This document shows positions 1 through 64,000 of a stretch of DNA of 64,000 nt, piece by piece. A program made the position numbers and the translations under genes. Under the pieces are notes generated by a model that saw only the letters and a list, made by a program, of their open reading frames with translations, had not been told where the DNA came from and made no database searches. This DNA is from an uncultured Acidimicrobiaceae bacterium (GTDB taxonomy: Bacteria; Actinomycetota; Acidimicrobiia; Spongiisociales; UBA5794): positions 358-64,357 of the forward strand of contig CAZPAV010000009.1 of NCBI GenBank assembly GCA_964584755.1, read 5' to 3'. Within the stretch, counting starts at the first letter, position 1. Each line of letters starts with the position of its first letter.

Positions 1-393
1 CTCCCGGAGCCGGCGATCCTCCGGGAAAGGGCGGCGCCGGCCCTCCTCACCCCCCATGCCGGGGAGTTCCGGCGTCTCACCGGTCGGGACGCCGCCCCGG
101 ACGCCGCCGCGGACCTCGCCGCGACGACCGGCGCCGCCGTCCTCCTCAAGGGCAACCCCACCTTCGTCGTGGGCCGGGAACGGTGGATCGTCACCTCCGG
201 GGGACCCGAGCTCGCCACGATCGGGACCGGCGACGTCCTCGCCGGGATGATCGGCGCCCTCGCCGCCGGCGGGATCGATCTCGAAGTGGCGGCCCGCTCC
301 GGGGCCTACCACCACGGCGTCGCGGGACGGAGACTGGCGGCTCGTCGAACCGTCACCGCCGAGGCGCTCGTCGCCGAGGTGGCCCGCCGCTGA
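1..393 (+). CDS. nnr: NAD(P)H-hydrate dehydratase (YjeF C-terminal carbohydrate-kinase domain), 5'-partial
   Basis: Frame 1 reads LLTPHAGEFRRL...VLLKG...ELATIGTGDVLAGMIGAL, i.e. the TPHxGEF and GTGDVLAG motifs; typical position upstream of alr. Confidence 0.9.
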   Translation, partial: LPEPAILRERAAPALLTPHAGEFRRLTGRDAAPDAAADLAATTGAAVLLKGNPTFVVGRERWIVTSGGPELATIGTGDVLAGMIGALAAGGIDLEVAARSGAYHHGVAGRRLAARRTVTAEALVAEVARR

Positions 394-430
394 GCGAGGT
401 GGATTCCGTCGCGGCGTGCCCCCACGGACG

Positions 431-460
431 CGCAGCGACCGCCCGAAGGCGGTCGCTGCG
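431..460. terminator. Perfect 13-bp GC-rich hairpin after nnr, probable terminator
   Basis: CGCAGCGACCGCC-CGAA-GGCGGTCGCTGCG; no U-tract, which is common in actinobacteria. Confidence 0.6.
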
Positions 461-483
461 TCGACCGGTCGTTCCCGTCCCGG

Positions 484-607
484 GGAGGGGGACTGCTACA
501 GGATGCGGAGATAGGCGACGATGCCCTGCAGCTCCTGATCCGATGGGAACCGGATCCAACGCGGGACGACCGGTCACGACTGTCTCGGTGCGAGTGCGGT
601 TGCCTCC
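484..607 (+). ncRNA. Candidate structured RNA (rod-like), family unknown
   Basis: Nested pairings 484-488/603-607, 492-496/596-600, 508-514/580-586, 525-529/561-565, 537-542/551-556; three G-U pairs favour the + strand. Confidence 0.3.
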
Positions 608-746
608 TCCTGATCCGCGACGATCCCCGGTAGGGTACGTCGCCGTCGCCGTCCCCCCTAGGGCCTTCCGGCCCTACCGAGGCGCCCTTCGGTCATCGGA
701 GGAGGCGGACCTCGTCGCCGCCGTGCGGGGCGGGTACCCTGCCGCC

Positions 747-1871
747 ATGCGCCCGTCGTGGATCGAGGTGGACGTCGCGGCGATCGCGGCGAACGTGGCG
801 GCGATCGCCGCCACGGTGGCGCCGGCTCGACTGTGCGCCGTCGTGAAGGCCGACGCCTACGGGCACGGCGACGTTCCCGTGGCCGACGTGGCCCTGGCGA
901 ACGGCGCCGACCGGCTGGCCGTGGCCCTCGTGGAGGAGGGGGCCCGCCTGCGGGACGCCGGCATTCGGGCACCGATCCTCCTCCTCTCGGAGCCGATCCT
1001 CGAGGATCTCGACGCCGTCGTCGAGCTCGACCTCACCCCCACGCTCTCCCGACGCGACTCCTGCGAGACGCTGGCGCGGAGCGCCGCCCGGCGGCGGCGG
1101 ACCCCCTACGCCGTGCACGTCAAGCTCGACACCGGGATGCATCGGGCCGGCGTCGCCGAGGAGGAGGCGCTCACCCTCGCCCGGATCGTCCACGACGACC
1201 CCCGGCTCACCCTCGAGGGCGTCTGGACGCACTTCCCGGTCGCGGAGGAGGATCCTGCCTTCACCGCCGGCCAGACGCGGGCCCTCCTCGCCTTCCGGGA
1301 ACGCCTGACGCGGGCGGGGATCGCGGTCCCGCTGCTGCATGCCGCCAACACCGCGGCCGCCCTCGGCGACCCGGCGACCCGTCTCGACATGGTGCGGGTC
1401 GGACTCGGCCTGTACGGGCTCCGGCCGGCCCCGGGGATCGCCGCCGACCTTTCGCTGCGCCCCGCCATGCGGGTCGTGTCCCACGTCTCGCACCTGCGGC
1501 GCCTCCCCGCGGGGGCCCGGCCCTCCTACGGGCGGCGCCGGCCGCTGCCGCGGCCGAGCACGGTCGCCACCGTGCCGATCGGGTACGCCGACGGCATGAC
1601 CCGGCGACTCTCGGCGGTCGGTGGCGAGGTCCTCATCGGGGGGCGGCGCCGGCCGCTGGCCGGGACCGTGACCATGGATCAGATCGTCGTCGACGTCGGC
1701 GACGATCCCGTCGGCCTCGGTGACGAGGTCGTCGTCCTCGGGACCCAGGGCGAGGGCCGCATCGACGCCGAGGAGTGGGCGCGCCGGCTCGACACGATCA
1801 CCTACGAGGTCGTGTGTCGCTTCGGCGCGCGGCTCCCGCGACGGCACCTCCCCGGTACGGACGATGGCTGA
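747..1871 (+). CDS. alr: Alanine racemase
   Basis: AVVKADAYGHG PLP-lysine motif, KLDTGMHR, PIGYADG, GTVTMDQ; ATG 6 nt after a TACCCT -10-like hexamer (leaderless start). Confidence 0.97.
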   Translation: MRPSWIEVDVAAIAANVAAIAATVAPARLCAVVKADAYGHGDVPVADVALANGADRLAVALVEEGARLRDAGIRAPILLLSEPILEDLDAVVELDLTPTLSRRDSCETLARSAARRRRTPYAVHVKLDTGMHRAGVAEEEALTLARIVHDDPRLTLEGVWTHFPVAEEDPAFTAGQTRALLAFRERLTRAGIAVPLLHAANTAAALGDPATRLDMVRVGLGLYGLRPAPGIAADLSLRPAMRVVSHVSHLRRLPAGARPSYGRRRPLPRPSTVATVPIGYADGMTRRLSAVGGEVLIGGRRRPLAGTVTMDQIVVDVGDDPVGLGDEVVVLGTQGEGRIDAEEWARRLDTITYEVVCRFGARLPRRHLPGTDDG

Positions 1872-2757
1872 GGGGACGATCACCGACGTCGCCGGCGTCG
1901 CCGTCGGACACCGCACGCTCGCGGCGGGCCGTACCGGGGTGACCGTGATCACGTTCCCGGTCCCCAACCGGGCCGTCGCCGACGTGCGCGGCGGCGCGCC
2001 GGGGACGCGAGAGCTCGGACTCCTCGGCGACGCGGCGCGCGGCGTTCCCGTCGACGCCGTCGTCTTCGCCGGAGGGTCGGCCTTCGGGCTCGCCGCCGCC
2101 GACGGCGTCGTCGCCGCGCTCGCCGCCGAGGGACGCGGCGTTCCCACGCCGGCCGGTCCGGTGCCGATCGTCCCGGCCGCGATCGTGTTCGACCTCGCCA
2201 CGGGGGAGGCGGCACGTCCCGGACCCGACGACGGGGCGGCGGCGTACCGGGCGCGCTCGCGGGAGGCGGTCCCGCTCGGCGCGGTCGGCGCCGGCACCGG
2301 CGCCACCGTGGGGAACTGGCGGGGCCCGGCCGCGGTGCGGTCCGGCGGCGTCGGGTCCGCCGCGCTCCGGGTGGGCGAGGCCACGGTGGGCGCCCTCGTC
2401 GTCGTGAACGCCGCCGGTGACGTCTTCACCCTCGAGGGAGCGTCCCTGAGCGGCGGCGCGCCGGCCGCCCTGGCGCCGTTCGGCGGGGAGCGGGCCGCCG
2501 GGAACACGACCCTCGTGTGCGTCGCCACGGACGGGACCGTGGCCGACCGCAACGAGCTGCGGCGGGCCGCGATCCGCGCCCACGACGCCATCGGCGCGTG
2601 CATCCGCCCCGCCCACACCCGCTACGACGGCGACACCGTCCTTGTCGTCTCCTGCGGGACCCGGGACCTCGACCCCGATCTCCTCCAGCAGGCGGCGTTC
2701 CTCGTGGTGGGACGGGCCATCGAACGGGCGCTCCGCGCCGGGGAGGAGGTGGGGTGA
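1864..2757 (+). CDS. P1/S58 family peptidase (DmpA-like L-aminopeptidase/D-esterase)
   Basis: ITDVAGVAVGH, GGAPGTRE, GGSAFGL, GAGTGA, NTTL, PAHTRYDGD motifs. Confidence 0.88.
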   Translation: MAEGTITDVAGVAVGHRTLAAGRTGVTVITFPVPNRAVADVRGGAPGTRELGLLGDAARGVPVDAVVFAGGSAFGLAAADGVVAALAAEGRGVPTPAGPVPIVPAAIVFDLATGEAARPGPDDGAAAYRARSREAVPLGAVGAGTGATVGNWRGPAAVRSGGVGSAALRVGEATVGALVVVNAAGDVFTLEGASLSGGAPAALAPFGGERAAGNTTLVCVATDGTVADRNELRRAAIRAHDAIGACIRPAHTRYDGDTVLVVSCGTRDLDPDLLQQAAFLVVGRAIERALRAGEEVG

Positions 2758-3425
2758 GCGGGGACCGGGACCGGGCGACGGGGGCGGAGGCGCTCGCCGC
2801 CCTCGAACGCGAGGCCCTGGCGTGTACCGCCTGCCGGCTCGCCGAGCATCGCACCCAGGTCGTCTTCGGCAGCGGCTCCCCCGACGCGGACGTCATGTTC
2901 GTGGGCGAGGGTCCCGGGCTCCGCGAGGACGAGCAGGGCCTGCCGTTCGTGGGCCCGTCGGGTCGACTCCTCGATCGGCTCCTCGGCGAGATCGGGCTGC
3001 GGCGGGCGGAGGTGTACATCGCCAACGTCGTCAAGTGCCGGCCGCCCCGCAACCGTGATCCGCGGCCCGACGAGATCGACGCTTGCAAGGGGTACCTCCG
3101 CGAGCAGATCCGGCTCGTCGATCCGCAGGTCGTCGTCACGTTGGGGAACTTCGCCAGCAAGCTCCTGCTGCGGACCGAGCTGGGGATCACCCGACTCCGG
3201 GGCCGCGTCTACGAGTGGTGGGGGCGGTATCTCGTGCCGACGTTCCACCCCGCCGCGGCGCTGCGGGGAGGGGAGCGGGTCCTCGGTGAGCTGCGTACCG
3301 ATCTCGCGCTCGTGCGGGCCGTCCTCGACGGTAACCTCGGTACGTCCCCGCCGGAGGAGGATCCGGCGCCGCCCACCGATCCCGTCGCGCCGTCCGATCC
3401 GGAACAGCTCGATCTCTTCCGATGA
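2754..3425 (+). CDS. Uracil-DNA glycosylase, family 4 (Fe-S)
   Basis: CTACRL, MFVGEGPG, FVGPSG, NVVKCRPPRNRDP, TFHPAA; GTGA overlap with upstream stop. Confidence 0.93.
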   Translation: MSGDRDRATGAEALAALEREALACTACRLAEHRTQVVFGSGSPDADVMFVGEGPGLREDEQGLPFVGPSGRLLDRLLGEIGLRRAEVYIANVVKCRPPRNRDPRPDEIDACKGYLREQIRLVDPQVVVTLGNFASKLLLRTELGITRLRGRVYEWWGRYLVPTFHPAAALRGGERVLGELRTDLALVRAVLDGNLGTSPPEEDPAPPTDPVAPSDPEQLDLFR

Positions 3426-3886
3426 CCTGCTCGTCGCTCACCGTCACCACCCACGCCCCCGCCGAGACGCTCGCGCTGGGGCGCCGCTTCGCGTCGCTCC
3501 TCACCGCAGGCGACGTCGTGCTCCTCGGGGGGCGCCTCGGGGCCGGGAAGACCCTCTTCGTCGGCGGCGTGGCCGAGGGACTCGGGATCTCCACGCCGGT
3601 CACGAGCCCCACCTTCGTCCTCGTCCGCCGTTACGAGGACGGCTTCCTGCCCCTCGTCCACGCCGACGTCTACCGGCTCGGGACGGTGACCGAGTTCGCC
3701 GATCTCGAGCTCGTCGACGCCGCCGTCGACGGCGTCCTCGTCGTGGAGTGGGGGGAGGCGGTCGCCGACGCGCTGCCGCGGGACCGTATCGTGGTCCGCA
3801 TTGAGATCGTCGACGAACGGACCCGCCGTTTCCGCTTCACCCCCTCGGGCGGCTGGTGCGACCGGTCCCTGGAGGTCGTGGCGTGA
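3422..3886 (+). CDS. tsaE: t6A biosynthesis ATPase TsaE
   Basis: LGAGKT Walker A, VTSPTF, HADVYRL, VVEWG. Confidence 0.96.
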   Translation: MTCSSLTVTTHAPAETLALGRRFASLLTAGDVVLLGGRLGAGKTLFVGGVAEGLGISTPVTSPTFVLVRRYEDGFLPLVHADVYRLGTVTEFADLELVDAAVDGVLVVEWGEAVADALPRDRIVVRIEIVDERTRRFRFTPSGGWCDRSLEVVA

Positions 3887-4587
3887 GGATCCTCGCCGTG
3901 GAGACCGCCACCGCCGCCTCCTCGGTGGCGCTGGGGGAGGGGGCCGCGCTCCGGGCCATGGCGGTGAACGTCCATTCCCGGGGGCACGTCGGTTTCCTCC
4001 TGCCCGCGATCGCCTTCTGCTTCGAACGGACGGGCTGGCGTCGCGAGGACGTGGACGTCGTCGCGGTCGACGTGGGTCCCGGACCCTTCACCGGCATCCG
4101 GGCCGGGATCGCCACCGCCCAGGCCTTCGCCGCGGCGGTGGGCGCCCCGATCGTCGTCGTCGGCTCCCTCACGGTGCTCGCCGTCCGGGCCGCCACGGGG
4201 CGACGTCGCATCTGGCCGGTCGTCGACGTGCGGCGCGGCCAGGTGGTGACCGCGCCCTTCCGGCCCCTCCCCGGCGGTGTCGCCCCCGACGGGGAGGCCG
4301 AGGTCGTGGGACCCGATGAGTTCCACGGGCTCATCGAGTGCGACCCCACCGACACGCTCGTCGTGGGCGACTGGCAGGTCCTGCCCGAGGGCGTCTGGAC
4401 CGGTCTCCATCGGGTCCGCCGCGGCCGGCCCCGTTACCCGTCGGCGGACACCATCCTCGAGATCGCCACGATGAAGGCCGACCAGGGGGAGTTCCGCCGT
4501 CCCGAGGACGTCCGGCCGGAGTACCTGCGGGAGCCCGACGCCCGCATCAACTGGCAGGCGTTCCGCTCCGAGGGGCTGTGGCCGTGA
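3883..4587 (+). CDS. tsaB: t6A biosynthesis protein TsaB
   Basis: ILAVETAT, VDVGPGPFTGIRAG, C-terminal PEYLREPDA. Confidence 0.95.
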   Translation: MRILAVETATAASSVALGEGAALRAMAVNVHSRGHVGFLLPAIAFCFERTGWRREDVDVVAVDVGPGPFTGIRAGIATAQAFAAAVGAPIVVVGSLTVLAVRAATGRRRIWPVVDVRRGQVVTAPFRPLPGGVAPDGEAEVVGPDEFHGLIECDPTDTLVVGDWQVLPEGVWTGLHRVRRGRPRYPSADTILEIATMKADQGEFRRPEDVRPEYLREPDARINWQAFRSEGLWP

Positions 4588-5087
4588 TCACCGTGCGCGC
4601 CATGCGTCGCTCCGACATCCCCGCGGTGGCGGCGCTCGAGCGGATCGTGTACCCCAAGCCGTGGTCGGCTCGGGTCTTCTTCGACGAGCTCGCCCAAGGA
4701 AACCGGACGTACCTCCTCCTCGAGGACGCCGGCGGCGCGCTCGTCGGGTACGGCGGGTTCCTCCTCGTGGAGGAGGACGCCCACATCACCACCCTGGCCG
4801 TGGCTCCCGAGGCCCGGCGACGGCACCTCGGCACGCGGCTGCTCCTCGCGCTCGTGGAACGGGCCGTCGCCCGCGGTGCGCGTCACCTCACCCTCGAGGT
4901 CCGGGCGTCGAACGTCAACGCCCAGCAGCTCTATGAGCGCTTCGGTTTCCAGCGGGTGGGGCGACGGAAGGGGTACTACGAGGACGAGGACGCGTTCGTC
5001 ATGTGGGCGCTCGACGTCGACACCGAGCCCTACGCGGCCCGGCTCGCCGCGATCCGGGCCGGCCTCGAGGCGGAGGACGGCGCGTGA
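4584..5087 (+). CDS. rimI: Ribosomal protein S18 alanine N-acetyltransferase
   Basis: PWS, AHITTLAV, TLEVRASN, LYERFGF, RRKGYY; position between tsaB and tsaD. Confidence 0.93.
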   Translation: MITVRAMRRSDIPAVAALERIVYPKPWSARVFFDELAQGNRTYLLLEDAGGALVGYGGFLLVEEDAHITTLAVAPEARRRHLGTRLLLALVERAVARGARHLTLEVRASNVNAQQLYERFGFQRVGRRKGYYEDEDAFVMWALDVDTEPYAARLAAIRAGLEAEDGA

Positions 5088-6097
5088 GCGGCCCCCTCGT
5101 CCTCGGCATCGAGACGAGCTGTGACGAGACGGGCGTCGGCGTGGTCGCCGGCACCACGGTGCGCAGCAGCCTGCTCGCCTCCCAGGTCGAGCTCCACGCG
5201 CGTTTCGGCGGCGTCGTGCCCGAGGTCGCGGCCCGTGCCCACGTGGAGGCGATCCGGCCGCTCGTCCACGAGGCGTTGCGGGAGGCGGGAGTCCACCCCG
5301 GTGAGCTGGACGCGGTGGCCGCCACCCGGGGGCCCGGACTCGCCGGAGCCCTCATGGTCGGCTTCGCCTTCGGGAAGACCCTCGCCTGGAGCCTGGGGCG
5401 ACCGTTCTACGGGATCGACCACATGGAAGGTCACCTCTTCGCCCCCCGCCTCGAGTTCCCCGAGTTCACGCCGCCCGCCGTCGTGCTCCTCGCCTCGGGG
5501 GGACACAGCCAGGTCGTCCACCTCCGGGCGTGGGGGACGTACGCGACGTTGGGGGGCACCATCGACGACGCCGCCGGCGAGGCGTTCGACAAGCTGGCCC
5601 GGTTCCTCGGACTCGGGTACCCGGGCGGTCCCGCCATCGATCGGGAGTCTGCGGGGGGTGATCCGGAGGCGATCCGATTCCCGCGAGCGCTGCGTGACCG
5701 GCGCTACGACCTCTCTTTCTCGGGGCTGAAGACCGCGGTCGTCACCTACCTCGAGCAGGCCCGATCCCGGGGCGAGCTGCCCTCCCGGGCCGACGTCGCC
5801 GCCTCGGTCCAGGAGGCCATCGTCGACGTCCTCGTCGAGAAGACGTTCCACGCCGTCGACGATCTCGTGGTTGGCGCGGTGGCCGGCGGTGGGGGTGTCC
5901 TGGCGAACCGCCGCCTGCGCAGCCGGTTCCGGGAGGAGGCGGAACGCCGCGGGGTGCGTTGCTTCCTCCCCTCCGCGACCTTGTGTACCGACAACGGGGC
6001 GATGGTCGCCGCGGTGGGCGCGGCGCGGCTCGCCGCCGGCGAGCCGGCCGACCCGTGGGACGGCGACGTCGATCCCGGCCTCGTCCTCGGGACATGA
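5084..6097 (+). CDS. tsaD: t6A transferase TsaD
   Basis: LGIETSCDETG, GGVVPEVAARAH, DHMEGH, DDAAGEAFDK, LGYPGG, CTDNGAM. Confidence 0.97.
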   Translation: MSGPLVLGIETSCDETGVGVVAGTTVRSSLLASQVELHARFGGVVPEVAARAHVEAIRPLVHEALREAGVHPGELDAVAATRGPGLAGALMVGFAFGKTLAWSLGRPFYGIDHMEGHLFAPRLEFPEFTPPAVVLLASGGHSQVVHLRAWGTYATLGGTIDDAAGEAFDKLARFLGLGYPGGPAIDRESAGGDPEAIRFPRALRDRRYDLSFSGLKTAVVTYLEQARSRGELPSRADVAASVQEAIVDVLVEKTFHAVDDLVVGAVAGGGGVLANRRLRSRFREEAERRGVRCFLPSATLCTDNGAMVAAVGAARLAAGEPADPWDGDVDPGLVLGT

Positions 6098-7224
6098 GGG
6101 CCGGGATCCGGATCGCCCGGATCGCGGGAATCGACGTGGTCGTGGACGTCTCGGTCGTCCTGTTGGCGGCGGCGCTCGCCTGGGCGCTGGACCTCGACGT
6201 CTCCCTCGCCCTCCCCGGGGTGTCGCCGACCCGGGCGCTCGCCGTGGGGATCATCGGAGGCCTCCTCTTCCTCGGTGGCGTCCTCGTCCACGAGCTCAGC
6301 CACTCCCTCGTGGCCCTCCGGCACGGCCTCGTGGTACGGGGCATCCGGCTCTTCGTGTTCGGTGGATACTCGATCATCGAGCCGGAGGCGGGGCGGCCCG
6401 AGGACGAGTTCGTGGTCGCCGCCGCCGGCCCGGTCGCCTCCCTGGCGCTCGCCGCCCTCTTCTTCGCCGCCTCCCTCCTCGGGGGCACGTTCCCCGCGCT
6501 GGGTCGCGTCTTCCTCTCCCTCGCGGTGGCGAACCTCGCCATCGGCGTCTTCAACCTCCTCCCGGGGTTCCCCCTCGACGGCGGTCGCGTGCTGCGCGCC
6601 TTCCTGTGGCGCCGGAGCGGCGATCGGGTCGGGGCGACCCACCGGGCGATCCTCCTCGGGCGCGTCATCGGCGTCGTCGTGGCCGCCGTCGGCGTGTTCC
6701 TCGTGGTCGGGTTCCTCGAGGCGGCGGGACTGTGGTGGGCGGCCGTCGGGTGGTTCCTCTTCCGCGGCGCCGAGGCCGCGGGCCGGCGGGAGCGGCTCCT
6801 CGCCCGGGTCGGCGGACTGCGCGTGCGGGACGTCATGCGACCGGTGCGCGCGGCGGTTCCGGGAGCCATGGCCGTCACCCACGTGGAGGACCGGTACGGA
6901 ACGGGTTCCTCGTGGGGCCCGCTCCCGGTCGAGGTGGAGGGTCGGGTCGTGGGTCTCATCGGCGCCGAGGAGGTCGAGGACCTCTCCCCGGCCCGACGGG
7001 CCACCACGCCGGCGAGGGCGGCCATGACGCCGATCGGGCCCGAGGACGTGACGGCGGCGGAGGCCCCCCTCGACGAGGTGTTGCCGAGGTTCGCGGGGGG
7101 CAGGGAGCGCATGGTCGTCGTGTCGGGCGCTCGGGTCGTGGGCGTCCTCACCGTCGCCGACGTGGGTCGCGTGCTCGGCGCGACGGGGGATCGGGACCCC
7201 GGCGGGGACCTCGCCGGGGGTTAG
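6094..7224 (+). CDS. Site-2 (M50) zinc metalloprotease with C-terminal CBS pair
   Basis: HELSH, AAAGP, FNLLPGFPLDGGRV; CBS-like VRDVM...VVGVLTVAD. Confidence 0.9.
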   Translation: MRAGIRIARIAGIDVVVDVSVVLLAAALAWALDLDVSLALPGVSPTRALAVGIIGGLLFLGGVLVHELSHSLVALRHGLVVRGIRLFVFGGYSIIEPEAGRPEDEFVVAAAGPVASLALAALFFAASLLGGTFPALGRVFLSLAVANLAIGVFNLLPGFPLDGGRVLRAFLWRRSGDRVGATHRAILLGRVIGVVVAAVGVFLVVGFLEAAGLWWAAVGWFLFRGAEAAGRRERLLARVGGLRVRDVMRPVRAAVPGAMAVTHVEDRYGTGSSWGPLPVEVEGRVVGLIGAEEVEDLSPARRATTPARAAMTPIGPEDVTAAEAPLDEVLPRFAGGRERMVVVSGARVVGVLTVADVGRVLGATGDRDPGGDLAGG

Positions 7225-7276
7225 CAGTCACTCCGAAAGAGTGCTAATGTTGGCACTCGCAAGGACCGACTGCTAA
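7221..7276. promoter_or_regulatory. Tandem CIRCE elements (HrcA operators)
   Basis: TTAGCAGTC-N9-GAGTGCTAA at 7221-7247 and TTGGCACTC-N9-GACTGCTAA at 7250-7276, directly upstream of groES. Confidence 0.92.
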
Positions 7277-7296
7277 CCCCGAGAAGGAGGAGTCGG

Positions 7297-7584
7297 ATGA
7301 AGCTGAAGCCCCTGGGCGATCGCATCGTCGTCAAGCCCAAGGAAGAGGACGAGGTCCGGACGCCCACCGGTCTCGTGATCCCCGACACGGCGAAGGAGAA
7401 GCCCCAGTTGGGCGAGGTCATCGCCGTCGGGCCCGGCGAGTACCAGGACGGGGAGCGCATCCCCATGGACGTCAAGGTCGGCGACCTCGTGTTCTACTCG
7501 AAGTACGGGGGTACCGAGGTCAAGTACGAGGGCGAGGAGTACCTCATCCTCTCGGCCCGCGACGTGCTCGCCGTTCTCGAATAG
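7297..7584 (+). CDS. groES: Co-chaperonin GroES
   Basis: [32 protein letters not shown]. Confidence 0.98.
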
Positions 7585-9234
<1,650 letters not shown>

Positions 9235-9250
9235 CCACGCCCGAGCACGG

Positions 9251-9282
9251 ACGAGGGGCGGCCCCGGTGGGCCGCCCCTCGT
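9251..9282. terminator. 14-bp hairpin between convergent groEL and ATP-grasp genes
   Basis: ACGAGGGGCGGCCC-CGGT-GGGCCGCCCCTCGT. Confidence 0.75.
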
Positions 9283-9331
9283 CGCGTCCCGGGGGTCGCC
9301 GCCCTCGGGGCGGCGGTCGGGCCTGCGGCGG

Positions 9332-10558
9332 TCAGCAGCGAGGCGGGAGGTCGCCGGCAGGTTCGACCCGCACCGTGATGCGGCGCCACGCCTCGCGCAG
9401 GGCGGTCTCCACCGCGGCCGGGTCGGGGCCCTCGGCGAAGAGGAAGGCGAGGTAGCGGTCCCCCTCCGGGAGCGGGACGAGGGGGCGTCCGGTCGGGATC
9501 GTCGGTTCGAAGGCGGTGATCCCCCGGACCGCGAGCGCCGCGGCGACCCCGGCGAACCCGGCGAGACGTCCCGCGGCGGGGACGGGGAGCATGAGGACCC
9601 CCGAGGCGCGCCGCGCCGGACGGTGGTCCGCGCCCGGGAGTCCGAGCGCGCCGCGGAGGATCACCGACTCGAGGGTCTCCGCGAGGAGACCGAAGAGGAG
9701 GGAGCGGCCGCAGAGACCCCCGATGGGCCGGGCGGCGACCTCGATGAGGACCGGCCCCTCCGGACCCACCCGCAGCTCGGCGTGGATCGGGCCGGCGACG
9801 AGTCCGAGCGCGGCGACGGCGCGCCGGGTCACGTCCGCCAGCGCCGCCCGGACGGCCGCGGGGTGACGGGAGGGGGTCACGAGGAGCGTCTCGGGGAACG
9901 TCGGCCCCTCCATGGGATCCGGCTTGTCGAGGACGGCGAGGATCTCGAGCTCGCCGTGGACGACGAGCCCCTCGAGGACGACCTCGGCACCGGGGACGTA
10001 CTCCTCCACGACGAGGGGTCGATCCGGGTCCGCCCCTGCGGCTCGCACGACGCGACGGATGCGCGCCTCGGCGGCGGCGGCCTGCGCCGGGTCGTCGACC
10101 CGGAGCACCCCCCGACTCGCCGCGAGCATGGCGGGCTTCACGACGCAGGGGTACCCGAGCCGGCCGGCCACGGCCGCCACCGTCCCCGGCGGTGCGACCG
10201 CGAACCGCGGTTGGGGGACCCCCGCCGCCTCGAGCCGGCGGCGCAGGAGCACCTTGTCGCAGGTGGCGGCGACCGCGTCGAGCGGGTTGTGGGCGAGCCC
10301 GAGCTCGGCGGCGGCCCGGGCTGCGATCCCCACGCCCCGATCGTCGACGGCGACGACCGCCTGCGGGGTGGGCCGCAGTCGGGCGATGCGGGCTGCGGAC
10401 CACTCCGGTCGGAGGAAGTCGACGAGGACACGACGGGCCCGACCCACCTGGGCGATGGGGGCGGTGGCGTCGGAGGCCACGACGACATCGAGGCGCAGAC
10501 CAGCGGCCGCCGCGACGAAGTCGGCCAGCCGGTAGCTCTCGGCCGGTGCCACGAGCAC
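9332..10558 (-). CDS. ATP-grasp domain protein (start uncertain)
   Basis: CDKVLLRRRL, YPCVVKP...ASRGV, VEEYVPG.EV..EG, IHAELR, IEVAARPIGG. Confidence 0.85.
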   Translation of the reverse strand: MLVAPAESYRLADFVAAAAGLRLDVVVASDATAPIAQVGRARRVLVDFLRPEWSAARIARLRPTPQAVVAVDDRGVGIAARAAAELGLAHNPLDAVAATCDKVLLRRRLEAAGVPQPRFAVAPPGTVAAVAGRLGYPCVVKPAMLAASRGVLRVDDPAQAAAAEARIRRVVRAAGADPDRPLVVEEYVPGAEVVLEGLVVHGELEILAVLDKPDPMEGPTFPETLLVTPSRHPAAVRAALADVTRRAVAALGLVAGPIHAELRVGPEGPVLIEVAARPIGGLCGRSLLFGLLAETLESVILRGALGLPGADHRPARRASGVLMLPVPAAGRLAGFAGVAAALAVRGITAFEPTIPTGRPLVPLPEGDRYLAFLFAEGPDPAAVETALREAWRRITVRVEPAGDLPPRC

Positions 10559-10631
10559 GACGCGGTCGCGCCCGGAGCGACGCGGATCGTGGGAGAATGT
10601 CGTCCGTTCGATCGCCGACGAGGTGGAGCCC

Positions 10632-11264
10632 ATGCCCGAAGAGTCTCGCGTCCTGCACGTCACCGACCAAGCCCTTCGGAAGCTCCTCGACGTTCGGGCG
10701 ACCGAACCCGACGCCGAGGAGCTGGCGCTCGTCATCCAGGTGACCGGGGTCCGGGGAGCCTCCTACGCCTACGGGATGCACCTCGTGCGTCTCGACGCCG
10801 TCACCGACGGCGACCACCTCGAGCGTCACGGCGACCTCCCGGTCGTCGTCCCGGCGGGGAGCGTCTCCCAGCTCCGTGGGGCCACGCTCCGGATGTCCCG
10901 GGACCTCCTCAACCCCGGTCTCGAGATCGACAACCCCAACTCCCCCTCCCCGACGATCCTCGGGGACGGGCCCCGGCCGCAGCTCGAGGGCCCGGTGGCG
11001 CAGCGTGTGGAGCAGGTCATCACCGGACAGATCAACCCGGCGATCGCCTCCCACGGCGGATGGGTGGAGCTCGTCGCGGTCGAGGACGACGTCGTCTACG
11101 TCCGCCTCGGCGGCGGGTGCCAGGGATGCGGTCTGGCGCCGGTGACGCTCTCGCAGGGGATCGAGACGACCATCCTCGCCATGGTGCCGGAGGTGTCCCG
11201 GGTGATGGACGTCACCGACCACGCCGCGGGGACGAATCCCTACTACGAGCAGGCGAAGAAGTAG
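10632..11264 (+). CDS. nfuA: Fe-S cluster carrier NfuA (degenerate A-type domain plus Nfu domain)
   Basis: INPAIASHGGWVEL, GGGCQGC CxxC motif; HesB-like N-terminus. Confidence 0.9.
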   Translation: MPEESRVLHVTDQALRKLLDVRATEPDAEELALVIQVTGVRGASYAYGMHLVRLDAVTDGDHLERHGDLPVVVPAGSVSQLRGATLRMSRDLLNPGLEIDNPNSPSPTILGDGPRPQLEGPVAQRVEQVITGQINPAIASHGGWVELVAVEDDVVYVRLGGGCQGCGLAPVTLSQGIETTILAMVPEVSRVMDVTDHAAGTNPYYEQAKK

Positions 11265-11273
11265 GGACGCGGC

Positions 11274-12188
11274 TCACCCCGCCGTGAGGAGCCGGATCAC
11301 CACCGGGAGGGTCACGACCGAGGCGAGCGTTCCGGTGAGGACGGTGGTGGTGACGAGGTCGGGGACCAGGTCGTGCTCGAGGGCGATGAGCGCGGTGAAG
11401 ACCGCCGGAGGCATGGCGAGCTGAAGGACGACGACGCCGAAGGGGATCCCGGTGAGTCCGACCACTCCGGCGGTCGCGGCGGCGAGCAGCGGGGCGACGA
11501 GGAGCTTGGCGAGCAACGCCGGTGCCACGCGGAGGTCGGGTCGACGACGGCGCATGCCGGCGAGCTGGATCCCGAGGGTGAGGAGCATCATGGGGATGAG
11601 GGCCGCGGCGACGAGGTCGACGGGACGGGCCAGCCACAGCGGCAGGGTGACGTTCCCGGCGTTGACGACCAGCGCGGGGAGGACCGCCAGGGTCAGGGGC
11701 GCGGTGACGGCGCGCCGCAGCGCCGCGGCGGCGCCGTGTTCGTTCCAGCGGGCCGCCGCCACGCCGACGACGATGCCGGTGAGGTTGACCGAGACGAGGA
11801 CGATCCCGGCGAGGGGGAGGGCGTCCGCGCCGAAGGTGAAGGCCACGATGGCGAGACCGAAGTTGCCCACGTTGCCGTACACCGACGTGCTCAGGGTGGC
11901 GGCGACGACCTGCGGCTCCCGGCCGCTCGCTCGGGCGATGAGCCAACCGACGAGACCGGCGCCGGCGACGGCGAGCAGGGTGGCGAGGACGAGACGTCCC
12001 ACGAGGCCGGCGGCGAGGTCGGCGCGGGCCAGGATGTCGAAGACGAAGACGGGGCCGAGGATCCAGTAGGCGACCCGGGAGAGGGTCCTGGCGTCGAGGT
12101 CGAGCCGGCGACCGGCGACGATGCCGATCCCCACGACGAGGAACACCGGGAGGAGGATGTCGGCGAAGATCCGGAGGAGCGCGGCCAC
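11274..12188 (-). CDS. AEC (auxin efflux carrier) family transporter
   Basis: Many hydrophobic segments, YGNVGNFGL, AALIPMMLLTLG, LAMPPAV. Confidence 0.88.
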   Translation of the reverse strand: MAALLRIFADILLPVFLVVGIGIVAGRRLDLDARTLSRVAYWILGPVFVFDILARADLAAGLVGRLVLATLLAVAGAGLVGWLIARASGREPQVVAATLSTSVYGNVGNFGLAIVAFTFGADALPLAGIVLVSVNLTGIVVGVAAARWNEHGAAAALRRAVTAPLTLAVLPALVVNAGNVTLPLWLARPVDLVAAALIPMMLLTLGIQLAGMRRRRPDLRVAPALLAKLLVAPLLAAATAGVVGLTGIPFGVVVLQLAMPPAVFTALIALEHDLVPDLVTTTVLTGTLASVVTLPVVIRLLTAG

Positions 12189-12221
12189 GGCCGGCGGCAG
12201 GCTAGTGGTCGACCCGCGGGA

Positions 12222-12845
12222 TCAGATCGGTCCCGGGGGCGAGATCCGCCCCTCCGCCTCGAGGCGTCGCCGCTCGACCCGCCACTCGCGTTCGAGGATG
12301 CTCCAGATCGTGTGATCGAGCCACGTCGAGCCGACACGGACCTCGTCGCGCAGGATGCCCTCGTGGAGGAAGCCGAGCTTGCGCGCCACGTGCTCGGAGG
12401 CGACGTTGCCGACGGCGATGCGGAGCACGATCTTGTGCGCGGCGAGCTCCTCGAACCCGATCTCGACGACCCGGGCCGCGGCCTCGGTGGCGATCCCCGC
12501 CCCGGCCGCGTCGGAGCGGACCCAGTACCCGATCTCGGCGACGAGGTTCTGTCGGGAGACCCACCAGATGGAGACGTTCCCGAGGTGCCGGTCGGGATCG
12601 TCGTGGGCGCGGATGGCGAAGTCGAAGGCTCGTCCCTCGGCCCAGGCCGCCGCCGACTCCCGGATGAAGCGCTGCGCCACGCCACGGTCGTACCCGTTCG
12701 CCCAGGGGAGCCACGGCTGGAGGTCGGCGAGGGAGCTGCGCACGGCCTCGTCGAGCGCCGCCGCGTCGCGACGGCGGAACGGCCGGAGGAGGAGTCGCGG
12801 GGTGGCCCGGGGACGGGTGGGGAGGTGACGCGCCATGCCGGTCAT
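12222..12845 (-). CDS. RimJ/RimL-type GNAT N-acetyltransferase
   Basis: TPRLLLRP, LQPWLPW, AEIGYW, GNVASEHVARKLGF. Confidence 0.9.
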   Translation of the reverse strand: MTGMARHLPTRPRATPRLLLRPFRRRDAAALDEAVRSSLADLQPWLPWANGYDRGVAQRFIRESAAAWAEGRAFDFAIRAHDDPDRHLGNVSIWWVSRQNLVAEIGYWVRSDAAGAGIATEAAARVVEIGFEELAAHKIVLRIAVGNVASEHVARKLGFLHEGILRDEVRVGSTWLDHTIWSILEREWRVERRRLEAEGRISPPGPI

Positions 12846-12866
12846 GGTACGGCGTATCATCGGCCG

Positions 12867-13400
12867 GTGGACCCCTGGACCCGTCTCGCCGCCCTCCCGC
12901 CGGTCGTCGACCCCGAGGAGGGGAAGGCCGCGGTCCTCGTTCCCCTGTACGGGGACGGCGCAGGGAGCGTCCGGCTCATCCTCACGAAACGACCCGAGGC
13001 GATGCGGACGCACCCCGGGGACGTCGTGTTCCCCGGCGGCGCCATCGAGGACGGCGAGGGGCCCATCGAGGCCGCGCTCCGGGAGGCGGGCGAGGAGATC
13101 GCCCTCCCGCCCACCGCGGTGGAGGCGATCCTCGGCGGGCTCACCCCGGTGACGACCCGGGAACGCACCCGGCTCATCGTCCCGGTGGTGGCGCGGATCC
13201 GTCGCCCGGCCCGCCTCGTGCCGGATCCCGCCGAGGTGGCGGCCATCATCGAGCCGACCCTCGACGAGCTGCTCGACGAGTCGCGGTGGCGACGATCGAC
13301 GTGGCGGGGCCGGGAGCTGTGGTTCTACGAGTTCGCCGAGGGGACCCTGTGGGGGGCGACGGCGTTCGTCGTGCGCGAGCTGTTGGGGTATCTGCGGTGA
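12867..13400 (+). CDS. NUDIX hydrolase (CoA pyrophosphatase-like)
   Basis: AAVLVPL, HPGDVVFPGG, AALREAGEEIAL, LWGATA; GTG 6 nt after TATCAT (leaderless). Confidence 0.88.
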   Translation: MDPWTRLAALPPVVDPEEGKAAVLVPLYGDGAGSVRLILTKRPEAMRTHPGDVVFPGGAIEDGEGPIEAALREAGEEIALPPTAVEAILGGLTPVTTRERTRLIVPVVARIRRPARLVPDPAEVAAIIEPTLDELLDESRWRRSTWRGRELWFYEFAEGTLWGATAFVVRELLGYLR

Positions 13401-13408
13401 CGCTGGGG

Positions 13409-14794
13409 ATGACCCCCGAGGAGTTCCGACGGCACGGCCACGCGCTCGTGGACTGGGTGGCCCACTACCTCGAGCACGTCGAGGAGGAGCCGATCCTCGC
13501 CCGCGTCCCCCCCGGCGAGATCCGCTCCCGGCTCCCCGCCACCGCCCCCGAGGAGCCGGAGCCGTTCGCCGCGGTCCTGCGCGACCTCGACGAGATCATC
13601 ATGCCGGGCATCAGCCACTGGCAGCACCCGGGGTGGTTCGCGTACTTCCCCGCCAACGCCGCCCCGGCGGCGATCCTCGGGGAGCTCGCCGCGGCGGGCC
13701 TCGGGGTCCAGGGCATGTTGTGGTCGACGAGTCCGGCCTGCACCGAGCTCGAGTCGCACGTGCTCGACTGGCTGGTGGACCTGCTCGGCCTGCCCGGCTC
13801 CTGGAAGACGACCGGCCCCGGCGGCGGCGTCATCCAGATGAGCGCGTCCGACTCGACCCACACCGCCCTCGTCGTGGCCCGGCGCCTCGCCGAGGAGCGG
13901 AGGGAGGGCGCGCCGGTCGTGTACGCCTCGGAGCAGTCCCACTCCTCGGTGGAGAAGGGCGCCCGAGTGGCGGGGTACCGCCACGTGCGGGTGATCCCGG
14001 TCGACGGCTCCTTCGCCCTCCGACCCGACGCGCTCGCCACGGCGGTGACCGCGGACGTGGCCGCGGGGCGGGTCCCGGCCGTGGTGGTGAGCACGGTCGG
14101 CACGACCGGAACCACCGCCGTGGACCCGGTGCGGGCCGTCGGCGAGATCGCCCGGGAGCGGGGGATGTGGCACCACGTGGACGCCGCGTACGCCGGCACC
14201 GCCATGATCTGTCCCGAGTTCCGACACCACCAGGACGGGCTCGAGCTCGTGGACTCCTACGTGTTCAACCCCCACAAGTGGATGGGGGCGAACTTCGACT
14301 GCTCGGTGTTCTACGTCGCCGATCGCCGACCGCTGCTCGAGACGTTGCGCATCCTCCCCCCGTACCTGCGGAACGCGGCGAGCGAGTCGGGGGAGGTGAT
14401 CGACTACCGCGACTGGCACGTCCCCTTGGGGCGGCGGTTCCGGGCCCTGAAGCTGTGGTTCCTCCTGCGCAGCGCGGGAGCTCGAGGCATTCGGGAGATG
14501 GTGCGCGAGCACGTGCGGCTCGCCCGGGAGCTCGCCGGACGTCTCGAGGCCGATCCGCGGTTCGTCCTCGTCGCCCCCGTGCCCTTCGCCCTCGTGACGT
14601 TCCGTCACGTCGGCGGGGACGAGGCGACCGAGCGGCTCGCCGCCGCGCTCAACGCGACCGGTGAGGTGGCGGTCACCCCCTCATACGGCGGGGGTCACGC
14701 CTACATCCGCGTGTCCGTCGGGCAGCTCGGTACGCGACGGCGACACGTGGAGCGGCTCTGGGAGCTCCTCGACGGGCTCGCCCCGGCCGGGTGA
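13409..14794 (+). CDS. PLP-dependent group II decarboxylase (aromatic L-amino acid decarboxylase-like)
   Basis: HWQHP, SPACTELE, HSSVEK, HVDAAYAG, NPHKW, LGRRFRALKLW. Confidence 0.92.
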   Translation: MTPEEFRRHGHALVDWVAHYLEHVEEEPILARVPPGEIRSRLPATAPEEPEPFAAVLRDLDEIIMPGISHWQHPGWFAYFPANAAPAAILGELAAAGLGVQGMLWSTSPACTELESHVLDWLVDLLGLPGSWKTTGPGGGVIQMSASDSTHTALVVARRLAEERREGAPVVYASEQSHSSVEKGARVAGYRHVRVIPVDGSFALRPDALATAVTADVAAGRVPAVVVSTVGTTGTTAVDPVRAVGEIARERGMWHHVDAAYAGTAMICPEFRHHQDGLELVDSYVFNPHKWMGANFDCSVFYVADRRPLLETLRILPPYLRNAASESGEVIDYRDWHVPLGRRFRALKLWFLLRSAGARGIREMVREHVRLARELAGRLEADPRFVLVAPVPFALVTFRHVGGDEATERLAAALNATGEVAVTPSYGGGHAYIRVSVGQLGTRRRHVERLWELLDGLAPAG

Positions 14795-14796
14795 GG

Positions 14797-15438
14797 TCAC
14801 CCGGCCGGGAGGGCGCGCAGGAAGGTGAGGACCGCCCGACGGGTCGCCTCGCGGTAGCGGGGATGGGCCGCCTTCCAGTCCGTCTCCTGGAGCCAGAGGA
14901 GGAACATCCCGTCGATGATGGCCCGCACCACGTCGGCGGTCTCCTCCACGTCCCCGTCCGGGAAGACCCCTCGCGTCATCCCGAGACGGACGACGTCCCC
15001 GTACGTCGAGTTGACGATGGAGCGGAACGTGGCGTTGAGCTCGCCGAAGCGGTCCATCCGGGAGGCGTAGTCGAGGAGATCGAGGTAGAGCAGGTAGAAA
15101 CGACGGTTCGCGTCGGCGTCGAAGAAGATGGCGTCGATCATCGCCTCCACCTGCGCCTCGGGGGAGTCGGCGGTCGCCACCGCCCGGCGGATCCGCTCCG
15201 CGGTGCGCGAGAGCGCCCAGTGCATGGTGGCGAGGATGAAGCGGTCCCGCGTGGCGAAGTGGTAGAGGATGACCCCCTTGCTCACCCCGGCGCGATCGGC
15301 GATCTCCTGCAGGGAGACGCGGTGCACCCCGTCCTCGGTGAACGCCTGGTAGGCGGTGCGGACGAGACGGACCTGCTTGGGCGTCAGCTCACCGGGGCGG
15401 GCGACGTCGGCGTTGGGTTCGGTCGTGGTCGTGGCCAT
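14797..15438 (-). CDS. TetR/AcrR family transcriptional regulator
   Basis: HTH SLQEIADRAGVSKGVILYHF; GGAGG SD before ATG 15438. Confidence 0.92.
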   Translation of the reverse strand: MATTTTEPNADVARPGELTPKQVRLVRTAYQAFTEDGVHRVSLQEIADRAGVSKGVILYHFATRDRFILATMHWALSRTAERIRRAVATADSPEAQVEAMIDAIFFDADANRRFYLLYLDLLDYASRMDRFGELNATFRSIVNSTYGDVVRLGMTRGVFPDGDVEETADVVRAIIDGMFLLWLQETDWKAAHPRYREATRRAVLTFLRALPAG

Positions 15439-15455
15439 GTCGGCCTCCAAGCTAG

Positions 15456-16199
15456 CTAGCCCATCACGAGTCCGCCGCTCACCCCGAGGGTCTGGCCCGT
15501 GATGAAGCTCGCCCGATCCGAGGCGAGGAACACCATGGCCGCGGCGACCTCCTCGGGCGTGCCGAAGCGGCGGATGGGGGTGGCGCGGACGATGGCCTCC
15601 ATGAGCTTGCCGTGCCCGGCGTCGATCATGCCCTGGAGGAGCGGGGTCTCGACGAGTCCGGGGGCGACGACGTTGACCCTGATGCCGTGGCGGGCCACCT
15701 CACGGGCGATGGCCTTGGAGAAGGCGATGACGCCACCCTTCGCCCCGGAGTAGACGGCCTCGCCGGAGGAGCCGTTCCGGCCCGCCTCGGACGCGGTGTT
15801 CACCACGACGCCGCGACCCCGCTCGATCATGTGGGGTAGGACGGCGTGACACGTGGAGAGCACGCCCTTGAGGTTGATGCCGAGCACCCGATCCCAGAAC
15901 TCGGGGGTCGTCTCGAGGAAGGGCTTGATGCGGTCCCATCCGGCGACGTTCACCAGGACGTCGATGCCACCCGTCTCGGCGATCACCTCGCTCACCCCGG
16001 CGGCGACCGCCTCCGGATCGGAGACGTCCATGGGGACGGCGAAGGCGCCGGCGTGGGCGGCCGCCGCCGCGGCGGCCCCCTCGGCGTTGAGGTCGGCGAT
16101 CGCCACCCGGGCCCCTTCGGCGGCGAAGGCGGCCACCGCGGCCCGGCCGATCCCGCTGGCGCCGCCGGTGACGAGCACGACCCGATCTGTGAACTCCAT
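15456..16199 (-). CDS. badH: SDR, BadH-like 2-hydroxycyclohexanecarboxyl-CoA dehydrogenase family
   Basis: TGGASGIG, VNVAGWD..KPFLET, GSSGEAVYSGAKGG, ITGQTLGVSGGL; last enzyme gene of the bcr operon. Confidence 0.75.
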   Translation of the reverse strand: MEFTDRVVLVTGGASGIGRAAVAAFAAEGARVAIADLNAEGAAAAAAAHAGAFAVPMDVSDPEAVAAGVSEVIAETGGIDVLVNVAGWDRIKPFLETTPEFWDRVLGINLKGVLSTCHAVLPHMIERGRGVVVNTASEAGRNGSSGEAVYSGAKGGVIAFSKAIAREVARHGIRVNVVAPGLVETPLLQGMIDAGHGKLMEAIVRATPIRRFGTPEEVAAAMVFLASDRASFITGQTLGVSGGLVMG

Positions 16200-16210
16200 C
16201 GTCGATCCTC

Positions 16211-16972
16211 CTATCGCGCGAGTGCCCCGTCGGGGTCGAGCCGGCGGAGCGTCGTGAGCTCTTCGGTGGTGGGCGGGGGTGTGGTGGGGACGTCCTCCTC
16301 GGCAGGGAGGGGGAAGCCGGTCGCCTCCCGTACCGCGGCCACGGTCACCCCGGGATGGACGCTGCGCAGGCGCATCCGGCGGGTCGCCGGGTCGAAGTCC
16401 ATCGTGGCGAGCGGGGTGACGACGAGGCTCGGTCCCTCCTTGCGGTAGGGCCGGTCCTGGGACGGATCCGCCGGGTGGCCCGGTCCGCTGACGAAGTCGA
16501 CGCGCTCGACGAACGTTCGCGGCGTGTGGGCCTCGGTGTAGATGATGGAACGGCGGGTGTTGGGGAGGAAGGGAAGGCCCACGGTGCCCGGGCCCCGCAG
16601 ACGGGGGTGCGCCCAGTCGCCCACGACGATGAGGTTGCAGTTCCCGTAGGCGTCGATCTGGAGACCCCCGGCGCAGAAGACGTCGAAGGCGTCGCCGCGG
16701 CCCTCGAGGAGCACCACGTCCGGGAGGGGGAGGGTCGTCGCCGCCGGTGCCAGTCCCGGGTCGCAGGAGGAGGTGAGGAGCGTGGGCGGCTCGGGGCTCA
16801 CCGTACCGCTCCCGCCGACGATGAACTCGAGGGAGGGGGCGTGTCGGGCCCGGGCGAGTCGACACGCCGCCATGGGGAGCGCCGGCACCGCGCCCATGAC
16901 GACGACCTCGCCGTCGCGGAACGCCCTCGCCATGACCACGGCCATGAGCTCGGCGGGGGACCAGTCGCTCAC
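16211..16972 (-). CDS. CoA-transferase-fold beta subunit (GctB/IpdB-like)
   Basis: ELMAVVMARAF, GGLQIDAYGNCN, FVERVDFVSGPG, LRSVHPGVT; GTGA overlap. Confidence 0.85.
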   Translation of the reverse strand: MSDWSPAELMAVVMARAFRDGEVVVMGAVPALPMAACRLARARHAPSLEFIVGGSGTVSPEPPTLLTSSCDPGLAPAATTLPLPDVVLLEGRGDAFDVFCAGGLQIDAYGNCNLIVVGDWAHPRLRGPGTVGLPFLPNTRRSIIYTEAHTPRTFVERVDFVSGPGHPADPSQDRPYRKEGPSLVVTPLATMDFDPATRRMRLRSVHPGVTVAAVREATGFPLPAEEDVPTTPPPTTEELTTLRRLDPDGALAR

Positions 16973-17826
16973 CTTCCACCTCCGGGGATCGCGGCACGGT
17001 ACGACGCCTCGTCGCTTCCGACGTGCGCCACGGCCCAGGCGGCGACGTCGTCGACCTGCCGGTGGGCGCCGAGGTAGCGGCGGATCGCCTTCTCGTCCCG
17101 GTCGTACCGGCCCGGGGCCGCGGTGGGATGGCACCCTCCCGGGCTGACCACCACGGCGGAGACGAGGAAGGCGGGGAGGGTCTCCGCGGGGGAGCGATCA
17201 GCGAGGCTCCCGGTGGGGACCACCTCCTCCACCTGGACGACGAGGCGCCGCGCCGCCAGGGCCATGAGCCGGTCGGTGAAGGGGAACCGGTCGAACGCCA
17301 CGTTCCCCGCCTCGTCGGCGAGCGAGCAGGCGACGAACGTCACGTCGGGACGCAGTCCCGGGATGGCCCAGCGCGTCTCGCCCGTGAAGGGGTCGGTCAC
17401 CTCGCGGTAGAGCTCCGGGTCGACCTTCGGGATGTCGGTGAGGTCGATCCCGGGAGGGCACGGCAGGAACGGGATCCCACCCGCTCCCGCGTAGAGGGCG
17501 TGGGTGAGGGACCCCTCGTCGCACTCGAGGACCCGGAGCCGGCCCTGCTCCACCGCCCGGCGGAACGCCGGGGCGAGGCCGAGATGCTCGAACCCGACGT
17601 ACGGGCTGAGGATCTCGGTGACGAGACCCGCGGCGATGGGCAGGTCCGCCTGGAGCGAGGCCGACGGGCTGGTGACGAGCCGGCCGACGCGCGCGCCCTG
17701 CCGGACGAGGGCGCGGACGAGCGCCATGGGCGCCGCCGTCATGTGCATGCCGCCGACGGCGAGCACCGCGTCGGCGGGAACGAGCTCGGCGACGGCGGTG
17801 TCCGGGTCGAGGAAGCGGGTGGTCAC
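16969..17826 (-). CDS. CoA-transferase-fold alpha subunit (GctA/IpdA-like)
   Basis: VGG.H..AAPMALVRAL, ECDEG, GIPFLP, DPFTG, ADEAGN, GGCHP. Confidence 0.85.
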   Translation of the reverse strand: MTTRFLDPDTAVAELVPADAVLAVGGMHMTAAPMALVRALVRQGARVGRLVTSPSASLQADLPIAAGLVTEILSPYVGFEHLGLAPAFRRAVEQGRLRVLECDEGSLTHALYAGAGGIPFLPCPPGIDLTDIPKVDPELYREVTDPFTGETRWAIPGLRPDVTFVACSLADEAGNVAFDRFPFTDRLMALAARRLVVQVEEVVPTGSLADRSPAETLPAFLVSAVVVSPGGCHPTAAPGRYDRDEKAIRRYLGAHRQVDDVAAWAVAHVGSDEASYRAAIPGGGR

Positions 17827-17830
17827 GGGA

Positions 17831-18796
17831 TCAGAGCGCGGCGCCGCAGTTGCCGCAGAAGCTCGTCGCCGCGGGAAGGCCCTTGGCGCCGCACGCGGCG
17901 CAGGTCTTCGCCGGGGGTCCCCAGATGAACTCGGACGAGCCGCCGTCACGCGCCCGCTCCCGGACCCCCCGGTAGTCGGGGGGACGCTTCTCGACGAAGG
18001 CCGTCATGCCCTCCCAGGGCTCGAGGGACGTGTAGTGGAGGGTCAACCAGTCCCGGGCGTGACCGATCGTCATGTGCCAGGCGAAGTCCTTCCAGAAGTT
18101 CGTCTGCTCCTTCGTGTAGCGCATGCACTCGGGGAACTTGTCGATGAGCCGCCGGCAGAGGTCGTCGACCTCGGCGTCGAGCCGGTCCCGGGGAACGACC
18201 CGGTTGACGAGTCCCCACTCGAGGGCCTGCTGGGCGGAGATGGGCTCCGAGAGGAGGAGCATCTCGCGGGCGCGACGGTCCCCCACCATGATGGGGAGGA
18301 ACTGCGTCGCGCCACCGGCGGCCACGCTCCCGACGCGGGTACCGACCTGGCGGATCGTGACGTCGTCCGCGGCGACGGCGAGATCGCAGGCCATGTTGAA
18401 CTCGTTGCCGCCGCCGGCGACGATGCCGTTGAGGCGGGCGATCGTCGGCTTCCCCATGCCGCGCAGCGCGTCGTGGCACGCGGCGAAGAGCGTCATGTAC
18501 TTCCAGTACTCGTGGGGTCGCTGGGTGTACACCGAGGCATACTCCTTGACGTCCCCGCCGGTGCAGAAGGCCTTGTCTCCGGCGCCGGTGAGGACGAGGA
18601 CGGCGACGCCGTCGTCGAACGCGGCGTCGCGGAACGCCTCGAGCATCTCGCCCAGGGTGTTCGTGCTGTAGGCGTTGTAGTTGTGGGGGCGGTTGATCGT
18701 GACCCGGGCGACCCAGTCCTGCTTCTCGTAGATGATGTCCTGGAATCCGAAGCTGTCGGGGTCGCGTCCGGTCAGGACGCTCGACTCGTCGGTCAT
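17831..18796 (-). CDS. oah: Crotonase-family ring-opening hydrolase, Oah/BamA-like, with C-terminal zinc ribbon
   Basis: AFCTGGDVKEYASVYTQRPHEYWKYMTLF and KFPECM resemble 6-oxocyclohex-1-ene-1-carbonyl-CoA hydrolase; tail CAAC...CGNC. Confidence 0.75.
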   Translation of the reverse strand: MTDESSVLTGRDPDSFGFQDIIYEKQDWVARVTINRPHNYNAYSTNTLGEMLEAFRDAAFDDGVAVLVLTGAGDKAFCTGGDVKEYASVYTQRPHEYWKYMTLFAACHDALRGMGKPTIARLNGIVAGGGNEFNMACDLAVAADDVTIRQVGTRVGSVAAGGATQFLPIMVGDRRAREMLLLSEPISAQQALEWGLVNRVVPRDRLDAEVDDLCRRLIDKFPECMRYTKEQTNFWKDFAWHMTIGHARDWLTLHYTSLEPWEGMTAFVEKRPPDYRGVRERARDGGSSEFIWGPPAKTCAACGAKGLPAATSFCGNCGAAL

Positions 18797-18880
18797 TCCT
18801 CCTCCTCGCTCGTTCCGGTCCTCTTCACGAAGCCGTGTCTCCCGGGAACGGGGCGGGTAGGCCCGGTCCGTTCCCGCGCC

Positions 18881-19696
18881 TCACACCGCGGCCGGTTGCT
18901 TGCGGTCCACCTTCTGGAGCCGCAGGTGGGCGAGGAGCGCCGCGCCGTACGCTCCCGCGTAGTTTCCCATGTCGTCGGGGGGGACGAGGAATCCGAACCC
19001 GAGCTTCTCCTCGAGCACCTCGGCGACGAGGGGCACCCGGGTGAGGCCGCCGGTGAGGGCGCACGGCGGCTCGGGCCGAACCCGCTTGACGAGCTGGGCC
19101 GCCCGCCCCGCGAGCGCGGCCACCGCCCCGGCGCAGACGTCCTCGGCGCTCTCGCCGGCGGCGAGATGGTTGATGATCTCCGACTCGGCGAAGACGGCGC
19201 AGACGCTCGAGACGGGCACCGGCTTCTGCGCGGCTCCCGAGAGCTCGGCGATGGCTCCCACCTCGTGACCCATGTACCGGACCGTCTTCTGGAGGAAGGC
19301 GCCGGCGCCGGCGGCGCACTTGTCGTTGAGACGGAAGGCCCGCACCCGGCCGGTCTCGTCGAGCCGGATGGCCTTGACCGTCTGGCCGCCGGCGTCGAGC
19401 ACCGTCCGGACCTCGGGCAGGAGTCGGTGCACCGCGTAGGCGTGACAGGTGAGCTCGGTGACCGCGAGGTCTCGTTCGGGGACGGCGTGCCTCCCGAAGC
19501 CGGTCGTCGCGACGTAGGCGATGGCGGAGCGGTCGAGACCGGCGATCTCGAGGGTCTCGCTCAGGGCCTGCTCGGCGGCGCGGGGGAAGTTGTACCCGGT
19601 GAGTCGGCTCGAGCGGGCGACGATCGTCCCGTCCTCGTCGGCGATGACGGTCTTCGTGTAGCTCGATCCGAGGTCGATCCCTGCCGTGAGTGTCAT
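18881..19696 (-). CDS. bcrD: Class I benzoyl-CoA reductase ATPase subunit (BcrD/BadG-like)
   Basis: AGIDLGSSYTK, ATTGFGR, LNDKCAAGAG, SSVCAVFAESE, AGAYGAAL; ATGA overlap. Confidence 0.8.
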   Translation of the reverse strand: MTLTAGIDLGSSYTKTVIADEDGTIVARSSRLTGYNFPRAAEQALSETLEIAGLDRSAIAYVATTGFGRHAVPERDLAVTELTCHAYAVHRLLPEVRTVLDAGGQTVKAIRLDETGRVRAFRLNDKCAAGAGAFLQKTVRYMGHEVGAIAELSGAAQKPVPVSSVCAVFAESEIINHLAAGESAEDVCAGAVAALAGRAAQLVKRVRPEPPCALTGGLTRVPLVAEVLEEKLGFGFLVPPDDMGNYAGAYGAALLAHLRLQKVDRKQPAAV

Positions 19697-20511
19697 GACG
19701 TCCTTCCCCTCTCTGCCGAGGCACCGGTGAGGACCTGGTCGAGGGCGAACAGGGCCGCTCCGATGGCGCCGCAGTGCTGCGATTCCTCGCTCGTGTTCAC
19801 CGGGGAGTCGGTGAGCTCGGCGATGAGCTCGACCATGGCCGCGTTCCTCGCCACTCCACCGGTGAAGGTGATCTCCGGCTCGATGCCGACCCGCCGCAGC
19901 AGCGAGACGCTGCGGGAGGCGATGGCCCGATGCACGCCGAGGATGACGTCCTCCTGCTTGCGGCCTCGGGCGAGCCAGCCGAGGATCTCGGACTCGGCGA
20001 AGACGGTGCAGGTGGTGCTCATACGCACCGGGTGGGTGGCGGTGAGGGCGAGGGGTCCCAGCTCGTCGAGGGGCACCTCGAGGGCGTCGGAGGCGGCGCC
20101 GAGGAAGCGTCCGGTACCGGCGGCGCACTTGTCGTTCATGCAGAAGTCGACGACGCCGCCGTTCTCGTCGACCTTGATGGCCTTCGTGTCCTGTCCTCCG
20201 ACGTCGAGGACGGTTCGGGTCCCCGGGAAGAGGTACACCGCACCGCGGGCGTGGCAGGAGATCTCGGTGACCTGGGCGTCGCCGAACTCGATCCGGTACC
20301 GGCCGTATCCGGTGCCGACGATGAACCCCACCTCCTCGGTGGTGCGGCCCGCGTCGGCGAGCGCCATCTGGAACGCCCGCTCGCCGGACTCGTCGAGCCG
20401 CACCCCGGTGTCGGTGAGGGCTCGGCCGAGCACCCGCCGACTCCCGTCCATGATCACGGCCTTCGTCTGGGTGGAGCCGACGTCGACGCCGGCGACCAAC
20501 ATCTCGCTCAT
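19693..20511 (-). CDS. bcrA: Class I benzoyl-CoA reductase ATPase subunit (BcrA/BadF-like, short form)
   Basis: GVDVGSTQTK, GTGYGR, EISCHARG, DVGGQDTK, MNDKCAAGTG, TTCTVFAESE, FTGGVARN. Confidence 0.82.
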   Translation of the reverse strand: MSEMLVAGVDVGSTQTKAVIMDGSRRVLGRALTDTGVRLDESGERAFQMALADAGRTTEEVGFIVGTGYGRYRIEFGDAQVTEISCHARGAVYLFPGTRTVLDVGGQDTKAIKVDENGGVVDFCMNDKCAAGTGRFLGAASDALEVPLDELGPLALTATHPVRMSTTCTVFAESEILGWLARGRKQEDVILGVHRAIASRSVSLLRRVGIEPEITFTGGVARNAAMVELIAELTDSPVNTSEESQHCGAIGAALFALDQVLTGASAERGRTS

Positions 20512-20518
20512 GTCGCTC

Positions 20519-21823
20519 TCACCTCCCCGCCGTCACGCGGCGGCTCTCGAGGGACTCGAAGAACGCGTCGATCCGGTTCTTGAGCTGTGCCTCGGCCCAG
20601 AGTCGCGAGTCGACGAGATCGGACTGGATGAAGAGTCCGGGGGTGTCGTCGGCGCCCATGAGCCACTCTCGGGTGTCGGGCAGGCCCGTCGAGGTCGTCC
20701 GGCAGGACTTCACCCCGTGGTAGCAGATCCCGTCGATCGACCAGTCCCGGACCGCCTCGCGCTGCCACTCCTGGGAGAAGAAGATCCCGCTGAAAGACGG
20801 CTGGGCCGTGAGCACGATCTGCTCGGCGAGGCTCTCGATGGGACGCTCGAGGTCGTAGTGGATCCCACGATCGATGCCACCACCGGCGTACGACATGTAC
20901 TCGCTGGCGACGAAGACGCCGTTCCAGTCCTCGAAGAGGCCGACGAAGTCGCGGAAGTGCGAGTAGCAGGCGGTGCCGATGAGGAGGAGGCGGAACCGCT
21001 CGTCGGGAACGGCCCCGACGCCGTGGGCCACCCGCTCATCGAGCTCGGCGAGGGCGGTCTCCATGAATCGGGTCCCGCGGGGGTCGCCGCGGTAGATGTT
21101 GGCGATGCCCTGGTAGTTGATCCCCTCGGTGAGGGCGTTGAAGGGCGCAGGCCGGTGCTGGTTCGTCTTCATGATGGCCTGGTAGAGCTCCGACATGCGG
21201 TTGACCTCGCCCATGACGGCGCGCAGCTTGTCGATGTCGAAGCGTTGGCCTGTCTGCTCCTCGCAGAAGGTGATGAGCTCCCGCATCTGCTGCTCGACGT
21301 ACGCCTTGTCCTCGGCGAAGGTCCGGGTACCGGATCCGTACGCGAACCCCGAGCCGCGCCAGCCCGGGATGTCGAGGACGAACGTGGGCGTCCCGTACAT
21401 GCGCTCCCAGATCTCCGCCCACTTGATGTACGTGTTGCACATGTTCGTGGCGACCGTGAAGGCGGGTTGCGGGTACGTGCCCATGGGGTGGGCCCGGTCG
21501 GTGACGTGGAGGCCGACGTCGACCTTCACGTAGCCGCAGATGTCGGGGGAGTAGCCGTAGTCCTCGGCGGCCTCGAGGTACTGCATGGCCTTCCCCTTCA
21601 CCGCGGTCTGGAGGGCGGCGATCTCGGGGAAGCTCATGGGGATGTCGAAGGTGCTGAGGATCTCGGCCATGGATCCCATGACGAAGACGTTGGCCACGGG
21701 CCGGCCGCTCGTGGCGGCCTCGCTGAGCTCCTTCCACCACTCCTCGATGAGCTGGCGGCTCGCCCTCCGGGTGGTCCCGGCGAGCGCCAGAGGGGGACGA
21801 ATGGCGACGCGGCGTTCTTTCAT
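20519..21823 (-). CDS. bcrB: Class I benzoyl-CoA reductase beta subunit (BcrB/BadE-like)
   Basis: YSPDICGYVKVD, NMCNTYIKW, FDIDKLR, VKSC, SDLVDSR...KNRIDAFF. Confidence 0.82.
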   Translation of the reverse strand: MKERRVAIRPPLALAGTTRRASRQLIEEWWKELSEAATSGRPVANVFVMGSMAEILSTFDIPMSFPEIAALQTAVKGKAMQYLEAAEDYGYSPDICGYVKVDVGLHVTDRAHPMGTYPQPAFTVATNMCNTYIKWAEIWERMYGTPTFVLDIPGWRGSGFAYGSGTRTFAEDKAYVEQQMRELITFCEEQTGQRFDIDKLRAVMGEVNRMSELYQAIMKTNQHRPAPFNALTEGINYQGIANIYRGDPRGTRFMETALAELDERVAHGVGAVPDERFRLLLIGTACYSHFRDFVGLFEDWNGVFVASEYMSYAGGGIDRGIHYDLERPIESLAEQIVLTAQPSFSGIFFSQEWQREAVRDWSIDGICYHGVKSCRTTSTGLPDTREWLMGADDTPGLFIQSDLVDSRLWAEAQLKNRIDAFFESLESRRVTAGR

Positions 21824-21834
21824 GGTGCTCCTCC

Positions 21835-22998
21835 TCAGGCGAACTCGAACATCAGGGACTCGGCGAAGGTCTCGACCTCCATCTGGAACTGCTCGAAGAC
21901 GGTGGTCTTCTCCTCGAACTCGAGGACGAGGTGCGGGATCCCGGCCTCGTCGAGGGCCCGGCTGTACCCGACCTGCTCCTCGAGTCCCGGTTCGCACATC
22001 TTGGCGGCGGAGACGATGGCGGCCTCGGCCCCCGACTCCTCGATACGGCGGAGGAGCATCTCCTCCTTCGGCTTGCGGGGATCGCGCTGCACCGGGCTGT
22101 AGCTGGAGGTCTCCACGTAGGCACGGGCGAGGTCGGCGACCGGGTCGCCGTCGACGGGGACGTCCTCGGTGAGCCAGCGCAGGCCGATGAGGAGGTCGTC
22201 GTCGACGACGTAGCACACGTTCTGCAGGACGGCGAGCATGTCGATGGGGGGCTGCTCGCAGAAGCCGCCCTCGATGACGACCCGGATCTTGTCCTGGGGT
22301 CTGCGGTCCCGCTCCCGGATGAGGGGGAGGGCCCGGCGCAGGATCTCGTTGTGCTCCTCGCGCGGCATGACCCCGGCGGCCCGGGTGAGCGCGTACGCCT
22401 CCACGGCGTCGATGAGCCACGGCTGCTCCCGCTTGATCTGGTACAGCTCGCGGAGGAGGCGGCGGTTCTCGTTGAACACCGCGATGCTGTGGCGGAGGTC
22501 GTCGTCGGTGACCTTCCGACCGGCGAGGTCCTCGATGATCCCGAGGATGCGGCGGTACTCGTCGGTGAGGTACGGCAGGGCCTGGCGGGAGGTCGGGTTG
22601 TGGGGGTAGTAGAGGATCTGGCACTCCATCTCGGGGAAGTTGCGTGCCCAGACGCCGAGCGAGTGGCGGGCGGCGTCGCAGATGGGGTGGGTGACGAACA
22701 TGTCGAGGAAGTCGAGGCTCCCCGAGAGGGCGAGCTCGAGCCCGGAGCGGATGATGGAGCAGACGAACGCGGCGAACCGGGCGTCGGCCTGCCGGATCTG
22801 GACGGTGCTGTCGGCCCCCATGACCTTCACCGGGAGCACGCCGGCGGCGTGGGCGAGCTCCTCGGGGAAGTACACCTGGAAGTGCCCGAGGACCTTCCCG
22901 TCGGGATGCTCCTCGAGCCAGCGCCGGGCGGCGGGGTAGCGAGGGTCCTCCACGAGCACCCGGCAGTCGTCGATGATCCTCTCGAGTTCACTGGTCAT
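21835..22998 (-). CDS. bcrC: Class I benzoyl-CoA reductase gamma subunit (BcrC/BadD-like)
   Basis: AARRW, FVCSI, PICDA, EQPW, GGFCEQPP, CYVVDDD, KMCEPGL. Confidence 0.85.
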   Translation of the reverse strand: MTSELERIIDDCRVLVEDPRYPAARRWLEEHPDGKVLGHFQVYFPEELAHAAGVLPVKVMGADSTVQIRQADARFAAFVCSIIRSGLELALSGSLDFLDMFVTHPICDAARHSLGVWARNFPEMECQILYYPHNPTSRQALPYLTDEYRRILGIIEDLAGRKVTDDDLRHSIAVFNENRRLLRELYQIKREQPWLIDAVEAYALTRAAGVMPREEHNEILRRALPLIRERDRRPQDKIRVVIEGGFCEQPPIDMLAVLQNVCYVVDDDLLIGLRWLTEDVPVDGDPVADLARAYVETSSYSPVQRDPRKPKEEMLLRRIEESGAEAAIVSAAKMCEPGLEEQVGYSRALDEAGIPHLVLEFEEKTTVFEQFQMEVETFAESLMFEFA

Positions 22999-23012
22999 GG
23001 TGCCTCGCTTCT

Positions 23013-23061
23013 TGACTAACCGGTCAGTCAGAATCATGCCACGGGCATCCGCCGGCGACAA
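23013..23061 (-). promoter_or_regulatory. bcr operon promoter with overlapping palindromic (TetR-type) operator
   Basis: Minus strand TTGTCG(23061-56)-N17-CATGAT(23038-33); near-perfect palindrome TGACTAACCGGTCAGTCA at 23013-23030 covers the predicted start site. Confidence 0.75.
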
Positions 23062-23152
23062 TGCTCCGGGCGTCTCAGTTCTCTGATGCAGACGCGTCAT
23101 TGGTGGGGAACGGTTTGGCGGCGATCCGGCGCGAGGGGCAGACTGCCCCGCC

Positions 23153-24448
23153 ATGGAGACGACCTACTTCGCGCGTGAGACGGAGACGGCACCCGTCGAG
23201 CGCCTGCGCGAGATCCAGCTCACGAAGCTCAGGACGCTGCTGGAGACGATCCTGGGACGCAACCGGTTCTACACCGGGAAGCTCGCCGGCCTGGAGCCGG
23301 GGGACGTGCGTCGCGTGGAGGACCTGCGGGACCTCCCCTTCACCACGAAGGCCGAGCTCCTCGCGGCCCAGGAGGAGGGCGGAGGCTTCTCGACGAACGC
23401 CACCTTCTCCGAGAGGGCGTACACCCGCTTCCATCAGACCTCGGGCACCACCGGACGGCCCCTCCGCGTCTACGACACCGCGGAGAGCTGGGACTGGTGG
23501 GGGCGCTGTTGGGGCTACGTGCTCGCGGGCGCGGGACTCACCGCCGCGGATCGCCTCTTCGTGCCCTTCTCCTTCGGTCCGTTCATCGGGTTCTGGGCCG
23601 CGCTCGGCGGGGCCGAGAAGATCGGGGCCCTCATGATCCCCGGCGGAGGGCGCAGCTCCGTCCAGCGACTCGCCCTCATGGCCGAGCTCGGCGCGACCGC
23701 CATGTGCTGCACCCCCACCTACGCGCTCCGGCTCGCCGAGGTGGCTCGTGAGGAGGGGTTCGACCTGGACCGCATCCCCATGCGCCTCACCGTCCATGCC
23801 GGAGAGCCGGGGGCGAACGTCCCGGCGACGAAGGCCCGCATCGAGGCCGAGTGGGGGGCGAAGTGCTACGACCACGCCGGAGCCTCCGAGGTGGGCGCCC
23901 ACAGCTTCGAGTGCGAGGCCCAGCCGGGGGGGACCCACGCCATCGACAGCGAGTTCATCGTCGAGGTCGTCGATCCGACGAGCGGGGAGGCCGTGTCGCC
24001 GGGGGAGGAGGGGGAGCTCGTCGTGACCAACCTCGGTCGGGCGGGGTTCCCGGTGATCCGCTACCGCACCGGGGACGTGGTGCGGGTCGATGCGACGCCG
24101 TGCCCCTGCGGGCGGACCTTCACCCGGTTCGCCGGGGGGGTCATCGGCCGGGCCGACGACATGGTCGTGGTGCGAGGCGTCAACGTGTATCCGGGGGCCG
24201 TCGAGAACCTCGTCCGCGAGCACGAGGGGATCGACGAGTTCCGGGTGCGGGTGGTGCGGCACCGGGAGATGGCCGAGCTCGTCGTCGAGATCGAGTGCGC
24301 CCAGGGCGTCGACGCCACGGCGTCGTGCGCCGCGGTGACCGCCGCCTTCCGGGACCGTCTCGGGCTCACCCCGCGGGTGACGGCGGTGCCGCGGGACACG
24401 CTGCCGCGCTTCGAGCTCAAGGCGAAGCGATTCATCGTCGAGGGGTGA
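23153..24448 (+). CDS. paaK: Phenylacetate-CoA ligase (PaaK) family aryl-CoA ligase
   Basis: LPFTTK, QTSGTTG, YDHAGASEVG, RYRTGD, GRADDM...RGVNVYP. Confidence 0.85.
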   Translation: METTYFARETETAPVERLREIQLTKLRTLLETILGRNRFYTGKLAGLEPGDVRRVEDLRDLPFTTKAELLAAQEEGGGFSTNATFSERAYTRFHQTSGTTGRPLRVYDTAESWDWWGRCWGYVLAGAGLTAADRLFVPFSFGPFIGFWAALGGAEKIGALMIPGGGRSSVQRLALMAELGATAMCCTPTYALRLAEVAREEGFDLDRIPMRLTVHAGEPGANVPATKARIEAEWGAKCYDHAGASEVGAHSFECEAQPGGTHAIDSEFIVEVVDPTSGEAVSPGEEGELVVTNLGRAGFPVIRYRTGDVVRVDATPCPCGRTFTRFAGGVIGRADDMVVVRGVNVYPGAVENLVREHEGIDEFRVRVVRHREMAELVVEIECAQGVDATASCAAVTAAFRDRLGLTPRVTAVPRDTLPRFELKAKRFIVEG

Positions 24449-24464
24449 CGGGGCCCTCGGGCCG

Positions 24465-24941
24465 TCACTCGAGTGGGATCTCGTCGCGGTGGCCGAAGGC
24501 GACGGTGTTGTCCACGAAGAGGACACGGGTCGGGACGAGCTCGTACCACGCCACCTTCCCCAGGGCGCGGGCGATCGCGGCCGGGCCACGGGCGGCGGCG
24601 GCGACGATGGGGAACTTGCGGGCGTAGCGCGCCATCGCCGCCGCCGCGGCGGCTCCGACGAGTCGCCGGGCGGTGCCCTCGAGTTGGATACCCTGGATGG
24701 GTCGCCAGTCGGCGTAGTCCTCGTGGATCGTCCCGGCGACGTGCGGGTTCGCGGCGAGGTTCCGGGCATGCCGGGTCGTCTCCGCCGAGAGGAAGACGAG
24801 CCGGAAGTCGTCGCTGGCGTAGAAGACGGCCGCCGCCCACGGGCCGGCGGGTCCCACGGTGGCGAGCGTCAGGACGTGGTGTGCCGCGAGGTAGGCGAGC
24901 GCCCGCGTCCGGGGATCGTGCGGTGCCGCTCCCTGCTCCAC
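24465..24941 (-). CDS. Pyridoxamine 5'-phosphate oxidase-like flavin-binding protein (YhbP-like)
   Basis: HVLTLAT, WAAAVFY, TRHARNL..NP.VAGTI, IQGIQLEG; GTG 7 nt after TACCCT. Confidence 0.8.
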   Translation of the reverse strand: MEQGAAPHDPRTRALAYLAAHHVLTLATVGPAGPWAAAVFYASDDFRLVFLSAETTRHARNLAANPHVAGTIHEDYADWRPIQGIQLEGTARRLVGAAAAAAMARYARKFPIVAAAARGPAAIARALGKVAWYELVPTRVLFVDNTVAFGHRDEIPLE

Positions 24942-24988
24942 GGGCGGCAGGGTAGCCTGCGCACGACGGCGGGGAAGGAGGCGCGGGC

Positions 24989-25552
24989 GTGGAACGCATC
25001 GTCGTGGGGATCTCGGGCGCGAGCGGCGCTGTCTACGGGATTCGGCTCCTGGAGGTCCTGCGGGACGTCCCGGAGGTGGAGACCCACCTCGTGGTCAGCG
25101 GAGGTGCCCGTCGCACCATCGAGCTCGAGACGGACCTGACCCCGGAGGCGGTGGAGGGCCTCGCCGACCACGTCTACCCGCTCCGCGACCTGGCGGCGCC
25201 CATCTCCTCGGGATCCTTCCGGACGGCGGGCATGGTGGTGGCCCCCTGCTCGATGAAGACCCTCTCCGGCATCGCCAACTCCTACACGGACACCCTCTTG
25301 ACCCGGGCCGCCGACGTGACGCTGAAGGAGCGGCGGCGGCTGGTCCTCCTGCCCCGGGAGACGCCGCTCCATCTCGGGCACGCCCGTCTCATCGTCCACG
25401 CCATCGAGCTGGGTGCCATCGTCATGCCGCCGACACCCGCCTTCTACCACCACCCCCGGAGCATCGAGGACATCGTCGATCACACGGTGAGTCGGGTCCT
25501 CGACCTCTTCGGCATCGACAACGACCTCGTGGAGCGCTGGCAGGGCGCTTGA
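24989..25552 (+). CDS. ubiX: Flavin prenyltransferase UbiX
   Basis: VGISGASG, APISSGS, APCSMKTL, RAADVTLKERR, RETP, MPPTPAFY. Confidence 0.96.
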   Translation: MERIVVGISGASGAVYGIRLLEVLRDVPEVETHLVVSGGARRTIELETDLTPEAVEGLADHVYPLRDLAAPISSGSFRTAGMVVAPCSMKTLSGIANSYTDTLLTRAADVTLKERRRLVLLPRETPLHLGHARLIVHAIELGAIVMPPTPAFYHHPRSIEDIVDHTVSRVLDLFGIDNDLVERWQGA

Positions 25553-25566
25553 CGTCCCGCGATCCG

Positions 25567-25613
25567 GTTCGCTACGGTGTTCGCTATCACGAACGAGGTT
25601 CTCTATAGCGAAA
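25567..25613. promoter_or_regulatory. IclR-type operator repeats upstream of the IclR-ubiD-HAD-pps operon
   Basis: GTTCGCTATCACGAAC (25579-94), GTTCTCTATAGCGAAA (25598-613), plus half-site GTTCGCTAC (25567-75). Confidence 0.65.
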
Positions 25614-25704
25614 CCATTGGAGGACCGTCGACGGCCCCGGTCGTCGATCCACCGGGCCCGGGGAGGGACCGGTCAGGACCCCGAGGGGAGGAGGGGAGGA
25701 GCGC

Positions 25705-26481
25705 ATGTCGGCACGGGCGTCGGCCGTGGAACGGGCCATCCAGATCCTTCGCTCCTTCGAGGAGCAGGACGAGTTCTCCCTGACCGAGCTCGTCGAGCGG
25801 CTCGACCTCAACAAGAGCACCGCCCACGGGATCCTCCGCACCCTCACCGACCACCGCTTCCTCAGCCGCGACGAGGGGACCCTGCGGTACCGGCTCGGTC
25901 CGGCGCTCATCCGGCTCGGCCACCTCGCCCACGAGCAGATCGACGTGCGCCGCGTGGCGCGACCCTTCATGGAGTCCCTCATGGAGGAGACCCGCAAGTC
26001 GGTCCTCCTCGGCACCTTCCACGACGGCCGGATCACGATCATCGACAAGGTGGACCCGGTGGGCACGCTCCACGTCTCGGCCGCCATCGGCCAGCAGATC
26101 CCACTGTCGGCCGGCTCCTTCGGACGCGTGTTCCTCGCCTGGCTCCCCGAGGAGGAGGTCGACGCCCTCCTCGAGGAGCACGGCCTCGAGGCCTTCACCC
26201 CGTCCTCGATCGTCGACCCCGAGGCGTACAAGCGCGAGCTCGAGCGGGTGCGACGCCTCGGATACGCCGTCGACGACCAGGAGGAGTACCTCCTCGGCGT
26301 GCGGGCGGTCTCGGTGCCGCTCATGGACCATCGCGAGGTGGTCGCCGCGCTGACGATCGTGGGTTTCACCTCCCGCCGCGACGATCAGCCCAGCGGCGTG
26401 ACGATCAAGGCCATCACCCGGGCGGGGTGTGAGATCTCGAAGCGGCTCGGTGCCGAGACCGACGCCCGCGAAGGACCCTGA
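25705..26481 (+). CDS. IclR family transcriptional regulator
   Basis: SAVERAIQIL, LNKSTAHGILRTL, YRLGP, GYAVDDQE, AVSVP. Confidence 0.95.
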   Translation: MSARASAVERAIQILRSFEEQDEFSLTELVERLDLNKSTAHGILRTLTDHRFLSRDEGTLRYRLGPALIRLGHLAHEQIDVRRVARPFMESLMEETRKSVLLGTFHDGRITIIDKVDPVGTLHVSAAIGQQIPLSAGSFGRVFLAWLPEEEVDALLEEHGLEAFTPSSIVDPEAYKRELERVRRLGYAVDDQEEYLLGVRAVSVPLMDHREVVAALTIVGFTSRRDDQPSGVTIKAITRAGCEISKRLGAETDAREGP

Positions 26482-26509
26482 ACGACGACCCGAGAGGAGA
26501 GGGGAGCGC

Positions 26510-27946
26510 ATGCCGTTCGACGACCTGCGGTCGTTCATCGACCGACTCGACGAGGAGGGCCAGCTGGAGCGGATCCGCCGCGAGGTGGACTGGAACCTCG
26601 AGCTGAGCCACGTCGCCAAGCTCAACGAGGAGCGCCAGGGTGGTGGCTCGGCCCTCCTGTTCGAGAACGTCAAGGAGTACCCGGGGCACCGGGTCTTCAT
26701 CAGCGCCCTCACCGCGCGGGAGCGACTCGCCCTCGCGCTCGACATGCCTCAGGACACGAGCCTCATGCACCTCTCCCAGGAGTGGGTGGAGCGCATCCAC
26801 GACAACAGGGTCCCCCCCAAGGAGGTCGCCACCGGCCCGTGCAAGGAGAACGTCCTCCGCGGCGAGGACGCGGACATCACCCGCCTGCCCAGCCCGTGGT
26901 TCTACCCGGGCGACGGGGGGCGGTACCTGGGCACCGCCGGGTACCTCATCACCCGCAACCTCGAGACGGGGCGCCTCAACCTCGGCACGTACCGCGCCAT
27001 GGTCGGCTCGGCGCACGAGCTCTGCATCTACATGATCAAGGCCAAGGACGGCGAGATCGACTTCCGGGCGTACCAGGAGGCCGGCATCCCCATGCCGGTG
27101 GCGTACGTCTCCGGGTGCGACCCGACGCTCTTCCTCTGCTCGAGCACCCTCTTCGGACTCGACGAGAGCGAGTACGACGTCGCCGGGGCGCTGCGCGGCG
27201 CCCCCGTGGAGGTCGTCCGCGCGGAGACCTCCGACCTCCTCGTCCCGGCCGCCGCGGAGTGGGTCGTGGAGGGGGAGATCGTCCCCGGCGAGACCCGCCC
27301 GGAGGGCCCCTTCGGCGAGTACACCGGCCACTACTCGGGGAAGGGCGACGAGGAGCAGTACTTCATCCGGGTGAAGGCGATCACCCACCGCGACGACCCG
27401 ATCCTCTGGTCGACGACGGTGGGCCGGCCCACGACCGACACCCATATGATCATGAGCGTCAACCGCACCGCGTCCCTGTGGAACGACCTCCGGCGCATGC
27501 AGATCCCCGGCATCAGGGCCGTCTACGGTCCGCCGGCCTCGGCGGGGAGGATGCTCGTCATCATCTCCATGAAGCCCATGTACCACGGTCACTCCACGCA
27601 GGTCGGCCTGGCGGCGTTCGCCTCCACGACGGGGAACTACGGCCTGAAGACGGTCATCCTCGTCGACGAGGACATCGACCCGGAGAACATGGATCAGGTC
27701 CTCTACGCGCTGAGCTTCAAGTACCAGCCGGAGTTCGGCACCCAGATCCTCCGCCGGGGGCGCTCCACGCCGCTCGACCCCTCCCTGCCCCGATCGGACC
27801 GGTTCATGACCTCGCGCATCATCATCGACTGCACCACGCCGTACGAGTGGGGCGAGGAGGACCGGCCGCGCAAGATCGAGCTCGACGAGGCGATGGCGGC
27901 GTACGTCCGCGAGCACTGGGACGAGTACTTCGCCGGGGGGAGGTGA
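26510..27946 (+). CDS. ubiD: UbiD-family (de)carboxylase, phenylphosphate carboxylase beta (PpcB)-like
   Basis: EVDWNLELSHVAKL, DGGRYLGT, EGPFGEYTG, GRPTTDTHM, RGRSTPLDP, TSRIIID..PYEW. Confidence 0.88.
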   Translation: MPFDDLRSFIDRLDEEGQLERIRREVDWNLELSHVAKLNEERQGGGSALLFENVKEYPGHRVFISALTARERLALALDMPQDTSLMHLSQEWVERIHDNRVPPKEVATGPCKENVLRGEDADITRLPSPWFYPGDGGRYLGTAGYLITRNLETGRLNLGTYRAMVGSAHELCIYMIKAKDGEIDFRAYQEAGIPMPVAYVSGCDPTLFLCSSTLFGLDESEYDVAGALRGAPVEVVRAETSDLLVPAAAEWVVEGEIVPGETRPEGPFGEYTGHYSGKGDEEQYFIRVKAITHRDDPILWSTTVGRPTTDTHMIMSVNRTASLWNDLRRMQIPGIRAVYGPPASAGRMLVIISMKPMYHGHSTQVGLAAFASTTGNYGLKTVILVDEDIDPENMDQVLYALSFKYQPEFGTQILRRGRSTPLDPSLPRSDRFMTSRIIIDCTTPYEWGEEDRPRKIELDEAMAAYVREHWDEYFAGGR

Positions 27947-28803
27947 GCGCCACGAGGACCGGCGGCATGGAGCGGGTCGAGGGCATCGTCTTCGACATCG
28001 ACGGAACGGTGGCCCGCGGCCGCTCCGTCCTCCCCGGCGTGCTCGAGACGCTCGCCGAGCTGCGTCGGCGCGGCATCCGCTACGCCTTCCTCACCAACGA
28101 CAACACCCACCGGGTGGGGTTCTGGGTGGAGCGCCTCGCCGCCATGGGGATCGCCGCGACCCCCGAGGAGGTCGTGACCGCCGCCCTCGTCGCCGCCGAG
28201 GCGACCGCCCAGCTCCATCCCGGCAGGAGGGTCCTCCCGGTCGGGGACGTGGGGCTCCGGGAGGCGCTCGCCGCCAAGGGTCTCGAGCTCGTGGGGTACG
28301 ACGACGCCGAGCGGGCCGAGGTCGTGGTGATGGGGAAGGACCCGGAGTTCGACCAGCGGCGGCTCGCCGTCGTCTGCCGGGCCATCTGGAACGGCGCCGA
28401 GTTCCTCGCCACCAACCGGGATCCGCGCGTCCCCACCGCGGACGGCTTCGCGCCGGGGACGGGGCCCATGGTCGAGGCGGTGGCGTACGCCACGGGTCGG
28501 GAGCCCCTCGTCACCGGCAAGCCCTCGGCGTGGGCGGGGAGGATGGCCATGGAGCTCATCGGCGTGGCACCCGAACGTGGCGCCGTGGTCGGCGACCAGC
28601 TCGCCACCGACATCGCCATGGGGCGCCACGCCGGTCTGTGGACGGTGCTCGTCCTCTCCGGCGCGACTCGGGCCGGGGAGGTGGACGCCGTCCCGGAGGA
28701 CCTCCGTCCCCACGTCGTGCTCGACGACGTGACGGGCCTCGTCCCGTTGCTCGACGGGAGCACGGCGGTGGCGGAGGGATCGCGCAGGAGAGGGAGGGAG
28801 TGA
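27943..28803 (+). CDS. HAD-IIA (NagD-like) phosphatase
   Basis: FDIDGT, FLTND, ATNRD, GKPS, VGDQLATDI; overlaps both neighbours. Confidence 0.9.
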   Translation: MSATRTGGMERVEGIVFDIDGTVARGRSVLPGVLETLAELRRRGIRYAFLTNDNTHRVGFWVERLAAMGIAATPEEVVTAALVAAEATAQLHPGRRVLPVGDVGLREALAAKGLELVGYDDAERAEVVVMGKDPEFDQRRLAVVCRAIWNGAEFLATNRDPRVPTADGFAPGTGPMVEAVAYATGREPLVTGKPSAWAGRMAMELIGVAPERGAVVGDQLATDIAMGRHAGLWTVLVLSGATRAGEVDAVPEDLRPHVVLDDVTGLVPLLDGSTAVAEGSRRRGRE

Positions 28804-29891
28804 TGGAGCGGTACATCATCGACTTCGCACGCTGCGACGACTCGTGCCTGAGCCGGGTCGGCGGCAAGAGCGTCGGTCTCGGCACCATGATCCGCGCCGG
28901 CGTACCGGTCCCGCCGGGCTTCGCGGTGACGACGAACGCGTACCTCGCCGCGATCCGCGACGCGGGGATCGAGGCGGCCATCGCCGACCTCCTCGCCGGT
29001 GTGCACCCGGAGGACGTCGACGCCCTCGAGGAGATCAGCGTCGGCATCCGGGAACGGATCGAAGCGTCGGCCATCCCCTCCGAGGTCGAGGCCGCGGTGC
29101 GCGACGCCTACGAGGAGCTCTCCGGCCGGTGTGGGTATCCCGACGGGGACCTCCCCGTAGCGGTCCGCTCCTCGGCGACCGCCGAGGATCTCCCCGGCGC
29201 GAGCTTCGCCGGCCAGCAGGACACCTACCTCTGGATCGTCGGCGCCGACGCGGTGCTGACCCACGTGCGGCGCTGCTGGTCGAGCCTGTACACGGCACGC
29301 GCCATCGCCTACCGGATCGAGCAGGGGTTCGCCCACACCCAGGTGGCGATGAGCGTCTGTGTGCAGAAGATGGTGAACGCCCGGGCCGCGGGAGTGATGT
29401 TCACCCTGAACCCCTCCAACGGCGACCGGTCCAAGGTGGCCATCGACGCCGCCTGGGGACTCGGGGAGGCGGTGGCGTCCGGTGAGGTGACGCCCGACAA
29501 CTACCTCGTCGACAAGATCGTGCTCGAGATCGTGCGCAAGACGGTCTCCCCCAAGGCCGTGGAGTACCGGCCCGACGTCGCGGAGCGGCGGATGGTCCGG
29601 CGCGAGGTGGAACCGGCGCGTCGTGAGGCGCCCTGTCTCACCGACGAGGAGGTGCTCGCCCTGGCTCGCTACGGGCGGCTCATCGAGGGCCACCACGGTC
29701 GTCCCCAGGATCTCGAGTGGGCCGTGGACGCCGACCTCGAGCCGCCCGAGAACATCGTGCTGCTCCAGGCCCGACCCGAGACGGTGTGGAGCACCCGGCA
29801 GCGGGAGAACGTGACCTCCGCGGAGGGCTCGACGCTCGATCACATCGTCGCCAACCTCCTCACCGGGGTGCGACTGCGGGGAGGCGGGTGA
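28803..29891 (+). CDS. ppsB: Phenylphosphate synthase subunit B-like (ATP-binding, PEP-synthase N-terminal domain)
   Basis: VGGKS, VPPGF, AVRSSATAEDLPGASFAGQQDTYL, GEVTPD, LQARPETVWS, C-terminal IVANLLTG; no His or PEP domain. Confidence 0.85.
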   Translation: MERYIIDFARCDDSCLSRVGGKSVGLGTMIRAGVPVPPGFAVTTNAYLAAIRDAGIEAAIADLLAGVHPEDVDALEEISVGIRERIEASAIPSEVEAAVRDAYEELSGRCGYPDGDLPVAVRSSATAEDLPGASFAGQQDTYLWIVGADAVLTHVRRCWSSLYTARAIAYRIEQGFAHTQVAMSVCVQKMVNARAAGVMFTLNPSNGDRSKVAIDAAWGLGEAVASGEVTPDNYLVDKIVLEIVRKTVSPKAVEYRPDVAERRMVRREVEPARREAPCLTDEEVLALARYGRLIEGHHGRPQDLEWAVDADLEPPENIVLLQARPETVWSTRQRENVTSAEGSTLDHIVANLLTGVRLRGGG

Positions 29892-30040
29892 CCGACCACG
29901 GCCGGGTCCCCCGGAGGACCCGAGGAGCGAAGGACGCGGCGAGAGGGAGGACGCGATGAGCTGACCGGGGGGAACGAGGAGAGGAGCGGGCCCGGAGCGC
30001 CCGCGCGGCAGACAGGAACAGCGATCGTGAGGAGAGGGCG

Positions 30041-31861
30041 ATGAGCGACACCAGGTTCCCCAGTCCCTTCGAGGTGCCGACCCCCGAGGGATGCGAGGGG
30101 TGGCAGGACCTGTATCCGTACTACTACCTGTTCAGCGAGGAGCGTCGCGAGTTCGAGGAATCGAAGTTCTGGTTCTTCGACGGCATGCACCACCCGGAGG
30201 TGCTCTACCCGTTCGACACCATCACCGCGGAGAGCTGGTGGGTGGCGCTCGGAGAGATGAACTCCCGGGTGTACATCGTGCCCCCGGCTCTCGGCATCGA
30301 CCAGCGCGTCCTCAACGGCCGGCTCTACATCAGCGCCAACGCCATCATGGACGAGGAGGTCGTCGGGGCGCGCGTCCAGCACTTCATGGAGCGCGCCGGG
30401 TACTACTACGAGCACTGGGACGAGCTGTACGAGCGCTGGCAGGAGAAGGCGCGCCAGACCGTCGAGGAGCTCAAGGCCGTCGAGGTGAGGCCCCTCCCCG
30501 AGATGGAGGACCTCGAGACGGTTCGGGCCGGACGGGGACTCACCTCGGCGTACGACCTGCTCGTGGCGTACAACCGGGTCATCGAGAACATGCACAAGAT
30601 GTGGCATCTCCACTTCGAGTTCCTCAACCTGGGGTACGCCGCCTACCTGACCTTCTTCGGGCTCTGCAAGCAGCTCTTCCCCGACATCCCCGACCAGACG
30701 GTGGCGCGGATGGTGGCGGGGATCGACGTGTTGCTCTTCCGCCCCGACGCCGAGCTGAAGAAGCTCGCGAAGAAGGCGGTCGAGCTGGGCGTCGCCGACG
30801 CCTTCAAGCAGCACACCGATCCGGCGGAGGTCATCGACGTCCTGGAGCAGAGCGAGGCGGGACGGCGGTGGATCGCCGAGCTCGAACGGGTGCGGGACCC
30901 CTGGTTCTACTTCTCGACGGGCTCCGGCTTCTACCACCACCACAAGACGTGGATCAACGACGAGACCTACCCCTTCAGCGGCATCGCCGACTACATCGGG
31001 CGCATCGAGGCCGGGGAGAGCATCGAGCGGCCGCTCGAGGAGGTGAAGGCGGAGCGGGACCGGATCTCGGCGGAGTACGCGGCGCTGCTCGACGGCGACG
31101 ACCTGAAGAACTTCGAGCAGCAGCTCGCCCTGGCCCGGACGGTGTTCCCCTTCATCGAGGACCACAACTTCTACGTGGAGCACTGGCACCACGCGGTGTT
31201 CTGGAACAAGATGCGGGAGTTCGGGCAGATCTTCGTCGACGCCGGCTTCTTCGAGGAGGTGGACGACATGTTCTACCTCCATCGCTACGAGGTGCAGGCC
31301 GCGCTGTACGACCTCATCTCCTCCTGGGGGGTGGGGACGCCGGCACGCGGCCCGGGGTACTGGCCCAAGGAGATCACCCGGCGTAAGGAGCTCTTCGAGC
31401 GCCTCTCCCGGTGGACGCCGGTCCCGGCCCTCGGGGAGCCGCCGGAGGTCGTCACCGAGCCGTTCACGATCATGCTCTGGGGGATCACCACCGACTCCAT
31501 CCAGAACTGGTTGGGGATCGGCGGCGACGAGGACGCCGAGTACGACCTGAAGGGGTTCGCCGGGTCGCCGGGGACCGTCGAGGGCCCGGCCCGGGTCATC
31601 CTCAGCGCCGACGAGCTGCACCAGGTCCAGGAGGGCGAGGTCCTCGTCTGCCCGATCACGAACCCGAGCTGGGGCCCCGCGTTCTCGAAGATCGCGGCCG
31701 CGGTCACCGACATCGGGGGCATGATGTCCCATGCCTCGATCGTCTGCCGCGAGTACGGCGTCCCCGCCGTCGTCGGGACCGGGTTCGCCACCCAGCGGAT
31801 CCAGACCGGCCGGCGGGTCCGGGTCGACGGCTCCGCGGGGACGGTGACGATCCTCGACTGA
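30041..31861 (+). CDS. ppsA: Phenylphosphate synthase subunit A-like (phospho-His)
   Basis: GWQDLYPYYY, HFEFLNLGYAAY, HNFYVEHW, EPFTIMLWG, TDIGGMMSHASIVCREYG. Confidence 0.87.
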   Translation: MSDTRFPSPFEVPTPEGCEGWQDLYPYYYLFSEERREFEESKFWFFDGMHHPEVLYPFDTITAESWWVALGEMNSRVYIVPPALGIDQRVLNGRLYISANAIMDEEVVGARVQHFMERAGYYYEHWDELYERWQEKARQTVEELKAVEVRPLPEMEDLETVRAGRGLTSAYDLLVAYNRVIENMHKMWHLHFEFLNLGYAAYLTFFGLCKQLFPDIPDQTVARMVAGIDVLLFRPDAELKKLAKKAVELGVADAFKQHTDPAEVIDVLEQSEAGRRWIAELERVRDPWFYFSTGSGFYHHHKTWINDETYPFSGIADYIGRIEAGESIERPLEEVKAERDRISAEYAALLDGDDLKNFEQQLALARTVFPFIEDHNFYVEHWHHAVFWNKMREFGQIFVDAGFFEEVDDMFYLHRYEVQAALYDLISSWGVGTPARGPGYWPKEITRRKELFERLSRWTPVPALGEPPEVVTEPFTIMLWGITTDSIQNWLGIGGDEDAEYDLKGFAGSPGTVEGPARVILSADELHQVQEGEVLVCPITNPSWGPAFSKIAAAVTDIGGMMSHASIVCREYGVPAVVGTGFATQRIQTGRRVRVDGSAGTVTILD

Positions 31862-31865
31862 GGGG

Positions 31866-32339
31866 GTGCGGCGCGTGGGCGGGATCCGGGCGCGACTCGG
31901 CGGTGTCACCGACGCGGTGCTCGAGGCCGCGCTGGCGGCGGCGGGCTGGACGCCCGGATCCCCCGCCGACGGGGTCGTCTTCGACGCCCGGCGTCCCCCG
32001 GGACCGGGTTGGAAGGAGACCGCCCCGTTCCTGCGGGAGGCCTTCCTCCTCACCCGGGACGCGCTGCGGGGCGCGGCTCCGGTGGTGTACGTCGTGGCGC
32101 TCGACGACTGCTACGGGCGGGGCTCCCGCAGCGGGGCGGTGATCGCCTGCGGCCTCCTGTCGGCGGCCCGCACCGCGGCCCTCGAGGCCCGTGACGTCCC
32201 GGTGAACGTGCTCGCCGTCGGCGCGGCGGAGGACACGGCCCGGATCGCCCGTTGGGTCGTGCGCCTCCTCGAGGGCGACGGGCTCCACGGCGAGCTCGTT
32301 CGCCTCGGCGGCGGGCACCTGGGAGACGTGCAGCCATGA
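31866..32339 (+). CDS. Hypothetical protein, degenerate SDR-like C-terminal half (start uncertain)
   Basis: GLLSAARTAALE...VNVLAVG resembles the SDR helix F/strand F; no TGxxxGxG or YxxxK; ATGA-coupled to the next SDR. Confidence 0.55.
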   Translation: MRRVGGIRARLGGVTDAVLEAALAAAGWTPGSPADGVVFDARRPPGPGWKETAPFLREAFLLTRDALRGAAPVVYVVALDDCYGRGSRSGAVIACGLLSAARTAALEARDVPVNVLAVGAAEDTARIARWVVRLLEGDGLHGELVRLGGGHLGDVQP

Positions 32340-33049
32340 CCGCGGTCGTGACCGGCGCCGCCCGCGGGATCGGGTACGCCGTCGCCCGGCGCCTCGCCCG
32401 GGAGGGACCCGTGGTGCTCGTCGACGTCGCCCCCGGCGTCGCGGAGGCGGCGGCCGAGCTGGCGGGGACGGGGGCGACGGTGCGGGCGGTCCGCGCCGAC
32501 CTCACCGAGGCCTCGGGACGCGACGCGGTGCGACGGGCCGTGGAGACGACCGGGACCGGATTGCGCACGCTGGTGAACAACGCCGGGATCACCCGGGACG
32601 CCCGGCTCGTCAAGCTCACCGAGGAGGCTTTCACCGCCGTCCTGGAGGTGAACCTCGGGGCGGCGTGGCGGCTCACCGAGCTCCTCCTGCCAGCGATGGT
32701 CGACGGCGGGGCGGTCGTGAGCCTCGCCTCCCGCACCTACCTGGGGAACTTCGGTCAGTTCAACTACACGATGTCGAAGGGCGGTCTCGTCGGGCTCACC
32801 CGGGCGCTGGCGCTCGCGCTCGCCCCCCGCATCCGGGTGAACGCGGTGGCGCCGGGTCCGATCGATACCGAGATGGTCCGGGCGATCCCCGACGAGATTC
32901 GGGGGAGGATCCTCGGCATGGTCCCGGCGGCCCGCTTCGGCGCCCCCGAGGAGGTGGCCGAGCTCGTGGCCTTCCTCGCCGACGGCGCCCGCAGCGGCTT
33001 CGTCACCGGGCAGGTGATCGTCGTCGACGGCGGCCGGACGCTGCGCTGA
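32336..33049 (+). CDS. SDR oxidoreductase (FabG-like)
   Basis: VTGAARGIG, NNAGITRD, ASRTYLGNFGQFNYTMSK, VNAVAPG. Confidence 0.9.
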   Translation: MTAVVTGAARGIGYAVARRLAREGPVVLVDVAPGVAEAAAELAGTGATVRAVRADLTEASGRDAVRRAVETTGTGLRTLVNNAGITRDARLVKLTEEAFTAVLEVNLGAAWRLTELLLPAMVDGGAVVSLASRTYLGNFGQFNYTMSKGGLVGLTRALALALAPRIRVNAVAPGPIDTEMVRAIPDEIRGRILGMVPAARFGAPEEVAELVAFLADGARSGFVTGQVIVVDGGRTLR

Positions 33050-33058
33050 GGGCGCCGC

Positions 33059-34033
33059 TCAGCGGGCCCCGGCGAGGTCGGTGAGGAGGCGGCGGACGTA
33101 GACGGGGATCATGCGCTTGCGGTACCGCGAGGTGAGGTCGGTGTTCCCCATGGGTCGCACCGCCTTGCCGGCGAGCGCTCCCGCCTCCTCCACGAGCTCC
33201 GCGGACCAGGGGTGGGCGGTGAGGAGCTCCTCGGCGGCGGTGGCCCGCACCGGGGCGGAGGCGACCGCTCCGAGGACGATCCGGGCCTCCCGACAGCGGT
33301 CCCTGGCGAAGCGCAGGGCGGCGGCGACGCCGAGGATGGGGAAGTCGATCGAGCCTCGGCGGCGGAGCTTGCGATAGCCGGCGCGACGGTCGCCGAGGGA
33401 TGGGACGACGACCTCGACGAGGATCTCCTCGGGCTCCTTGGCGAGGTGGGCCATGCCGTCGTCGCGATAGAGCTCCGCCACCGGGAGGGTCCGTGTTCCG
33501 TCGGGTCCGGCGAGCCGGACGGTCGCCTCGAGGGCGACGAGGACCGGGGCGAGATCGGAGGAGAGGACCGCCCAGCACTGCCGCTTCGCCGGCGCCACCC
33601 AGCACGTCTCGCCCCCGGCCTTCAGGCAGGGCTCCGCCGCCTGCCGCCACAGGTCGGTGACGTTGAGCCAGTGGCAGCGGGTGTCGACGCAGAGGTTCCC
33701 ACCGACCGTTCCCCGGTTGCGGAGCTGCGGGGAGGCGACGAGGGCGGCGGCCGCGGCGAGGGCCTCGGGGACGTCGGGGGAGGAGGCGACGGTCGCCAGG
33801 GTGGTGAGCGTCCCGAGACGGACCGTGCCGTCCTCCGCGGTGGTGATGCCGGCGAGCCCGGGGACCGCGGCGAGGGAGACGACGGTGCCGGCGGGGAACT
33901 GGCGGCGCTTGAGGTTGGGGTAGAGGTCGGTGCCGCCGGAGACGACGACGGCGTCGTCGTGCGCGGCGAGGAGGGCGAACACCTCGGCGAGCCCCGTCGG
34001 CCGGTGGTAGGCGAAGGCGGGGAGGCGCATCAT
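33059..34033 (-). CDS. hcrB: 4-hydroxybenzoyl-CoA reductase beta-like subunit (FAD plus [4Fe-4S] insert)
   Basis: GGTDLYPNLKR, GTVGGNLCVDTRC-x15-CLK-x5-C-x8-C four-Cys insert, SIDFP. Confidence 0.82.
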   Translation of the reverse strand: MMRLPAFAYHRPTGLAEVFALLAAHDDAVVVSGGTDLYPNLKRRQFPAGTVVSLAAVPGLAGITTAEDGTVRLGTLTTLATVASSPDVPEALAAAAALVASPQLRNRGTVGGNLCVDTRCHWLNVTDLWRQAAEPCLKAGGETCWVAPAKRQCWAVLSSDLAPVLVALEATVRLAGPDGTRTLPVAELYRDDGMAHLAKEPEEILVEVVVPSLGDRRAGYRKLRRRGSIDFPILGVAAALRFARDRCREARIVLGAVASAPVRATAAEELLTAHPWSAELVEEAGALAGKAVRPMGNTDLTSRYRKRMIPVYVRRLLTDLAGAR

Positions 34034-36423
34034 CGGGCCACGGCTCCCGGGGAGTGCTCCGGGGGCGCGACCCGCCGCACCGGCCGGAAGCGATGATCGG
34101 GGATCCCCGCCGGCCCGAAGCGGCCCGGGCCGCCGCGCGCCCGGTCACGCAGCGCGGCGACGACCTTGTCGGGGCGGATGGGGGTCTCGTCGACGCGGAT
34201 CCCCAGGGCGTCGTACACGGCGTTCGCCACCGCCGGGATGACCGGGAGGAGCGGGCCCTGGCCGACCTCCTTCGCCCCGAAGGGCCCCTCGGGGTCGATG
34301 CTCTCGACGAGGATCGACTCCACCGGGGGCATCTCGAGGATGGTCGGGATCTTGTAGTCGAGGAGCGACGGTCCGTCGTGGAGGGCGCCGCGGAAGGCCT
34401 GCTCCTCCATGAGCACCTCGCCCAGGGCCATGTGCACGCTGCCCTCGATCTGGCCGACGACGAGGAGCTCGTTGATGGCCCGGCCGATGTCGTGGGCCAG
34501 CCACACCCGTTCCACGGTCACGAACCCGGTCTCCTCGTCGCAGGAGACCTCGGCCACGCACGCCGAGTACGAGTAGGCGGGGGAGGGGCCGACACCGGCG
34601 CCCCGGTACTCCCCGGAGATGCCCTTCGGGGGACGGTACGAGCCGGAGGTCACGAGCGGGCCCCAGCGAGCCTCGGCCATCCGCACCGCCTCGGCCCAGG
34701 GGATGGCGCGGTGGGGGTCGGCGGTCACCACGACGTGGCCGTCGCGGGTCGCCAGGGCGTCGGGATCGACCCCGAGCTCCTCGGCGGCGGCGACGAGGAC
34801 GAGGTCCTGGAGCTTCAACGCGGCGTCGAGGGCGGCGTTGCCGGCCATGAAGGTCACCCGGCTCGAGTAGCTCCCGAGGTCGATGGGGGTGAGGTCGGTG
34901 TCGGCGGTCACCATCGCGAGATCGGAGGCCGCGAGGCCGAGGACCTCGCCGACGATCGTGGCGAGCATCGTCGTGGAGCCCTGGCCGACGTCGGCGGCCA
35001 TGGAGGAGACGGTGACGCCGCCGCCGCGGTCCACCTTGAGCACGACCTCGGACTGGGGCATGTCGTTGAAGTAGATGGGGAACCCGGCACCCGACATGTA
35101 CGCCCCCACGGCGAGACCCACGCCCCGGCCCCGGGGGAGCGCCCCGTGGCGGCTGCGGAAGTCGGAGGCGGTCACGACGCGCTCGAGGCACTCGGCGAGC
35201 CCGCAGCTCGTGATACGGAGGTGGTTCACGGTGGCGCTGAAGGGCTCGACGAGGTTCCGCTCCCGGATCGTCACCGGGTCGAGACCGAGGTCTTCGGCGG
35301 CCTTGTCGAGGTGGCACTCGAGGGCGAAGCGGGGCTGGGGGGTCCCGTGGCCGCGCTTGGGGCCGCAGGCGGGCTTGTTCGTGTAGCAGCGGACCCCCTC
35401 CCAGCGGTAGGCGGGGATCCGGTACGTCGTCGTCTGGAGCTGTCCCGTGTAGAGGAGGCTGGCCGCGCCGTAGCTGCCGTAGGCGCCACCGTCGAGGAAG
35501 GTCTTGAACCACATGGCGGTGATGCGCCCGTCCGCGGTGAACCCCGTCCTCACCCACATGAGGACGGGATGCCGGCCGCGGTGCGCGTAGAAGACGTCCT
35601 CGCGGGTGAGGGTGATCTTCACCGGCCGGCCGGTGACGAGCGCCAGCTTGGCGGCGACGAGCTCGTGGGAGAAGACGTCGGTCTTGGCTCCGAAGCCGCC
35701 GCCCATGGGGCTCGCCACGACCCGGATGCGGGCCTCGGGGACCTCGAGCACCCGGGCGAGGATGCGGTGGAGGTAGTGGGGGACCTGGGTGGAGGACCAG
35801 ACGGTGAGCCGGCCGTCCCCCCCGACGCGGGCCACCGCGCCGTGCTCCTCGAGCGCGGCGTGGTTCGTCCCCTGGAAGAAGAAGACGTCCTCCCGGACGT
35901 GATCCGCCCGGTCGAAGCCGTCGTCGACGTCTCCGAACTCGAGCGCCATCTCGCGGTGGACGTTGCTGCGGGGACCCTCGCCGTGGATGGGCTCCTCGGT
36001 CTCCTCGAGGGCGTCGGCGATGGTGGTGACCTCGGGGAGGGGCTCGTACGTCACCTCGATGAGCGACAGGGCCCGCTCCGCGGTCTCGGGGTCCGTCGCC
36101 GCGACCGCGGCCACCGGCTCGCCGACGTGGCGGACCTTGCCCACGGCGAGGGCGTGCTCGTCCTGGTCGACGGGGAGGAGGCCGTAGGGGACGGGGAAGT
36201 CGGCCCCGGTGAGGACGGCGTGAACGCCGGGGAGCGCCGCGGCGGCGGTCGTGTCGATGGAGACGATCCGGGCGTGGGCTCGAGTGGAGCGGAGCAGGCG
36301 GCCGGTGAGCATCCGGGGGAAGGCGAGGTCGTCGACGTAGACGGTGCCGCCGGTGGCGTGGGCGAGGGCGTCGACCCGGGGAGCGGACCCGCCGACGATG
36401 CGGTTCGTGGGCTCGATCCTCAT
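34030..36423 (-). CDS. hcrA: 4-hydroxybenzoyl-CoA reductase alpha-like subunit (molybdopterin, XDH family)
   Basis: STQVPHY, GGGFG, HRGRHP, GPKRGHG, DLGSYSSRVTFMAGNA, DPEGPFGAKE. Confidence 0.82.
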   Translation of the reverse strand: MRIEPTNRIVGGSAPRVDALAHATGGTVYVDDLAFPRMLTGRLLRSTRAHARIVSIDTTAAAALPGVHAVLTGADFPVPYGLLPVDQDEHALAVGKVRHVGEPVAAVAATDPETAERALSLIEVTYEPLPEVTTIADALEETEEPIHGEGPRSNVHREMALEFGDVDDGFDRADHVREDVFFFQGTNHAALEEHGAVARVGGDGRLTVWSSTQVPHYLHRILARVLEVPEARIRVVASPMGGGFGAKTDVFSHELVAAKLALVTGRPVKITLTREDVFYAHRGRHPVLMWVRTGFTADGRITAMWFKTFLDGGAYGSYGAASLLYTGQLQTTTYRIPAYRWEGVRCYTNKPACGPKRGHGTPQPRFALECHLDKAAEDLGLDPVTIRERNLVEPFSATVNHLRITSCGLAECLERVVTASDFRSRHGALPRGRGVGLAVGAYMSGAGFPIYFNDMPQSEVVLKVDRGGGVTVSSMAADVGQGSTTMLATIVGEVLGLAASDLAMVTADTDLTPIDLGSYSSRVTFMAGNAALDAALKLQDLVLVAAAEELGVDPDALATRDGHVVVTADPHRAIPWAEAVRMAEARWGPLVTSGSYRPPKGISGEYRGAGVGPSPAYSYSACVAEVSCDEETGFVTVERVWLAHDIGRAINELLVVGQIEGSVHMALGEVLMEEQAFRGALHDGPSLLDYKIPTILEMPPVESILVESIDPEGPFGAKEVGQGPLLPVIPAVANAVYDALGIRVDETPIRPDKVVAALRDRARGGPGRFGPAGIPDHRFRPVRRVAPPEHSPGAVAR

Positions 36424-36884
36424 GCGCCGCTCCCCGCCGCCGCCGCCACGGCGCGGACGATGCTGAGGTATCCGGTGCAGCGACACATGTTCCCGGCGAG
36501 CGCCTCCCGGATCTCCGTCTCGGACGGATGGGGGACGCGGTCGAGGAGAGCCTTGGCGGTGAGGATCATCGCCGGGGTGCAGTAGCCGCACTGGGAGGCG
36601 CCGAAGGCGGCGAAGCTCTCCTGGAGCGGGTGGGGGTGGGCGATCGTGCCGAGCCCCTCGATGGTGGTGACCTCGTGGTCGGCGGCGTCGACGGCGAGGA
36701 GGAGGCAGGAGAGCTGGGGGACGCCATCGACGAGGACGGTGCAGGCGCCGCACTCCCCGAGCTCGCAGCCGTGCTTCGTGCCGGTGAGTTCGAGGTCCTC
36801 ACGGAGCACCTCGAGGAGCGTCCGGTGGGGGGGAGCGACGAGCTCGTAGCGATCTCCGTTGACCACCAACGCCAGCGGCTCCAT
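36420..36884 (-). CDS. hcrC: 4-hydroxybenzoyl-CoA reductase gamma-like subunit (2x[2Fe-2S])
   Basis: GTKHGCELGECGACTV, SCL, QCGYCTP, GNMCRCTGY; order C-A-B. Confidence 0.82.
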   Translation of the reverse strand: MEPLALVVNGDRYELVAPPHRTLLEVLREDLELTGTKHGCELGECGACTVLVDGVPQLSCLLLAVDAADHEVTTIEGLGTIAHPHPLQESFAAFGASQCGYCTPAMILTAKALLDRVPHPSETEIREALAGNMCRCTGYLSIVRAVAAAAGSGA

Positions 36885-36909
36885 CGGGCTCCCCTCCTTC
36901 CTGCGGGCG

Positions 36910-36940
36910 ATTGTAGGCACGCGTTTCGACCGCTCGGTCA
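36910..36940 (-). promoter_or_regulatory. hcrCAB promoter (-10 TACAAT) with TetR-type operator
   Basis: Minus-strand TACAAT at 36915-36910; CGACCGCTCGGTCA at 36927-36940 overlaps the -35 zone. Confidence 0.6.
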
Positions 36941-37035
36941 GGTCAGGATCCGGTGGGCTCCCACCCTCGGGATGGGCGACCGCTCCGCGGCGCCGTGGCC
37001 TCGGCCGGCCGGGACACGGCCTCGCCGGCCACGAG

Positions 37036-38139
37036 TCACGCCGGGACGTAGGCGACGCCGGCGGCGAGGCGGCGGGCGGTTCGCAGGTAGGTGGCCTCCA
37101 CGACGATGCCCGTGGCCGGGTCGATGCGGGCGGTGGCCTCCATGATGCCGCTGGGGTGTCCGATCCGGAGCCGCCCGGAACGAGCCCCGCCGACGGCCTC
37201 GGCGACGACGCTCCCCGGGAGGGCCGCGGCGACCGCGGTCGTTGCCGACACGGTGCCCGGGTACGCCTTGTGGAGGGTCGAGGGCCGGCCGCCGATCACC
37301 CGGGCGCAGAGGTCGGCGTCGGTGATCTCCTCTCCGGCGATGGTCCGGTACGGTGCCGGAGGGGCGACGGCCACGGGCACGGGGACGAGCCCGTCGCCGG
37401 CGATGCCGACGAGGCTCGCCGCGGCGGCCTTGATCGCCTCGACGGCGGCGACGTGCTCGGGGGTGATGTCGCCGGGCCCCTCGGTGCCGGTCAGGCCGGC
37501 GGCCTGGGCCGGGAAGAACACCGAGAGGTTGGCGAGGTCGACGATCGTGGCCTCGACCGGGCCCAGGTCCGTCTCGAGGACGTCCTCGGCGCGTCCCGTC
37601 GGCAGGAGCGCCCCCGTCACCCCTCCCGCCGTGTCGTGGAAGTCGAGGGCGATCGGCGCTCCGGTCCCCGGGACCCCGTCGATGGCCAGGTCGCCCCGCA
37701 CGGCGGCGCGGCCGTCTGCGACGGGCACGCGGGCGACGAGGATCCTCCCGGTGTTCGTGTTGTGGATGCGCACCGTCGTCGCCGGCTCCGTCACCGCGAC
37801 GAGAGCCTCGTCGACGGCGTAGGAGCCCACCGCCGCGGAGATGTTCCCACAGTTGATGTCGTAGTCGACCACCGGCTCGGTGATGGACACCTGCCCGAAG
37901 GTGTAGTCGAGGTCGGCGTCCTCCCGGGAGGCGGGGTCGATGATGGCGAGCTTGCTCGTGAGCAGGTCGGCCCCACCCAGCCCGTCGATCTGGCGGGGGT
38001 CGGGGCTGCCGAACAGCGCCAGGACGAGACGGTCCCGGCGGGGTCCGGGCGGGGGGAGGTCGGCGCCGCGCAGGAACACGGCCTTGCTCGTGCCCCCCCG
38101 CATGAGCACGAAGGGGATGCCGACCTGCTCGGTCGTCAA
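37036..38139 (-). CDS. PrpF/Mii family delta-isomerase
   Basis: MRGGTSKA, QIDGLGGA..LTSK, NCGNISAA, RIHNTNT, RIGHPSG, RTARRL; TTGA overlap with thiolase stop. Confidence 0.9.
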   Translation of the reverse strand: MTTEQVGIPFVLMRGGTSKAVFLRGADLPPPGPRRDRLVLALFGSPDPRQIDGLGGADLLTSKLAIIDPASREDADLDYTFGQVSITEPVVDYDINCGNISAAVGSYAVDEALVAVTEPATTVRIHNTNTGRILVARVPVADGRAAVRGDLAIDGVPGTGAPIALDFHDTAGGVTGALLPTGRAEDVLETDLGPVEATIVDLANLSVFFPAQAAGLTGTEGPGDITPEHVAAVEAIKAAAASLVGIAGDGLVPVPVAVAPPAPYRTIAGEEITDADLCARVIGGRPSTLHKAYPGTVSATTAVAAALPGSVVAEAVGGARSGRLRIGHPSGIMEATARIDPATGIVVEATYLRTARRLAAGVAYVPA

Positions 38140-39278
38140 CGGGTCAGGATCTGCACCGTGCACGCCGCTCCCTCGATCCCCGCGGCCTTGCCGCCCCGGC
38201 AGTGGGCCATCCCGACCTTGGCGTCGGGGATCTGCCGGTTGCCGGCCTCGCCGCGGAGCTGCTTGACCACCTCCACGACCTGGGCCACGCCGGTGGCGCC
38301 GAGGGGATGACCCTTGCCGAGGAGCCCCCCGCTGGGGTTCACCGGGAGGCGGCCGCCGATGTCGGCCTCGCCACGGGCGACGGCCTCGCCGTACCCGCCG
38401 CGGGGGAAGAGCCCGAGCCCCTCGACGCGCAGCGCCTCGGCGATGGTGAAGCAGTCGTGGACCTCGGTGAAGCGGATGTCCTCCGGACCCACGCCGGCTC
38501 GCTCGTACGCGTCCTGGGCGGTGTTCCAGGTGAGCGGCTCGAAGGTCATCGAGGTCGGCTCGGGGTCCACCGTCCCGCTGCGCAGGGCGGAGGCCGCCAG
38601 GCGGATGGCCCGGCCGTTGCCGTGCCGCTTGACGTACTCGCCGCTGGCGAGGATGACCGCGGCGGCCCCGTCGGAGACCGGCGAGCAGTCGAGGAGGTTG
38701 AACGGCTCCGCGATGGGCCGTGAGGAGAGGACGTCCTCGACGGTGATCTCCTTCTTGAACTGGGCGAGGGGGTTGAGGGCCGCGTTCCGCTTGTTCTTCA
38801 CCGAGATGAGCGCGAGCTGCTCGCGGGTCATCCCGAACTCCTCCATGTAGCGGCGGGCCCGCATGGCGTACACCGCGGGCATGGTGGCGCCCACCGCCGC
38901 CTCGGGGTCGTCGTCGCCGGGGGTGAAGGCCCCGCGGAACTTGCCGGTGAGGTGCTCGACGCCGACGGCGAGCGCAACGTCGAACTCGGCGGCGCGGATG
39001 CCGATGTACGCCTCACGGATGGCGGTCGCGCCGCTCGAGCAGGCGTTCTCCACGTTGGCGAGCGGGATGCCGGCGAGGCCGACCTGGGCGAGGATGCGCT
39101 GGCCCGTCACCATGGGCTGGAAGACGTGTCCGGCGTAGGCGGCCTGGATCTCGCGGGGGTCGATCTCGGCGTCGTGCATGGCGGCGCGCACCGCCTCCGA
39201 GCCGAGATCCGGTGCGTTGCGGTCGGGGTGCTTCCCGAAGGGGGTCATCCCGATCCCGATGACGTAGACGTCGGTCAT
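38136..39278 (-). CDS. bbsB: SCP2-type thiolase, benzoylsuccinyl-CoA thiolase BbsB-like
   Basis: ENACSSG, YAMRARRYM, EVHDCF, GHPLGATG, and C-terminal GGKAAGIEGAACT resembling the recalled BbsB tail. Confidence 0.72.
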   Translation of the reverse strand: MTDVYVIGIGMTPFGKHPDRNAPDLGSEAVRAAMHDAEIDPREIQAAYAGHVFQPMVTGQRILAQVGLAGIPLANVENACSSGATAIREAYIGIRAAEFDVALAVGVEHLTGKFRGAFTPGDDDPEAAVGATMPAVYAMRARRYMEEFGMTREQLALISVKNKRNAALNPLAQFKKEITVEDVLSSRPIAEPFNLLDCSPVSDGAAAVILASGEYVKRHGNGRAIRLAASALRSGTVDPEPTSMTFEPLTWNTAQDAYERAGVGPEDIRFTEVHDCFTIAEALRVEGLGLFPRGGYGEAVARGEADIGGRLPVNPSGGLLGKGHPLGATGVAQVVEVVKQLRGEAGNRQIPDAKVGMAHCRGGKAAGIEGAACTVQILTR

Positions 39279-39279
39279 G

Positions 39280-39720
39280 TCACTCCTCGTCGTCGTTCAC
39301 GGGCCGGAAGCGGTAGCCGACGAGCTGCCGTCCGGCGTCGTCCTCGCCCCAGGGCTCCAGGGAGAGCTCAACGGGCATGCCGATGTGGACGTCCTCCGGG
39401 TCGCACCCGGCGATCTGGCCCATCACCCGGAGCTTCTCGGGGAGATCGACGTACCCCAGGACGTAGGGCACCGCGAACTCCGGGGTCGACTGGCGGACGA
39501 TCGTGAAGGTGTACAGGGTGCCGCGGCGCGAGAGGGGAACGGTCTCGACGTCCTCGGTGAGACACCGGGCGCAGAGCTCGCGCTTGGGGAAGTAGTGGGC
39601 GCCGCAGGAACGGCAGCGGCTGCCGATGAGGTAGCCGGTGCCGTCGCCCTCGACGGCGAGCTCGCCGGGTCGGAAGGACACGGGGCGGGCCGCGGCGTCG
39701 ATCGTGCTGGTCTGGCTCAC
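39280..39720 (-). CDS. bbsA: Zn-ribbon/OB-fold (DUF35) thiolase partner, BbsA-like
   Basis: CRSC...CARC, VPLSRRGTLY, PYVLGYVDLPEKLRV; immediately upstream of the thiolase. Confidence 0.72.
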   Translation of the reverse strand: MSQTSTIDAAARPVSFRPGELAVEGDGTGYLIGSRCRSCGAHYFPKRELCARCLTEDVETVPLSRRGTLYTFTIVRQSTPEFAVPYVLGYVDLPEKLRVMGQIAGCDPEDVHIGMPVELSLEPWGEDDAGRQLVGYRFRPVNDDEE

Positions 39721-39809
39721 AGGGTATCGCCTCCCTCTCTCGATGCGTGGGGGAGCCGTCCGGCCGTTCGGTCGAACAGGGACATCGTCTCGCCCCCGCC
39801 CGGGCGGCG

Positions 39810-39990
39810 TCAATGAGGCAAGCGCACCATTTTACCGATGTATCGGGATCAGCGCATGGCACGATCGGAGGCGACGTCCTGCGGCACCACCGACTCCTGA
39901 TGCAATGGTACCACCGAAATGATGCCGTTCGCGGATTGACCGGACGGTGAGGGGCGACGACGCTGATAACCAACCGACCGGCCGGACGGT
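39810..39990. promoter_or_regulatory. Divergent promoter region with operator-like palindromes
   Basis: Minus-strand TAAAAT (39834-29); CCGATGTATCGG palindrome (39835-46); TGACCGGACGGTGA (39937-50). Confidence 0.5.
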
Positions 39991-40015
39991 AGAGGAGCTC
40001 ACGGGAGGTGACACC

Positions 40016-41266
40016 ATGACGGGCGAGACCGAGGCGGGCCGGGAGCGGCGCCTGCTCCACGACTGGAACGTGGTGGGCGGTGGCCCCGAGCCGGGCGTTC
40101 CCGAGGTGGAGCTCGACGACGAGACGTTGCGGGACGGCCTGCAGAGCCCGTCGGTGCGCTGTCCCAGCCTCGAGGAGAAGATCGAGATCCTCCACCGCAT
40201 GGAGGACCTCGGCATCCAGGCGGTCGACATCGGGTACGCCGGCGCCGGGGAGGCGGTCCTCGCCGACGTGGTCGGCCTCGCCGCGGAGATCGACCGCAAC
40301 GGGATGCGCATCGAGCCGAACTGCGCCGGGCGGACCCACCCCGCCGACATCGACCCCATCGCCGAGGCCCAGCAGCGCGCCGGCGTTCGCATCGAGGCGG
40401 CCCTCTTCCTCGGCTCGAGCCCCATCCGCCAGTACGCCGAGGGCTGGGACCTCGACTTCCTCCTCGAAACCACCGAGAAGGCCGTCGCCCACGCCCGGGC
40501 GCTCGACCTCGACGTCATGTACGTCACCGAGGACACGACCCGGGCCCAACCCGAGGTGCTCCGGCGTCTCTACACGACGGCCATCGAGGCGGGTGCCCGC
40601 CGCATCTGCCTCTCCGACACCGTCGGGCACGCCACCCCGTGGGGCGTGCGAAACCTCGTCCGCTTCGCCCGGGAGATCGTCGACGACACCGGCGAGCCGG
40701 TGAAGATCGACTTCCACGGTCACCGGGACCGTGGGCTCGACATCTCCAACGCGCTCGCCGCTCTCGAGGCCGGCGCCAACCGGGTCCACGGCTGCGCCCT
40801 CGGGATCGGCGAACGGGTCGGCAACGCGGCCATGGACGTCCTCCTCGTGAACCTCCGACTCCTCGGCTGGATCGACGCCGACCTCGCCGCCCTCCCCGCC
40901 TACTGCGAGGCGGTCTCCCGGGCCACCGACACCCCCATCCCCCACAACTACCCGGCGGTGGGGAAGGACGCCTTCGAGACGAGCACCGGGGTGCACGCCG
41001 CCGCGGTCCTCAAGGCCCTCCGTCGGGGCGACACGTGGCTCGCCAACCGGGTGTACAGCGGGGTTCCCGCCGACCTCCTCGGCCGCTCCCAGGTCATCAC
41101 GGTGGGTCCCATGAGCGGCCAGGCCAACGCCGAGGCCTGGCTCTTCCAACACGACATCTCCCCGGAGCCGGACCTCGTGCGGCGCATCGTCGCCGCGGCG
41201 AAGGCCTCCGACACGGTCCTCACCGAGGAGCAGATGATGGAGATCGTGGGAGGCGCCCATGCCTGA
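40016..41266 (+). CDS. DRE-TIM acyltransferase, LeuA/homocitrate-synthase-like, without regulatory domain
   Basis: DETLRDGLQ, EDTTRA, LSDTVG, HGHRDRG, GIGERVGN, GVHAAA. Confidence 0.85.
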   Translation: MTGETEAGRERRLLHDWNVVGGGPEPGVPEVELDDETLRDGLQSPSVRCPSLEEKIEILHRMEDLGIQAVDIGYAGAGEAVLADVVGLAAEIDRNGMRIEPNCAGRTHPADIDPIAEAQQRAGVRIEAALFLGSSPIRQYAEGWDLDFLLETTEKAVAHARALDLDVMYVTEDTTRAQPEVLRRLYTTAIEAGARRICLSDTVGHATPWGVRNLVRFAREIVDDTGEPVKIDFHGHRDRGLDISNALAALEAGANRVHGCALGIGERVGNAAMDVLLVNLRLLGWIDADLAALPAYCEAVSRATDTPIPHNYPAVGKDAFETSTGVHAAAVLKALRRGDTWLANRVYSGVPADLLGRSQVITVGPMSGQANAEAWLFQHDISPEPDLVRRIVAAAKASDTVLTEEQMMEIVGGAHA

Positions 41267-43070
41267 GGTCACCGAGGCGCCGACCGCCGTCACCCGGCTC
41301 CTCCTCTCCGGGAACGAAGCCATCGCCCGGGGCGCCTACGAGGCCGGGGTCCGGGTGGCCTCCGGGTACCCGGGCACGCCGAGCACCGAGATCCTCCAGA
41401 CCCTCGGCCGCGAGGAGGCGGTCGACGTCCGCTGGTCCCCCAACGAGAAGGTGGCGCTCGACGTCGCCCTCGGCGCCTCCTTCGGCGGGGCCCGCGCCCT
41501 CGCCACGATGAAGCACGTCGGCCTCAACGTGGCCGCCGACACCTTCATGACCGCGGCGTACACCGGGGTCGGGGCCGGGCTCGTGATCGTCTCCGCCGAC
41601 GACCCCGGGATGCACAGCTCCCAGAACGAGCAGGACAACCGGTACTACGCCCGCTTCGCCGGGGTGCCCCTCCTCGAGCCGTCCGACAGCGCCGAGGCGA
41701 AGGCCGCCACCAAGCTCGCCTTCGCCATCTCGGAGGAGTTCGACACCCCCGTCCTCGTGCGCACGACGACGCGGGTCTCCCACAACCGCGGCGTCGTCGC
41801 CATCGAGCCCCCCGAGGATCCCCCCGCGGGCGGCTTCCGGCGCAACCCCCAGAAGTACGTCATGCTGCCCGGGCACGCCCGCCGCCGTCACCCCGTCCTG
41901 CTCGACCGCCTCGAGCGGCTCACCCGGTACGTCGAGGAGAGCCCCCTCACCGTCGCGGTGGGCACCGACGACCGGGTCGGGGTCGTCACCGCCGGGATTC
42001 CGTACCACTACGTGCGGGAGGTGCTCCCCGACGCCCGCATCCTCAAGCTGGGGATGAGCTTCCCCCTCCCCGTGGAGCGGATCCGGGAGTTCGCCGCCTC
42101 CGTGGAGCGACTCTTCGTCGTCGAGGAGCTCGAGCCCTTCCTCGAGGACGCGATCCGGGCCGCCGGCATCGCCGTGGAGGGCAAGGCCTTCTTCCCCCGC
42201 ATCGGGGAGCTCACACCCGACATCGTCCACGACGGCTTCGCCCTCGCCGGCGTCCTCCCGCCCCGCACCGCGGTCGACCCAGGGCCGGACACGGTGGTCC
42301 GTCCGCCGCTGCTGTGTCCCGGATGTCCCCACACGGTGCCGTTCCTCGCCCTCAAGCGTCTCGAGGCCACGGTCACCGGCGACATCGGCTGCTACACGCT
42401 CGCCGCGCTCGAGCCGCTCGCCTCCATGGACACCTGTGTCGCCATGGGCGCCAGCATCGGCGCCGCCATCGGCCTCGACGCCAGTGGAGGCGTCGACGGT
42501 CCCATCGTCGCCACGATCGGAGACTCGACGTTCCTCCACGGCGGGATCCAGGGGCTCATGGACGCGGTGTACGCCGACGCCGACATCACCGTGGTCATCC
42601 TCGACAACGGGACGGTGGCGATGACCGGCGGCCAGCCCCACCCCGGGACGGGGGTGACGCTCAAGGGCGATCCGGCCCGGCCGGTCGACATCCCGGCCCT
42701 CTGCCGGGCGCTGGGGGTGGAGGACGTCCACACCGTCGATCCCTACGACGTGGCGGCGACGTTCCGGGCCCTCGAGGCGGCGATCGCCCACCCCGGTCCC
42801 TCGGTCGTCATCACGAACCGGCCCTGCGTCGAGGCGCCTCGGAAGGTGCGGGATCTCCCCTACCGGGTCGAGCTCGCCGACTGCATCGCCTGTCAGGCGT
42901 GCACGACCCTGGGATGCCCCTCCATCGTCTGGGCCGAGGAGACGTACGAGGGACGCCGCAAGGTCGTCATCGACTCGACCACCTGCACCGGCTGCACGCT
43001 CTGCGCCCAGCTCTGCGCGCCGCGGGCCATCGTCCCGGTCGAGCCCGAGGAAGGAGGAGATCGTGGCTGA
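41259..43070 (+). CDS. iorA: Indolepyruvate/arylpyruvate:ferredoxin oxidoreductase alpha
   Basis: LSGNEAIARG, YPGTPSTEI, MKHVGLNVA, SSQNEQD, LCPGCPH, GDIGCY, IGDSTF, two C-terminal 4Fe-4S motifs. Confidence 0.95.
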   Translation: MPEVTEAPTAVTRLLLSGNEAIARGAYEAGVRVASGYPGTPSTEILQTLGREEAVDVRWSPNEKVALDVALGASFGGARALATMKHVGLNVAADTFMTAAYTGVGAGLVIVSADDPGMHSSQNEQDNRYYARFAGVPLLEPSDSAEAKAATKLAFAISEEFDTPVLVRTTTRVSHNRGVVAIEPPEDPPAGGFRRNPQKYVMLPGHARRRHPVLLDRLERLTRYVEESPLTVAVGTDDRVGVVTAGIPYHYVREVLPDARILKLGMSFPLPVERIREFAASVERLFVVEELEPFLEDAIRAAGIAVEGKAFFPRIGELTPDIVHDGFALAGVLPPRTAVDPGPDTVVRPPLLCPGCPHTVPFLALKRLEATVTGDIGCYTLAALEPLASMDTCVAMGASIGAAIGLDASGGVDGPIVATIGDSTFLHGGIQGLMDAVYADADITVVILDNGTVAMTGGQPHPGTGVTLKGDPARPVDIPALCRALGVEDVHTVDPYDVAATFRALEAAIAHPGPSVVITNRPCVEAPRKVRDLPYRVELADCIACQACTTLGCPSIVWAEETYEGRRKVVIDSTTCTGCTLCAQLCAPRAIVPVEPEEGGDRG

Positions 43071-43923
43071 GGACGTGCGGGGGATCCTCCTCGCCGGCGT
43101 CGGTGGGCAGGGGGTCATCATGGCGAGCATGGTGGTCGCCGAGGCGTGCCTCCAGGCCGGCTACGACGTCAAGCAGAGCGAGGTCCACGGCATGGCCCAG
43201 CGGGGCGGATCCGTGTTCAGCCACCTGCGCTTCGGGCCCGAGGTCTCCAGCCCGCTCGTTCCCCTCGGCTCGGCCACCGTCCTGGCGGCCTTCGAGTGGG
43301 CCGAGGGGCTCCGCTGGCTCCCGTACGTCTCCCCCGAGGGGGCGGTCGTCGCCGACGTGCGACGCATCGTGCCCCCCGGCGCCTGCCGGGACCACCGCAC
43401 CTGGGTGGAGACGTACCCCGCCCGCTACGAGCAGGTCCTGCGGGAGCGAGCCGCGGCGGTGCGGCTCCTCGACGCCAGCGCCATGGCGCGTGAGCTCGGG
43501 AACGTCCGGGCGGCGAACAGCGTCGTCCTCGGTGCCGTCGCCAACTTCCTCGACCTCCCCGAGGTGTGCTGGGAGAAGGCGATCGCCCGTCGGGTCCCGC
43601 CGCACACCGTCGACGTGAACCTCGAGGCGTTCCATCTCGGCCGGGAGGCCCCCTCCCTCACGCTGCCCGAGCCGGAGCCACTCCCGCCCGTCCCCACGGG
43701 CTCGCCCCGGATCCATCTCGACCGGTCCTGGTGCAAGGACTGCGGGATCTGCCCCCGGGTCTGCCCCGAGTACTGCCTCGCCATGGACGAGCACGGGCGC
43801 CTGGCGATCGTGGCGCCGGAGGCCTGCACCGGCTGCCGGCTCTGCGAGCTGCTGTGTCCCGACTTCGCCATCACCATCGATCGGGACCCCGTCCCGGTCC
43901 CTGCCGGGAAAGGGGAGCGATGA
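43063..43923 (+). CDS. iorB: IOR beta subunit fused to a C-terminal 2x[4Fe-4S] ferredoxin (KorD-like)
   Basis: GVGGQG, SEVHGMAQRGGSV, NSVVLG, NLEAF..G; then CKDCGICPRVCP and CTGCRLCELLCP. Confidence 0.9.
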   Translation: MAEDVRGILLAGVGGQGVIMASMVVAEACLQAGYDVKQSEVHGMAQRGGSVFSHLRFGPEVSSPLVPLGSATVLAAFEWAEGLRWLPYVSPEGAVVADVRRIVPPGACRDHRTWVETYPARYEQVLRERAAAVRLLDASAMARELGNVRAANSVVLGAVANFLDLPEVCWEKAIARRVPPHTVDVNLEAFHLGREAPSLTLPEPEPLPPVPTGSPRIHLDRSWCKDCGICPRVCPEYCLAMDEHGRLAIVAPEACTGCRLCELLCPDFAITIDRDPVPVPAGKGER

Positions 43924-45068
43924 GCACACCACGGCTCGTTCAGGGCAACGAGGCCTGCGTCCTCGGGGCGCTCGCCGCCGGGTGCCGCTTCTTCGCGGGG
44001 TACCCGATCACCCCCTCGTCGGAGATCGCCGAGCTCATGTCCCGCGAGCTGCCCCGTCGCGGCGGCGCGTTCATCCAGATGGAGGACGAGATCGGATCGC
44101 TCGCCGCCGTCCTCGGCGCCTCTCTCGCCGGGACCAAGGCGATGACCGCCACCAGCGGGCCCGGCTTCTCCCTCATGCAGGAGCACATCGGGTTCGGCGC
44201 CATCGCCGAGATCCCCTGCGTGGTCGTCGACGTCATGCGCGGCGGGCCCAGCACGGGACGGCCCACCTCCCCCTCCCAGGGCGACGTCATGCAGGCCCGG
44301 TGGGGGACGCACGGCGACCACCCCGCCATCGTGCTCGCCCCCGCGACGGTGCGCGAGGTCTTCGACCTGACGGTGCGCGCCTTCGACCTCGCCGAGCGGT
44401 TCCGGATGCCGATCATCCTCCTCTACGACGAGATCCTCGGCCACACCCGGGAGGGGGTGACCCTCCCGAGCGAGGTCGAGACCGTCGAGCGGGTCCGGCC
44501 CACGGTGCCTCCCGAGGAGTTCTGGCCGAAGGCGGCGCCACCCGACGGCGTCCCGCCCCTGCCCGCCTTCGGCGACGGGTACCGCTTCCACGTCACGGGC
44601 CTCACCCACGACGAGCGGGGCTTCCCGACGAACGACGCCGCCGAGGCGGGCGCGCTCATGGAGCGGCTCCGGCGCAAGGTCGAGGACCACCTCGACGAGG
44701 TCCGCGACGTCGAGACCTTCCACACCGAGGACGCCGACGTGGTGGTCTTCGCCTACGGCACGGTGGGCCGGGCGGCACGGGAGGCGGTGGTGCGAGCCCG
44801 GGCCCGCGGCGTGCGGGCCGGGCTGCTGCGGCCCCGCACCCTCTGGCCCTTCCCCGAGGAGGAGGTGGCCGCGCTCGCGGCGCGGACCGGCGCCATCCTC
44901 GTGGCGGAGATGAACCAGGGTCAGCTCCTCCGCGAGGTGGAACGGGCGGCGGGCGGTCGGTGCGAGATCGCCACCCACCTGCGCGCCGACGGGGAGGCCA
45001 TCGTGCCCGCCGAGCTGCTCGAGGTGCTGTCGGCGCGGATCCCGGTCTCGGGAGGAGGTGGCGCATGA
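43920..45068 (+). CDS. korA: 2-oxoacid:ferredoxin oxidoreductase alpha (KorA-like)
   Basis: QGNEAC, FAGYPITPSSEIAE, QMEDEIGS, TATSGPGFSLMQE, RGGPSTG, EMNQGQ. Confidence 0.93.
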   Translation: MSTPRLVQGNEACVLGALAAGCRFFAGYPITPSSEIAELMSRELPRRGGAFIQMEDEIGSLAAVLGASLAGTKAMTATSGPGFSLMQEHIGFGAIAEIPCVVVDVMRGGPSTGRPTSPSQGDVMQARWGTHGDHPAIVLAPATVREVFDLTVRAFDLAERFRMPIILLYDEILGHTREGVTLPSEVETVERVRPTVPPEEFWPKAAPPDGVPPLPAFGDGYRFHVTGLTHDERGFPTNDAAEAGALMERLRRKVEDHLDEVRDVETFHTEDADVVVFAYGTVGRAAREAVVRARARGVRAGLLRPRTLWPFPEEEVAALAARTGAILVAEMNQGQLLREVERAAGGRCEIATHLRADGEAIVPAELLEVLSARIPVSGGGGA

Positions 45069-45886
45069 TCGACGTTCGAACCTACCTGCGCGAGTGGGCG
45101 ATGCCTCACGTCCTCTGTCCCGGGTGCGCCCACGGCATCGTCCTCCACGGGCTCCTCGAGGCCATCGACCGACGCGGGCTCGACCGCGACGAGGTGGCGA
45201 TGGTCGCCGGGATCGGGTGCAGCAGCCGGCTCGTCGGCTACGTCGACTTCTGCACGCTGCACACCACCCACGGGCGGGCTCCCGCGTTCGCCACCGGCCT
45301 GAAGCTCGCCCGTCCCGAGCTCACCGTCATCGTCATCTCCGGGGACGGGGACGGGCTCGCCATCGGGGGCAACCACCTCATCCACGCCGCGCGCCGCAAC
45401 GTGGACATCACGGTCCTCCTCTTCAACAACGCCATCTACGGGATGACCGGAGGGCAGGTGGCGCCGACGACCCCCCGCGGCGCCATCGCCACCACGGCCC
45501 GCGCCGGCAACACCGAGCCACCCTTCGACCCCTGCCGGCTCCTCGTGGGTGCCGGTGCCTCCTTCGTGGCTCGCGCCATGGCCGCCGAGCCCCTGAAGAT
45601 GGCCGACATCGTGGAGCAGGCCCTCGCCCACCGTGGGTTCTCCTTCATCGAGGTCGTCAGCGACTGCCCCGAGTACTTCGGTCGCTACAACAAGCTGGGT
45701 CGCGGCGCGGAGCTCCTCTCCCTCATGACCCGGCGCGACGAGCGGATCGCCGGACCGCTCGCCGCCAAGGCGTCGGTGCCGCACGTGCCGGCGCCCGAGC
45801 TCCTCGACGGCCTCGAGCTGGGGATCCTCCATCGGGAGGAACGGCCGGTCTTCACCGGGCGAGGGGCGGGAGGAGGCGGACGATGA
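45065..45886 (+). CDS. korB: 2-oxoacid:ferredoxin oxidoreductase beta (KorB-like)
   Basis: CPGCAHG, GIGCSSR, HGRAPAFATG, GDGDGLAIGGNH, NNAIYGMTGGQ. Confidence 0.93.
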   Translation: MIDVRTYLREWAMPHVLCPGCAHGIVLHGLLEAIDRRGLDRDEVAMVAGIGCSSRLVGYVDFCTLHTTHGRAPAFATGLKLARPELTVIVISGDGDGLAIGGNHLIHAARRNVDITVLLFNNAIYGMTGGQVAPTTPRGAIATTARAGNTEPPFDPCRLLVGAGASFVARAMAAEPLKMADIVEQALAHRGFSFIEVVSDCPEYFGRYNKLGRGAELLSLMTRRDERIAGPLAAKASVPHVPAPELLDGLELGILHREERPVFTGRGAGGGGR

Positions 45887-46425
45887 GCCGCCGCCTCGAC
45901 CTGCGTCTCGCCGGGGCCGGCGGCCAGGGCGTCGCCCTCGCCGGCCGCATCCTCGCCGAGGCGGCGTTGCGCTCAGGGCGCGAGGCCGCCTACTCGCAGG
46001 CGTACGGGCCCGCCTCCCGGGGCGGGGCCAGCCACGCCGACGTCGTGATCGCCGCAGGCGAGATCGGCTGGCCCCTCGCCGAGTCCATCGGCGTGCTCGT
46101 CGCGGTTTCGGGGGCGGCGTACGCGAAGTACGCTCCCGGGGTGGAAGCCGGGACGACGGTCGTCGCCGACACCGAGGCGATCGACCCCGAGACCCCCACC
46201 GCGGGGACCCTCCGCTCCTTCCCGATCGTGGCCACGGCCCGGCGGATCGGCGGGGGGCCGATCCTCAGCGGCGTGGTCGCCCTCGGGGTCCTCCAGGGCC
46301 TCGTCGGCCTCGTCGACGAGGCCGCCCTCGAGGAGGCGCTCGCCTCTCGGGTCCCGTCCGACCGGCGCGAGATGAACCTGCGCGCCCTGGCCGAGGGGCG
46401 CCTGCTGGCGAACGGAGGTCGATGA
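45883..46425 (+). CDS. korC: 2-oxoacid:ferredoxin oxidoreductase gamma (KorC-like)
   Basis: AGAGGQGV, SQAYGPASRGG, MNLRALAEG. Confidence 0.88.
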   Translation: MSRRLDLRLAGAGGQGVALAGRILAEAALRSGREAAYSQAYGPASRGGASHADVVIAAGEIGWPLAESIGVLVAVSGAAYAKYAPGVEAGTTVVADTEAIDPETPTAGTLRSFPIVATARRIGGGPILSGVVALGVLQGLVGLVDEAALEEALASRVPSDRREMNLRALAEGRLLANGGR

Positions 46426-47036
46426 TGACCGTCGAGGCGACCGAGGCCACCGCGGACGTCGGGACGGGCGAGCGCATCCGGCGTGCCGCCGCCGCGCTCT
46501 TCCGGGAGAAGGGCTTCAACGGGACGAGCATGGCCGACCTCGCCGCCGCGGTCGGCATCACGAAGTCGAGCCTGTACCACCACTTCTCCTCGAAGCAGGC
46601 GCTGCTCCTCGAGATCCTCGAGCTCACCGTCGACCGGGTGACCCCGGCGTTGCGGGCCGTAGCCGAATCGGAACGACCCGCCACCGAGCGGCTCCGCCGG
46701 GCGGTCGTCATGCACGTCGTCGAAGGGCTCCGCGACCGGGACAACCTCGCCTGCTTCGTCGAGGAGGGCCGGTACCTCGAACCGGCGTACATGGAGGCGT
46801 ACGTCGCCAAGCGCGACCGCTACGAGCACTACGTGCGCCGCATCATCCGCGACGGCATCGCCTCGGGCGAGTTCCGTCCCGTCGATCCCCGCCTCACCGC
46901 GATGGCCATTCTCGGCATGGCGAACTCGGCGGTTCGCTGGTACCGGCCGGAGGGCGACTACACGCCGGAGGAGATCGGGGCGTCGTTCGCCGAGCTCGTC
47001 GTCGACGGGCTCCTCGCCGGAGGCGCCCCCACATGA
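46422..47036 (+). CDS. TetR/AcrR family transcriptional regulator
   Basis: [33 protein letters not shown]; C-terminal WYRP. Confidence 0.93.
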
Positions 47037-48256
47037 GCGGCGCGCTGGCGGGCATCCGGATCCTGGATCTCTCCCAGGGCGCGGCCGGGCCCATCGCCAC
47101 CATGTTCCTCGGCGACCTCGGTGCCGAGGTCGTCAAGGTGGAACCACCGGGAGGGGAGTGGGGCCGGGGACTCGGTCCGCCCTTCCTCGGGGGGACCGCG
47201 GCGGCCTTCGTGGGGATGAACCGCAACAAGCGGGGCATCGTCGTCGACCTGAAGCGCCCCGGTGGCAGCGAGGTGGTGGCCCGCCTCGCCGAGGGGTGCG
47301 ACGCCATGCTGGAGAGCTTCCGTCCCGGCGTCGCCGACCGGCTCGGCGTCGGGTACGCCGCGCTCTCCCCGCGCAACCCTCGCCTCGTCTACGCGACGAT
47401 CTCGGCCTTCGGTCAGGAGGGCCCGTGGCGGAACCGCCCCGGGGTCGACGGCATCGTGCAGGCGGTCGGGGGGATCATGAGCGTCACCGGGACCGAGGAC
47501 GGGACCCCCGTCAAGGTGGGGGTGCCCGCCGCCGACATGGTCGCCGGGATCTTCGCCTCCCAGGCGATCGTCGCCGCCCTCTACGCCCGGGAGCGGACCG
47601 GCGCCGGCCAGCGCGTCGACCTCTCCCTCCTCGAGTCGCTCCTCGCCTTCCAGGTCGTGCCCCTCTCCATGTACCTCGCCTCGGGACGGCCGCCTCGTCG
47701 CATGGGGAGCGCCGCGCCGTACTCGGCGCCCAACGAGGCCTTCCGCACCGCCGACGGGTGGATCCAGGTCGCCGCCTACACGCCCCGTCGCTGGCCGGCC
47801 CTGTGCGCCGTCCTGGGGCGTCCCGAGCTCGCCACCGATCCCCGCTTCGACACGAACGCCGGGCGCGTCGAGCGACGGGGGGAGCTCCACGCCGAGCTGG
47901 AGGCGGCGTTCGCGACCCGCACGACGAAGGAGTGGCTCGCCGAGCTCGAGGCGGTCGACGTCCTCTGCGGGCCGATCCTCTCCTACCCGGAGCTCCTCGC
48001 CGAGGACCACCTCGCCCGGATCGACGCCCTCCCGACCTTCACCCAGCCCGGCGTGGGGGAGCTGCGGGCGGTGCGGAACCCGGCCCGCTTCTCCGATACC
48101 GGGGCGGTGCACCGGCGGCCCGCGCCGTTGCGTCCCGGGGAGGACACCCGCGAGGTGCTCGCCGCCGCCGGGTTCGCCGCCGACGAGATCGCCGAGCTCG
48201 TGGCCCGGGGCGTCGTCTCCGCGCCCGAGGAACCGAACGGAAAGGAGGAGCCGTGA
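47033..48256 (+). CDS. Family III CoA-transferase (CaiB/BaiF)
   Basis: [39 protein letters not shown] with catalytic Asp, APNEAFRT. Confidence 0.93.
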
Positions 48257-49068
48257 CGACCGCCGGCACCAGCTCGAACGCCCCCGAGGCGCCGGTCCTG
48301 TGGGAACGGGACGGCGCGGTGGGGATCATCACCCTCAATCGTCCGCAGGCGCTCAACGCCCTCACCGTCGAGATGCTCGAGACGATGGAGCGGATCGTCG
48401 CCGACGCGGAGGGGGACCCCGACCTGCGGGTGCTCGTGCTCACCGCCTCGGGCGAGAAGGCGTTCTGCGTCGGCGCCGACCTCAAGGCCCGCGCCGCCGA
48501 GTACGAGGCGGGTACGGTGCACGACCCGCTCGGGGACCTCATCCGCCGGGTCCAGCGACGGTTCGAGACGAGCGACAAGCCGATCATCGCCGCCCTCTTC
48601 GGCTACGTCCTCGGCGGGGGCCTCGAGATGGCCCTCGCCTGTGACCTGCGAGTGGCCACCGAGGGGGCCCAGCTCGGCTTCCCGGAGGCGCGGGTGGGGA
48701 GCATGCCGGGGGTGGGGGGCACTCAGCGGACGACGCGACTCGTCGGCGCGTCCCGGGCGAAGGAGCTCATGTTCACCGGGGAGCGGATCCGCGCCGAGCA
48801 GGCCCTGCAGTGGGGGCTCGTCAACCGGGTCGTGCCCGAGGGCACGCTCATGGAGGCGACCCGGGAGCTCGCCGGGAAGGTCGCGGCGAACGCGCCGCTG
48901 TCGCTGGGGCGCATCAAGGCGGCGGTGAACCGGGCGGCGGACGTCGATCTCGACACCGGGCTCGCGTTCGAGGCGATGTGTCACGCCGTGCTCAGGCACA
49001 GCGAGGACCGCAAGGAGGGTATCCAGGCCTTCGTGGACAAGCGGAAGCCCGTGTTCAAGGGTCGTTGA
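48253..49068 (+). CDS. Enoyl-CoA hydratase (two catalytic Glu)
   Basis: [40 protein letters not shown]. Confidence 0.92.
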
Positions 49069-49081
49069 GGAGGTCGAGAAG

Positions 49082-49816
49082 GTGAACGTCAGCAATCGGG
49101 TCGCGATCGTGACCGGGGCCGGCCAGGGGATCGGCGAGGGGATCGCGCGCGCCTTCGCGGCGCGCGGGGCGAAGGTCGTCGTCAACGACGTGGTCGCCGA
49201 CCGTGCCGCGGCGGTGGCCGAGGACCTCGGGGGGAACGGGGTGGCGATCCCCGCCGACATCTCGGTGGCGGAGGGGGCGAACGAGCTCGTGGCGAAGGCC
49301 ACCGAGGCCTTCGGCCAGGTGGACGTGCTCGTGAACAACGCCGGGATCTCCCGCCCCGGGTACGTGGCGAAGATGAGCGACGAGGACTGGGAGAGCGTCC
49401 TCAAGGTGAACCTCACCGCCCAGTTCCTCACCTGCCGGGCCGTCATCCCCCAGATGATGGAGCGGAAGTGGGGCCGGATCGTCAACATCTCCTCCCGGGC
49501 GTGGCTCGGGGGGGCGGGACAGGCGAACTACTCGGCGTCGAAGGGCGGCGTCGTCAGCCTCACCCGCAGCCTCGCGCTCGAGCTCGCCCGCTTCGGGATC
49601 ACGGTGAACGCCGTCGCCCCCGCGCTCGTCGACACCCCGCTCTTCCAGGGCCTCAAGGACGAGATCAAGGAGAAGCTGGTGAAGACGATCCCGATGCGCC
49701 GGGTGGGGACGCCAGACGACATCGCCAACGCGGTGCTCTTCTTCGCGGCCGAGGAGTCGGCGTACGTCACCGGCCAGCTCCTGTACGTCTGCGGCGGCCG
49801 TAGCCTCGGGGCGTGA
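49082..49816 (+). CDS. SDR, resembling BbsD (2-[hydroxy(phenyl)methyl]succinyl-CoA dehydrogenase)
   Basis: NRVAIVTG, GRIVNISSRAWLGGAGQANYS, PDDIAN, VTGQLLYVCGGRSL. Confidence 0.85.
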   Translation: MNVSNRVAIVTGAGQGIGEGIARAFAARGAKVVVNDVVADRAAAVAEDLGGNGVAIPADISVAEGANELVAKATEAFGQVDVLVNNAGISRPGYVAKMSDEDWESVLKVNLTAQFLTCRAVIPQMMERKWGRIVNISSRAWLGGAGQANYSASKGGVVSLTRSLALELARFGITVNAVAPALVDTPLFQGLKDEIKEKLVKTIPMRRVGTPDDIANAVLFFAAEESAYVTGQLLYVCGGRSLGA

Positions 49817-49832
49817 CCACGGGGACGACGCC

Positions 49833-51092
49833 ATGGGCATGACCGTCGCGGAGAAGATCCTCGCCCGGGCCTCGGGCCGGGCGTCCGTGCGCGCCGGGGA
49901 GTTCGTCGTCGCCGAGATCGATCTGGCGATGACCCACGACATCTTCGCGGCGACGGTCTTCGACGCCCTGCTCGACCTCGGCCGGGAGAAGGTGTTCGAC
50001 CCGGCGAAGGTCGCGGTCGTCATCGACCACCTCGTCCCCGCGCCGTCCGCCCAGGCGGCGGCGATCCACCATCGCATCCGGGAGCACGTCGAGCGGTTCG
50101 GGATCGGGATCTTCTACGACGCCGGGGAGGGCATCTCGCACCAGCTCCTCCCGGAGCGGGGCCACATCCGACCCGGGATGCTCGTGGTCGGAACGGACTC
50201 CCACACCACCACCTACGGTGCGCTCGGTGCCGCGGGGACGGGCGTGGGCACGTCCGACATGGTGTACGCGCTCGCCACCGGGCGGCTCTGGTTCCGGGTT
50301 CCCGAGACCATCCGCTTCGAGCTCGCCGGCGCCCTCGAGCCGCTCGTCTCCTGGAAGGACGTCGTGCTCGCCATCGCGGGGCGGATCGGGAGCGACGGTG
50401 CCCAGTACCGGGCCCTCGAGTTCGGTGGGCCCGGCGTGGCGTCGGCGCCGGTCTCGGGCCGTCTCACGGTGGCGAACATGGCCGTCGAGCTGGGGGCGAA
50501 GTTCGGGATCTTCCCCGCCGACGAGTGCACCTTCGCGTACCTCGGGGAGGAGACCCCGGGGGCGCCACGGCCCGATCCGGACGCGGCGTACCTCACCGTC
50601 GAGGAGCTCGAACTCGCCACGCTCGGACCGCAGGTGGCGCTCCCCTCCGACGTCGACCGGGTGACGGCGGTGCGGGACGCGGAGCCGGTACGGATCGACC
50701 AGGCGTTCCTCGGGTCCTGCACCAACGGGCGGCTCGACGACCTCCAGGCCGCCGCCGCCATCCTCCGGGGGCGGAAGGTCGCCCCGGGGGTGCGACTCCT
50801 CGTGGCCCCGGCGTCCCGCCGCGTCCTCGAGGCGGCGCTCGCCGACGGGACCGTCGCCACGCTCGTCGCGGCGGGCGCCACGCTCCTCGCCGCGGGGTGC
50901 GGGCCCTGCTTCGGCGGCCACGGCGGGCTCCTCGCTCCCGGCGAGCGATGCGTCTCGACGAGCAATCGGAACTTCGTGGGACGCATGGGATCCCCCGCGG
51001 CCGAGATCTACCTCGCCTCGCCCGCCACCGTGGCCGCCTCGGCGGTGGCGGGGCGGCTCGTCGACCCCAGGGAGGTGCAGGATGGCCGCTGA
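49833..51092 (+). CDS. leuC: LeuC/HacA-family hydro-lyase large subunit
   Basis: DHLVP, GTDSHT, FLGSCTNGR, GCGPCFG, STSNRNFVGRMG. Confidence 0.92.
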   Translation: MGMTVAEKILARASGRASVRAGEFVVAEIDLAMTHDIFAATVFDALLDLGREKVFDPAKVAVVIDHLVPAPSAQAAAIHHRIREHVERFGIGIFYDAGEGISHQLLPERGHIRPGMLVVGTDSHTTTYGALGAAGTGVGTSDMVYALATGRLWFRVPETIRFELAGALEPLVSWKDVVLAIAGRIGSDGAQYRALEFGGPGVASAPVSGRLTVANMAVELGAKFGIFPADECTFAYLGEETPGAPRPDPDAAYLTVEELELATLGPQVALPSDVDRVTAVRDAEPVRIDQAFLGSCTNGRLDDLQAAAAILRGRKVAPGVRLLVAPASRRVLEAALADGTVATLVAAGATLLAAGCGPCFGGHGGLLAPGERCVSTSNRNFVGRMGSPAAEIYLASPATVAASAVAGRLVDPREVQDGR

Positions 51093-51579
51093 CGTCGTGC
51101 GGGGCCGGGCCTGGTGCTTCGGTGACGACATCAGCACCGACCTGCTCTCGCCGGGGGCGTACGCGGTCGATCCCGTCGAGGTCCGGAAGCTCCACGTCCT
51201 CGAGTCGGTGAACCCGTCCTTCGCCGCCGAGGTCCGACCCGGGGACGTGGTGGTGGCCGGGAGGAACTTCGGCTGTGGCTCGAGCCGGGAGACGGCGCCG
51301 GAGAACCTCGCCGCGCTCGGCGTCTCGTGCGTGGTCGCCTCGTCGCTGGCCCGCATCTTCCTGCGCAACGCCGTGGCGATCGGTCTCCCCGTGCTCATCT
51401 GCCCCGGCGTCGACGCCGCGGTCCACGACGGAGACGAGGTGGAGGTCGACCTGGGCGCGGGGACCGTCCGGGTGCTGCCCGACGGCCCGACGCTCCGAGG
51501 GGAGGGTCTCCCCGAGGCGATGCGGGAGATCCTCGCCGCCGGCGGCATCCTCGCCGTGCTCCGCTCCGGAGAGGGGTGA
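51082..51579 (+). CDS. leuD: LeuD/HacB-family hydro-lyase small subunit
   Basis: FGDDISTD, AGRNFGCGSSRE, ARIFLRNAVAIGLP. Confidence 0.92.
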   Translation: MAADVVRGRAWCFGDDISTDLLSPGAYAVDPVEVRKLHVLESVNPSFAAEVRPGDVVVAGRNFGCGSSRETAPENLAALGVSCVVASSLARIFLRNAVAIGLPVLICPGVDAAVHDGDEVEVDLGAGTVRVLPDGPTLRGEGLPEAMREILAAGGILAVLRSGEG

Positions 51580-51603
51580 GGGCGGGTCGCGTCGCGAAAG
51601 GGG

Positions 51604-51637
51604 TTGACGCGCGAGTATTCTGACCGTATGGTCAGAA
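51604..51637 (+). promoter_or_regulatory. Sigma70-type promoter with overlapping palindromic operator
   Basis: TTGACG(51604-09)-N17-TATGGT(51627-32); palindrome TTCTGACC-GTAT-GGTCAGAA (51618-37). Confidence 0.8.
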
Positions 51638-51677
51638 CGAGCGCCTCACCCGAGGCCGTGGCGAAGCGGAGTCGTGC

Positions 51678-52349
51678 ATGGCGGTGACCCTCCCCGGGGA
51701 CGGGACCCTGACGGATCTCCTCGAGGTCCTCGGTCGCACCGCGGACGCGATGATCGCCGTCGACGGCGATCTGCGCATCGTGGCCTGGAACGACGCGGCG
51801 ACCGAGCTGCTCGGGTTCAGGCCCGAGGAGGCGCTCGGCCGGCCCTGCCACGAGGTCCTCGCCTGGGTCGACCGGTGCGGGGATCCGGTCTGCGACGCCG
51901 ACTGTCCCGCCTCCTGCCCCGGCGAGCCCGACGAGCTGGTGCGGACCCGCGACGTCATGGGTCGTTCCCGGACGGGCCGGCGTCTCTGGCTGAGCGCCAC
52001 GACGATCGTGCCCCCGCCGGAGCTCCGGGACCGGTGCCGCCTCATCCACCTCGTCCGTGAGGTGGGCCTCCCCCCCGAGCTCGAGCGGCTCCTCGCCGAG
52101 CGGCTCGGTGGTCTCCTGGAGCCGCCGGAGCGTCCCCGCGACGAGTTCGCCGAACGGCTCGCCCGCCTCACGCCACGTGAGCGGGAGGTGCTCGGCCTCC
52201 TCACCGAGGGCCTCGACGGTGCCACGATCGCCGAGCGCCTCTATCTGTCACGCACCACGGTGCGCAACCACGTCCAGCACATCCTCAACAAGCTCGAGGT
52301 CCACAGCCGGGTCGAGGCGGTCGCGCTCGCCCTCCGCTCCACCTCCTGA
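51678..52349 (+). CDS. PAS-domain plus LuxR-HTH transcriptional regulator, Cys-rich PAS
   Basis: AMIAVD...WNDAATELLG PAS start; LTPREREVL...TTVRNHVQHILNKL. Confidence 0.9.
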   Translation: MAVTLPGDGTLTDLLEVLGRTADAMIAVDGDLRIVAWNDAATELLGFRPEEALGRPCHEVLAWVDRCGDPVCDADCPASCPGEPDELVRTRDVMGRSRTGRRLWLSATTIVPPPELRDRCRLIHLVREVGLPPELERLLAERLGGLLEPPERPRDEFAERLARLTPREREVLGLLTEGLDGATIAERLYLSRTTVRNHVQHILNKLEVHSRVEAVALALRSTS

Positions 52350-52368
52350 GCGGGCCCGTCTCCCGGCC

Positions 52369-52395
52369 GTAATCCGCCCGTAACACGCCGGAAAC
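52369..52395 (+). promoter_or_regulatory. GlnR-box-like repeat upstream of amtB
   Basis: GTAAT-N6-GTAAC-N6-GAAAC, matching the actinobacterial gTnAc-N6-GaAAc pattern. Confidence 0.7.
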
Positions 52396-52439
52396 ACTCG
52401 GCGGCGACCATGGGCGCTCGTCGAGCGAGGAGGGGATCG

Positions 52440-53636
52440 GTGAGCGCCGGAGACATCGCCTGGGTGCTCGTGAGCTGCGCCCTCGTGCTCTTCATGACCC
52501 CGGGTCTCGCCCTCTTCTACGGGGGCATGGTCCGTTCGAAGAACGTCCTCGGCATGCTCCTCAAGAACTTCTTCACGATCTCCATCGTGACGGTGATCTG
52601 GGTGCTCGTGGGGTTCACCCTCGCCTTCGGACCGGACTGGGGCGGGATCGTCGGCGGGCTCCAGTACGCGGGTCTCGTCGGTCTGGAGCCTCGACTCCTC
52701 CTCTTCGCGCTCTTCCAGATGATGTTCGCCATCATCACGCCGGCGCTCATCACCGGCGCCGTGGCGGAGCGCATGCGGTTCTCGGCGTGGGTCCTCTTCA
52801 CCACGCTCTGGGCGATCCTCGTCTACCCGCTCGTGGCCCACTGGGCGTTCTCCGCCGACGGCTGGCTCTACGCCTGGGGGGTCCGGGACTTCGCCGGCGG
52901 TCTCGTCGTGCACGTCAACGCGGGCATCGCCGCGCTCGCCCTCGTCTTCGTCCTCGGGCCGCGCCGAGGATTCCGACGGGAGGCGATCCGTCCCCACTCC
53001 CTCCCCCTCACCCTCCTGGGCACCGGCATCCTCTGGTTCGGATGGTTCGGGTTCAACGCCGGCTCGGCCTTCGCCGCCGACGCCGGGGCCATCACCGCCT
53101 TCGCCTCGACCCAGATCGCGGCCGCGGTGGCGGCCTTGGGATGGGTCGTCGTCGAGTGGTGGCGCACCGGGAAGCCCACCACCCTCGGCGCCGCCTCCGG
53201 GGCGGTGGCCGGGCTCGTCGCCATCACCCCCGGAGCGGGGTACGTGGATCCCCTCTCGGCCATGGCGATCGGCTTCATCGCCGGGGTGGTGTGCTTCTGG
53301 GCGGTGAGCCTGAAGTTCCGCTTCGGCTACGACGACTCCCTCGACGTCGTCGGCGTGCACCTCGTGGGTGGGATCGTCGGCTCGGTCCTCGTCGGCGTCT
53401 TCGCCCGCACCGCGGTCTCCGGCGCCGTACCCGACGGACTGCTGTTCGGCGGGGTGGCGTTCTTCGGGAAGCAGGTCGCCGCGGTCGCGGTCGTCCTCGT
53501 CTTCGGCTTCGTCGCCTCGTACGTGCTCGCTCGGGTCGTGAAGGCGATCACCGGACTTCGGGTCGAGGAGCGGGAGGAGATCGACGGGCTCGACATCTCG
53601 CTCCACGAGGAACGGGCATATGTGCTCGCCGAGTAG
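52440..53636 (+). CDS. amtB: Ammonium transporter
   Basis: FMTPGLALFYGG, DFAGGLVVH, LWFGWFGFNAGS, AITPGAG, DDSLDVVGVH. Confidence 0.97.
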   Translation: MSAGDIAWVLVSCALVLFMTPGLALFYGGMVRSKNVLGMLLKNFFTISIVTVIWVLVGFTLAFGPDWGGIVGGLQYAGLVGLEPRLLLFALFQMMFAIITPALITGAVAERMRFSAWVLFTTLWAILVYPLVAHWAFSADGWLYAWGVRDFAGGLVVHVNAGIAALALVFVLGPRRGFRREAIRPHSLPLTLLGTGILWFGWFGFNAGSAFAADAGAITAFASTQIAAAVAALGWVVVEWWRTGKPTTLGAASGAVAGLVAITPGAGYVDPLSAMAIGFIAGVVCFWAVSLKFRFGYDDSLDVVGVHLVGGIVGSVLVGVFARTAVSGAVPDGLLFGGVAFFGKQVAAVAVVLVFGFVASYVLARVVKAITGLRVEEREEIDGLDISLHEERAYVLAE

Positions 53637-53660
53637 GGTCGGCGGGAGGAGGGAGCAACG

Positions 53661-53999
53661 GTGAAGCTCGTCGTCGCGTTCATCAAGCCGTTCAAGCTCG
53701 AGGAGGTCAAGGCCGGACTCAAGGAGGTCGGCGTCTCCGGGATGTCGGTCACGGAGGTGCGGGGCTTCGGTCGCCAGGCCGGCCAGACCGAGATCTACCG
53801 GGGCGCCGAGTATCAGGTGGAGTTCCTCCCCAAGGTGCGTGTCGAGGTGGCGGTCCCGGCGGCGCTCGTCGACGACGCGGTGGCGACCATCGAACGGGCG
53901 GCGCGCAGCGGCGAGATCGGGGACGGGAAGATCCTCGTCCTGCCCCTCGAGGAGGTCGTGCGGATCCGAACCGGAGAGCGCGGCGAGGGGGCGATCTGA
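53661..53999 (+). CDS. glnB: PII nitrogen regulatory protein (GlnB/GlnK)
   Basis: IKPFKLEEV, GFGRQ, YRGAEY, FLPKV, GEIGDGKI. Confidence 0.97.
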   Translation: MKLVVAFIKPFKLEEVKAGLKEVGVSGMSVTEVRGFGRQAGQTEIYRGAEYQVEFLPKVRVEVAVPAALVDDAVATIERAARSGEIGDGKILVLPLEEVVRIRTGERGEGAI

Positions 54000-56344
54000 C
54001 GGGCGCGCCGGACCGGCCGCTCGCCCGCGTCCTGGCCACCCTGGCGCGTTGGCGGGAGGGTCCACCCGCCGGGCGCGACCCCGACGACCTGGGGGACGAG
54101 CTCGCCACGATGCTCGACACGGAGCTGGCCGGGTGCTTCGCCCCGTTGCGCGAGCACGGCTGTCTCGTCGCGGTCGGGGGGTACGGGCGTCGCGATCTCT
54201 CCCTCGCCTCCGACGTCGACCTCGTCCTCCTCCACGACGGATCCATCGCCGGGGAGGCCGTCCACGCCGTCCTCTACCCGCTGTGGGACGCGGGCCTTCG
54301 GGTGGGGCACGCCACCGGGACCCCCCGCGAGGTGATCGGGATGGCTCGCGACCATCTCGACCGGTGCTGCGCCCTCCTCACGGCCCGTCCCGTGACGGGC
54401 CGTGAGGCGCTCTGGCACGACCTGGAGGGCCGGCTCGTGAAGCTCCTGCGGCGGGAGCGGGCCGGACTGGGCGACCTCCTCGCCGCGGAGCAGGAGACGG
54501 TGTGGGAGGAGGAGCCGTTCGCCCGGCAGGAGCTCGACCTCAAGGCCGGTCGCGGTGGTCTGCGGACCCTCCACCGGATCTGGTGGGATCGGCGCCGGGC
54601 GGAGCTCGCGGGGGAGCCGGCCGCCGCGCCGCCGCCGGAGGTCCTCGCCGCGGCCGCGACGTTGCGACGGGTCCGCACCGCCCTCCACGCCGTGGCCGGT
54701 CGTCCGCTCGACCGGTACGTCATCGACCTGCGGGGACCGGTGGCACGCTGGCTGCGACGGGATCCGCTCGCAGTCGCCGCCGACGTGTACGGTGCGGCCC
54801 GGCGACTCGACGCCTACGCGGTGGCGTGGTGGGAGGGCCGGCGGCGCGCGACGGACCCGGTGGGCGCCGCGGGGCGGGCGCTGCGGCGGCGCCTCGGCCG
54901 CTGGCGGGGTCGCGGTGATCCCCCTGCGGACCCGACCCCGGGGTGCGACCGGCCCCCGGCGCGGGGATCGGTCGCACCGGCGTGGAGCGCCGCGGACCGG
55001 GCGGCGTTCGTGGAGGCGCTCGCCGCCGGCCGTGCCGGATGGGAGCGTCTCCTGCGTCGCGGCTACGGCGGATGGTTCCACGAGTGGCTCCCGGAGCTCG
55101 ACCACGTGTGGGGTCGACCCCAGGCGGCCCCGTTCCACGAGCATCCGGTGGGTGCCCATCTGGGGCGGACGGCCGTCGAGATGGTCCGGTTCACCGAGCG
55201 CGAGACCTTCGGCCGGGAGCTCGCCGCGGGCGTCGGCTCCCCGGCGACGCTCCTCCTCGCCGCCTTCCTCCACGACGTCGGCAAGGGACGACCCGGGGAC
55301 CACGCCGTCGCCGGCGCCCGGATCGCCGCGGCGCTGCTCCACCGGATCGGGTTCGTCGCGCCGGCTCCGGTGGTGACGCGTGCCGTCCGGGACCACCTCC
55401 TCCTCCCCGAGGTCGCCTTCCGGCGGGACCTCACCGACCGGGCCGTCGTCGCCCAGGTGGCCGCCGCGGTGGAGGACCGGGCCATGCTCGACCTGCTCAC
55501 CGCCCTCGCCGTCGCCGACGGTCGCGCCACCGGGGACCTGTCCTGGTCGAGCTGGAAGGAGGCGCTGCTCCGCGAGCTCCACGCCAAGGTGGCGGCGCAC
55601 CTCGCCGGACGTCCCGCCGGCGTCGCCCGGGAGCGTTTCGCCGCGGTGGTGGCCCTGGTGGGGCGCCACGCCGCCGACGAGCTCGCCGGTCACGTCCTCT
55701 CCATGCCCGCCGGTTACCTCGACCGGTACTCCGCCGACGAGGTCGCCACGCACCTGCGACTGGCCACCGTCGTCTCGGGTTCCGGCGGGGTGCGTCTGGC
55801 GTCACGCCGCGACGGTCCGCTCGACGTCATCGTCCTCGTCGCCGTCGACCGTCCCGGGCTACTGGCGACGATCTCGGGGGTGCTCGCCGTCCATCGGATC
55901 TCCGTGGTGGACGCCCGCATCGCCACCCGCGCCGACGGCGTCGCCATCGACACCTTCCGCGTCGTCGCCGAGCACGGCGGGCACCTCGACGAGGAGCGGA
56001 TCGGCCGTCTCCGCCGCGACCTCGACGCCGCCATCGGGGGGATCCTCGACGTGGCGGCCCGGCTGGCCGCGCTCCGCGCCGGTCCGGTCCCCACGTCGGC
56101 CGCCGGCGGGGACGTCCGCCTCCGCGACGAGCACGGCGCCCTCGTCGTCGAGGTGCGAGGCGCCGACCGACCGAGGTTCCTCCACGACTGTGCCGCGGCG
56201 CTCGCCGCGGCGGGCGCCGAGATCCGGGTGGCGAAGATCGACACCCGCCGGGGTCGGGCACTTGACGTGTTCGTCCTCGACGGCGACCTACCGCCCGAGG
56301 GACGGGATCGCCTGCGTCGGGAGCTCCTCGCCGTGCTCGGGTGA
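53996..56344 (+). CDS. glnD: PII nucleotidyltransferase GlnD (start uncertain)
   Basis: VAVGGYGR...SDVDL, LYPLWD, DLKAGRGGLR, HD domain LHDVGKG, ACT domains DRPGLL and DRPRFL; amtB-glnB-glnD order. Confidence 0.9.
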   Translation: MTGAPDRPLARVLATLARWREGPPAGRDPDDLGDELATMLDTELAGCFAPLREHGCLVAVGGYGRRDLSLASDVDLVLLHDGSIAGEAVHAVLYPLWDAGLRVGHATGTPREVIGMARDHLDRCCALLTARPVTGREALWHDLEGRLVKLLRRERAGLGDLLAAEQETVWEEEPFARQELDLKAGRGGLRTLHRIWWDRRRAELAGEPAAAPPPEVLAAAATLRRVRTALHAVAGRPLDRYVIDLRGPVARWLRRDPLAVAADVYGAARRLDAYAVAWWEGRRRATDPVGAAGRALRRRLGRWRGRGDPPADPTPGCDRPPARGSVAPAWSAADRAAFVEALAAGRAGWERLLRRGYGGWFHEWLPELDHVWGRPQAAPFHEHPVGAHLGRTAVEMVRFTERETFGRELAAGVGSPATLLLAAFLHDVGKGRPGDHAVAGARIAAALLHRIGFVAPAPVVTRAVRDHLLLPEVAFRRDLTDRAVVAQVAAAVEDRAMLDLLTALAVADGRATGDLSWSSWKEALLRELHAKVAAHLAGRPAGVARERFAAVVALVGRHAADELAGHVLSMPAGYLDRYSADEVATHLRLATVVSGSGGVRLASRRDGPLDVIVLVAVDRPGLLATISGVLAVHRISVVDARIATRADGVAIDTFRVVAEHGGHLDEERIGRLRRDLDAAIGGILDVAARLAALRAGPVPTSAAGGDVRLRDEHGALVVEVRGADRPRFLHDCAAALAAAGAEIRVAKIDTRRGRALDVFVLDGDLPPEGRDRLRRELLAVLG

Positions 56345-56349
56345 GCCGG

Positions 56350-57963
56350 TCAGGCCGGTCGTACCCCAGGGAGGGGGGTGACGCATCGTCCCGCCCGCTC
56401 CGGCACGCCGGCGCGCAGGAGCCCGACGACGAGCCCGTCGCTCACGGCCTTCCACGAGGCGTCGATGATGTTCTGGTGGACACCGATCGTTCCCCAGCCA
56501 TGCACGCCGTCCGCGTGCCGGCAGAGGACCCGCACCCGGGCGCTCGTACCGTCCGAGGAGTCGAGGTCCCGCACCCGGTAGGCGGTGAGGCGGATCCGGT
56601 CGAGCTCGGGGTACGCGTCGCGGAGGGCGGCACGCAGGGCGCGGTCGAGCGCGCTGACGGGTCCGTCCCCCTCGCGGGTGGCGACGACCCGGCTCCCGTC
56701 GACGTGGACCTTCACGGTGGCCTCGGCGACGACGGCGTCGTCGCGGCGCTCGACGAAGATGCGGTACGACTCGAGGGCGAAGAACGCCTGCTCCCAGCCC
56801 CGGGCCCGCCGGACGAGGAGCTCGAAGCTCCCGTCGGCCGCCTCGAACTGGTACCCCTCGTGCTCCAGCTCCTTGATGCGATCCACCACCACCTGGGCCT
56901 CCTCGCCGCTGAGCTCGAGGCCCGACTCCCGGGCCTTGGCGAGCACCGTGGAGCGTCCGGCGAGCTCGGAGACGACGACCCGGGTGGCGTTCCCCACCCT
57001 GGCCGGGGGAAGGTGCTCGTAGGCGTCGGAGCGCCGGGCGAGGGCCGAGGTGTGGAGGCCGGCCTTGTGGGTGAACGCCGAGGCCCCCACGTAGGGGAGG
57101 TGCGGGTCGAGGGTGAGGTTCACCACCTCGGCGACGTGATGGGACACCGTGGTCAGTCGGGGGAGACGCTCCTCGGGGATGGTTGCCACCCCCATCTTCA
57201 GGGAGAGGTTGGGGATGATCGAGCAGAGGTCGGCGTTGCCGGTGCGCTCGCCGTACCCGTTCACGCACCCCTGGACCTGGGTGACGCCCAGGCGGACGGC
57301 GACGAGGGAGTTCCCCACCGCCAGCCCGGAGTCGTTGTGGAAGTGGCATCCGAACACGGCCTCGGGCAGGGCGTCGGTGACGGCGCCGACGATGCGCTCC
57401 ACGTCGTGGGGGAGGAAACCGCCGTTCGTGTCGCAGAGGACGAGCCGCTCGGCGCCGCTCTCGTGGGCGGCCCGGAGGACGGCGAGGGCGAACGCCGGGT
57501 TCGAGCGGTAGCCGTCGAAGAAGTGCTCGGCGTCGAAGAAGACCCGGCGGCCCAGGGAGCGGAGGTGGGCGACGGAGTCGGCGACCATCGCCACCGCCTC
57601 CTCGGGCGTGGTGCGGAGGGCGTGCTCGACGTGGTAGTCCCACGCCTTCCCCACCAGGCACACCACCTCGGTCCCGGCGGCGGCGAGCGCGGCGAGCTGC
57701 TCGTCCTCCGCGGCGGGTCGGTGGGCGCGGCGGGTCGCGCCGAACGCGACGAGCGTCGCCGTCTCGAGGTGGAGCTCGTCGCGGGCCCGGGCGAAGAACT
57801 CGTCGTCCTTGGGGTTGGCCCCGGGCCAGCCGCCCTCCACGAACGGGACCCCGAGGTCGTCGAGGAGACGGCACACCGTCAGCTTCTCGGCGACGGTGAG
57901 GGAGATGCCCTCCTGCTGGGTGCCGTCGCGCAGGGTGGTGTCGTAGATCTCGACGCTCGTCAT
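56350..57963 (-). CDS. cimA: Citramalate synthase
   Basis: YDTTLRDGTQQEG, GGWPGANPKD, FFDAEHFFDG, CDTNGG, GERTGNA, HKAGLH, SELAGRS. Confidence 0.93.
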   Translation of the reverse strand: MTSVEIYDTTLRDGTQQEGISLTVAEKLTVCRLLDDLGVPFVEGGWPGANPKDDEFFARARDELHLETATLVAFGATRRAHRPAAEDEQLAALAAAGTEVVCLVGKAWDYHVEHALRTTPEEAVAMVADSVAHLRSLGRRVFFDAEHFFDGYRSNPAFALAVLRAAHESGAERLVLCDTNGGFLPHDVERIVGAVTDALPEAVFGCHFHNDSGLAVGNSLVAVRLGVTQVQGCVNGYGERTGNADLCSIIPNLSLKMGVATIPEERLPRLTTVSHHVAEVVNLTLDPHLPYVGASAFTHKAGLHTSALARRSDAYEHLPPARVGNATRVVVSELAGRSTVLAKARESGLELSGEEAQVVVDRIKELEHEGYQFEAADGSFELLVRRARGWEQAFFALESYRIFVERRDDAVVAEATVKVHVDGSRVVATREGDGPVSALDRALRAALRDAYPELDRIRLTAYRVRDLDSSDGTSARVRVLCRHADGVHGWGTIGVHQNIIDASWKAVSDGLVVGLLRAGVPERAGRCVTPLPGVRPA

Positions 57964-57987
57964 GGTTGGGATCCTCCCCGGGATAGG

Positions 57988-58043
57988 AAAGACCCCCCGC
58001 TGGGCGGAGGGTCGTCAGCGCACACGCCGGGCGGCGTGTGCGC
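57988..58043 (-). terminator. Attenuator hairpins upstream of cimA
   Basis: Minus strand GCGCACACGCC-GCCC-GGCGTGTGCGC, then GACCCTCCGC-CCA-GCGGGGGGTC-TTT. Confidence 0.8.
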
Positions 58044-58079
58044 CTAGGTGATGATGATCGTCGTGGCGAGGTGGGCCAT
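58044..58079 (-). CDS. Ile/Thr-rich leader peptide MAHLATTIIIT
   Basis: ATG GCC CAC CTC GCC ACG ACG ATC ATC ATC ACC TAG immediately before the hairpins and cimA. Confidence 0.8.
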   Translation of the reverse strand: MAHLATTIIIT

Positions 58080-58186
58080 GGGAGGCGAGTATCCCCGGGG
58101 GGCCGGGCGGTGTCAAGCCGGGGCCCGTGGCGGGGCGTCGCGCCGCGGGCCTTGCCGGGGGTGGGGGTTCCCGGTAACCTCGGCCC

Positions 58187-58228
58187 ATGCGCACGGGACG
58201 CTCCTGGTGGTGGTCGCGGGAGAGTTGA
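58187..58228 (+). CDS. Trp-rich leader peptide MRTGRSWWWSRES
   Basis: ATG 6 nt after TAACCT (leaderless); three tandem TGG codons; upstream of trpS. Confidence 0.85.
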   Translation: MRTGRSWWWSRES

Positions 58229-58254
58229 GGCCGCGGCGCGCCAGGAACGAGACG

Positions 58255-58284
58255 AACGCCGGTGGCCTCCCGCCCCGGCGTTTT
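58255..58284 (+). terminator. trpS attenuator terminator
   Basis: AACGCCGG-TGGCCTCCCGCC-CCGGCGTT-TT; antiterminator GAGGCCGC(58227-34)/GTGGCCTC(58262-69) overlaps it. Confidence 0.8.
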
Positions 58285-58307
58285 CCCTTGGACGAAGGAG
58301 CATCGAC

Positions 58308-59297
58308 GTGGACGGACGCAAGAAGGTGTTCTCGGGGGTCCAGCCCACCGGGAGCGTGCATCTGGGCAACTACCTGGGCGCGTTCCGCAACTGGGTGGCC
58401 CTCCAGGATCGGTACGACCCCATCTACTGCATCGTCGACCTCCACGGGATGACCGTGCCCTACGACCCCGTCGAGTACCGCCGGGCGCGCCTGGCGACCG
58501 CCAAGGTGCTCCTCGCCGTGGGGATCGACCCGGAGCGGTCCTTGTTCTACATGCAGTCCCAGGTCCCCCAGCACGCCGAGCTGGCGTGGATCCTCGGGAC
58601 GCTCACCCCCACCGGCGTCCTCAACCGGATGACCCAGTACAAGGACAAGCTCGCCACCGGCGCCCCGGCCAACCTCGGCCTGTACTCGTACCCGGTCCTC
58701 ATGGCCGCCGACATCCTCCTCTTCCGGGCCCACCTCGTTCCGGTGGGGGAGGACCAGAAGCAGCACCTCGAGATGACGCGGGACCTCGCCGAGCGGTTCA
58801 ATCGCCGGTACGGCGACGTGTTCCCGATCCCGGAGCCCCTCATCCCCGAGACGGCGGCCCGCGTCATGTCCCTCACCGAGCCCACCGCGAAGATGTCCAA
58901 GAGCGACCCCGCCGAACGCTCCCGCATCCTCGTGCTCGACTCCCCCGACGCGATCCGCAAGAAGATCCGCAGCGCCGTGACCGACTCGGAGCCGACGGTG
59001 CGCTACGACCTCGAGGAGAAGCCGGGCATCTCGAACCTCCTCGAGATCATGGCGGCGTGCACCGGCCGTACGATCGACGACCTCGTGGCCGAGTACCACG
59101 ACGGCGGGTACGGTCGGTTCAAGGAGGCCGTCGCCGAGGCGGTGACCACGACGCTGGCCCCGGTTCGGGCCGCCTACCGGGAGCTCGAGGACGGCGACGT
59201 CGCCCGCATCCTCCAGAAGGGGGCCCTCGACGCCCGCACCCAGGCGGAGGGGTTTCAGGCCGAGGTGCGCCGGGCGGTGGGGCTCGACCGTTTCTGA
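58308..59297 (+). CDS. trpS: Tryptophan-tRNA ligase
   Basis: FSGVQPTG, HLGNY, YPVLMAADIL, VPVGEDQKQH, KMSKS. Confidence 0.98.
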   Translation: MDGRKKVFSGVQPTGSVHLGNYLGAFRNWVALQDRYDPIYCIVDLHGMTVPYDPVEYRRARLATAKVLLAVGIDPERSLFYMQSQVPQHAELAWILGTLTPTGVLNRMTQYKDKLATGAPANLGLYSYPVLMAADILLFRAHLVPVGEDQKQHLEMTRDLAERFNRRYGDVFPIPEPLIPETAARVMSLTEPTAKMSKSDPAERSRILVLDSPDAIRKKIRSAVTDSEPTVRYDLEEKPGISNLLEIMAACTGRTIDDLVAEYHDGGYGRFKEAVAEAVTTTLAPVRAAYRELEDGDVARILQKGALDARTQAEGFQAEVRRAVGLDRF

Positions 59298-59397
59298 GGT
59301 CGTGACGTCCGCCGGGTCGCCGGTCGCCCGAGCGGGCGGGGGGCGGCGCGCCGTCACCGGGACGGTGCGCCGGGCGCGACTCCCTATCCTCCCGGAG

Positions 59398-60600
59398 ATG
59401 GAGCTCGGAGGCGTACCGCGTCAGGGGGGAGCGATCCTCGTTCGGGTCTCCGGCGCCGACCGTCCCGGCATCACCGCCGGTCTCCTGGAGATCATCGCCG
59501 ACGCCGGCGGCATGGTCCTCGACATGGAGCAGGTCCGGATTCGGAACCGCCTCACCCTCGGGGTCCTCGTCGAGCTCGACGAGGCGGACCGGGCGCTCAA
59601 GGAGCTCCTCTACTACGGGTGGGCGCGGGGACTCGCCGTCGACTTCGAGGTCGTCGAGGAGGAGCCTCTGCCGCTGCGTCGCCGTTGGGTGGCGACGATC
59701 ATCGGCAAGGAGCTCCCCGCGGCGGCCCTCGCCGCCGCGGCGGGGGCCATCGCCGCCGCGGGGACGAACATCGACCGCATCGTGCGGCTCTCCACCTACC
59801 CCGTCGTGTCCTTCCAGCTCGAGGTGTCGGGCGGCGACGGGGAACGGCTCCGTGCCGGGCTCATGGGGGTGGCGGCCGATCACGGGATCGACGTCGCCCT
59901 GCAACGGGAGGGACTGCAACGTCGCGCCAAGCGACTCGTCGTCCTCGACGTGGACTCCACCCTCGTCCAGGACGAGATCATCGACCTCCTCGCCGACGAG
60001 GTCGGGGTGCGGGCCGAGGTCGAGGCCCTCACCGCCGCCGCGATGCGCGGCGACGCCGACTTCGGAGAGACGCTGCGGGCCCGGGTGCGTCTCCTCGCCG
60101 GAACCGCGGAGGAGGTGCTGGAGCGGGTGGCGGGACGGATCCGCCTCACCCCCGGAGCGCGCACCTTCGTCCGCACCCTGCAGCGACTCGGGTACGAGGT
60201 CGCCATCGTCTCGGGCGGGTTCTCGTTCTTCACCGACCGTCTCGCCGCCCAGCTCGGCATCGCCCACGCCTACGCCAACCGGCTCGAGACCGACGCCACG
60301 GGCCGGCTCACCGGCGCGGTCGTCGAGCCGCTCGTCGACCGGGCGGCGAAGGCGGCGCTGCTGCGACGGATCGCCGCCGAGGTGGGCGTGCCCCTCGAGC
60401 AGGTCGTCGCGGTCGGCGACGGGGCGAACGACCTCGACATGCTCGCCGCGGCCGGGCTGGGCATCGCCTTCAACGCCAAGCCGTCGGTGCGGGCGGCGGC
60501 CGACACCGCCCTGTCGGTCCCCTACCTCGACGCGGTCCTCTTCGTGCTCGGGATCCGGCGCGAGGACGTGGAGGTGGCCGATCTCGAGAGCGGCATCTGA
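59398..60600 (+). CDS. serB: Phosphoserine phosphatase with N-terminal ACT domains
   Basis: [34 protein letters not shown]; ATG 7 nt after TATCCT. Confidence 0.95.
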
Positions 60601-60683
60601 GCCGGGAGGCGGCAGGGCCGGAACGCACCCCCGGACGACTACCCTCGGGGCATCGCCGGCGCCGAAGCGGAGGTGGTCGCCTC

Positions 60684-61841
60684 GTGGAGATCGAGATCGG
60701 AATGGCGAAGACCGGGCGCAGGGCCTGGGGCTTCGACGACATCGCCATCGTCCCCTCCCGACGGACCCGCGATCCCGACGACATCGACCTGACCTGGGAG
60801 ATCGACGCCTTCACCTTCGCCCTGCCGATGATGGCCTCGGCCATGGACTCGGCGGTGAGCCCGGCCACCGCCGTCGCCATCGGGCGACTCGGTGGACTGG
60901 GGGTCCTCAACCTCGAGGGTCTGTGGACCCGGTACGAGGATCCCACGCCGGTGTACGAGGAGATCGCCGCCCTCCCCAAGGAGAAGGCCACCCGGCGCAT
61001 GCAGGAGCTGTACCGGGAGCCGGTGAAGCCCGAGCTGGTGGGCCGGCGCGTCGAGGAGATGAAGCAGGGGGGTGTCGTCGCCGCCGGGAGCCTCACTCCC
61101 CAGCACGTCGCCGAGTACGTCGGTCACGCCAAGGCGGCCGGCCTCGACGTGCTCGTCATCCAGGGAACGGTCGTCTCCGCCGAGCACGTCTCGAGCCGCG
61201 CCGAGCCCCTGGACCTCTTCCGCTTCATCCGGGACATCGAGATGCCGGTCATCGTGGGCGGCTGTGCCTCGTACCCGGGCGCGCTCCACCTCATGCGCAC
61301 CGGCGCGGTCGGCGTGCTCGTCGGCGTCGGTCCCGGGGCGGCGTGCACCACCCGGGGCGTCCTCGGCGTCGGGGTGCCGCAGGCCACCGCCATCGCCGAC
61401 GCGGCCGGGGCCCGCACCCGGTATCTCGAGGAGACGGGCCGGTACGTGCACGTCATCGCCGACGGCGGCATGCGCACCGGCGGCGACGTGGCCAAGGCCA
61501 TCGCCTGCGGCGCGGACGCGGTGATGCTCGGGTCGCCGATCGCGGCGGCGGAGGAGGCGCCGGCGGGCGGGTACCACTGGGGGATGGCGACGTTCCATCC
61601 GACCCTCCCCCGAGGCTCCCGGGTGCACGTCGGGACGCTGGGCACCCTCGAGGAGATCCTCGTCGGTCCCGCCCACGAGAACGACGGCCGGCGCAACCTC
61701 TTCGGCGGGTTGCGTGGCGCCATGGCCCTGACGGGGTACGCCTCGGTGAAGGAGTTCCAGAAGGCCGAGGTGATGGTGGCCCCCTCCCTCCAGACGGAGG
61801 GGAAGGCGCTGCAGCGCTCCCAGGGCGTGGGGATGGGGTGA
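60684..61841 (+). CDS. GuaB3-family IMP dehydrogenase-related protein
   Basis: EIEIG...[46 protein letters not shown]. Confidence 0.92.
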
Positions 61842-63409
61842 TGCCGGCGGCGGGACCGGGGGGGCAGGCGTCCTCGAGGGAGTTCGACCGGGTCCTCGTC
61901 GTCGATCTCGGTGCCCAGTACGCGCAGCTCATCGCCCGGCGGATCCGGGAGGCCCACGTCCTCTCGGAGATCGTCCCCCGGGACGTCACGGCCGCCGCGG
62001 CGGCGGCGCGCCGTCCGGTGGGGATCGTGCTCTCGGGTGGTCCCGCCTCGGTGTACGCCGACGGCGCCTACGACGTCGATCCCGGGCTCCTCGCCCTCGA
62101 CGTGCCGATCCTCGGGATCTGCTACGGACACCAGCTCCTCGCCCGGGACCTGGGCGGGACGGTTCGGCGCAACGACGTCGCCGAGTACGGCGGCACCGAC
62201 CTGACGGTGGCGGGTCCGTCGGTCCTCTTCCGGGACCTGCCGGAGCGGCAACGCGTCTGGATGAGTCATCGCGACGCGGTCACGACCCCGCCGCCCGGCT
62301 TCCGGGTCACGGCGGGGACGGAGGCGGTACCGGTGGCGGCCATGGAGGATCCCGAGCGGCGTCGCTACGGCGTCCAGTTTCATCCCGAGGTGGCCCACAC
62401 GGCGTGGGGCCGGGAGGTGCTCAAGCGGTTCCTCCTCGACGTCTGCGGCGCCCGACCCACGTGGACGCCGGTGAACGTCATCGAGCGGTCGGTGGAGGCG
62501 ATCCGGGAGGCCGTCGGACCCGGGACGGTCCTCTGCGGTCTCTCCGGGGGCGTCGACTCGGCGGTGGCGGCCGCGCTGGTGCACCGCGCCGTGGGGGACC
62601 AGCTCGTGTGCGTCTTCGTCGACCACGGGCTGCTGCGGGCGGGCGAGGCGGAGCAGGTCGACGAGACCTTCCGCCGGATCTTCGACGTTCGCCTCGTGCA
62701 CGTGAAGGCCCAGGACCGCTTCCTCGACGCCCTCGCCGGGGTCACCGATCCCGAGGAGAAGCGGAAGATCATCGGCGAGACGTTCATCCGGGTCTTCGAG
62801 GAGGTCGCCGCCGGCGTGGCCGACGCCCGGTACCTCGTCCAGGGAACGCTGTACCCCGACGTCATCGAGTCGGGCACGAAGGACGCGGCGAGGATCAAGT
62901 CACACCACAACGTGGGCGGGTTGCCCGACGACATGGCGTTCGATCTCGTGGAGCCCCTCCGCGACCTCTTCAAGGACGAGGTGCGGGCCATCGGCGAGGA
63001 GCTCGGGCTCCCCGAGGAGATCGTGTGGCGCCAGCCGTTCCCGGGTCCGGGCCTGGCGGTGCGGATCATCGGGGAGGTGACCCGGGAGCGCCTCGAGATC
63101 CTGCGCCGGGCCGACGCCATCGTCCTGGAGGAGATCCGCCGGGCCGGTCTCGCCCGGGAGTTGTGGCAGTACTTCGGGGTGCTGCCGGCGATCCGCAGCG
63201 TCGGCGTGCAGGGCGACGGCCGTACCTACGCCCATCCGCTGATCGTTCGGGCGGTCACCTCCGACGACGCCATGACCGCCGACTGGGCCCGGCTCCCCTA
63301 CGAGGTGCTCGAGCGGATCTCGTCGCGGGTGATCAACGAGGTTCCCGGCATCAACCGGGTGGCGTACGACGTCTCGTCGAAGCCCCCGGCGACGATCGAG
63401 TGGGAGTGA
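61841..63409 (+). CDS. guaA: GMP synthase (glutamine-hydrolysing)
   Basis: [47 protein letters not shown]. Confidence 0.98.
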
Positions 63410-63465
63410 CGGCCGCGACGACGGCGACCTCGTCCCCACCGTGCTCCGAGGCGGAGGCGGACCGC

Positions 63466-64000
63466 TCAACCCACGGCGTGGCGGAGGCCGGCAGCGGCCG
63501 CGGCGTCGAAGCGGCGCCGCCACGTCGAGCGGCGCGCCATCCGGGCCACATAGGCGTGGCGGGCCCGTTTCCCGGGGAGATGGTCGGGAACGGCCGGTAC
63601 GTCGTCGTAGATGGCGGCGAACCAGGCCCGGATGGCGTTGAGGGCTTCGGTGCGGATCTGGGACACCCGAGCCTCGGTGACCCCCAGCTCCGCGGCGATG
63701 TCCTGGAGGAGCTCCCCGGCGAAGTACGAGCGCCGGATGACCTCGCCGTGCACCCCCGGGAGGTTCGCCACCGCCTCCTGCAGGGTGCCGAGCAGCTCAC
63801 GCTCCTCGACGGCGAGGTCGGGGCGGGTGTCGGTCGCCTCGTCGGGGATCGAGTCGCGCAGGGCCGGCCCCTCCCCCTCGTGGTCGAGGGAGAGGACCGT
63901 GCCGCGCTGCGATCCGGCGCGGATCTCCTCGAGGGCGGCGACGGTGACCCCGAGGCGGCCGGCGAGCTCGGCGTCGGTGGGTCCCCGTCCCGTCGCCTCG
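63466..64000 (-). CDS. FliA/WhiG-family sigma factor, 5'-partial, with C-terminal extension
   Basis: Region 3 GRGPTDAELAGRLG...VLSLD; region 4 LQDIAAELGVTEARVSQIR. Confidence 0.85.
   Translation of the reverse strand, partial: EATGRGPTDAELAGRLGVTVAALEEIRAGSQRGTVLSLDHEGEGPALRDSIPDEATDTRPDLAVEERELLGTLQEAVANLPGVHGEVIRRSYFAGELLQDIAAELGVTEARVSQIRTEALNAIRAWFAAIYDDVPAVPDHLPGKRARHAYVARMARRSTWRRRFDAAAAAGLRHAVG

Follow-up and report, generated by a model that had tools for sequence, protein, structure and literature searches.

The closest described systems for the phosphorylation and carboxylation of phenol are the PpsABC/PpcABCD proteins of Thauera aromatica and the reduced ppsA/ppsB/ppcB clusters of Geobacter metallireducens and Desulfatiglans anilini (PMC6114531). 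D. anilini has been shown experimentally to make phenylphosphate (PMC6114531), and its reduced cluster matches the one that an earlier note on the DNA analyzed here had named for G. metallireducens. The "minimal" arrangement is not new. The characterized carboxylases of Thauera and D. anilini require two UbiD-type subunits (PMC6114531; PMC7500099), and the PpsA family includes kinases for other phenolics (PMC9618137).

Here we compare these systems with a locus in a 64-kb stretch of DNA (the window) from an uncultured Acidimicrobiia bacterium, the host being assigned from GroEL and the habitat, hydrothermal vent and mat samples, from the sequencing runs; the only RNA run of this sample is empty. 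The locus looks like part of an apparently complete gene island for the anaerobic conversion of phenol to benzoyl-CoA in a hydrothermal member of this class. We consider it likely that the five genes described below are the phenol-activating module of such an island, and that this activation includes a UbiD carboxylation assisted by a HAD phosphatase.

Gene Content of the Locus

The features of the locus and its flanks are as follows:

18881-22998, - strand: class-I benzoyl-CoA-reductase-like enzyme of four subunits, BcrC-like, BcrB-like and two ATPase subunits (family scans)
23153-24448, + strand: PaaK-like aryl-CoA ligase, candidate 4-hydroxybenzoate-CoA ligase (PaaK NCBIfam, 263 bits, below cut-off)
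24465-24941, - strand: PNPOx-like FMN-binding protein (Pfam PNPOx_N, 55 bits)
24989-25552, + strand: UbiX flavin prenyltransferase, predicted prFMN source for UbiD (NF004685, 271 bits vs cut-off 188)
25549-25601, + strand: candidate promoter TTGACG-N18-TACGGT with operator GTTC-N8-GAAC-N3-GTTC, 5' of iclR (sequence reading, repeat scan)
25705-26481, + strand: IclR-family regulator (HTH_IclR and IclR_C)
26510-27946, + strand: PpcB-like (de)carboxylase of the UbiD family, with no other UbiD in the window (UbiD_N, UbiD and UbiD_C domains)
27967-28803 (alternative GTG start at 27943), + strand: HAD-IIA protein of the NagD/p-nitrophenyl-phosphatase type, 278 aa (Hydrolase_6 and Hydrolase_like)
28803-29891, + strand: PpsB-like ATP-binding subunit, about 362 aa (PF01326, PPDK_N, 379 bits over the whole protein)
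30041-31861, + strand: PpsA-like subunit, 606 aa, with a C-terminal swivel (NF006153, PRK08296 family, 910 bits)
31866-32339, + strand: open reading frame of 154-157 aa with a coding GC3 pattern and no Pfam or NCBIfam match
32336-33049, + strand: short-chain dehydrogenase (adh_short_C2, 174 bits)
33059-34033, - strand: 4-hydroxybenzoyl-CoA reductase (4-HBCR) beta subunit, HcrB, with FAD and a 4Fe-4S insertion (TIGR03195, 277 bits, below cut-off)
34030-36423, - strand: 4-HBCR alpha subunit, HcrA, Mo (TIGR03194, 862.7 bits vs cut-off 994.55)
36420-36884, - strand: 4-HBCR gamma subunit, HcrC, 2Fe-2S (TIGR03193, 168 bits, below cut-off)

GC3 frame analysis and Pfam and NCBIfam scans place IclR, UbiD, HAD-IIA, PpsB-like and PpsA-like genes on the + strand of positions 25705-31861, in the order and on the common strand that the earlier note had proposed, and this interval begins exactly at the ATG of iclR and ends exactly at the stop codon of PpsA. 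The overlapping junctions that had been claimed for the middle genes stand in part. The HAD stop and the PpsB start overlap (TGATG), and UbiD and HAD overlap by 4 nt (GTGA) only with the GTG start, the ATG at 27967 leaving a 20-nt gap; IclR and UbiD are 28 nt apart, and the 149-nt spacer between PpsB and PpsA means that this junction has no overlap. Profile scans found no second UbiD, Phenyl_P_gamma, small KdsC-type HAD or CBS-pair protein in the window, and the claimed absence of PpsC, PpcA, PpcC and PpcD likewise holds for the whole 64 kb of this window, taken from a contig of about 64.8 kb.

The Predicted UbiD Carboxylase and Its Cofactor

The best family of the UbiD protein is the phenylphosphate carboxylase beta subunit, PpcB (TIGR02724), at 425.7 bits, which is below the equivalog cut-off of 468.95. 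The same NCBIfam scan gave 350 bits against the VdcC model and 208 against ubiquinone UbiD, so by family score the protein does not group with the vanillate or ubiquinone decarboxylases, a placement that would have spoken against the assignment. The UbiD proteins that adjoin PpsAB in nine other loci behave in the same way: PpcB is the best family for all nine (420-582 bits), and five exceed the cut-off. The catalytic motifs are kept, NLGTYR, SEYD and EGPFGE aligning with PhdA, VdcC and E. coli UbiD. That only one UbiD is encoded in the window counts against the proposed phenylphosphate carboxylation.

The PNPOx-like gene, which lies on the other side of UbiX, adjoins UbiX again in L005-L007, L020, L087, L088 and many metagenome loci, and its product possibly takes part in flavin or prFMN cofactor supply.

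The Predicted Kinase Subunits

PpsB had been described as a stand-alone ATP-binding domain, and the scans agree: it consists of PPDK_N only and matches just the N-terminal third of the PEP synthase and rifampin phosphotransferase models. PpsA passes every PRK08296 model and carries a PEP-utilizers swivel domain (residues 530-600) preceded by a helical substrate-binding domain. The phospho-His motif GGMMSHASIVCREYGVPAVVG is intact, as previously noted, and its histidine, H564, is invariant among 12 relatives. An AF2 model of PpsA (pLDDT 72.8) has a full-length match only with rifampin phosphotransferase (E 2.5e-13). RPH-Lm (PDB 5fbt, 5hv1) has the same three modules in the same order, an ATP-grasp first, then a helical domain that binds the substrate and last a His swivel domain at the C terminus; however, RPH is a single polypeptide, whereas the ATP-grasp here is a separate protein, PpsB, the sequence identity is about 15-16% and the substrates are unrelated. 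In a tree of PpsA homologs built without the characterized Thauera, Geobacter, CreHI and HpeHI sequences, every member of the window's clade adjoins a PpcB-like UbiD, and all of its loci carry both UbiD and HAD.

The HAD Phosphatase

The HAD protein passes TIGR01460 (134 bits vs cut-off 100), its best PDB matches are the p-nitrophenyl phosphatases 3qgm and 4kn8, and the motifs DxDGT, TN, GKP and GDxxxTD are all present. The minimal set of PpsA, PpsB and a single UbiD that had been proposed is correct as to the one UbiD of the window and incomplete in leaving this gene as a bystander. A UbiD gene lies immediately 5' of a close HAD homolog in about 53 of about 57 informative loci, which come from Acidimicrobiia, Chloroflexota and further phyla (some of them near-duplicates), despite a permuted pps order in some. 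Furthermore, relatives that lack the HAD bear UPF0261/LpdD-like genes, and the two are mostly complementary. The HAD is a conserved and distinctive element of the module, and thus the set is not merely PpsAB plus one UbiD. Judging from this context, it probably works with the carboxylase by removing phosphate, either in the way of PpcD or as an HpeD-like product phosphatase. The pairing of a HAD-IIA protein with UbiD seems to be a new element, and an aryl-phosphatase in this role appears to be undescribed.

Regulator and Flanking Pathway Genes

IclR is similar to regulators of the PcaR/PcaU/PobR subfamily, with a score of 136 bits that is below cut-off, and is kept across the module loci. The GAAC-N3-GTTC core is kept 5' of iclR in L004, L005, L007, L015, L020 and L087, and the GTTC/GAAC element is probably the operator through which IclR controls the operon.

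The flanks extend the context beyond what the earlier note had covered, with UbiX directly upstream, the PaaK-like ligase, HcrCAB and the benzoyl-CoA-reductase-like set. The ligase is kept adjoining the module in nine loci, and the phenol clusters of D. anilini and Thauera contain the same ligase type, ORF14 (PMC6114531). HcrB aligns gap-free with Thauera 1rm6_B across the diagnostic Cys-rich insertion (191.7 bits) and HcrA scores 622.6 bits against 1rm6_A, the next structure scoring 274; the HcrC score is similar to those of other XDH-family small subunits. The benzoyl-CoA-reductase-like subunits (TIGR02263, 293.6 bits; TIGR02260, 185; TIGR00241, 274 and 193) are all below the Bcr equivalog cut-offs. 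Also near the locus are Oah/BadI-like and BadH-like genes and 2-oxoacid:ferredoxin oxidoreductases. The open reading frame that follows PpsA was found only in the same-organism contigs L001 and L002 and is possibly a degenerate SDR-like protein.

Proposed Pathway

The proposal of a phenylphosphate synthase with a PpcB-type carboxylase, which would convert phenol to 4-hydroxybenzoate, agrees with the best family of the UbiD and with the PpsA clade, and it is well supported given the UbiX, ligase, 4-HBCR, benzoyl-CoA-reductase-like and ring-hydrolysis genes nearby. Against it stand the scores below the equivalog cut-offs for UbiD, HcrA, HcrB, HcrC and every benzoyl-CoA-reductase-like subunit, the kinases for other phenolics within the PpsA family, and the PpsA homologs of 54-57% identity that aerobic Actinomycetota have without a UbiD. 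The genes present, their families, their conservation and their synteny were observed directly; all catalytic steps, the substrate and the part played by the HAD are inferred. PpsB would bind ATP and load the conserved histidine on the PpsA swivel domain. PpsA, which in its helical domain is similar to the part of rifampin phosphotransferase that binds the substrate, would then pass the phosphoryl group on to phenol and so form phenylphosphate. The single PpcB-like UbiD may then carboxylate the para position with prenylated flavin from the adjoining UbiX, and the HAD-IIA aryl-phosphatase would remove the phosphate and so make the step irreversible, either in concert with the carboxylase, as a PpcD-like protein, or from a 4-phosphobenzoate product, in the manner of HpeD of the acetovanillone pathway. 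The PaaK-like ligase would join CoA to 4-hydroxybenzoate, HcrCAB would take off the hydroxyl group and the adjoining benzoyl-CoA-reductase-like enzyme would dearomatize the ring, with IclR probably controlling the operon via the conserved GTTC/GAAC operator.

Alternative Readings

It is unlikely, in our estimate, that the HAD acts outside carboxylation, either in flavin or prFMN supply (with UbiX, PNPOx, NUDIX and riboflavin kinase) or as a safety valve for phenylphosphate, and the pathway reading would be unaffected if it did. Such a role is suggested by three loci. L088 already has PpcC and PpcD, and its HAD forms one fusion protein with a CTP-dependent riboflavin kinase, encoded next to UbiX, PNPOx and a NUDIX gene; L134 also has PpcC and PpcD and is laid out likewise; and in L016 the HAD sits between PpsB and UbiX, away from UbiD. 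However, the neighbor that the HAD directly follows in the great majority of loci is UbiD and not UbiX, which is often several genes off; its subfamily was found only within pps/ppc contexts in the loci surveyed; and loci without the HAD keep UbiX and NUDIX. UbiX chemistry is not known to require a phosphatase step between FMN, DMAP and prFMN, which also argues against a flavin-supply role. A part in carboxylation is the reading that we prefer.

The same machinery could act on catechol, hydroquinone, cresol, a halogenated or otherwise substituted phenol, or aniline, a reading that we regard as quite unlikely despite several points in its favor: the PpsAB homologs CreHI (4-cresol) and HpeHI (hydroxyphenylethanones) are characterized (PMC9618137), a phenylphosphoamidate synthase for aniline is known (PMC7500099), neither the UbiD nor the Hcr subunits reach their equivalog cut-offs and a 4-HBCR-like enzyme is also present in the D. 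anilini aniline cluster. Against these, HcrB and HcrA are far nearer to Thauera 4-HBCR than to other solved Mo-hydroxylases, with the special insertion kept; in D. anilini the alpha subunit of the aniline kinase shares only about 27% identity with the PpsA of that organism, whereas the PpsA protein of the window passes each PRK08296 model; and the module has no additional genes for handling protocatechuate, gentisate or methyl groups. Given the adjacent 4-HBCR, phenol is favored over catechol or aniline as the predicted substrate. An aerobic protective phosphorylation of the Cre/Hpe type, in which the hydroxyl group is masked during a side-chain change and unmasked by a NagD-like phosphatase while UbiD acts as a decarboxylase, is very improbable. 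The Hpe phosphatase, HpeD, belongs to the NagD-like type (PMC9618137), and so does the HAD here; PpsA homologs of 54-57% identity without UbiD are common in aerobic Actinomycetota, some of which have a HAD that is about 32% identical. Nevertheless, biotin carboxylase, P450 and acetophenone-carboxylase genes were not found in the window, the neighbors are oxygen-sensitive anaerobic enzymes (benzoyl-CoA-reductase-like, 4-HBCR, ferredoxin oxidoreductases) and the PpsA clade of the window is apart from the HAD-only and no-UbiD clades. We favor anaerobic phenol carboxylation.

Comparison with Known Systems

The Hpe system of Rhodococcus rhodochrous GD02 (acetovanillone/4-hydroxyacetophenone) and the Cre system of Corynebacterium glutamicum resemble this locus in combining a PpsAB-homologous aryl kinase, a NagD-like phosphatase and carboxylation of a phosphorylated intermediate (PMC9618137). 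The Hpe carboxylase, in contrast to the UbiD here, is biotin-dependent and targets the acetyl side chain, and the pathway is aerobic, with no stimulation of its carboxylase by HpeD, whereas the context here is anaerobic.

Thauera aromatica shares with this locus a His-swivel kinase made of two proteins, one of about 70 kDa and one of 40 kDa, a UbiD-type carboxylase encoded with a phosphatase-family protein, a UbiX-like gene within the cluster, and 4-HBCR and class-I benzoyl-CoA reductase downstream. It differs in that the window is without PpsC, a second UbiD (PpcA) and the gamma subunit and in that the UbiD here falls short of the PpcB equivalog cut-off. In place of PpcD, an 18-kDa protein of the KdsC type, the window has a NagD-type HAD-IIA phosphatase of 278 aa.

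Similar in content are D. anilini and G. metallireducens, which likewise have ppsA, ppsB, a single ppcB-like UbiD and a UbiX-like gene in one cluster, with a phenylacetate-CoA-ligase-like ligase and 4-HBCR-type subunits and without ppsC, ppcA, ppcC and ppcD (PMC6114531). Relative to these two, which were compared by cluster description, the present locus has a HAD-IIA gene right after UbiD, an IclR-type regulator, an Acidimicrobiia host and, as the neighboring ring reductase, a class-I (ATP-dependent) enzyme rather than the tungsten Bam enzyme.

Gene Content and Layout of the Module

Because the G+C content of the window is about 72%, genes were called from third-position GC (GC3). The GC3 frames and domain scans bear out the gene set and the outer coordinates (25705-31861) that the earlier note had proposed for the module:

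25705-26481, + strand, IclR
26510-27946, + strand, UbiD-family protein
27967-28803 (alternative GTG start at 27943), + strand, HAD-IIA hydrolase
28803-29891, + strand, stand-alone PPDK_N protein (PpsB)
30041-31861, + strand, 606-aa protein with a C-terminal PEP-utilizers swivel domain (PpsA)

The middle genes had also been described as overlapping. This is correct for the HAD gene and ppsB, the stop and start of which share TGATG, and incorrect for ppsB and ppsA, which lie 149 nt apart; the UbiD/HAD junction is either a 4-nt overlap or a 20-nt gap. Two further readings of the earlier note stand: the phospho-His motif of PpsA (MSHASIVCREY) is intact and its His does not vary among relatives, and PpsB is a stand-alone ATP-binding domain, as PPDK_N alone spans the whole protein. 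Overall, the interpretation of the module as a putative phenylphosphate synthase/carboxylase was essentially right. Within the 149-nt spacer between ppsB and ppsA, a purine-rich 16-mer, GGAGGACNCGANGAGC, is directly repeated at 29913-29961, the two copies being 33 nt apart. An ORF of 154-157 aa (31866-32339), situated between ppsA and an SDR gene, has coding-type GC3 and no family match; it was seen in contigs of the same organism only, and its C-terminal half resembles, by eye, a degenerate SDR (VNVLAVG).

Upstream of iclR, in the region 25549-25601, we read a candidate promoter, TTGACG-N18-TACGGT, and a repeat scan placed a GTTC-N8-GAAC-N3-GTTC repeat after it at 25579-25601. Six related loci from two phyla (L004, L005, L007, L015, L020, and L087; L numbers denote the genome and metagenome loci compared) share the GAAC-N3-GTTC core in front of iclR, and we infer that the repeat is a candidate IclR operator. 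A scan for sigma-70 promoters and terminators gave nothing above shuffled sequences, and the locus is absent from the only RNA run of a matching sample.

The Putative Phenylphosphate Synthase

PpsA, at 606 aa, fits the alpha subunit of about 70 kDa in PpsABC-type enzymes. It contains PF00391 at residues 530-600 (Pfam) and the motif GGMMSHASIVCREY, H564 is unchanged in all 12 aligned relatives, and the protein passed all PRK08296 models in an NCBIfam scan. PpsB (362-363 aa) scores 379 bits to PPDK_N over its full length, matching the PpsABC-type beta subunit of about 40 kDa, a separate protein equivalent to the ATP-binding N-terminal part of PEP synthase. The sole full-length structural match of the AlphaFold model of PpsA (pLDDT 72.8, pTM 0.71) is rifampin phosphotransferase (E 2.5e-13, TM ~0.47). 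Based on this match, PpsB and PpsA together look like a split phosphotransferase with ATP-grasp, substrate, and His-swivel domains, a layout in agreement with the Thauera enzyme as described in PMC6114531. Family scans of the 64-kb window found no CBS-pair/AcuB-like protein that could be the stimulatory gamma subunit (PpsC, ~24 kDa) of the PpsABC type. This subunit is unlinked or doubtful in Desulfatiglans anilini (D. anilini) (PMC6114531), and the same source treats it as dispensable for activity.

A genome collection was scanned with the PpsA alignment and the best 80 of more than 592 relatives were compared, none of which is from a characterized organism. In two loci, L004 (8060-11821) and L089, tandem PpsA paralogs (sharing ~54% and 80% identity with the PpsA of the window) have one PpsB between them, an arrangement suggesting that a single ATP-binding subunit serves two substrate-binding subunits. 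A separate PpsA/PpsB clade lacks UbiD and is tied to subunits of XDH-family Mo-hydroxylases (L021, L031, L039, L045, L051, L056, L061, L063, L073, L074, and L076). Its hosts are mostly of aerobic type, including Mycobacterium, Pusillimonas, Ancylobacter, Pseudonocardia, and Solirubrobacterales, and it looks like an uncharacterized aryl-kinase pathway.

The UbiD-Family Carboxylase

The window UbiD contains the UbiD_N, UbiD, and UbiD_C domains (Pfam), and its NLGTYR and EGPFGE segments align with PhdA, VdcC, and Escherichia coli UbiD; by analogy with Fdc1 and UbiD, we take these segments to hold the catalytic Arg and Glu residues. Its best NCBIfam family is the phenylphosphate carboxylase beta subunit (PpcB, TIGR02724) at 425.7 bits, which is below the equivalog cut-off of 468.95; VdcC follows at 350 and ubiquinone UbiD at 208. 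By this ranking the protein does not belong with the ubiquinone or vanillate decarboxylases, a grouping that would have counted against the reading of the earlier note. PpcB is likewise the best family for the UbiDs beside PpsAB in nine of nine other loci (420-582 bits, five of them above the cut-off), which places the window UbiD, as judged by family scores, in a divergent branch of the PpcB group. PhdA, a phenazine-1-carboxylate decarboxylase, is the best PDB match, but we did not count it as functional evidence since there is no PpcB structure to compare with.

The absence of ppsC and of ppcA, ppcC, and ppcD, previously claimed from the sequence, holds within the 64-kb window, which encodes one UbiD and lacks Phenyl_P_gamma, a small KdsC-type HAD, and a CBS-pair protein. 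Specifically, no second UbiD-type alpha subunit (TIGR02723) was found in it. The gamma subunit (PF09662) gave no window match, either in tblastn with the homolog from L088, a Thauera-like locus, or in Pfam scans. For the delta subunit, which has no NCBIfam model, we found no window homolog of the PpcD-like protein of L088. Hidden small subunits were sought by clustering the ORFs of 24 loci, and besides shadow ORFs this gave only NUDIX and UPF0261 genes, with no PpcC- or PpsC-like gene among the conserved ORFs. Characterized carboxylases use two UbiD-type subunits (PMC7500099; PMC6114531). The D. anilini study (PMC6114531) returns to a question that the Geobacter work had raised, namely how strict anaerobes carboxylate phenylphosphate with a PpcB homolog alone.

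A Conserved HAD-IIA Gene Follows UbiD

To this question the comparison of loci offers concrete candidates that can be tested, namely a HAD-IIA aryl-phosphatase that comes almost invariably after UbiD in one large clade and UPF0261/LpdD-like proteins in another. The window HAD protein contains Hydrolase_6 and Hydrolase_like domains, scores 134.1 bits to TIGR01460 against a cut-off of 100.15 (NCBIfam), and retains the catalytic motifs FDIDGT, LTND, GKPS, and GDQLATD; its top PDB matches are p-nitrophenyl phosphatases. Among the best 80 of more than 592 PpsA relatives, nearly all loci with a PpsA at least 59% identical encode UbiD, HAD, PpsB, and PpsA. Their hosts are Acidimicrobiia, Chloroflexota/Anaerolineae, one Gammaproteobacteria MAG, and one Bacillota MAG, and the order of UbiD then HAD is kept when the pps genes are rearranged or have IclR between them. 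A metagenome scan with the HAD alignment recovered a HAD of at least 56% identity in 49 loci, and all of these with enough flanking sequence have pps or ppc genes. With all loci pooled, about 53 of 57 informative cases have UbiD as the gene immediately upstream of HAD; this count includes near-duplicate metagenome loci, so that the independent cases are fewer. In a neighbor-joining tree of PpsA, the window falls in a clade in which every locus has UbiD and HAD and the UbiDs are uniformly PpcB-like. Other clades have UbiD with UPF0261 and/or an LpdD-like gene and no HAD, are Mo-hydroxylase linked, have a distant HAD only, or have none of these. The literature searched gave no link between a HAD-IIA protein and phenylphosphate carboxylation; this conserved accessory of the reduced pps-ppcB cluster appears undescribed.

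We tentatively propose, while rating it somewhat below an even chance, that UbiD and HAD-IIA form a two-component phenylphosphate carboxylase, which would be widespread and a non-orthologous counterpart of the four-subunit Thauera enzyme. Irreversible dephosphorylation would be the task of the NagD-type phosphatase, which would either hand phenolate to UbiD or hydrolyze a 4-phosphobenzoate product. If true, this would say what replaces PpcA, PpcC, and PpcD in reduced clusters, and UPF0261 plus the LpdD-like protein would be a second alternative set serving the HAD-less lineages.

How the HAD protein would act is a matter of two analogies that we consider about equally plausible. It may resemble PpcD, the phosphatase-family subunit that Thauera requires for phenylphosphate carboxylation according to PMC6114531; however, L088 and a locus of similar layout, L134, have PpcC- and PpcD-like genes besides HAD-IIA. 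Alternatively, it may resemble HpeD, a NagD-like phosphatase of an aerobic aryl-kinase pathway that hydrolyzes the carboxylated phospho-intermediate and does not stimulate the carboxylase (PMC9618137). The gene content of L088 (1-11772) shows that HAD-IIA coexists there with PpcC and PpcD: it encodes UbiD, a small PpcD-like HAD, UbiD, Phenyl_P_gamma, UbiD, UbiX, PNPOx, a 398-aa fusion of CTP-dependent riboflavin kinase and HAD-IIA, PpsA, PpsB, and NUDIX. This fusion, beside UbiX, PNPOx, and NUDIX, would fit a cofactor-related role, which is possible, but the near-constant adjacency of UbiD and HAD and the lack of a known phosphatase step in the synthesis of prenylated flavin (prFMN) argue against it. 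Among the best 120 HAD homologs there is no UbiD-HAD fusion, only that with riboflavin kinase.

In HAD-less PpsAB-UbiD loci, UPF0261 (~415 aa) and/or a small LpdD-chaperone-like gene adjoins UbiD (L017, L024, L025, L029, L075, and L085), and the carboxylase may use these genes as another set of accessories. In L085, which has two UbiDs, HAD follows one of them and UPF0261 and LpdD follow the other. A marine-metagenome subclade (L085 at 8841-9236, L105-L124, and L133) has, after HAD, a conserved ORF that encodes about 131 aa and has no Pfam match.

Neighboring Genes and Pathway Context

Directly upstream of the module are genes that the earlier note omitted, encoding UbiX (24989-25552, + strand; 271 bits, above the cut-off), a PNPOx-like FMN protein, and a PaaK-like CoA ligase. 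The PNPOx-like FMN-binding gene (- strand) and ubiX (+ strand) form a divergent pair at 24465-25552, which recurs beside the module in L005-L007, L020, L087, L088, and many metagenome loci and may be a small prFMN-supply unit. A Zn-ribbon NUDIX gene adjoins UbiX/pps in L004 (2415-2918), L009, L010, L011, L014, L017, L018, L034, L088, and many metagenome loci; the hydrolase could plausibly supply UbiX with dimethylallyl monophosphate. The window cluster has no counterpart, and the NUDIX gene at 12867-13400 is unrelated.

The minus strand downstream of the module encodes three XDH-family subunits of 4-hydroxybenzoyl-CoA reductase (4-HBCR, HcrABC). HcrB aligns without gaps to Thauera 1rm6_B through the Cys-rich 4Fe-4S insertion with all aligned Cys kept, and HcrA scores 622 bits to 1rm6_A versus 274 for the next structure; both alpha (862.7 vs. 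994.55) and beta (277 vs. 404.55) are below the NCBIfam equivalog cut-offs. Further upstream are four class-I benzoyl-CoA reductase (BCR)-like subunits, with an Oah/BadI-like hydrolase, a BadH-like dehydrogenase, and CoA-transferase subunits. The region 14797-22998 (- strand) reads TetR/BetI-like regulator, BadH-like SDR, two CoA-transferase subunits, Oah/BadI-like crotonase, and the four BCR-like subunits, all below equivalog cut-offs, and a near-syntenic version is present in L087, from a MAG labeled Acidobacteria (GCA_022562055.1). The region 37036-51579 encodes a PrpF-like isomerase, a thiolase with an OB-fold (DUF35/BbsA-like) partner, an HMGL-like (homocitrate/isopropylmalate-synthase-like) protein, indolepyruvate:ferredoxin oxidoreductase alpha/beta, 2-oxoacid:ferredoxin oxidoreductase alpha/beta/gamma, a TetR regulator, a family-III CoA-transferase, an enoyl-CoA hydratase, an SDR, and LeuC/LeuD-like dehydratase subunits. 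Together these genes could provide a lower pathway and regenerate ferredoxin for the ring reductase. Housekeeping genes border the island on both sides.

Substrate and Host

Given the adjacent genuine 4-HBCR and ligase, we favor the conversion of phenol to 4-hydroxybenzoate as the probable chemistry of the module. Other phenolics are possible substrates of PpsAB: homologous kinases act on cresol and hydroxyphenylethanones (PMC9618137), and, among the best 80 of more than 592 relatives, PpsA homologs 54-57% identical occur in other contexts in aerobic Actinomycetota. Aniline is unlikely because PpsA and the alpha subunit of the aniline kinase from D. anilini share only about 27% identity (PMC7500099).

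GroEL and the closest PpsA (best 80 of more than 592) and UbiD homologs are from Acidimicrobiia MAGs, including UBA5794. An identical PpsA is present in three JGI metagenomes, and matching sequencing runs are labeled hydrothermal vent and microbial mat metagenomes. For the order UBA5794, PMC12008989 reports only scattered bcr/bbs genes, with bcrBC and bbsA in some sediment members, and does not mention phenol. The island would extend complete anaerobic catabolism of phenol and benzoyl-CoA to uncultured Acidimicrobiia of hydrothermal settings. The conserved HAD-IIA protein makes the old question of carboxylation testable, and UbiX, UbiD, and HAD could give a simpler biocatalyst for para-carboxylation of phenols.

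Comparison with Known Systems

The window differs from Thauera PpcABCD in that PpcA, PpcC, and PpcD are missing and the UbiD is below the PpcB cut-off; furthermore, its HAD is of subfamily IIA, whereas Thauera PpcD is of the small KdsC type. With the aerobic Hpe and Cre pathways (HpeHI, CreHI) it shares the types of kinase and NagD-like phosphatase, and family scans of the window found neither the biotin carboxylase nor the P450 that act on side chains there. The closer likeness is to the phenol cluster of D. anilini, which has ppsA, ppsB, one ppcB, a UbiX-like gene, a phenylacetate-CoA-ligase-like ligase, and 4-HBCR-type subunits, with ppsC, ppcA, and ppcD unlinked and ppcC absent (PMC6114531); that source reports the same reduced layout for Geobacter metallireducens. 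Likewise, ppsA, ppsB, a single ppcB-like gene, a ubiX-like gene, a PaaK-like ligase gene, and 4-HBCR genes lie within 23153-36884 of the window. The minimal arrangement is therefore not new, and the earlier note was right that a reduced PpcB-centered set was already known: the module is a new member of the reduced pps-ppcB cluster type described for D. anilini and G. metallireducens.

Follow-up and report, generated by a model that had tools for sequence, protein, structure and literature searches.

What is the function of LeuA-, LeuC- and LeuD-like genes that share two operons with a thiolase, a PrpF-family protein and ferredoxin oxidoreductases? The question is raised by positions 37036–51579 of the 64,000-nucleotide stretch of DNA analyzed here (the window), where two divergent, translationally coupled operons lie inside an anaerobic aromatic-degradation island. 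Because of the high GC content of the window (~73%), genes were called via third-position GC and a codon model. Starts were placed by ribosome-binding sites, and domains were assigned by Pfam and NCBIfam profile searches on both strands. The gene calls and profiles matched exactly the gene content given for this region in the initial annotation. The minus-strand operon consists of the DUF35, SCP2-type thiolase and PrpF-family genes, and the rightward operon of 12 genes, LeuA-like through LeuD-like. Nine of the 11 junctions in the rightward operon overlap by 4–11 nt, the remaining two being gaps of 13 and 16 nt. The following features were assigned.

37036–38163 (alternative 38139), minus strand: PrpF-family isomerase, Mii-like (PrpF, 344 bits)
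38136–39278, minus strand: SCP2-type thiolase, BbsB-like (nearest structure BbsB 7pxp_C, 298 bits, 43% identity)
39280–39720, minus strand: DUF35 Zn-ribbon/OB protein, BbsA-like thiolase partner (OB_ChsH2_C, 81 bits; zf-ChsH2, 41 bits)
39721–40015, no strand: divergent intergenic region of 295 bp, putative promoter region, with GC below the flanks and short palindromes (sequence and repeats)
40016–41266, plus strand: LeuA-like Claisen-condensing synthase, 416 aa (HMGL-like, 148 bits; without LeuA_dimer domain)
41259–43070, plus strand: indolepyruvate:ferredoxin oxidoreductase (IOR) alpha, IorA (TIGR03336, 683 bits, cut-off 651)
43063–43923, plus strand: IorB fused to an OorD/KorD-like 2x[4Fe-4S] delta domain (POR, residues 14–195; Fer4, 217–272)
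43920–45068, 45065–45886 and 45883–46425, plus strand: 2-oxoacid:ferredoxin oxidoreductase (OFOR) alpha, beta and gamma (NCBIfam)
46422–47036, plus strand: TetR-family regulator within the rightward operon (TetR_N and TetR_C_24)
47033–48256, plus strand: family III CoA-transferase (CoA_transf_3, 428 bits)
48253–49068, plus strand: crotonase-family enoyl-CoA hydratase, for a BbsH-like step (ECH_1, 226 bits)
49082–49816, plus strand: SDR, BbsD-like (adh_short_C2, 221 bits)
49833–51092, plus strand: LeuC/HacA/DmdA-type large subunit, aconitase-family dehydratase (Aconitase, 341 bits)
51082–51579, plus strand: LeuD/DmdB-type small subunit (TIGR02087 "LeuD/DmdB family", 165.5 bits, cut-off 109)

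The arrangement is beyond chance. The order of a nine-gene core (LeuA-like, LeuC-like, LeuD-like, PrpF-like, family III CoA-transferase, crotonase, SDR, thiolase and DUF35) is repeated in about 27 distinct loci of uncultured bacteria, mostly Actinomycetota, with Acidimicrobiia, Thermoleophilia, Armatimonadota and one Bacillota MAG represented. All nine core genes were found wherever the locus extends far enough (L010, L012, L017, L018, L021, L061, L089 and L090), and the position of the TetR gene is unchanged in other loci with the cluster. The combination is conserved beyond the source genome with neither bss nor bbsG in reach, as had been predicted. The annotated genes of the window also bore out the claim that LeuB and BbsG are missing from it: they include neither Iso_dh (LeuB) nor an acyl-CoA dehydrogenase nor a glycyl-radical enzyme. 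LeuB and acyl-CoA dehydrogenase lie outside the conserved gene set as well, with none among the annotated neighbors in L001 and L003/L004. Variants L021 and L027 do have an acyl-CoA dehydrogenase close to the cluster. The latter carries it together with LeuCD, PaaK, the LeuA-like gene, IOR and OFOR; PrpF, CoA-transferase, SDR and thiolase were not found within reach of that locus. The single RNA run checked for expression of the cluster gave just spurious 18–25-nt matches.

The Bbs steps downstream of benzylidenesuccinyl-CoA are established (PMC10818641), and a relationship to these enzymes had been proposed for the thiolase, DUF35 and SDR proteins. Their nearest solved structures are BbsB, BbsA and BbsD, respectively. 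The DUF35 protein matched BbsA 7pxp_A with 83 bits, contains the CxxC...CxxC motif and had BbsA as its sole NCBIfam match (95 bits, cut-off 250). For the thiolase, the second-best structure was SCP2-thiolase (247 bits), and the NCBIfam BbsB model scored 314 bits, below its cut-off of 750. The thiolase sequence has Cys80 as the nucleophile together with an HDCF motif; identity as an Ltp2/Sal-type aldolase was ruled out by these two features (cf. PMC12329534), which make the protein a thiolase. The SDR matched BbsD 7pcs_B with 245 bits, compared with ~200 bits for FabG proteins. A crotonase gene for the proposed BbsH-like hydration is present; its sequence is generic, with best matches such as 3-hydroxypropionyl-CoA dehydratase (241 bits). 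None of the cluster proteins reached an equivalog cut-off for a Bbs protein or for HphA.

In nicotinate fermentation, Mii together with DmdAB-type hydratases interconverts itaconate-, maleate- and malate-type diacids. The LeuC-like subunit scored 544 bits with NF001614 (cut-off 385) and 461 bits with the LeuC equivalog TIGR02083 (cut-off 611), and its nearest structure is the isopropylmalate/citramalate isomerase of M. jannaschii (415 bits). The specificity loop of the LeuD-like subunit reads YAVD, without Arg. As had been suggested, the PrpF-like protein is nearer to the 3-methylitaconate isomerase Mii (3g7k, 321 bits) than to PrpF (221 bits). It has K71 and C105, and missed the NCBIfam equivalog cut-offs for PrpF, OMA tautomerase and Mii.

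The LeuA-like enzyme is distinct from the housekeeping LeuA/CimA, since a canonical copy of 537 aa sits elsewhere in the window (56350–57963). An alternative start of the LeuA-like reading frame is possible at 39947, and the ribosome-binding site GGAGG precedes the ATG at 40016. The top NCBIfam match (186 bits) was far under all cut-offs, including any LeuA type, and the nearest structures were IPMS 3rmj (119 bits) and HCS (114 bits). The catalytic residues R39/D40, E172, T202, H234/H236 and H327 are retained. The gatekeeper Ala104 aligns with L81 of NmIPMS and A73 of HphA; Ala is shared with the benzylmalate synthase HphA, whereas IPMS has Leu and HCS has His at this position. In HphA, the A73L mutation raised activity with 2-ketoisovalerate 95-fold. 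Where HCS binds the distal carboxylate with Arg and with Thr (Ser in the T. thermophilus enzyme), the LeuA-like protein has Met and Val. However, the proposed selectivity positions read A/M/V/C/H compared with A/D/A/M/S in HphA, a match at one of five. The cluster-linked sequences form one clade. A large solitary sister clade (Acidobacteriota, Bacteroidota and others), with cluster genes absent within 10 kb, has an almost identical pocket signature, and the pocket is therefore not pathway-specific.

The IorA start overlaps the stop of the LeuA-like gene by 8 nt. The C-terminal domain of IorB matches the OorD and OGOR_delta models and carries two CxxCxxCxxxC motifs. Of the 119 other matches listed, 115 retain the fusion (for the remaining four only the POR domain is on record), as do L001, L003 and L061. 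With the fused delta domain, the OFOR genes stand in the order of the oorDABC operon. OFOR alpha scored 555 bits with NF006412 (cut-off 411), the KorB-type match of the beta subunit 274 bits (cut-off 364) and the gamma subunit 118 bits (cut-off 235). The designation KorABC held for 2-oxoacid:ferredoxin oxidoreductase subunits, but a specific assignment to 2-oxoglutarate is not supported. IOR and OFOR are jointly absent from four lineages that kept the core (L017, L019, L021 and L026). In L021 the loss is secondary, because a 224-aa IorA relic remains. Retention of the core in these loci suggests that its nine genes are held as one unit independent of IOR/OFOR.

The aromatic neighborhood includes two further features.

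36420–36884 (gamma), 34030–36423 (alpha) and 33059–34033 (beta), minus strand: HcrCAB-like molybdenum hydroxylase, downstream of PrpF on the same strand (NCBIfam)
23153–24448, plus strand: PaaK-like arylacetate-CoA ligase, candidate entry enzyme outside 37036–51579 (AMP-binding_C_2)

The HcrA-like subunit had its best NCBIfam match in the 4-hydroxybenzoyl-CoA reductase alpha model (863 bits, cut-off 995) and the HcrB-like subunit in the beta model (277 bits, cut-off 405); the beta subunit carries a Cys-rich insert. The adjacency of hcrCAB, pointed out for the window, recurs beside PrpF in 10–11 other loci. In the MAG with L001 the genes overlap PrpF by 4 nt and are thus coupled to it in translation, and in the Bacillota MAG (L061) they form a single operon with the cluster. 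The enzyme is probably a 4-hydroxybenzoyl-CoA reductase working on the pathway product. The PaaK-like ligase scored 263 and 223 bits with the best NCBIfam PaaK models, under their cut-offs. It is 70–72% identical to cluster-adjacent or internal ligases of L003, L005 and L011, and such a ligase lies within or heads the operon in L005, L024, L027, L028 and L061. Benzoyl-CoA reductase (BCR) genes adjoin the cluster in L007, L010 and L020, and the window also contains BCR-like, phenylphosphate synthase-like and phenylphosphate carboxylase-like genes. In L019, which lacks IOR, genes for a class I/II aminotransferase and a Liv-type transporter occur instead.

The sequences show which genes are present, how widely they are conserved, what they are most closely related to and which key residues they carry. 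From this we infer every catalytic step, the substrates and the direction of IOR in what is most likely an oxygen- and fumarate-independent side-chain shortening of aromatic 2-oxoacids. The likeliest substrates would be 4-hydroxyphenylpyruvate and phenylpyruvate, from tyrosine and phenylalanine. The LeuA-like synthase would condense arylpyruvate with acetyl-CoA to 2-(arylmethyl)malate, from which the LeuCD-like dehydratase would remove water to give arylmethylmaleate. The Mii-like isomerase could interconvert the latter with arylidenesuccinate (phenylitaconate), placing the double bond in conjugation with the ring. CoA would be transferred from succinyl-CoA to arylidenesuccinate by the family III CoA-transferase, the arylidenesuccinyl-CoA hydrated by the crotonase, and the alcohol of 2-(alpha-hydroxyarylmethyl)succinyl-CoA oxidized by the BbsD-like SDR. 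The BbsAB-like thiolase and DUF35 protein would then cleave aroylsuccinyl-CoA to aroyl-CoA and succinyl-CoA, and the HcrCAB-like reductase would convert 4-hydroxybenzoyl-CoA to benzoyl-CoA, feeding the neighboring benzoyl-CoA reductase. The arylpyruvate might arise from Tyr or Phe through transamination; alternatively, arylacetates might enter via the PaaK-like ligase with IOR as a reductive carboxylase, for which the adjacent OFOR, with its delta (ferredoxin) subunit fused to IorB, could supply low-potential electrons. In Methanococcus maripaludis, IOR supports aryl acid assimilation (Porat et al., as cited in PMC4162585).

The same genes could be read as a chain-elongation system, which we favor less than the route from arylpyruvate to aroyl-CoA and succinyl-CoA. 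Against chain elongation stand the recurring nine-gene core, the nearest structures of Bbs and Mii type and the HphA-like Ala gatekeeper, together with the hcr/PaaK context and the joint loss of IOR and OFOR while the core persists. The aroyl-CoA route has weak points of its own: the role given to OFOR is ad hoc, and IOR would compete with the synthase for arylpyruvate unless running in reverse. The generic crotonase, the scores below the equivalog cut-offs, the match to HphA at one of five positions, the pocket shared with the sister clade and the gene set of L027 also count against it. Conservation and relatedness to Bbs and Mii, on which the initial annotation had beforehand declared its pathway refutable in silico, all came out in its favor; a BbsEF type of the CoA-transferase and an assignment of KorABC to 2-oxoglutarate were not supported. 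The cluster is a real, conserved pathway and probably a novel one. As judged from the sequences, it looks like an undescribed oxygen-free route from Phe- and Tyr-derived acids to (hydroxy)benzoyl-CoA and succinate, and to the mechanism set out above we would give even chances.

Differences from the toluene-type Bbs system count against the route as well. The family III assignment of the CoA-transferase held, but its nearest structures are SUGCT, formyl-CoA-transferase-like and YfdE proteins (256–231 bits), compared with only 152 and 135 bits for BbsF and BbsE; it is SUGCT/YfdE-like rather than BbsEF-like. The HDCF motif of the thiolase corresponds to HDAF in Geobacter BbsB, and a single SDR gene takes the place of the two paralogues in BbsCD.

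At a GC content of ~73%, raw ORF lists of the window are crowded with spurious frames, and other signals were therefore used for gene calling. Genes were called by third-position GC content and by a codon log-odds model that had confident genes as its training set, and start codons were refined by ribosome-binding sites. Pfam and NCBIfam searches recovered every gene named in the initial annotation, each in its place, in two divergent operons.

Genes of the cluster, with the supporting database
37036-38139/38163, minus strand, PrpF-family protein (Pfam; PF04303, 344 bits)
38136-39278, minus strand, SCP2-type thiolase (Pfam)
39280-39720, minus strand, DUF35 protein, Zn-ribbon plus OB (Pfam)
40016-41266, plus strand, LeuA-like protein, HMGL domain without LeuA_dimer domain (Pfam/NCBIfam)
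41259-43070, plus strand, IorA (IOR_alpha equivalog, 683 bits, cut-off 651)
43063-43923, plus strand, IorB (Pfam/NCBIfam)
43920-46425, plus strand, 2-oxoacid:ferredoxin oxidoreductase (OFOR), three subunits (Pfam/NCBIfam)
46422-47036, plus strand, TetR regulator (Pfam/NCBIfam)
47033-48256, plus strand, family III CoA-transferase (Pfam/NCBIfam)
48253-49068, plus strand, crotonase (Pfam/NCBIfam)
49082-49816, plus strand, SDR (Pfam/NCBIfam)
49833-51092, plus strand, LeuC-like protein (Pfam/NCBIfam)
51082-51579, plus strand, LeuD-like protein (Pfam/NCBIfam)

The operons are separated by a spacer of 295 bp. Nine of the junctions between the 12 rightward genes overlap by 4-11 nt, and the remaining two are gaps of 13 and 16 nt; on the left, the thiolase and DUF35 genes are adjacent, 1 nt apart. 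The divergent intergenic region is locally AT-richer (39800-39960) and contains a short palindrome, CCGATGTATCGG, at ~39836-39847, which could be an operator for the TetR regulator encoded in the operon. Directly downstream of the LeuD-like gene (51678-56344), a gene for a PAS-LuxR regulator is followed by the nitrogen regulation genes amt, glnB, and a GlnD-like gene; this LuxR-type regulator could possibly control the cluster.

The cluster sits in an anaerobic aromatic island of ~37 kb with housekeeping genes on both flanks.

Genes around the cluster
18881-23037, upstream of the cluster, four class-I benzoyl-CoA-reductase-type genes
23153-24448, upstream of the cluster, PaaK-like ligase
28800-31861, upstream of the cluster, phenylphosphate-synthase-like genes
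33059-36884, same strand as the PrpF-like gene and directly after it, HcrCAB-like molybdenum hydroxylase
56350-57963, minus strand, canonical LeuA/CimA, 537 aa, with HMGL-like, HCS_D2, and LeuA_dimer (allosteric) domains

The benzoyl-CoA reductase (BCR)-like set within 15456-23037 consists of two BcrAD_BadFG and two HGD-D proteins, with best matches to BcrC, BcrB, and BcrA, all under the cut-offs; its neighbors are an Oah/BadI-like crotonase (hydrolase), a two-subunit family I CoA-transferase, an SDR, and a TetR regulator. Positions 24989-31861 encode UbiX, an IclR regulator, a UbiD protein, a HAD phosphatase, and PPDK_N and PEP-utilizer proteins resembling phenylphosphate synthase. By sequence, these look like genes of anaerobic phenol activation; the UbiD protein, the only UbiD-type subunit in this stretch, had phenylphosphate carboxylase beta as best match (426 bits vs. 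a cut-off of 469). Between the phenylphosphate-synthase-like genes and an SDR gene lies a 157-aa ORF (31866-32339) with good coding statistics and no Pfam match. For the HcrCAB-like alpha and beta subunits, 4-hydroxybenzoyl-CoA reductase was the clear best match over the full length, with scores under the cut-offs for all three subunits (alpha 863/995, beta 277/405, gamma 168/258 bits); the beta subunit carries a Cys-rich insert of ~40 aa with 5 Cys. Genes at 9332-14794 for an ATP-grasp L-amino-acid-ligase-like protein, a NifU-domain protein, a Mem_trans transporter, a GNAT acetyltransferase, and a PLP-dependent decarboxylase may form a small biosynthetic locus. Among the genes annotated across the 64-kb window there was no isopropylmalate dehydrogenase (LeuB), acyl-CoA dehydrogenase, or glycyl-radical enzyme, nor was a homologue of the DMSO-reductase-type PadBCD seen there. 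The DNA stems from metagenomes of hydrothermal vents and microbial mats, in which the organism reached an assembler word depth of ~6-25x, and the closest homologues were from Acidimicrobiia MAGs. The single metatranscriptome of the same sample yielded nothing but spurious matches of 18-25 nt.

Residues of the LeuA-like protein (the synthase) were mapped by alignment to N. meningitidis isopropylmalate synthase (IPMS; 3rmj) and two homocitrate synthases (HCS; 6ktq and 3a9i). The protein retains the catalytic residues of LeuA/IPMS-HCS-CMS Claisen-condensing DRE-TIM enzymes, namely the Arg-Asp pair (R39/D40), E172, T202 of the DTVG motif, the HxH metal ligands (H234/H236), and H327 of the SGxH motif, all of them invariant across the alignment of relatives (A1). 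It is about equidistant in sequence from IPMS and HCS and fails the isopropylmalate, citramalate, and homocitrate synthase equivalogs, with a best NCBIfam score of 186 bits vs. cut-offs of at least 414. A mutagenesis study of the benzylmalate synthase HphA lists five proposed selectivity positions, A73/D157/A159/M186/S242, and shows A73 to act as the gatekeeper; the exchange A73L raises the activity with 2-ketoisovalerate 95-fold (PMC12961565).

Residues at the five selectivity positions
HphA: A73 / D157 / A159 / M186 / S242
IPMS: L81 / E145 / S147 / N176 / E234
HCS: H / R / T / S / H
Window synthase: A104 / M168 / V170 / C198 / H258

Compared with the published HphA residues, the synthase matches at one of the five positions, the gatekeeper Ala, which is the experimentally validated one; Ala104 aligns with L81 of IPMS when counted along the 3rmj alignment. 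The residues that bind the distal carboxylate in HCS are absent, Arg being replaced by Met and Thr (Ser135 in TtHCS) by Val. As read from these residues, the pocket is hydrophobic and its gatekeeper as small as that of HphA. Because the window encodes a canonical LeuA/CimA elsewhere (56350-57963), probably the housekeeping enzyme, the cluster synthase appears to be an extra, specialized copy, and assignment as the housekeeping LeuA was rejected. Homocitrate synthase was dismissed, since the synthase lacks the Arg, His, and Thr/Ser residues that bind the carboxylate and the LeuD-like loop has no Arg. A route from citramalate to itaconate was discarded because the small gatekeeper fits it poorly and because hydration of itaconyl-CoA would give a tertiary alcohol and leave the SDR and the thiolase without use. 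A synthase that joins arylacetyl-CoA as nucleophile to glyoxylate, to yield phenylglyoxylate for the oxidoreductases, was dropped because SDR and thiolase would again be unexplained and because no member of the LeuA-like enzyme family is known to accept a donor other than acetyl-CoA.

The LeuC- and LeuD-like proteins belong to the archaeal-type LeuCD/HacAB/DmdAB family (NF001614, 544 bits > 385; TIGR02087, 165.5 > 109) and miss the LeuC and LeuD equivalogs (461 < 611 and 137.5 < 246 bits). The specificity loop of the LeuD-like protein reads YAVD, without Arg; the M. jannaschii motifs are YLVM and YLRT. The PrpF-like protein resembles the 3-methylitaconate delta-isomerase (Mii) type of the PrpF family. 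It has the PrpF fold, and its nearest solved structure is Mii (3g7k, 321 bits), with PrpF at 221 and GalD-type proteins at 207 bits, so that Mii is nearer than PrpF or the oxalomesaconate isomerases. K71 and C105, 34 residues apart, form the catalytic Lys/Cys pair, which we take to correspond to K62 and C96 of Mii; the PrpF and OMA-tautomerase equivalog cut-offs were missed. The CoA-transferase is encoded by one gene and matched SUGCT/YfdE-type dicarboxylate transferases (256-231 bits) and Rv3272-type proteins (down to 223 bits). With 152 bits for BbsF and 135 bits for BbsE, it falls outside the two-subunit BbsE/BbsF clade of the benzylsuccinate beta-oxidation (Bbs) enzymes. The best matches of the crotonase were generic.

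The thiolase, DUF35 protein, and SDR are closest to Bbs enzymes. The nearest solved structure of the thiolase is BbsB (7pxp_C, 298 bits, 43% identity), followed by SCP2-thiolase at 247 bits; that of the DUF35 protein is BbsA (7pxp_A, 83 bits), and that of the SDR is the BbsD chain (245 bits vs. ~200 for FabG proteins). The thiolase has the nucleophilic Cys80 and an SCP2-type HDCF motif (residues 274-277), which in Geobacter metallireducens BbsB (7pxp_C) reads HDAF; the DUF35 protein has a CxxC...CxxC motif. An SCP2-type thiolase with nucleophilic Cys and a separately encoded Zn-ribbon/OB DUF35 protein together correspond to the BbsAB architecture, and BbsAB is the nearest characterized relative. 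By the criteria of PMC12329534, the Cys nucleophile and the HDCF motif identify a thiolase, not an Ltp2/Sal-type aldolase, and the retro-aldolase assignment was excluded on these grounds. Only one SDR gene was present in the cluster and at all other loci, vs. a heteromer of BbsC and BbsD. The Bbs-like beta-oxidation proposed in the initial annotation is thus supported by the nearest relatives of thiolase, DUF35 protein, and SDR and weakened by the CoA-transferase, which is not BbsEF-like, and by the NCBIfam cut-offs for BbsB and BbsA, which were missed (314 vs. 750 and 95 vs. 250 bits). With no equivalog cut-off reached, these cluster proteins are, by sequence, relatives of the Bbs, PrpF, and LeuA families, not members.

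In the IorAB oxidoreductase (IOR), the alpha subunit passes its equivalog cut-off (683 > 651 bits), and beta scores just under it (216 bits, cut-off 237), a shortfall that is probably due to a fused C-terminal domain. This domain (residues 217-272) is an OorD/KorD delta-like 2x[4Fe-4S] ferredoxin domain with CxxCxxCxxxC motifs at Cys224-234 and Cys255-265; together with the next three genes (alpha, beta, gamma) we take it to represent the order oorDABC. The OFOR is of the generic 2-oxoacid/Kor-Vor type by NCBIfam. The IorB-delta fusion occurred in 115 of the 119 other matches listed, the remaining four having only the POR domain on record, and was kept across phyla, including a Bacillota MAG. 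IOR and OFOR were gained or lost together across loci. The fusion suggests a physical complex of the two enzymes. Taken together with this joint gain and loss and with a PaaK-like ligase encoded in the operon, it suggests an optional entry module, in which the ligase would convert arylacetate to arylacetyl-CoA and IOR, running in reverse with electrons from the wired OFOR, would convert this to arylpyruvate. For IOR acting toward arylpyruvates from aryl acids, physiological precedent in Methanococcus maripaludis is cited in PMC4162585. Reverse IOR powered by OFOR is plausible as a hypothesis; OFOR might equally serve the BCR instead. The full sequence, with reductive carboxylation of arylacetyl-CoA by IOR wired through the IorB ferredoxin to the OorDABC-type oxidoreductase (a 2-oxoacid-driven "carboxylase") and onward conversion of arylpyruvate via arylmethylmalate and arylidenesuccinate to aroyl-CoA and succinate, is tentative and on the whole doubtful. 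If it were true, the benzylidenesuccinyl-CoA of toluene catabolism would be reached without a glycyl-radical enzyme, and a C4 acid would retain the carboxyl carbon of the side chain, along with one CO2 and acetyl-CoA, which would otherwise be lost. The IorB-ferredoxin fusion also provides a testable model of how two 2-oxoacid oxidoreductases might be coupled by electron transfer.

More than 100 close relatives of the LeuA-like protein (65-79% identity) are annotated merely as "LeuA family protein." Context look-ups recovered the 15 genes in identical arrangement from two further MAGs; in L001, one of the two, the HcrC start overlaps the stop of the PrpF-like gene by 4 nt. Scanning a single genome for each GTDB species yielded at least 578 confirmed stretches that encode relatives. 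A metagenome scan seeded with a basal Bacillota-type LeuA-like sequence added 80 loci, mostly solitary sister-clade genes from soils and only four more cluster loci. When all window proteins were searched by tblastn against 164 loci, the cluster was present at 30 of them (~27 distinct), from Acidimicrobiia, Microthrix, Thermoleophilia, Gaiellaceae, Armatimonadota, MAGs labeled "Acidobacteria," and one Bacillota MAG. All nine core genes (LeuA-, LeuC-, LeuD-, and PrpF-like proteins, CoA-transferase, crotonase, SDR, thiolase, and DUF35) were present wherever the locus extends far enough, and in an NJ tree the cluster-linked synthases formed one clade. The co-occurrence that the initial annotation had proposed to look for was thereby found in ~27 distinct loci, and bssA-type and bbsG-type genes were not seen in L001, L003, and L004. 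Among annotated neighbors, no glycyl-radical enzyme was found in L001, L003/L004, L017, L019, L021, and L027, and no acyl-CoA dehydrogenase in L001, L003/L004, L017, and L019; L021 and L027 have one acyl-CoA dehydrogenase each.

The variant loci separate the core from the oxidoreductases. IOR and OFOR are missing from four loci (L017, L019, L021, and L026) with the core intact. L017 has the nine genes in another order and strand arrangement, and in L019 the place of IOR/OFOR is taken by genes for a class I/II aminotransferase and for a transporter of the Liv type. In L021, from a Gaiellaceae MAG, a 224-aa ORF (11232-11906) between the LeuA-like gene and TetR comprises only the N-terminal POR_N part of IorA, a relic which indicates that IOR/OFOR were deleted from a formerly complete cluster. 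The Bacillota locus L061 is a single-strand operon in the order HcrCAB-LeuCD-PaaK-LeuA-like-IorAB-OFOR-CoAT-ECH-SDR-DUF35-thiolase-PrpF. A PaaK-like ligase gene lies directly upstream of the synthase gene in L005, L024, L027, and L028; HcrCAB-like genes adjoin the cluster in 10-11 loci and BCR genes in three, and Liv-type ABC transporters flank several. L027 ("Ca. Thermofontivivens primus," 3035-6660) combines LeuCD-PaaK-LeuA-like-IorAB-OFOR-TetR with genes for a 525-aa AMP-ligase, a crotonase, an acyl-CoA dehydrogenase, and a Liv-type transporter, has no PrpF, CoA-transferase, SDR, or thiolase within 10 kb, and may represent a different downstream route. It is the sole real candidate for a variant without the beta-oxidation module; L025 and L028, considered as such, merely reach contig ends.

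A very large sister clade of the synthases (52-61% identity; L029-L084 and most of L085-L164) comes from Acidobacteriota, Bacteroidota, Gemmatimonadota, Planctomycetota, and other phyla. Its genes are always solitary, with housekeeping-like neighbors (M20 peptidase, aldehyde dehydrogenase, amidohydrolase, TruA), and its pocket signature, A/M/V/V/H, is almost that of the cluster clade. Either these genomes keep the partner genes elsewhere or the substrate of the family is more general, and this lowers the confidence in an arylpyruvate assignment.

The nine core genes can be placed in one route. The synthase would condense arylpyruvate with acetyl-CoA to 2-(arylmethyl)malate, the LeuCD-like proteins would convert this to arylmethylmaleate, and the Mii-like isomerase would form arylidenesuccinate. 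The CoA-transferase would then produce the CoA ester with succinyl-CoA, and hydration, oxidation, and thiolysis, as in the Bbs sequence, would yield aroyl-CoA and succinyl-CoA. The Bbs sequence after arylidenesuccinyl-CoA is established (PMC10818641). Of the schemes found, this is the only one that uses all nine invariant genes without a missing enzyme, and in it exactly one CoA-transferase separates the free-acid from the CoA-ester enzymes. The scheme predicts a window without LeuB and BbsG; the initial annotation had considered both unnecessary, and neither was found among the annotated genes. Its suggestion of a 4-hydroxy substrate from the adjacent hcrCAB gained weight from the other genomes, where the recurrent operonic linkage of HcrCAB-like genes, co-operonic in L061, points to tyrosine or 4-hydroxyphenylacetate; phenyl analogues are likely further substrates. 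None of the papers searched in full text was found to describe the route, in line with the initial annotation, and it would be a new variant assembled from enzyme families already known, without chemistry of a new kind. Overall, the gene observations of the initial annotation were confirmed and its interpretation was supported in part. We regard the arylmalate/arylidenesuccinate route, with catalytic assignments that we infer from sequence, as the best available explanation and hold it with evenly balanced confidence.

The same chemistry could act mainly on non-aromatic 2-oxoacids with a beta-CH2 (2-oxobutyrate, 2-oxoisocaproate, 4-methylthio-2-oxobutyrate), as a general disposal of acyl-CoAs not open to beta-oxidation, with the aromatic neighbors as one use among several. 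The hydrophobic pocket with its small gatekeeper, yet only one of five HphA positions, would suit this, as would the near-same pocket in the solitary sister clade of soil phyla without aromatic context, the generic types of OFOR, crotonase, and CoA-transferase, and the Liv-type transporters. However, IOR is bona fide by its equivalog cut-off, many loci have HcrCAB-like genes in the same operon or in translational coupling, PaaK-like ligases lie within the operon, BCR genes adjoin several loci, and thiolase, DUF35, and SDR are nearest to aromatic Bbs enzymes, which makes a mainly non-aromatic function unlikely. Arylpyruvate could instead be elongated by one carbon and degraded by ordinary beta-oxidation to aroyl-CoA and acetyl-CoA. 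IOR would carboxylate arylacetyl-CoA reductively to arylpyruvate; the LeuA-like protein, LeuCD, and a housekeeping LeuB would form 2-oxo-4-arylbutyrate; OFOR would decarboxylate it to 3-arylpropionyl-CoA, returning electrons to IOR via the fused ferredoxin domain; and acyl-CoA dehydrogenase, crotonase, SDR, and thiolase would complete the sequence. Both oxidoreductases, always present or absent together, and the IorB-delta fusion would have a natural role, as would the PaaK-like ligase within the operon; BbsD- and BbsB-like enzymes would plausibly accept 3-hydroxy-3-arylpropionyl-CoA and aroylacetyl-CoA, and L027 has acyl-CoA dehydrogenase and crotonase beside LeuCD-PaaK-LeuA-like-IOR-OFOR with no PrpF, CoA-transferase, or thiolase in reach. 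We nevertheless consider chain elongation very unlikely: it requires LeuB and acyl-CoA dehydrogenase, annotated in neither the window nor the full-cluster loci (save for an acyl-CoA dehydrogenase near the cluster in L021), has no task for the Mii-like isomerase, although this is strictly conserved, or for the dicarboxylate-type CoA-transferase, and is broken at the four loci that lost IOR/OFOR and kept the core.

It is just as improbable that the genes form a mosaic of separately acting modules and no single pathway. IOR would then oxidize arylpyruvates to arylacetyl-CoA, OFOR would reduce ferredoxin for benzoyl-CoA reductase, like KGOR in Thauera, and CoA-transferase, crotonase, SDR, and thiolase would beta-oxidize phenylpropanoid-type acids, with the LeuA-like, LeuCD, and PrpF proteins unrelated. 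Each family has such roles elsewhere, BCR genes are nearby, and IOR/OFOR were lost independently of the other genes. Against this stands the translational coupling of the twelve rightward genes. Moreover, the nine core genes vary together as one block in different phyla and also where they have been rearranged (L017, L061), and the leftover LeuA-like/LeuCD/Mii-like trio would be without a known stand-alone function. Conventional fumarate addition, in which toluene or p-cresol would give (hydroxy)benzylsuccinate for the Bbs enzymes, with the glycyl-radical synthase and BbsG encoded elsewhere, would account for the BbsA-, BbsB-, and BbsD-like best matches, and the HcrCAB-like genes would suit a p-cresol route. 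The key enzymes were, however, found neither in the window nor among the annotated neighbors of L001, L003/L004, L017, L019, L021, and L027 (except the acyl-CoA dehydrogenases in L021 and L027), conservation of the LeuA-like, LeuCD, Mii-like, IOR, and PaaK genes would be unexplained, and the CoA-transferase is not BbsEF-like; we consider this origin extremely unlikely.

If the arylmalate/arylidenesuccinate route is true, it would be a third anaerobic way to remove the side chain of phenylacetate- and tyrosine-type compounds, beside phenylacetate alpha-oxidation (Pad) and fumarate addition plus Bbs, with a 2-oxoacid elongation front end joined to a Bbs-type back end by a methylitaconate-type isomerase. 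It would require no oxygen, membrane molybdoenzyme, or radical enzyme and would yield succinate, not CO2, altering carbon and energy balances for the turnover of aromatic amino acids and of lignin- and protein-derived aryl acids in anoxic sediments, vents, and groundwater. The large "LeuA family protein" clade would gain a function, as would BbsAB/BbsD-like genes and those Mii-like proteins that occur outside nicotinate fermenters. In one study, a bbsA homologue from Acidimicrobiia-related MAGs was interpreted as a gene of toluene degradation (PMC12008989); the BbsAB/BbsD-like genes of Acidimicrobiia MAGs, now taken as such markers, would be reassigned, and surveys in which bbs genes count as a sign of hydrocarbon degradation would have to be corrected.

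With the Bbs pathway of toluene degradation in Thauera, Aromatoleum, and Geobacter, the proposed route shares its last four steps, CoA transfer from succinyl-CoA, hydration, oxidation, and thiolysis. It differs in that the cluster has no benzylsuccinate synthase or BbsG, that the enoyl intermediate would come from a 2-oxoacid and acetyl-CoA, not from a hydrocarbon and fumarate, and that BbsC plus BbsD and BbsE plus BbsF are represented by one SDR and one SUGCT-like CoA-transferase. With HphA-HphCD-HphB of homophenylalanine/homotyrosine formation in Nostoc punctiforme, and with plant MAM/IPMI, it shares a synthase without regulatory domain, a proposed step from arylpyruvate to benzylmalate, and a LeuCD-type enzyme thereafter. 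The gatekeeper Ala is common to HphA (A73) and the window synthase, whereas the other four selectivity positions differ (PMC12961565). In contrast to the Hph pathway, the cluster lacks a step by HphB/LeuB, the isomerase would draw off the maleate intermediate, and the context is catabolic, not biosynthetic. In the nicotinate fermentation of Eubacterium barkeri, Mii and DmdAB, a PrpF-family isomerase and a LeuCD-type hydratase, interconvert itaconate-, maleate-, and malate-type diacids. The likeness lies in this pairing, in Mii as the nearest solved structure, and in the placement of the LeuD-like protein in the "LeuD/DmdB" NCBIfam family; here, the reactions would run the other way, from the malate via the maleate to the itaconate type, with an aryl substituent, a synthase upstream, and CoA-dependent beta-oxidation downstream. 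The Pad alpha-oxidation of Thauera and Aromatoleum (PadJ, PadBCD, PadEFGHI) converts arylacetate and arylpyruvate to aroyl-CoA without oxygen and feeds HcrCAB and BCR. The overall task is the same and the enzymes are wholly different; in Pad the carboxyl carbon leaves as CO2 via phenylglyoxylate, whereas the proposed route would retain it in succinate. In Thauera aromatica, KGOR, a 2-oxoacid:ferredoxin oxidoreductase encoded with aromatic catabolic genes, provides reduced ferredoxin for benzoyl-CoA reductase. Compared with this enzyme and with the IOR of M. maripaludis, the cluster places IOR next to an OorDABC-like OFOR with the delta ferredoxin fused to IorB, and arylpyruvate would be catabolized here, not transaminated.

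Follow-up and report, generated by a model that had tools for sequence, protein, structure and literature searches.

A Bbs-like gene set lacking an acyl-CoA dehydrogenase in uncultured Acidimicrobiia, and a possible route from an aromatic 2-oxoacid and acetyl-CoA to (4-hydroxy)benzoyl-CoA

In the Bbs pathway of toluene degradation, the double bond is supplied by the acyl-CoA dehydrogenase BbsG. Two other systems offer single-step precedents for a different chemistry: HphA/HphCD, which synthesise and isomerise benzylmalate, and Mii with DmdAB of Eubacterium barkeri, which interconvert methylitaconate, dimethylmaleate and dimethylmalate. In the window (the whole stretch of 64,000 nucleotides analysed), counterparts of every Bbs step are encoded except the dehydrogenase. 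A single short-chain dehydrogenase (SDR) stands there in place of the BbsC/BbsD pair, and a single CoA-transferase, nearer to SUGCT-type enzymes, in place of BbsE/BbsF. The genes belong to two divergent, tightly packed operons.

On the minus strand lie a BbsB-like SCP2/DUF35-type thiolase (38136..39278; Pfam Thiolase_N/Thiolase_C_1), whose C-terminal tail reads ...GGKAAGIEGAACTVQILTR, and its BbsA-like DUF35 partner with a Cys4 Zn-ribbon and an OB-fold (39280..39720; Pfam zf-ChsH2 and OB_ChsH2_C). The partner's reading frame is extendable to 39813, GTG 39720 is the likelier start, and the protein has 146 aa in the JGI gene calls. A classical SDR of the (3R)-hydroxyacyl-CoA dehydrogenase/BbsD type, with TGxxxGIG, NNAG and YxxxK, is encoded on the plus strand (49082..49816). 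Among solved structures, the best match of the thiolase was Geobacter BbsB (7pxp_C, E 8e-88, 42% identity), with which its NACSSG and GHPLGATG motifs align; that of the DUF35 protein was BbsA (7pxp_A, E 3e-22, 38%), with all four Zn-ribbon cysteines aligned; and that of the SDR was BbsD (7pcs_B, E 6e-72, 48.6%). The motifs quoted by the first-pass annotation were all located where it had placed them: VPLSRRG and YVDLPEKLRV in the DUF35 protein, and SRAWLGGAGQ and LYVCGGRSL in the SDR. VPLSRRG and YVDLPE.LRV are literally common to BbsA, and the two SDR motifs to BbsD.

The further claim that these proteins closely resemble the Thauera Bbs enzymes was too strong, given the above identities to solved structures and the equivalog scores, which were far below cut-off for the thiolase (NCBIfam BbsB, 314 bits against 750) and the DUF35 protein (BbsA, 95 bits against 250). 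The two SDR motifs are likewise present in enzymes of this family from aerobic Cupriavidus, Variovorax and Azospirillum. Geobacter BbsB itself shares 40-44% identity with many thiolases encoded on plasmids of aerobes, and hundreds of aerobe thiolases are equally similar. In a neighbour-joining (NJ) tree BbsB falls among thiolases from the aerobes Variovorax and Azospirillum, and the window's clade forms a separate deep branch. The similarity to BbsB, BbsA and BbsD is family-level only, which counts against the route proposed below.

The same annotation had called these genes orphans. It had missed a family III CoA-transferase (47033..48256, plus strand; Pfam CoA_transf_3, E 6e-128) and a crotonase-family enoyl-CoA hydratase equivalent to the BbsH step (48253..49068, plus strand; Pfam ECH_1, E 7e-67). 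The two genes fall within the flagged stretch and immediately precede that of the SDR, and the set is therefore not orphan. The best NCBIfam and PDB matches of the CoA-transferase were succinyl-CoA-dependent dicarboxylate CoA-transferases (succinate-glutarate, mesaconate, SUGCT), and the benzylsuccinate CoA-transferase subunit 9fn0_B ranked 18th among its PDB matches. The PDB matches of the hydratase were generic crotonases. That these two enzymes resemble generic dicarboxylate and short-chain enzymes also counts against the proposed route.

When nearly all genes of appreciable size in the window were annotated with Pfam/NCBIfam, none proved to be an acyl-CoA dehydrogenase, a glycyl-radical enzyme or an activase, and tblastn searches with AidB, PflB and PflA of E. 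coli gave no match there; on this point the first-pass annotation was right. A bss/bbsG locus may lie elsewhere in the genome, beyond the examined contig of ~64.8 kb. The gene set is syntenic in 34 species of uncultured, marine Acidimicrobiia represented by MAGs (thiolase 74-80% identical), and no benzylsuccinate synthase or other glycyl-radical enzyme, activase or acyl-CoA dehydrogenase was detected within ~10 kb of these 34 loci. The acyl-CoA dehydrogenase query did find one in an unrelated archaeal locus, which serves as a positive control. In the one related RNA run, none of the sequence was present.

Three further enzymes of the same two operons plausibly stand in for the missing dehydrogenase. 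The first is a synthase of the LeuA/NifV type, which catalyses Claisen condensation of 2-oxoacids with acetyl-CoA, here without a regulatory domain (40016..41266, plus strand; Pfam HMGL-like only). Its frame opens at GTG 39947, and ATG 40016, preceded by GGGAGG, is the likely start. Isopropylmalate and homocitrate synthases were its best PDB matches (E 3e-33), all NCBIfam synthase equivalogs stayed far under cut-off, and the most similar plasmid-borne protein (43.6% identity) belongs to a Streptomyces cassette for 2-oxoacid elongation. The catalytic motifs of such synthases are retained, with the residues aligned to R13, D14, H202, H204, E234, R235 and N238 of E. coli LeuA kept. The pocket positions differ from LeuA in ways not readable as aryl-specific, and we propose an (aryl)methylmalate synthase whose 2-oxoacid is not identifiable from the sequences. 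The second is a small aconitase-family dehydratase (49833..51579, plus strand) of a LeuC-like (49833-51092; NF001614 544 bits and TIGR01343 528 bits, both above cut-off) and a LeuD-like subunit (51082-51579; TIGR02087 LeuD/DmdB family, 166 bits, cut-off 109), a proposed substituted-malate dehydratase. The third is a PrpF-family enzyme resembling 3-methylitaconate Delta-isomerase (37036..38163, minus strand; Pfam PrpF, E 9e-103). Its best PDB match was the E. barkeri isomerase 3g7k (E 8e-95, 49% identity), whose Lys62 and Cys96 are aligned and conserved. A double-bond shift from a substituted maleate to an alkylidene or benzylidene succinate is its proposed role.

Neighbouring plus-strand genes from 39947/40016 to 51579 either overlap by 4-11 nt or are spaced by 13-16 nt. 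Between the synthase and the CoA-transferase they encode an indolepyruvate (arylpyruvate):ferredoxin oxidoreductase (IOR), a second oxidoreductase (Kor) and a TetR-family regulator within the operon (46422..47036; Pfam TetR_N and TetR_C_24). The IOR alpha subunit (41259..43070; Pfam POR_N, TPP_enzyme_C and Fer4; TIGR03336 683 bits, above the cut-off of 651) overlaps the synthase stop by 8 nt, and the beta subunit is fused to a 2x[4Fe-4S] domain (43063..43923; NCBIfam IOR beta 216 bits, Pfam POR and Fer4). Kor is a three-subunit 2-oxoacid:ferredoxin oxidoreductase (43920..46425; alpha 43920-45068, beta 45065-45886, gamma 45883-46425; Pfam POR_N/PFOR_II, TPP_enzyme_C and POR), with NF006412 scoring 555 bits on alpha, above the cut-off of 411.

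Across the syntenic loci, the divergent arrangement of LeuA and DUF35-thiolase-isomerase and the order TetR-CoA-transferase-hydratase are kept, including the TetR position. The isomerase gene lies immediately downstream of the thiolase gene in 31/31 related loci reaching that far, and SDR-LeuC-LeuD follow in all five loci with long enough sequence. The complete set was seen only in the window and five other loci, with one more (L019) showing the SDR alone, because the 10-kb flank ends before SDR-LeuCD where the Ior/Kor insert is present. As the Ior+Kor block is missing in 7 of the 27 informative loci, it is accessory and dispensable.

Taken together, we put at about an even chance the reading that the two operons encode a complete catabolic route converting an aromatic 2-oxoacid and acetyl-CoA to (4-hydroxy)benzoyl-CoA and succinate. 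The first step would be condensation of acetyl-CoA with an arylpyruvate by the synthase, yielding 2-(aryl)methylmalate (benzylmalate). For the arylpyruvate, 4-hydroxyphenylpyruvate is the likeliest candidate and phenylpyruvate a second possibility; its source would be tyrosine or phenylalanine, or alternatively arylacetyl-CoA if the co-transcribed IOR ran in reverse. Loss of water by the LeuCD-type dehydratase would give benzylmaleate, and the isomerase would shift the double bond to benzylidenesuccinate (phenylitaconate). The latter would be converted to its CoA thioester by the CoA-transferase, proposed to be a succinyl-CoA:alkylidene/benzylidene-succinate CoA-transferase. Hydration (BbsH-like) and oxidation of the alcohol by the SDR (BbsD-like) would follow. 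Finally the thiolase and its Zn-finger partner, proposed to cleave a 2-acylsuccinyl-CoA to acyl-CoA and succinyl-CoA, would release (4-hydroxy)benzoyl-CoA in a BbsAB-like step. Whereas BbsG introduces the double bond in the toluene pathway, here it would arrive by dehydration and isomerisation, which would explain why BbsG and benzylsuccinate synthase are not needed. Gene content, family assignments, conserved catalytic residues, synteny and the lack of a dehydrogenase and benzylsuccinate synthase in the neighbourhoods are observations, whereas all substrates and the flux direction are inferred. Two further points count against this route: no aminotransferase was seen in the cluster, and an IOR running in the oxidative direction would draw on the same substrate.

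Directly after the isomerase gene, in the window as in 18/28 informative loci, lie genes for a molybdenum enzyme resembling 4-hydroxybenzoyl-CoA reductase (all on the minus strand). It comprises a 2x[2Fe-2S] small subunit (36420..36920; Pfam Fer2_2/Fer2; TIGR03193 gamma 168 bits, below the cut-off of 258), an alpha-like molybdopterin large subunit (34030..36423; Pfam MoCoBD_1/2 and Ald_Xan_dh_C; TIGR03194 863 bits, cut-off 995, the next family XdhA at 535 bits) and a beta-like FAD medium subunit (33059..34033; TIGR03195 277 bits, cut-off 405). The medium subunit aligns over its full length with Thauera 1rm6_B (E 2e-55), and all five cysteines of its Cys-rich loop insertion, NLC..TRC..C..C..C, are conserved. 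This enzyme would convert the product to benzoyl-CoA, feeding a class I benzoyl-CoA reductase whose genes lie upstream within the window; flanking genes (Oah/BadI-like, Zn-ADH, benzoyl-CoA-reductase-like) also belong to the benzoyl-CoA pathway. It could instead serve the phenol/4-hydroxybenzoate genes, which are present in the window as well, and its absence beside the module in 10/28 loci counts against the proposed route.

Parts of the set recur independently in other bacteria. The order OB-fold-thiolase-SDR-CoA-transferase-hydratase-Mii-like, also without a dehydrogenase, is found in the aerobes Cupriavidus necator N-1 (pBB2), Variovorax sp. SRS16 and V. paradoxus VAI-C. Their proteins are 41-52% identical to those of the window (CoA-transferase 47-48%, hydratase 41-46%, SDR 52% with the same motifs). 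A Yersinia ruckeri plasmid bears an aconitase/LeuD pair beside a Mii-like gene, to which the window LeuC and LeuD are 47% and 39% identical.

The proposed route is predicted to be one so far undescribed. Equivalog scores, the NJ tree, the subunit make-up and the 34 loci support reuse of Bbs-like genes for a non-toluene substrate, the part of the first-pass interpretation that stands once its orphan framing and close similarity to Thauera are set aside. A 2025 paper labelled such genes in related Acidimicrobiia as toluene degradation. For these genes that label is probably wrong, and since the Bbs-like enzymes would serve something other than toluene, it would mislead.

The flagged span, 38136-49816, lies inside two divergent operons. 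Genes were called from third-position GC content in this window of about 72% G+C, and families were assigned with Pfam and NCBIfam. On the minus strand, a DUF35 Zn-ribbon/OB-fold protein (39280-39720) is followed by a thiolase (38136-39278), a PrpF-family isomerase (37036-38163) and, at 36920-33059, a molybdenum enzyme of the xanthine-oxidase family with three subunits. The plus-strand operon opens with a LeuA-like synthase (40016-41266), after which come, in this order, IorA, IorB, a three-subunit 2-oxoacid:ferredoxin oxidoreductase and a TetR regulator. A family III CoA-transferase (47033-48256), an enoyl-CoA hydratase (48253-49068), an SDR (49082-49816) and LeuC-like and LeuD-like subunits (49833-51579) are encoded further along the same strand. 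Because neighboring plus-strand genes overlap by 4-11 nt or are separated by gaps of 13-16 nt, they form one translationally coupled unit. A PAS-LuxR regulator lies directly behind the LeuD-like gene and is followed by amt-glnB-glnD (51678-56344). The divergent promoter region (39720-40016) was searched for a palindromic operator and yielded just two short GC-rich palindromes, which were uninformative. The window sequence is present in hydrothermal-vent and microbial-mat metagenomes, and the sole metatranscriptome from a matching sample contains none of it.

The first-pass annotation had described BbsA-, BbsB- and BbsD-like genes in this span. All motifs quoted for them were found in the window sequence, and the best solved-structure matches were BbsB for the thiolase (7pxp_C, E 8e-88), BbsA for the DUF35 protein (7pxp_A, E 3e-22) and BbsD for the SDR (7pcs_B, E 6e-72). 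The thiolase and DUF35 genes are 1 nt apart, the DUF35 protein carries the Pfam domains zf-ChsH2 and OB_ChsH2_C, and the four Zn-ribbon cysteines together with NACSSG and GHPLGATG align with chains A and C of 7pxp, as in a BbsAB-type pair. Thiolytic cleavage of benzoylsuccinyl-CoA to benzoyl-CoA and succinyl-CoA, the reaction of BbsAB in the toluene pathway, is a candidate activity of this pair. A close resemblance to the Thauera proteins had been claimed, but identity to the Bbs structures amounts to only 42% for the thiolase, 38% for the DUF35 protein and 48.6% for the SDR, and the equivalog cut-offs were missed. The DUF35 protein reached 94.9 bits with the BbsA model NF053627 (cut-off 250), and the thiolase 314 bits with the BbsB model NF053628 (cut-off 750), less than the 374 bits it gained with a generic thiolase model. 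The motifs SRAWLG..GQ and LYVCGGRSL are also found in SDRs of Cupriavidus, Variovorax and Azospirillum, and hundreds of plasmid-borne thiolases of aerobes show 40-44% identity to Geobacter BbsB. In a neighbor-joining tree, Geobacter BbsB paired with plasmid thiolases from Variovorax and Azospirillum (bootstrap 73%). The window clade formed a separate deep branch, joining them with 39% support in a tree whose resolution is limited by its single true BbsB; a grouping with BbsB to the exclusion of non-toluene thiolases was not recovered.

The subunit composition also departs from that of a bbs operon. A single SDR gene stands in place of the BbsC/BbsD paralogue pair, and a single CoA-transferase gene in place of BbsE/BbsF. 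Among the PDB matches of the CoA-transferase, the benzylsuccinate CoA-transferase subunit 9fn0_B took only 18th place (E 2e-43), and enzymes of the SUGCT and formyl-CoA-transferase types ranked above it (E 5e-75). The CoA-transferase and the hydratase both fall within the flagged span and had been overlooked when its genes were termed orphan; the sole missing step is the dehydrogenase. As the first-pass annotation had stated, Pfam/NCBIfam and tblastn searches revealed no acyl-CoA dehydrogenase, glycyl-radical enzyme or activase in the window, and the same was true of 34 syntenic loci from other Acidimicrobiia, so no linkage to bbsEFGH or bssABC was seen in either. By tblastn, E. coli AidB, PflB and PflA had no match in the window or at the 34 loci, and the acyl-CoA dehydrogenase query detected one such gene in an unrelated archaeal locus, which served as a positive control. 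The reading as true bbs genes was rejected on equivalog scores, tree position, subunit composition and neighborhood. The central idea of the first-pass annotation, that Bbs-like genes are reused for a substrate other than toluene, was supported, while its description of them as orphan and close to Thauera Bbs was not.

Genuine catabolism of toluene, xylene or cresol, with benzylsuccinate synthase (BSS), its activase and bbsG elsewhere in the genome, is accordingly the least likely reading and in our view highly improbable. In its favor, the best solved-structure matches are Bbs proteins, the genome is seen through one contig, and a 2025 study of UBA5794 Acidimicrobiia genomes annotated the bbsA and bcrBC genes of marine-sediment members as anaerobic toluene degradation (PMC12008989), just the hazard that the first-pass annotation had predicted. 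Against this stand BbsA and BbsB scores far under cut-off, a thiolase clade apart from BbsB, one SDR and one CoA-transferase (the latter not BbsEF-like), and 34/34 syntenic loci with no BSS, activase or acyl-CoA dehydrogenase nearby. What the module is firmly tied to are synthase, dehydratase and isomerase genes. The analysis as a whole suggests that toluene calls of this kind stem from the Acidimicrobiia module.

The best match of the PrpF-family protein (Pfam PrpF, 344 bits) was the characterized 3-methylitaconate Delta-isomerase (Mii) of Eubacterium barkeri (3g7k, E 8e-95, 49% identity), with PrpF proper far behind (E 2e-64). In the alignment, both catalytic residues of the latter isomerase, Lys62 and Cys96 in Mii, are kept, and the window protein is a putative 3-methylitaconate-isomerase-like enzyme. 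The HMGL-like protein is, judged from its residues, a LeuA/NifV-type Claisen-condensing synthase. It contains the Pfam HMGL-like domain and the LRDGxQ, HxH and GxGERxGN motifs, and the residues aligned with R13, D14, H202, H204, E234, R235 and N238 of E. coli LeuA are conserved. No named equivalog for isopropylmalate, homocitrate or citramalate synthase was reached (best 186 bits, cut-offs 413-748). At pocket positions that we take to govern substrate size, the E. coli residues are replaced (H97 by A or S, S139 by V, N167 by C, P169 by S or A), a pattern that would be compatible with a larger substrate but is no proof of it. The LeuC-like subunit exceeded the cut-offs of NF001614 (544 bits, cut-off 385) and TIGR01343 (528 bits, cut-off 386), and the LeuD-like subunit that of the LeuD/DmdB model TIGR02087 (166 bits, cut-off 109), which places both in the expected subfamily; the LeuC and LeuD equivalogs themselves were missed. 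A full-length LeuA/CimA-type synthase, presumably the housekeeping paralogue of the truncated synthase of the cluster, is encoded on the opposite strand at 56350-57963 and has the LeuA_dimer regulatory domain that the LeuA-like protein lacks. No isopropylmalate dehydrogenase (LeuB) gene was present in the cluster. The reading of the LeuA/LeuCD-like genes as housekeeping leucine genes that merely adjoin the module was rejected because of their synteny in 34 species, the separate full-length LeuA/CimA and the missing LeuB.

To survey related loci, one genome per species was scanned, and the loci were compared with all window proteins by tblastn. This gave 34 loci with a thiolase 74-80% identical to that of the window, nearly all labelled as Acidimicrobiia or Actinomycetota MAGs, from marine sediment, hydrothermal samples and other sources. 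In each of the 31 loci that reach this far, the isomerase gene came immediately after that of the thiolase. A LeuA-like gene was divergently upstream in every locus with sequence there, followed by TetR, CoA-transferase and hydratase genes; the SDR-LeuC-LeuD genes came next in 5/5 loci whose sequence reached them, and another locus (L019) shows the SDR. As the Ior/Kor block is missing from 7 of 27 informative loci, it is regarded as accessory. The molybdenum enzyme came immediately after the isomerase in 18 of 28 informative loci, and most of the others had a Zn-ADH, an Oah/BadI-like crotonase and a hydratase in its place. Benzoyl-CoA-reductase-like genes often lay next beyond these. This conserved Acidimicrobiia module has apparently been undescribed so far. 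A full-text literature search found no description of a PrpF plus DUF35-thiolase module, and nothing that connected the formation of benzoyl-CoA with benzylmalate, benzylmaleate, phenylitaconate or methylitaconate isomerase.

A plasmid collection was also searched for a bbs operon that could supply BbsH/E/F/G reference sequences. None was found in it; the search turned up instead three closely related modules in Cupriavidus necator N-1 pBB2 (L063, record 122539-129283), Variovorax sp. SRS16 (L064) and V. paradoxus VAI-C (L067). Each comprises an OB-fold protein, thiolase, SDR, CoA-transferase, hydratase, tricarboxylate-type binding protein and Mii-like isomerase, and none of the three contains an acyl-CoA dehydrogenase. 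Identity to the window proteins was 43-44% for the thiolase, 52% for the SDRs (which share the supposed Bbs motifs; the window SDR is 48.6% identical to BbsD), 47-48% for the CoA-transferase, 41-46% for the hydratase and 48-51% for the isomerase. The modules thus resemble the window in their five enzyme types, the OB-fold gene beside the thiolase and the missing acyl-CoA dehydrogenase. They differ in their aerobic hosts, in having a tripartite tricarboxylate-type binding protein instead of LeuA/LeuCD, and in having no aromatic-CoA genes nearby; their OB-fold proteins are devoid of the Cys4 Zn ribbon. In V. paradoxus VAI-C, a second BbsAB-like pair (L061, 1156474-1166275) lies by a three-subunit xanthine-dehydrogenase-family enzyme, another pairing of a DUF35-thiolase with a molybdenum hydroxylase, with a CoA-transferase, a GMC oxidoreductase and a hydratase as further neighbors.

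The remaining parts of the cluster also recur elsewhere. On a Yersinia ruckeri plasmid, LeuC and LeuD adjoin a Mii-like gene (47%, 39% and 46% identical to the window proteins), a set that mirrors the pairing of DmdAB with Mii in nicotinate fermentation. Among plasmid sequences, the closest homologue of the LeuA-like protein, at 43.6% identity, belongs to a Streptomyces LeuA-aconitase-dehydrogenase cassette within an NRPS/PKS cluster. In this locus, on the Streptomyces sp. KN37 plasmid (L065, 397500-406172), the neighboring genes encode a fused aconitase, a dehydrogenase of the isopropylmalate type, an acyl-CoA dehydrogenase and a pair of crotonyl-CoA carboxylase/reductases. The locus has the appearance of a route that elongates a 2-oxoacid to build an unusual extender unit. 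From the Yersinia, Streptomyces and aerobe recurrences it follows that the Acidimicrobiia cluster is a union of three recurring sub-modules.

The aerobe modules, with a solute-binding protein and without LeuA/LeuCD, suggest dicarboxylate uptake entering at the isomerase. The Acidimicrobiia cluster might likewise scavenge environmental substituted itaconates, maleates or malates (phenylitaconate or benzylsuccinate-type by-products of other anaerobes, or alkylitaconates), in which case entry would not be through the LeuA-like enzyme; toluene degraders are known to excrete phenylitaconate as a by-product. We consider this distinctly unlikely. The Acidimicrobiia clusters have no transporter, the LeuA-like synthase is always there and LeuCD wherever the sequence reaches, and the practically irreversible nature of LeuA-type condensation argues for malate synthesis inside the cell.

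We instead propose a route that would begin with the condensation of a 2-oxoacid, R-CH2-CO-COOH, with acetyl-CoA to a 2-substituted malate by the LeuA-like enzyme. The LeuCD-like enzyme would dehydrate the malate to a substituted maleate, and the Mii-like enzyme would isomerize this to an alkylidene-succinate. The CoA-transferase would then activate the alkylidene-succinate with succinyl-CoA, the hydratase would add water, the SDR would oxidize the product, and the thiolase/DUF35 pair would cleave it to R-CO-CoA and succinyl-CoA. With R as phenyl or 4-hydroxyphenyl, the product of the CoA-transferase step would be exactly that of BbsG, so that neither BbsG nor BSS would be needed. The net reaction would be arylpyruvate + acetyl-CoA + NAD+ -> aroyl-CoA + succinate + NADH. 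This mechanism is chemically coherent and has been deduced wholly from sequence, and we give the specific pathway about an even chance.

An aromatic R is favored because of the genes around the module. The alpha and beta subunits of the molybdenum enzyme score best with 4-hydroxybenzoyl-CoA reductase (4-HBCR) models (863 bits, cut-off 995, against 535 with XdhA for alpha; 277 bits, cut-off 405, for beta), while gamma gave 168 bits (cut-off 258) and marginally more, 175, with glyceraldehyde dehydrogenase gamma. The beta (FAD) subunit aligns full-length with Thauera 1rm6_B, and all cysteines of the extra [4Fe-4S] loop are conserved. IorA scores above the equivalog cut-off of arylpyruvate:ferredoxin oxidoreductase, and the beginning of its gene overlaps the LeuA-like stop. 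Finally, the neighborhood is a benzoyl-CoA pathway island. The Ior enzyme could, speculatively, make arylpyruvate from arylacetyl-CoA, with ferredoxin reduced by the adjacent 2-oxoacid oxidoreductase as the source of reducing power; a PaaK-like ligase (23153-24448) is in the window. Alternatively, and also speculatively, both oxidoreductases may simply feed reduced ferredoxin to the two reductases.

The island includes a class I benzoyl-CoA-reductase-like gene set on the minus strand (15456-22998). Its BcrC-like and BcrB-like subunits reached 294 and 185 bits, in both cases under the cut-off; the other members are two ATPase genes of the BadF/BcrA/BcrD type, a crotonase resembling Oah/BadI/MenB (17831-18796), the two subunits of a family I CoA-transferase (16211-17826) and an SDR (15456-16199). 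The upstream HgdAB-like genes were also considered as a phenyllactate-type dehydratase, a reading rejected because BcrC/BcrB models scored above HadC/HadB and two ATPase genes are present. A set resembling phenol or 4-hydroxybenzoate activation spans 23153-31861. Besides the PaaK-like CoA ligase, it contains UbiX (24989-25552), IclR (25726-26481), a UbiD decarboxylase that matches phenylphosphate carboxylase beta best (26450-27946; 425 bits, cut-off 469), and a PPDK_N protein (28638-29891) and a PEP-utilizers protein (30041-31861) that each resemble a phenylphosphate synthase subunit; none of these genes is near the module in related loci. A pyridoxal-dependent decarboxylase of the aromatic-amino-acid decarboxylase family (13397-14794, plus strand; Pfam E 1e-101) adjoins a TetR regulator and is another possible tie to aromatic amino acid metabolism.

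Since the genes sit between benzoyl-CoA pathway genes, they might serve ordinary lower benzoyl-CoA beta-oxidation, with the hydratase, SDR and thiolase/DUF35 pair working on pimelyl-type intermediates (from 3-hydroxypimelyl-CoA to glutaryl-CoA and acetyl-CoA), the CoA-transferase acting on glutarate or succinate, and LeuA, LeuCD and Mii unrelated. The best NCBIfam match of the CoA-transferase is succinate-glutarate CoA-transferase, and the SDR also scores with BadH (199 bits). This reading is unlikely, as it would leave unexplained the strict co-conservation of the isomerase behind the thiolase and the recurrence of isomerase, CoA-transferase, hydratase, SDR and thiolase in aerobes without nearby benzoyl-CoA genes. 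Glutaryl-CoA dehydrogenase is absent, and DUF35-partnered thiolases typically take branched or bulky 2-substituted substrates.

The same chemistry could also act on a non-aromatic, aliphatic or dicarboxylic 2-oxoacid, yielding R-CO-CoA and succinate, with the aromatic neighbors incidental. Residue-level evidence fixing the substrate is absent, the CoA-transferase and hydratase resemble generic dicarboxylate and short-chain enzymes, the top scores of the LeuC-like subunit are with homoaconitase-type families, and the Cupriavidus and Variovorax modules adjoin tricarboxylate-type binding proteins rather than aromatic genes. We nevertheless regard a non-aromatic substrate as somewhat unlikely. The module is embedded among benzoyl-CoA pathway genes in many species, the 4-hydroxybenzoyl-CoA-reductase-like enzyme follows it in 18/28 loci, translational coupling joins the LeuA-like gene to an arylpyruvate:ferredoxin oxidoreductase of equivalog level, and the best structural relatives of three module enzymes use benzoyl-bearing substrates.

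With bbsABCDEFGH of Thauera, Aromatoleum and Geobacter, the cluster shares the post-enoyl order of chemistry, from CoA-transferase through crotonase-type hydratase and SDR to a thiolase partnered by a Zn-ribbon/OB-fold protein, and the proposed release of aroyl-CoA and succinyl-CoA. It differs by having no BbsG, BSS or activase and only a single gene each for SDR and CoA-transferase, where bbs has two of either, and the bbs operons contain none of the LeuA/LeuCD/Mii-like genes to which it is linked. Mii and DmdAB of E. barkeri provide the combination of a PrpF-family Delta-isomerase with a LeuCD-type dehydratase for itaconate/maleate/malate interconversion. There the flux runs from itaconate via maleate to malate and ends with a lyase, whereas in the window it would run in reverse, with a LeuA-type synthase supplying the pathway and CoA-dependent beta-oxidation drawing off its product. 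The 2-oxoacid elongation systems (LeuABCD, HphABCD for homophenylalanine, AksA/HacAB) likewise join a LeuA-type synthase and a LeuCD-type dehydratase to act on a 2-oxoacid and acetyl-CoA, and HphA is a precedent for making benzylmalate. In those systems the maleate is rehydrated and oxidatively decarboxylated; in the window, which has no isopropylmalate-dehydrogenase-type enzyme, the isomerase would divert it for a catabolic rather than biosynthetic purpose. The phenylacetyl-CoA alpha-oxidation of Thauera and Aromatoleum (PadBCD/PadEFGHI) would have the same start and end, an arylpyruvate or arylacetate side chain and benzoyl-CoA, yet its enzymes are entirely different. No window gene was assigned as a PadBCD-type enzyme, and the Kor alpha subunit reached just 80 bits with the PadG model. 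The Pad route loses CO2, while the proposed one would keep the side-chain carbons as succinate with one NAD-level oxidation.

Taken together, we tentatively suggest, with somewhat less than even confidence, that uncultured sediment and hydrothermal Acidimicrobiia possess an unrecognized anaerobic route from aromatic amino acids or arylacetates via benzylidenesuccinate and Bbs-type beta-oxidation to (4-hydroxy)benzoyl-CoA and succinate, requiring no radical enzyme, acyl-CoA dehydrogenase or high-potential acceptor, and that the Cupriavidus/Variovorax sister module uses the same substitution of isomerase for dehydrogenase on imported substituted dicarboxylates. The finding would correct a recurring annotation error, in which KEGG-style 'bbsA/bbsB' calls in marine Acidimicrobiia are read as toluene degradation. 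It would provide a testable explanation of the way in which strict anaerobes lacking a phenylacetyl-CoA alpha-oxidizing enzyme reach benzoyl-CoA by shortening aryl-C3 and aryl-C2 side chains, and the C. necator N-1 and Variovorax modules are genetically tractable systems for the isomerase-for-dehydrogenase logic. In evolutionary terms, a hydrocarbon-degradation module would be fed via a 2-oxoacid-elongation front end, with an isomerase replacing the dehydrogenase. Given its presence in no fewer than 34 species-level MAGs of sediment, vent and mat origin, the cluster may be of importance to the turnover of aromatic carbon in such habitats.
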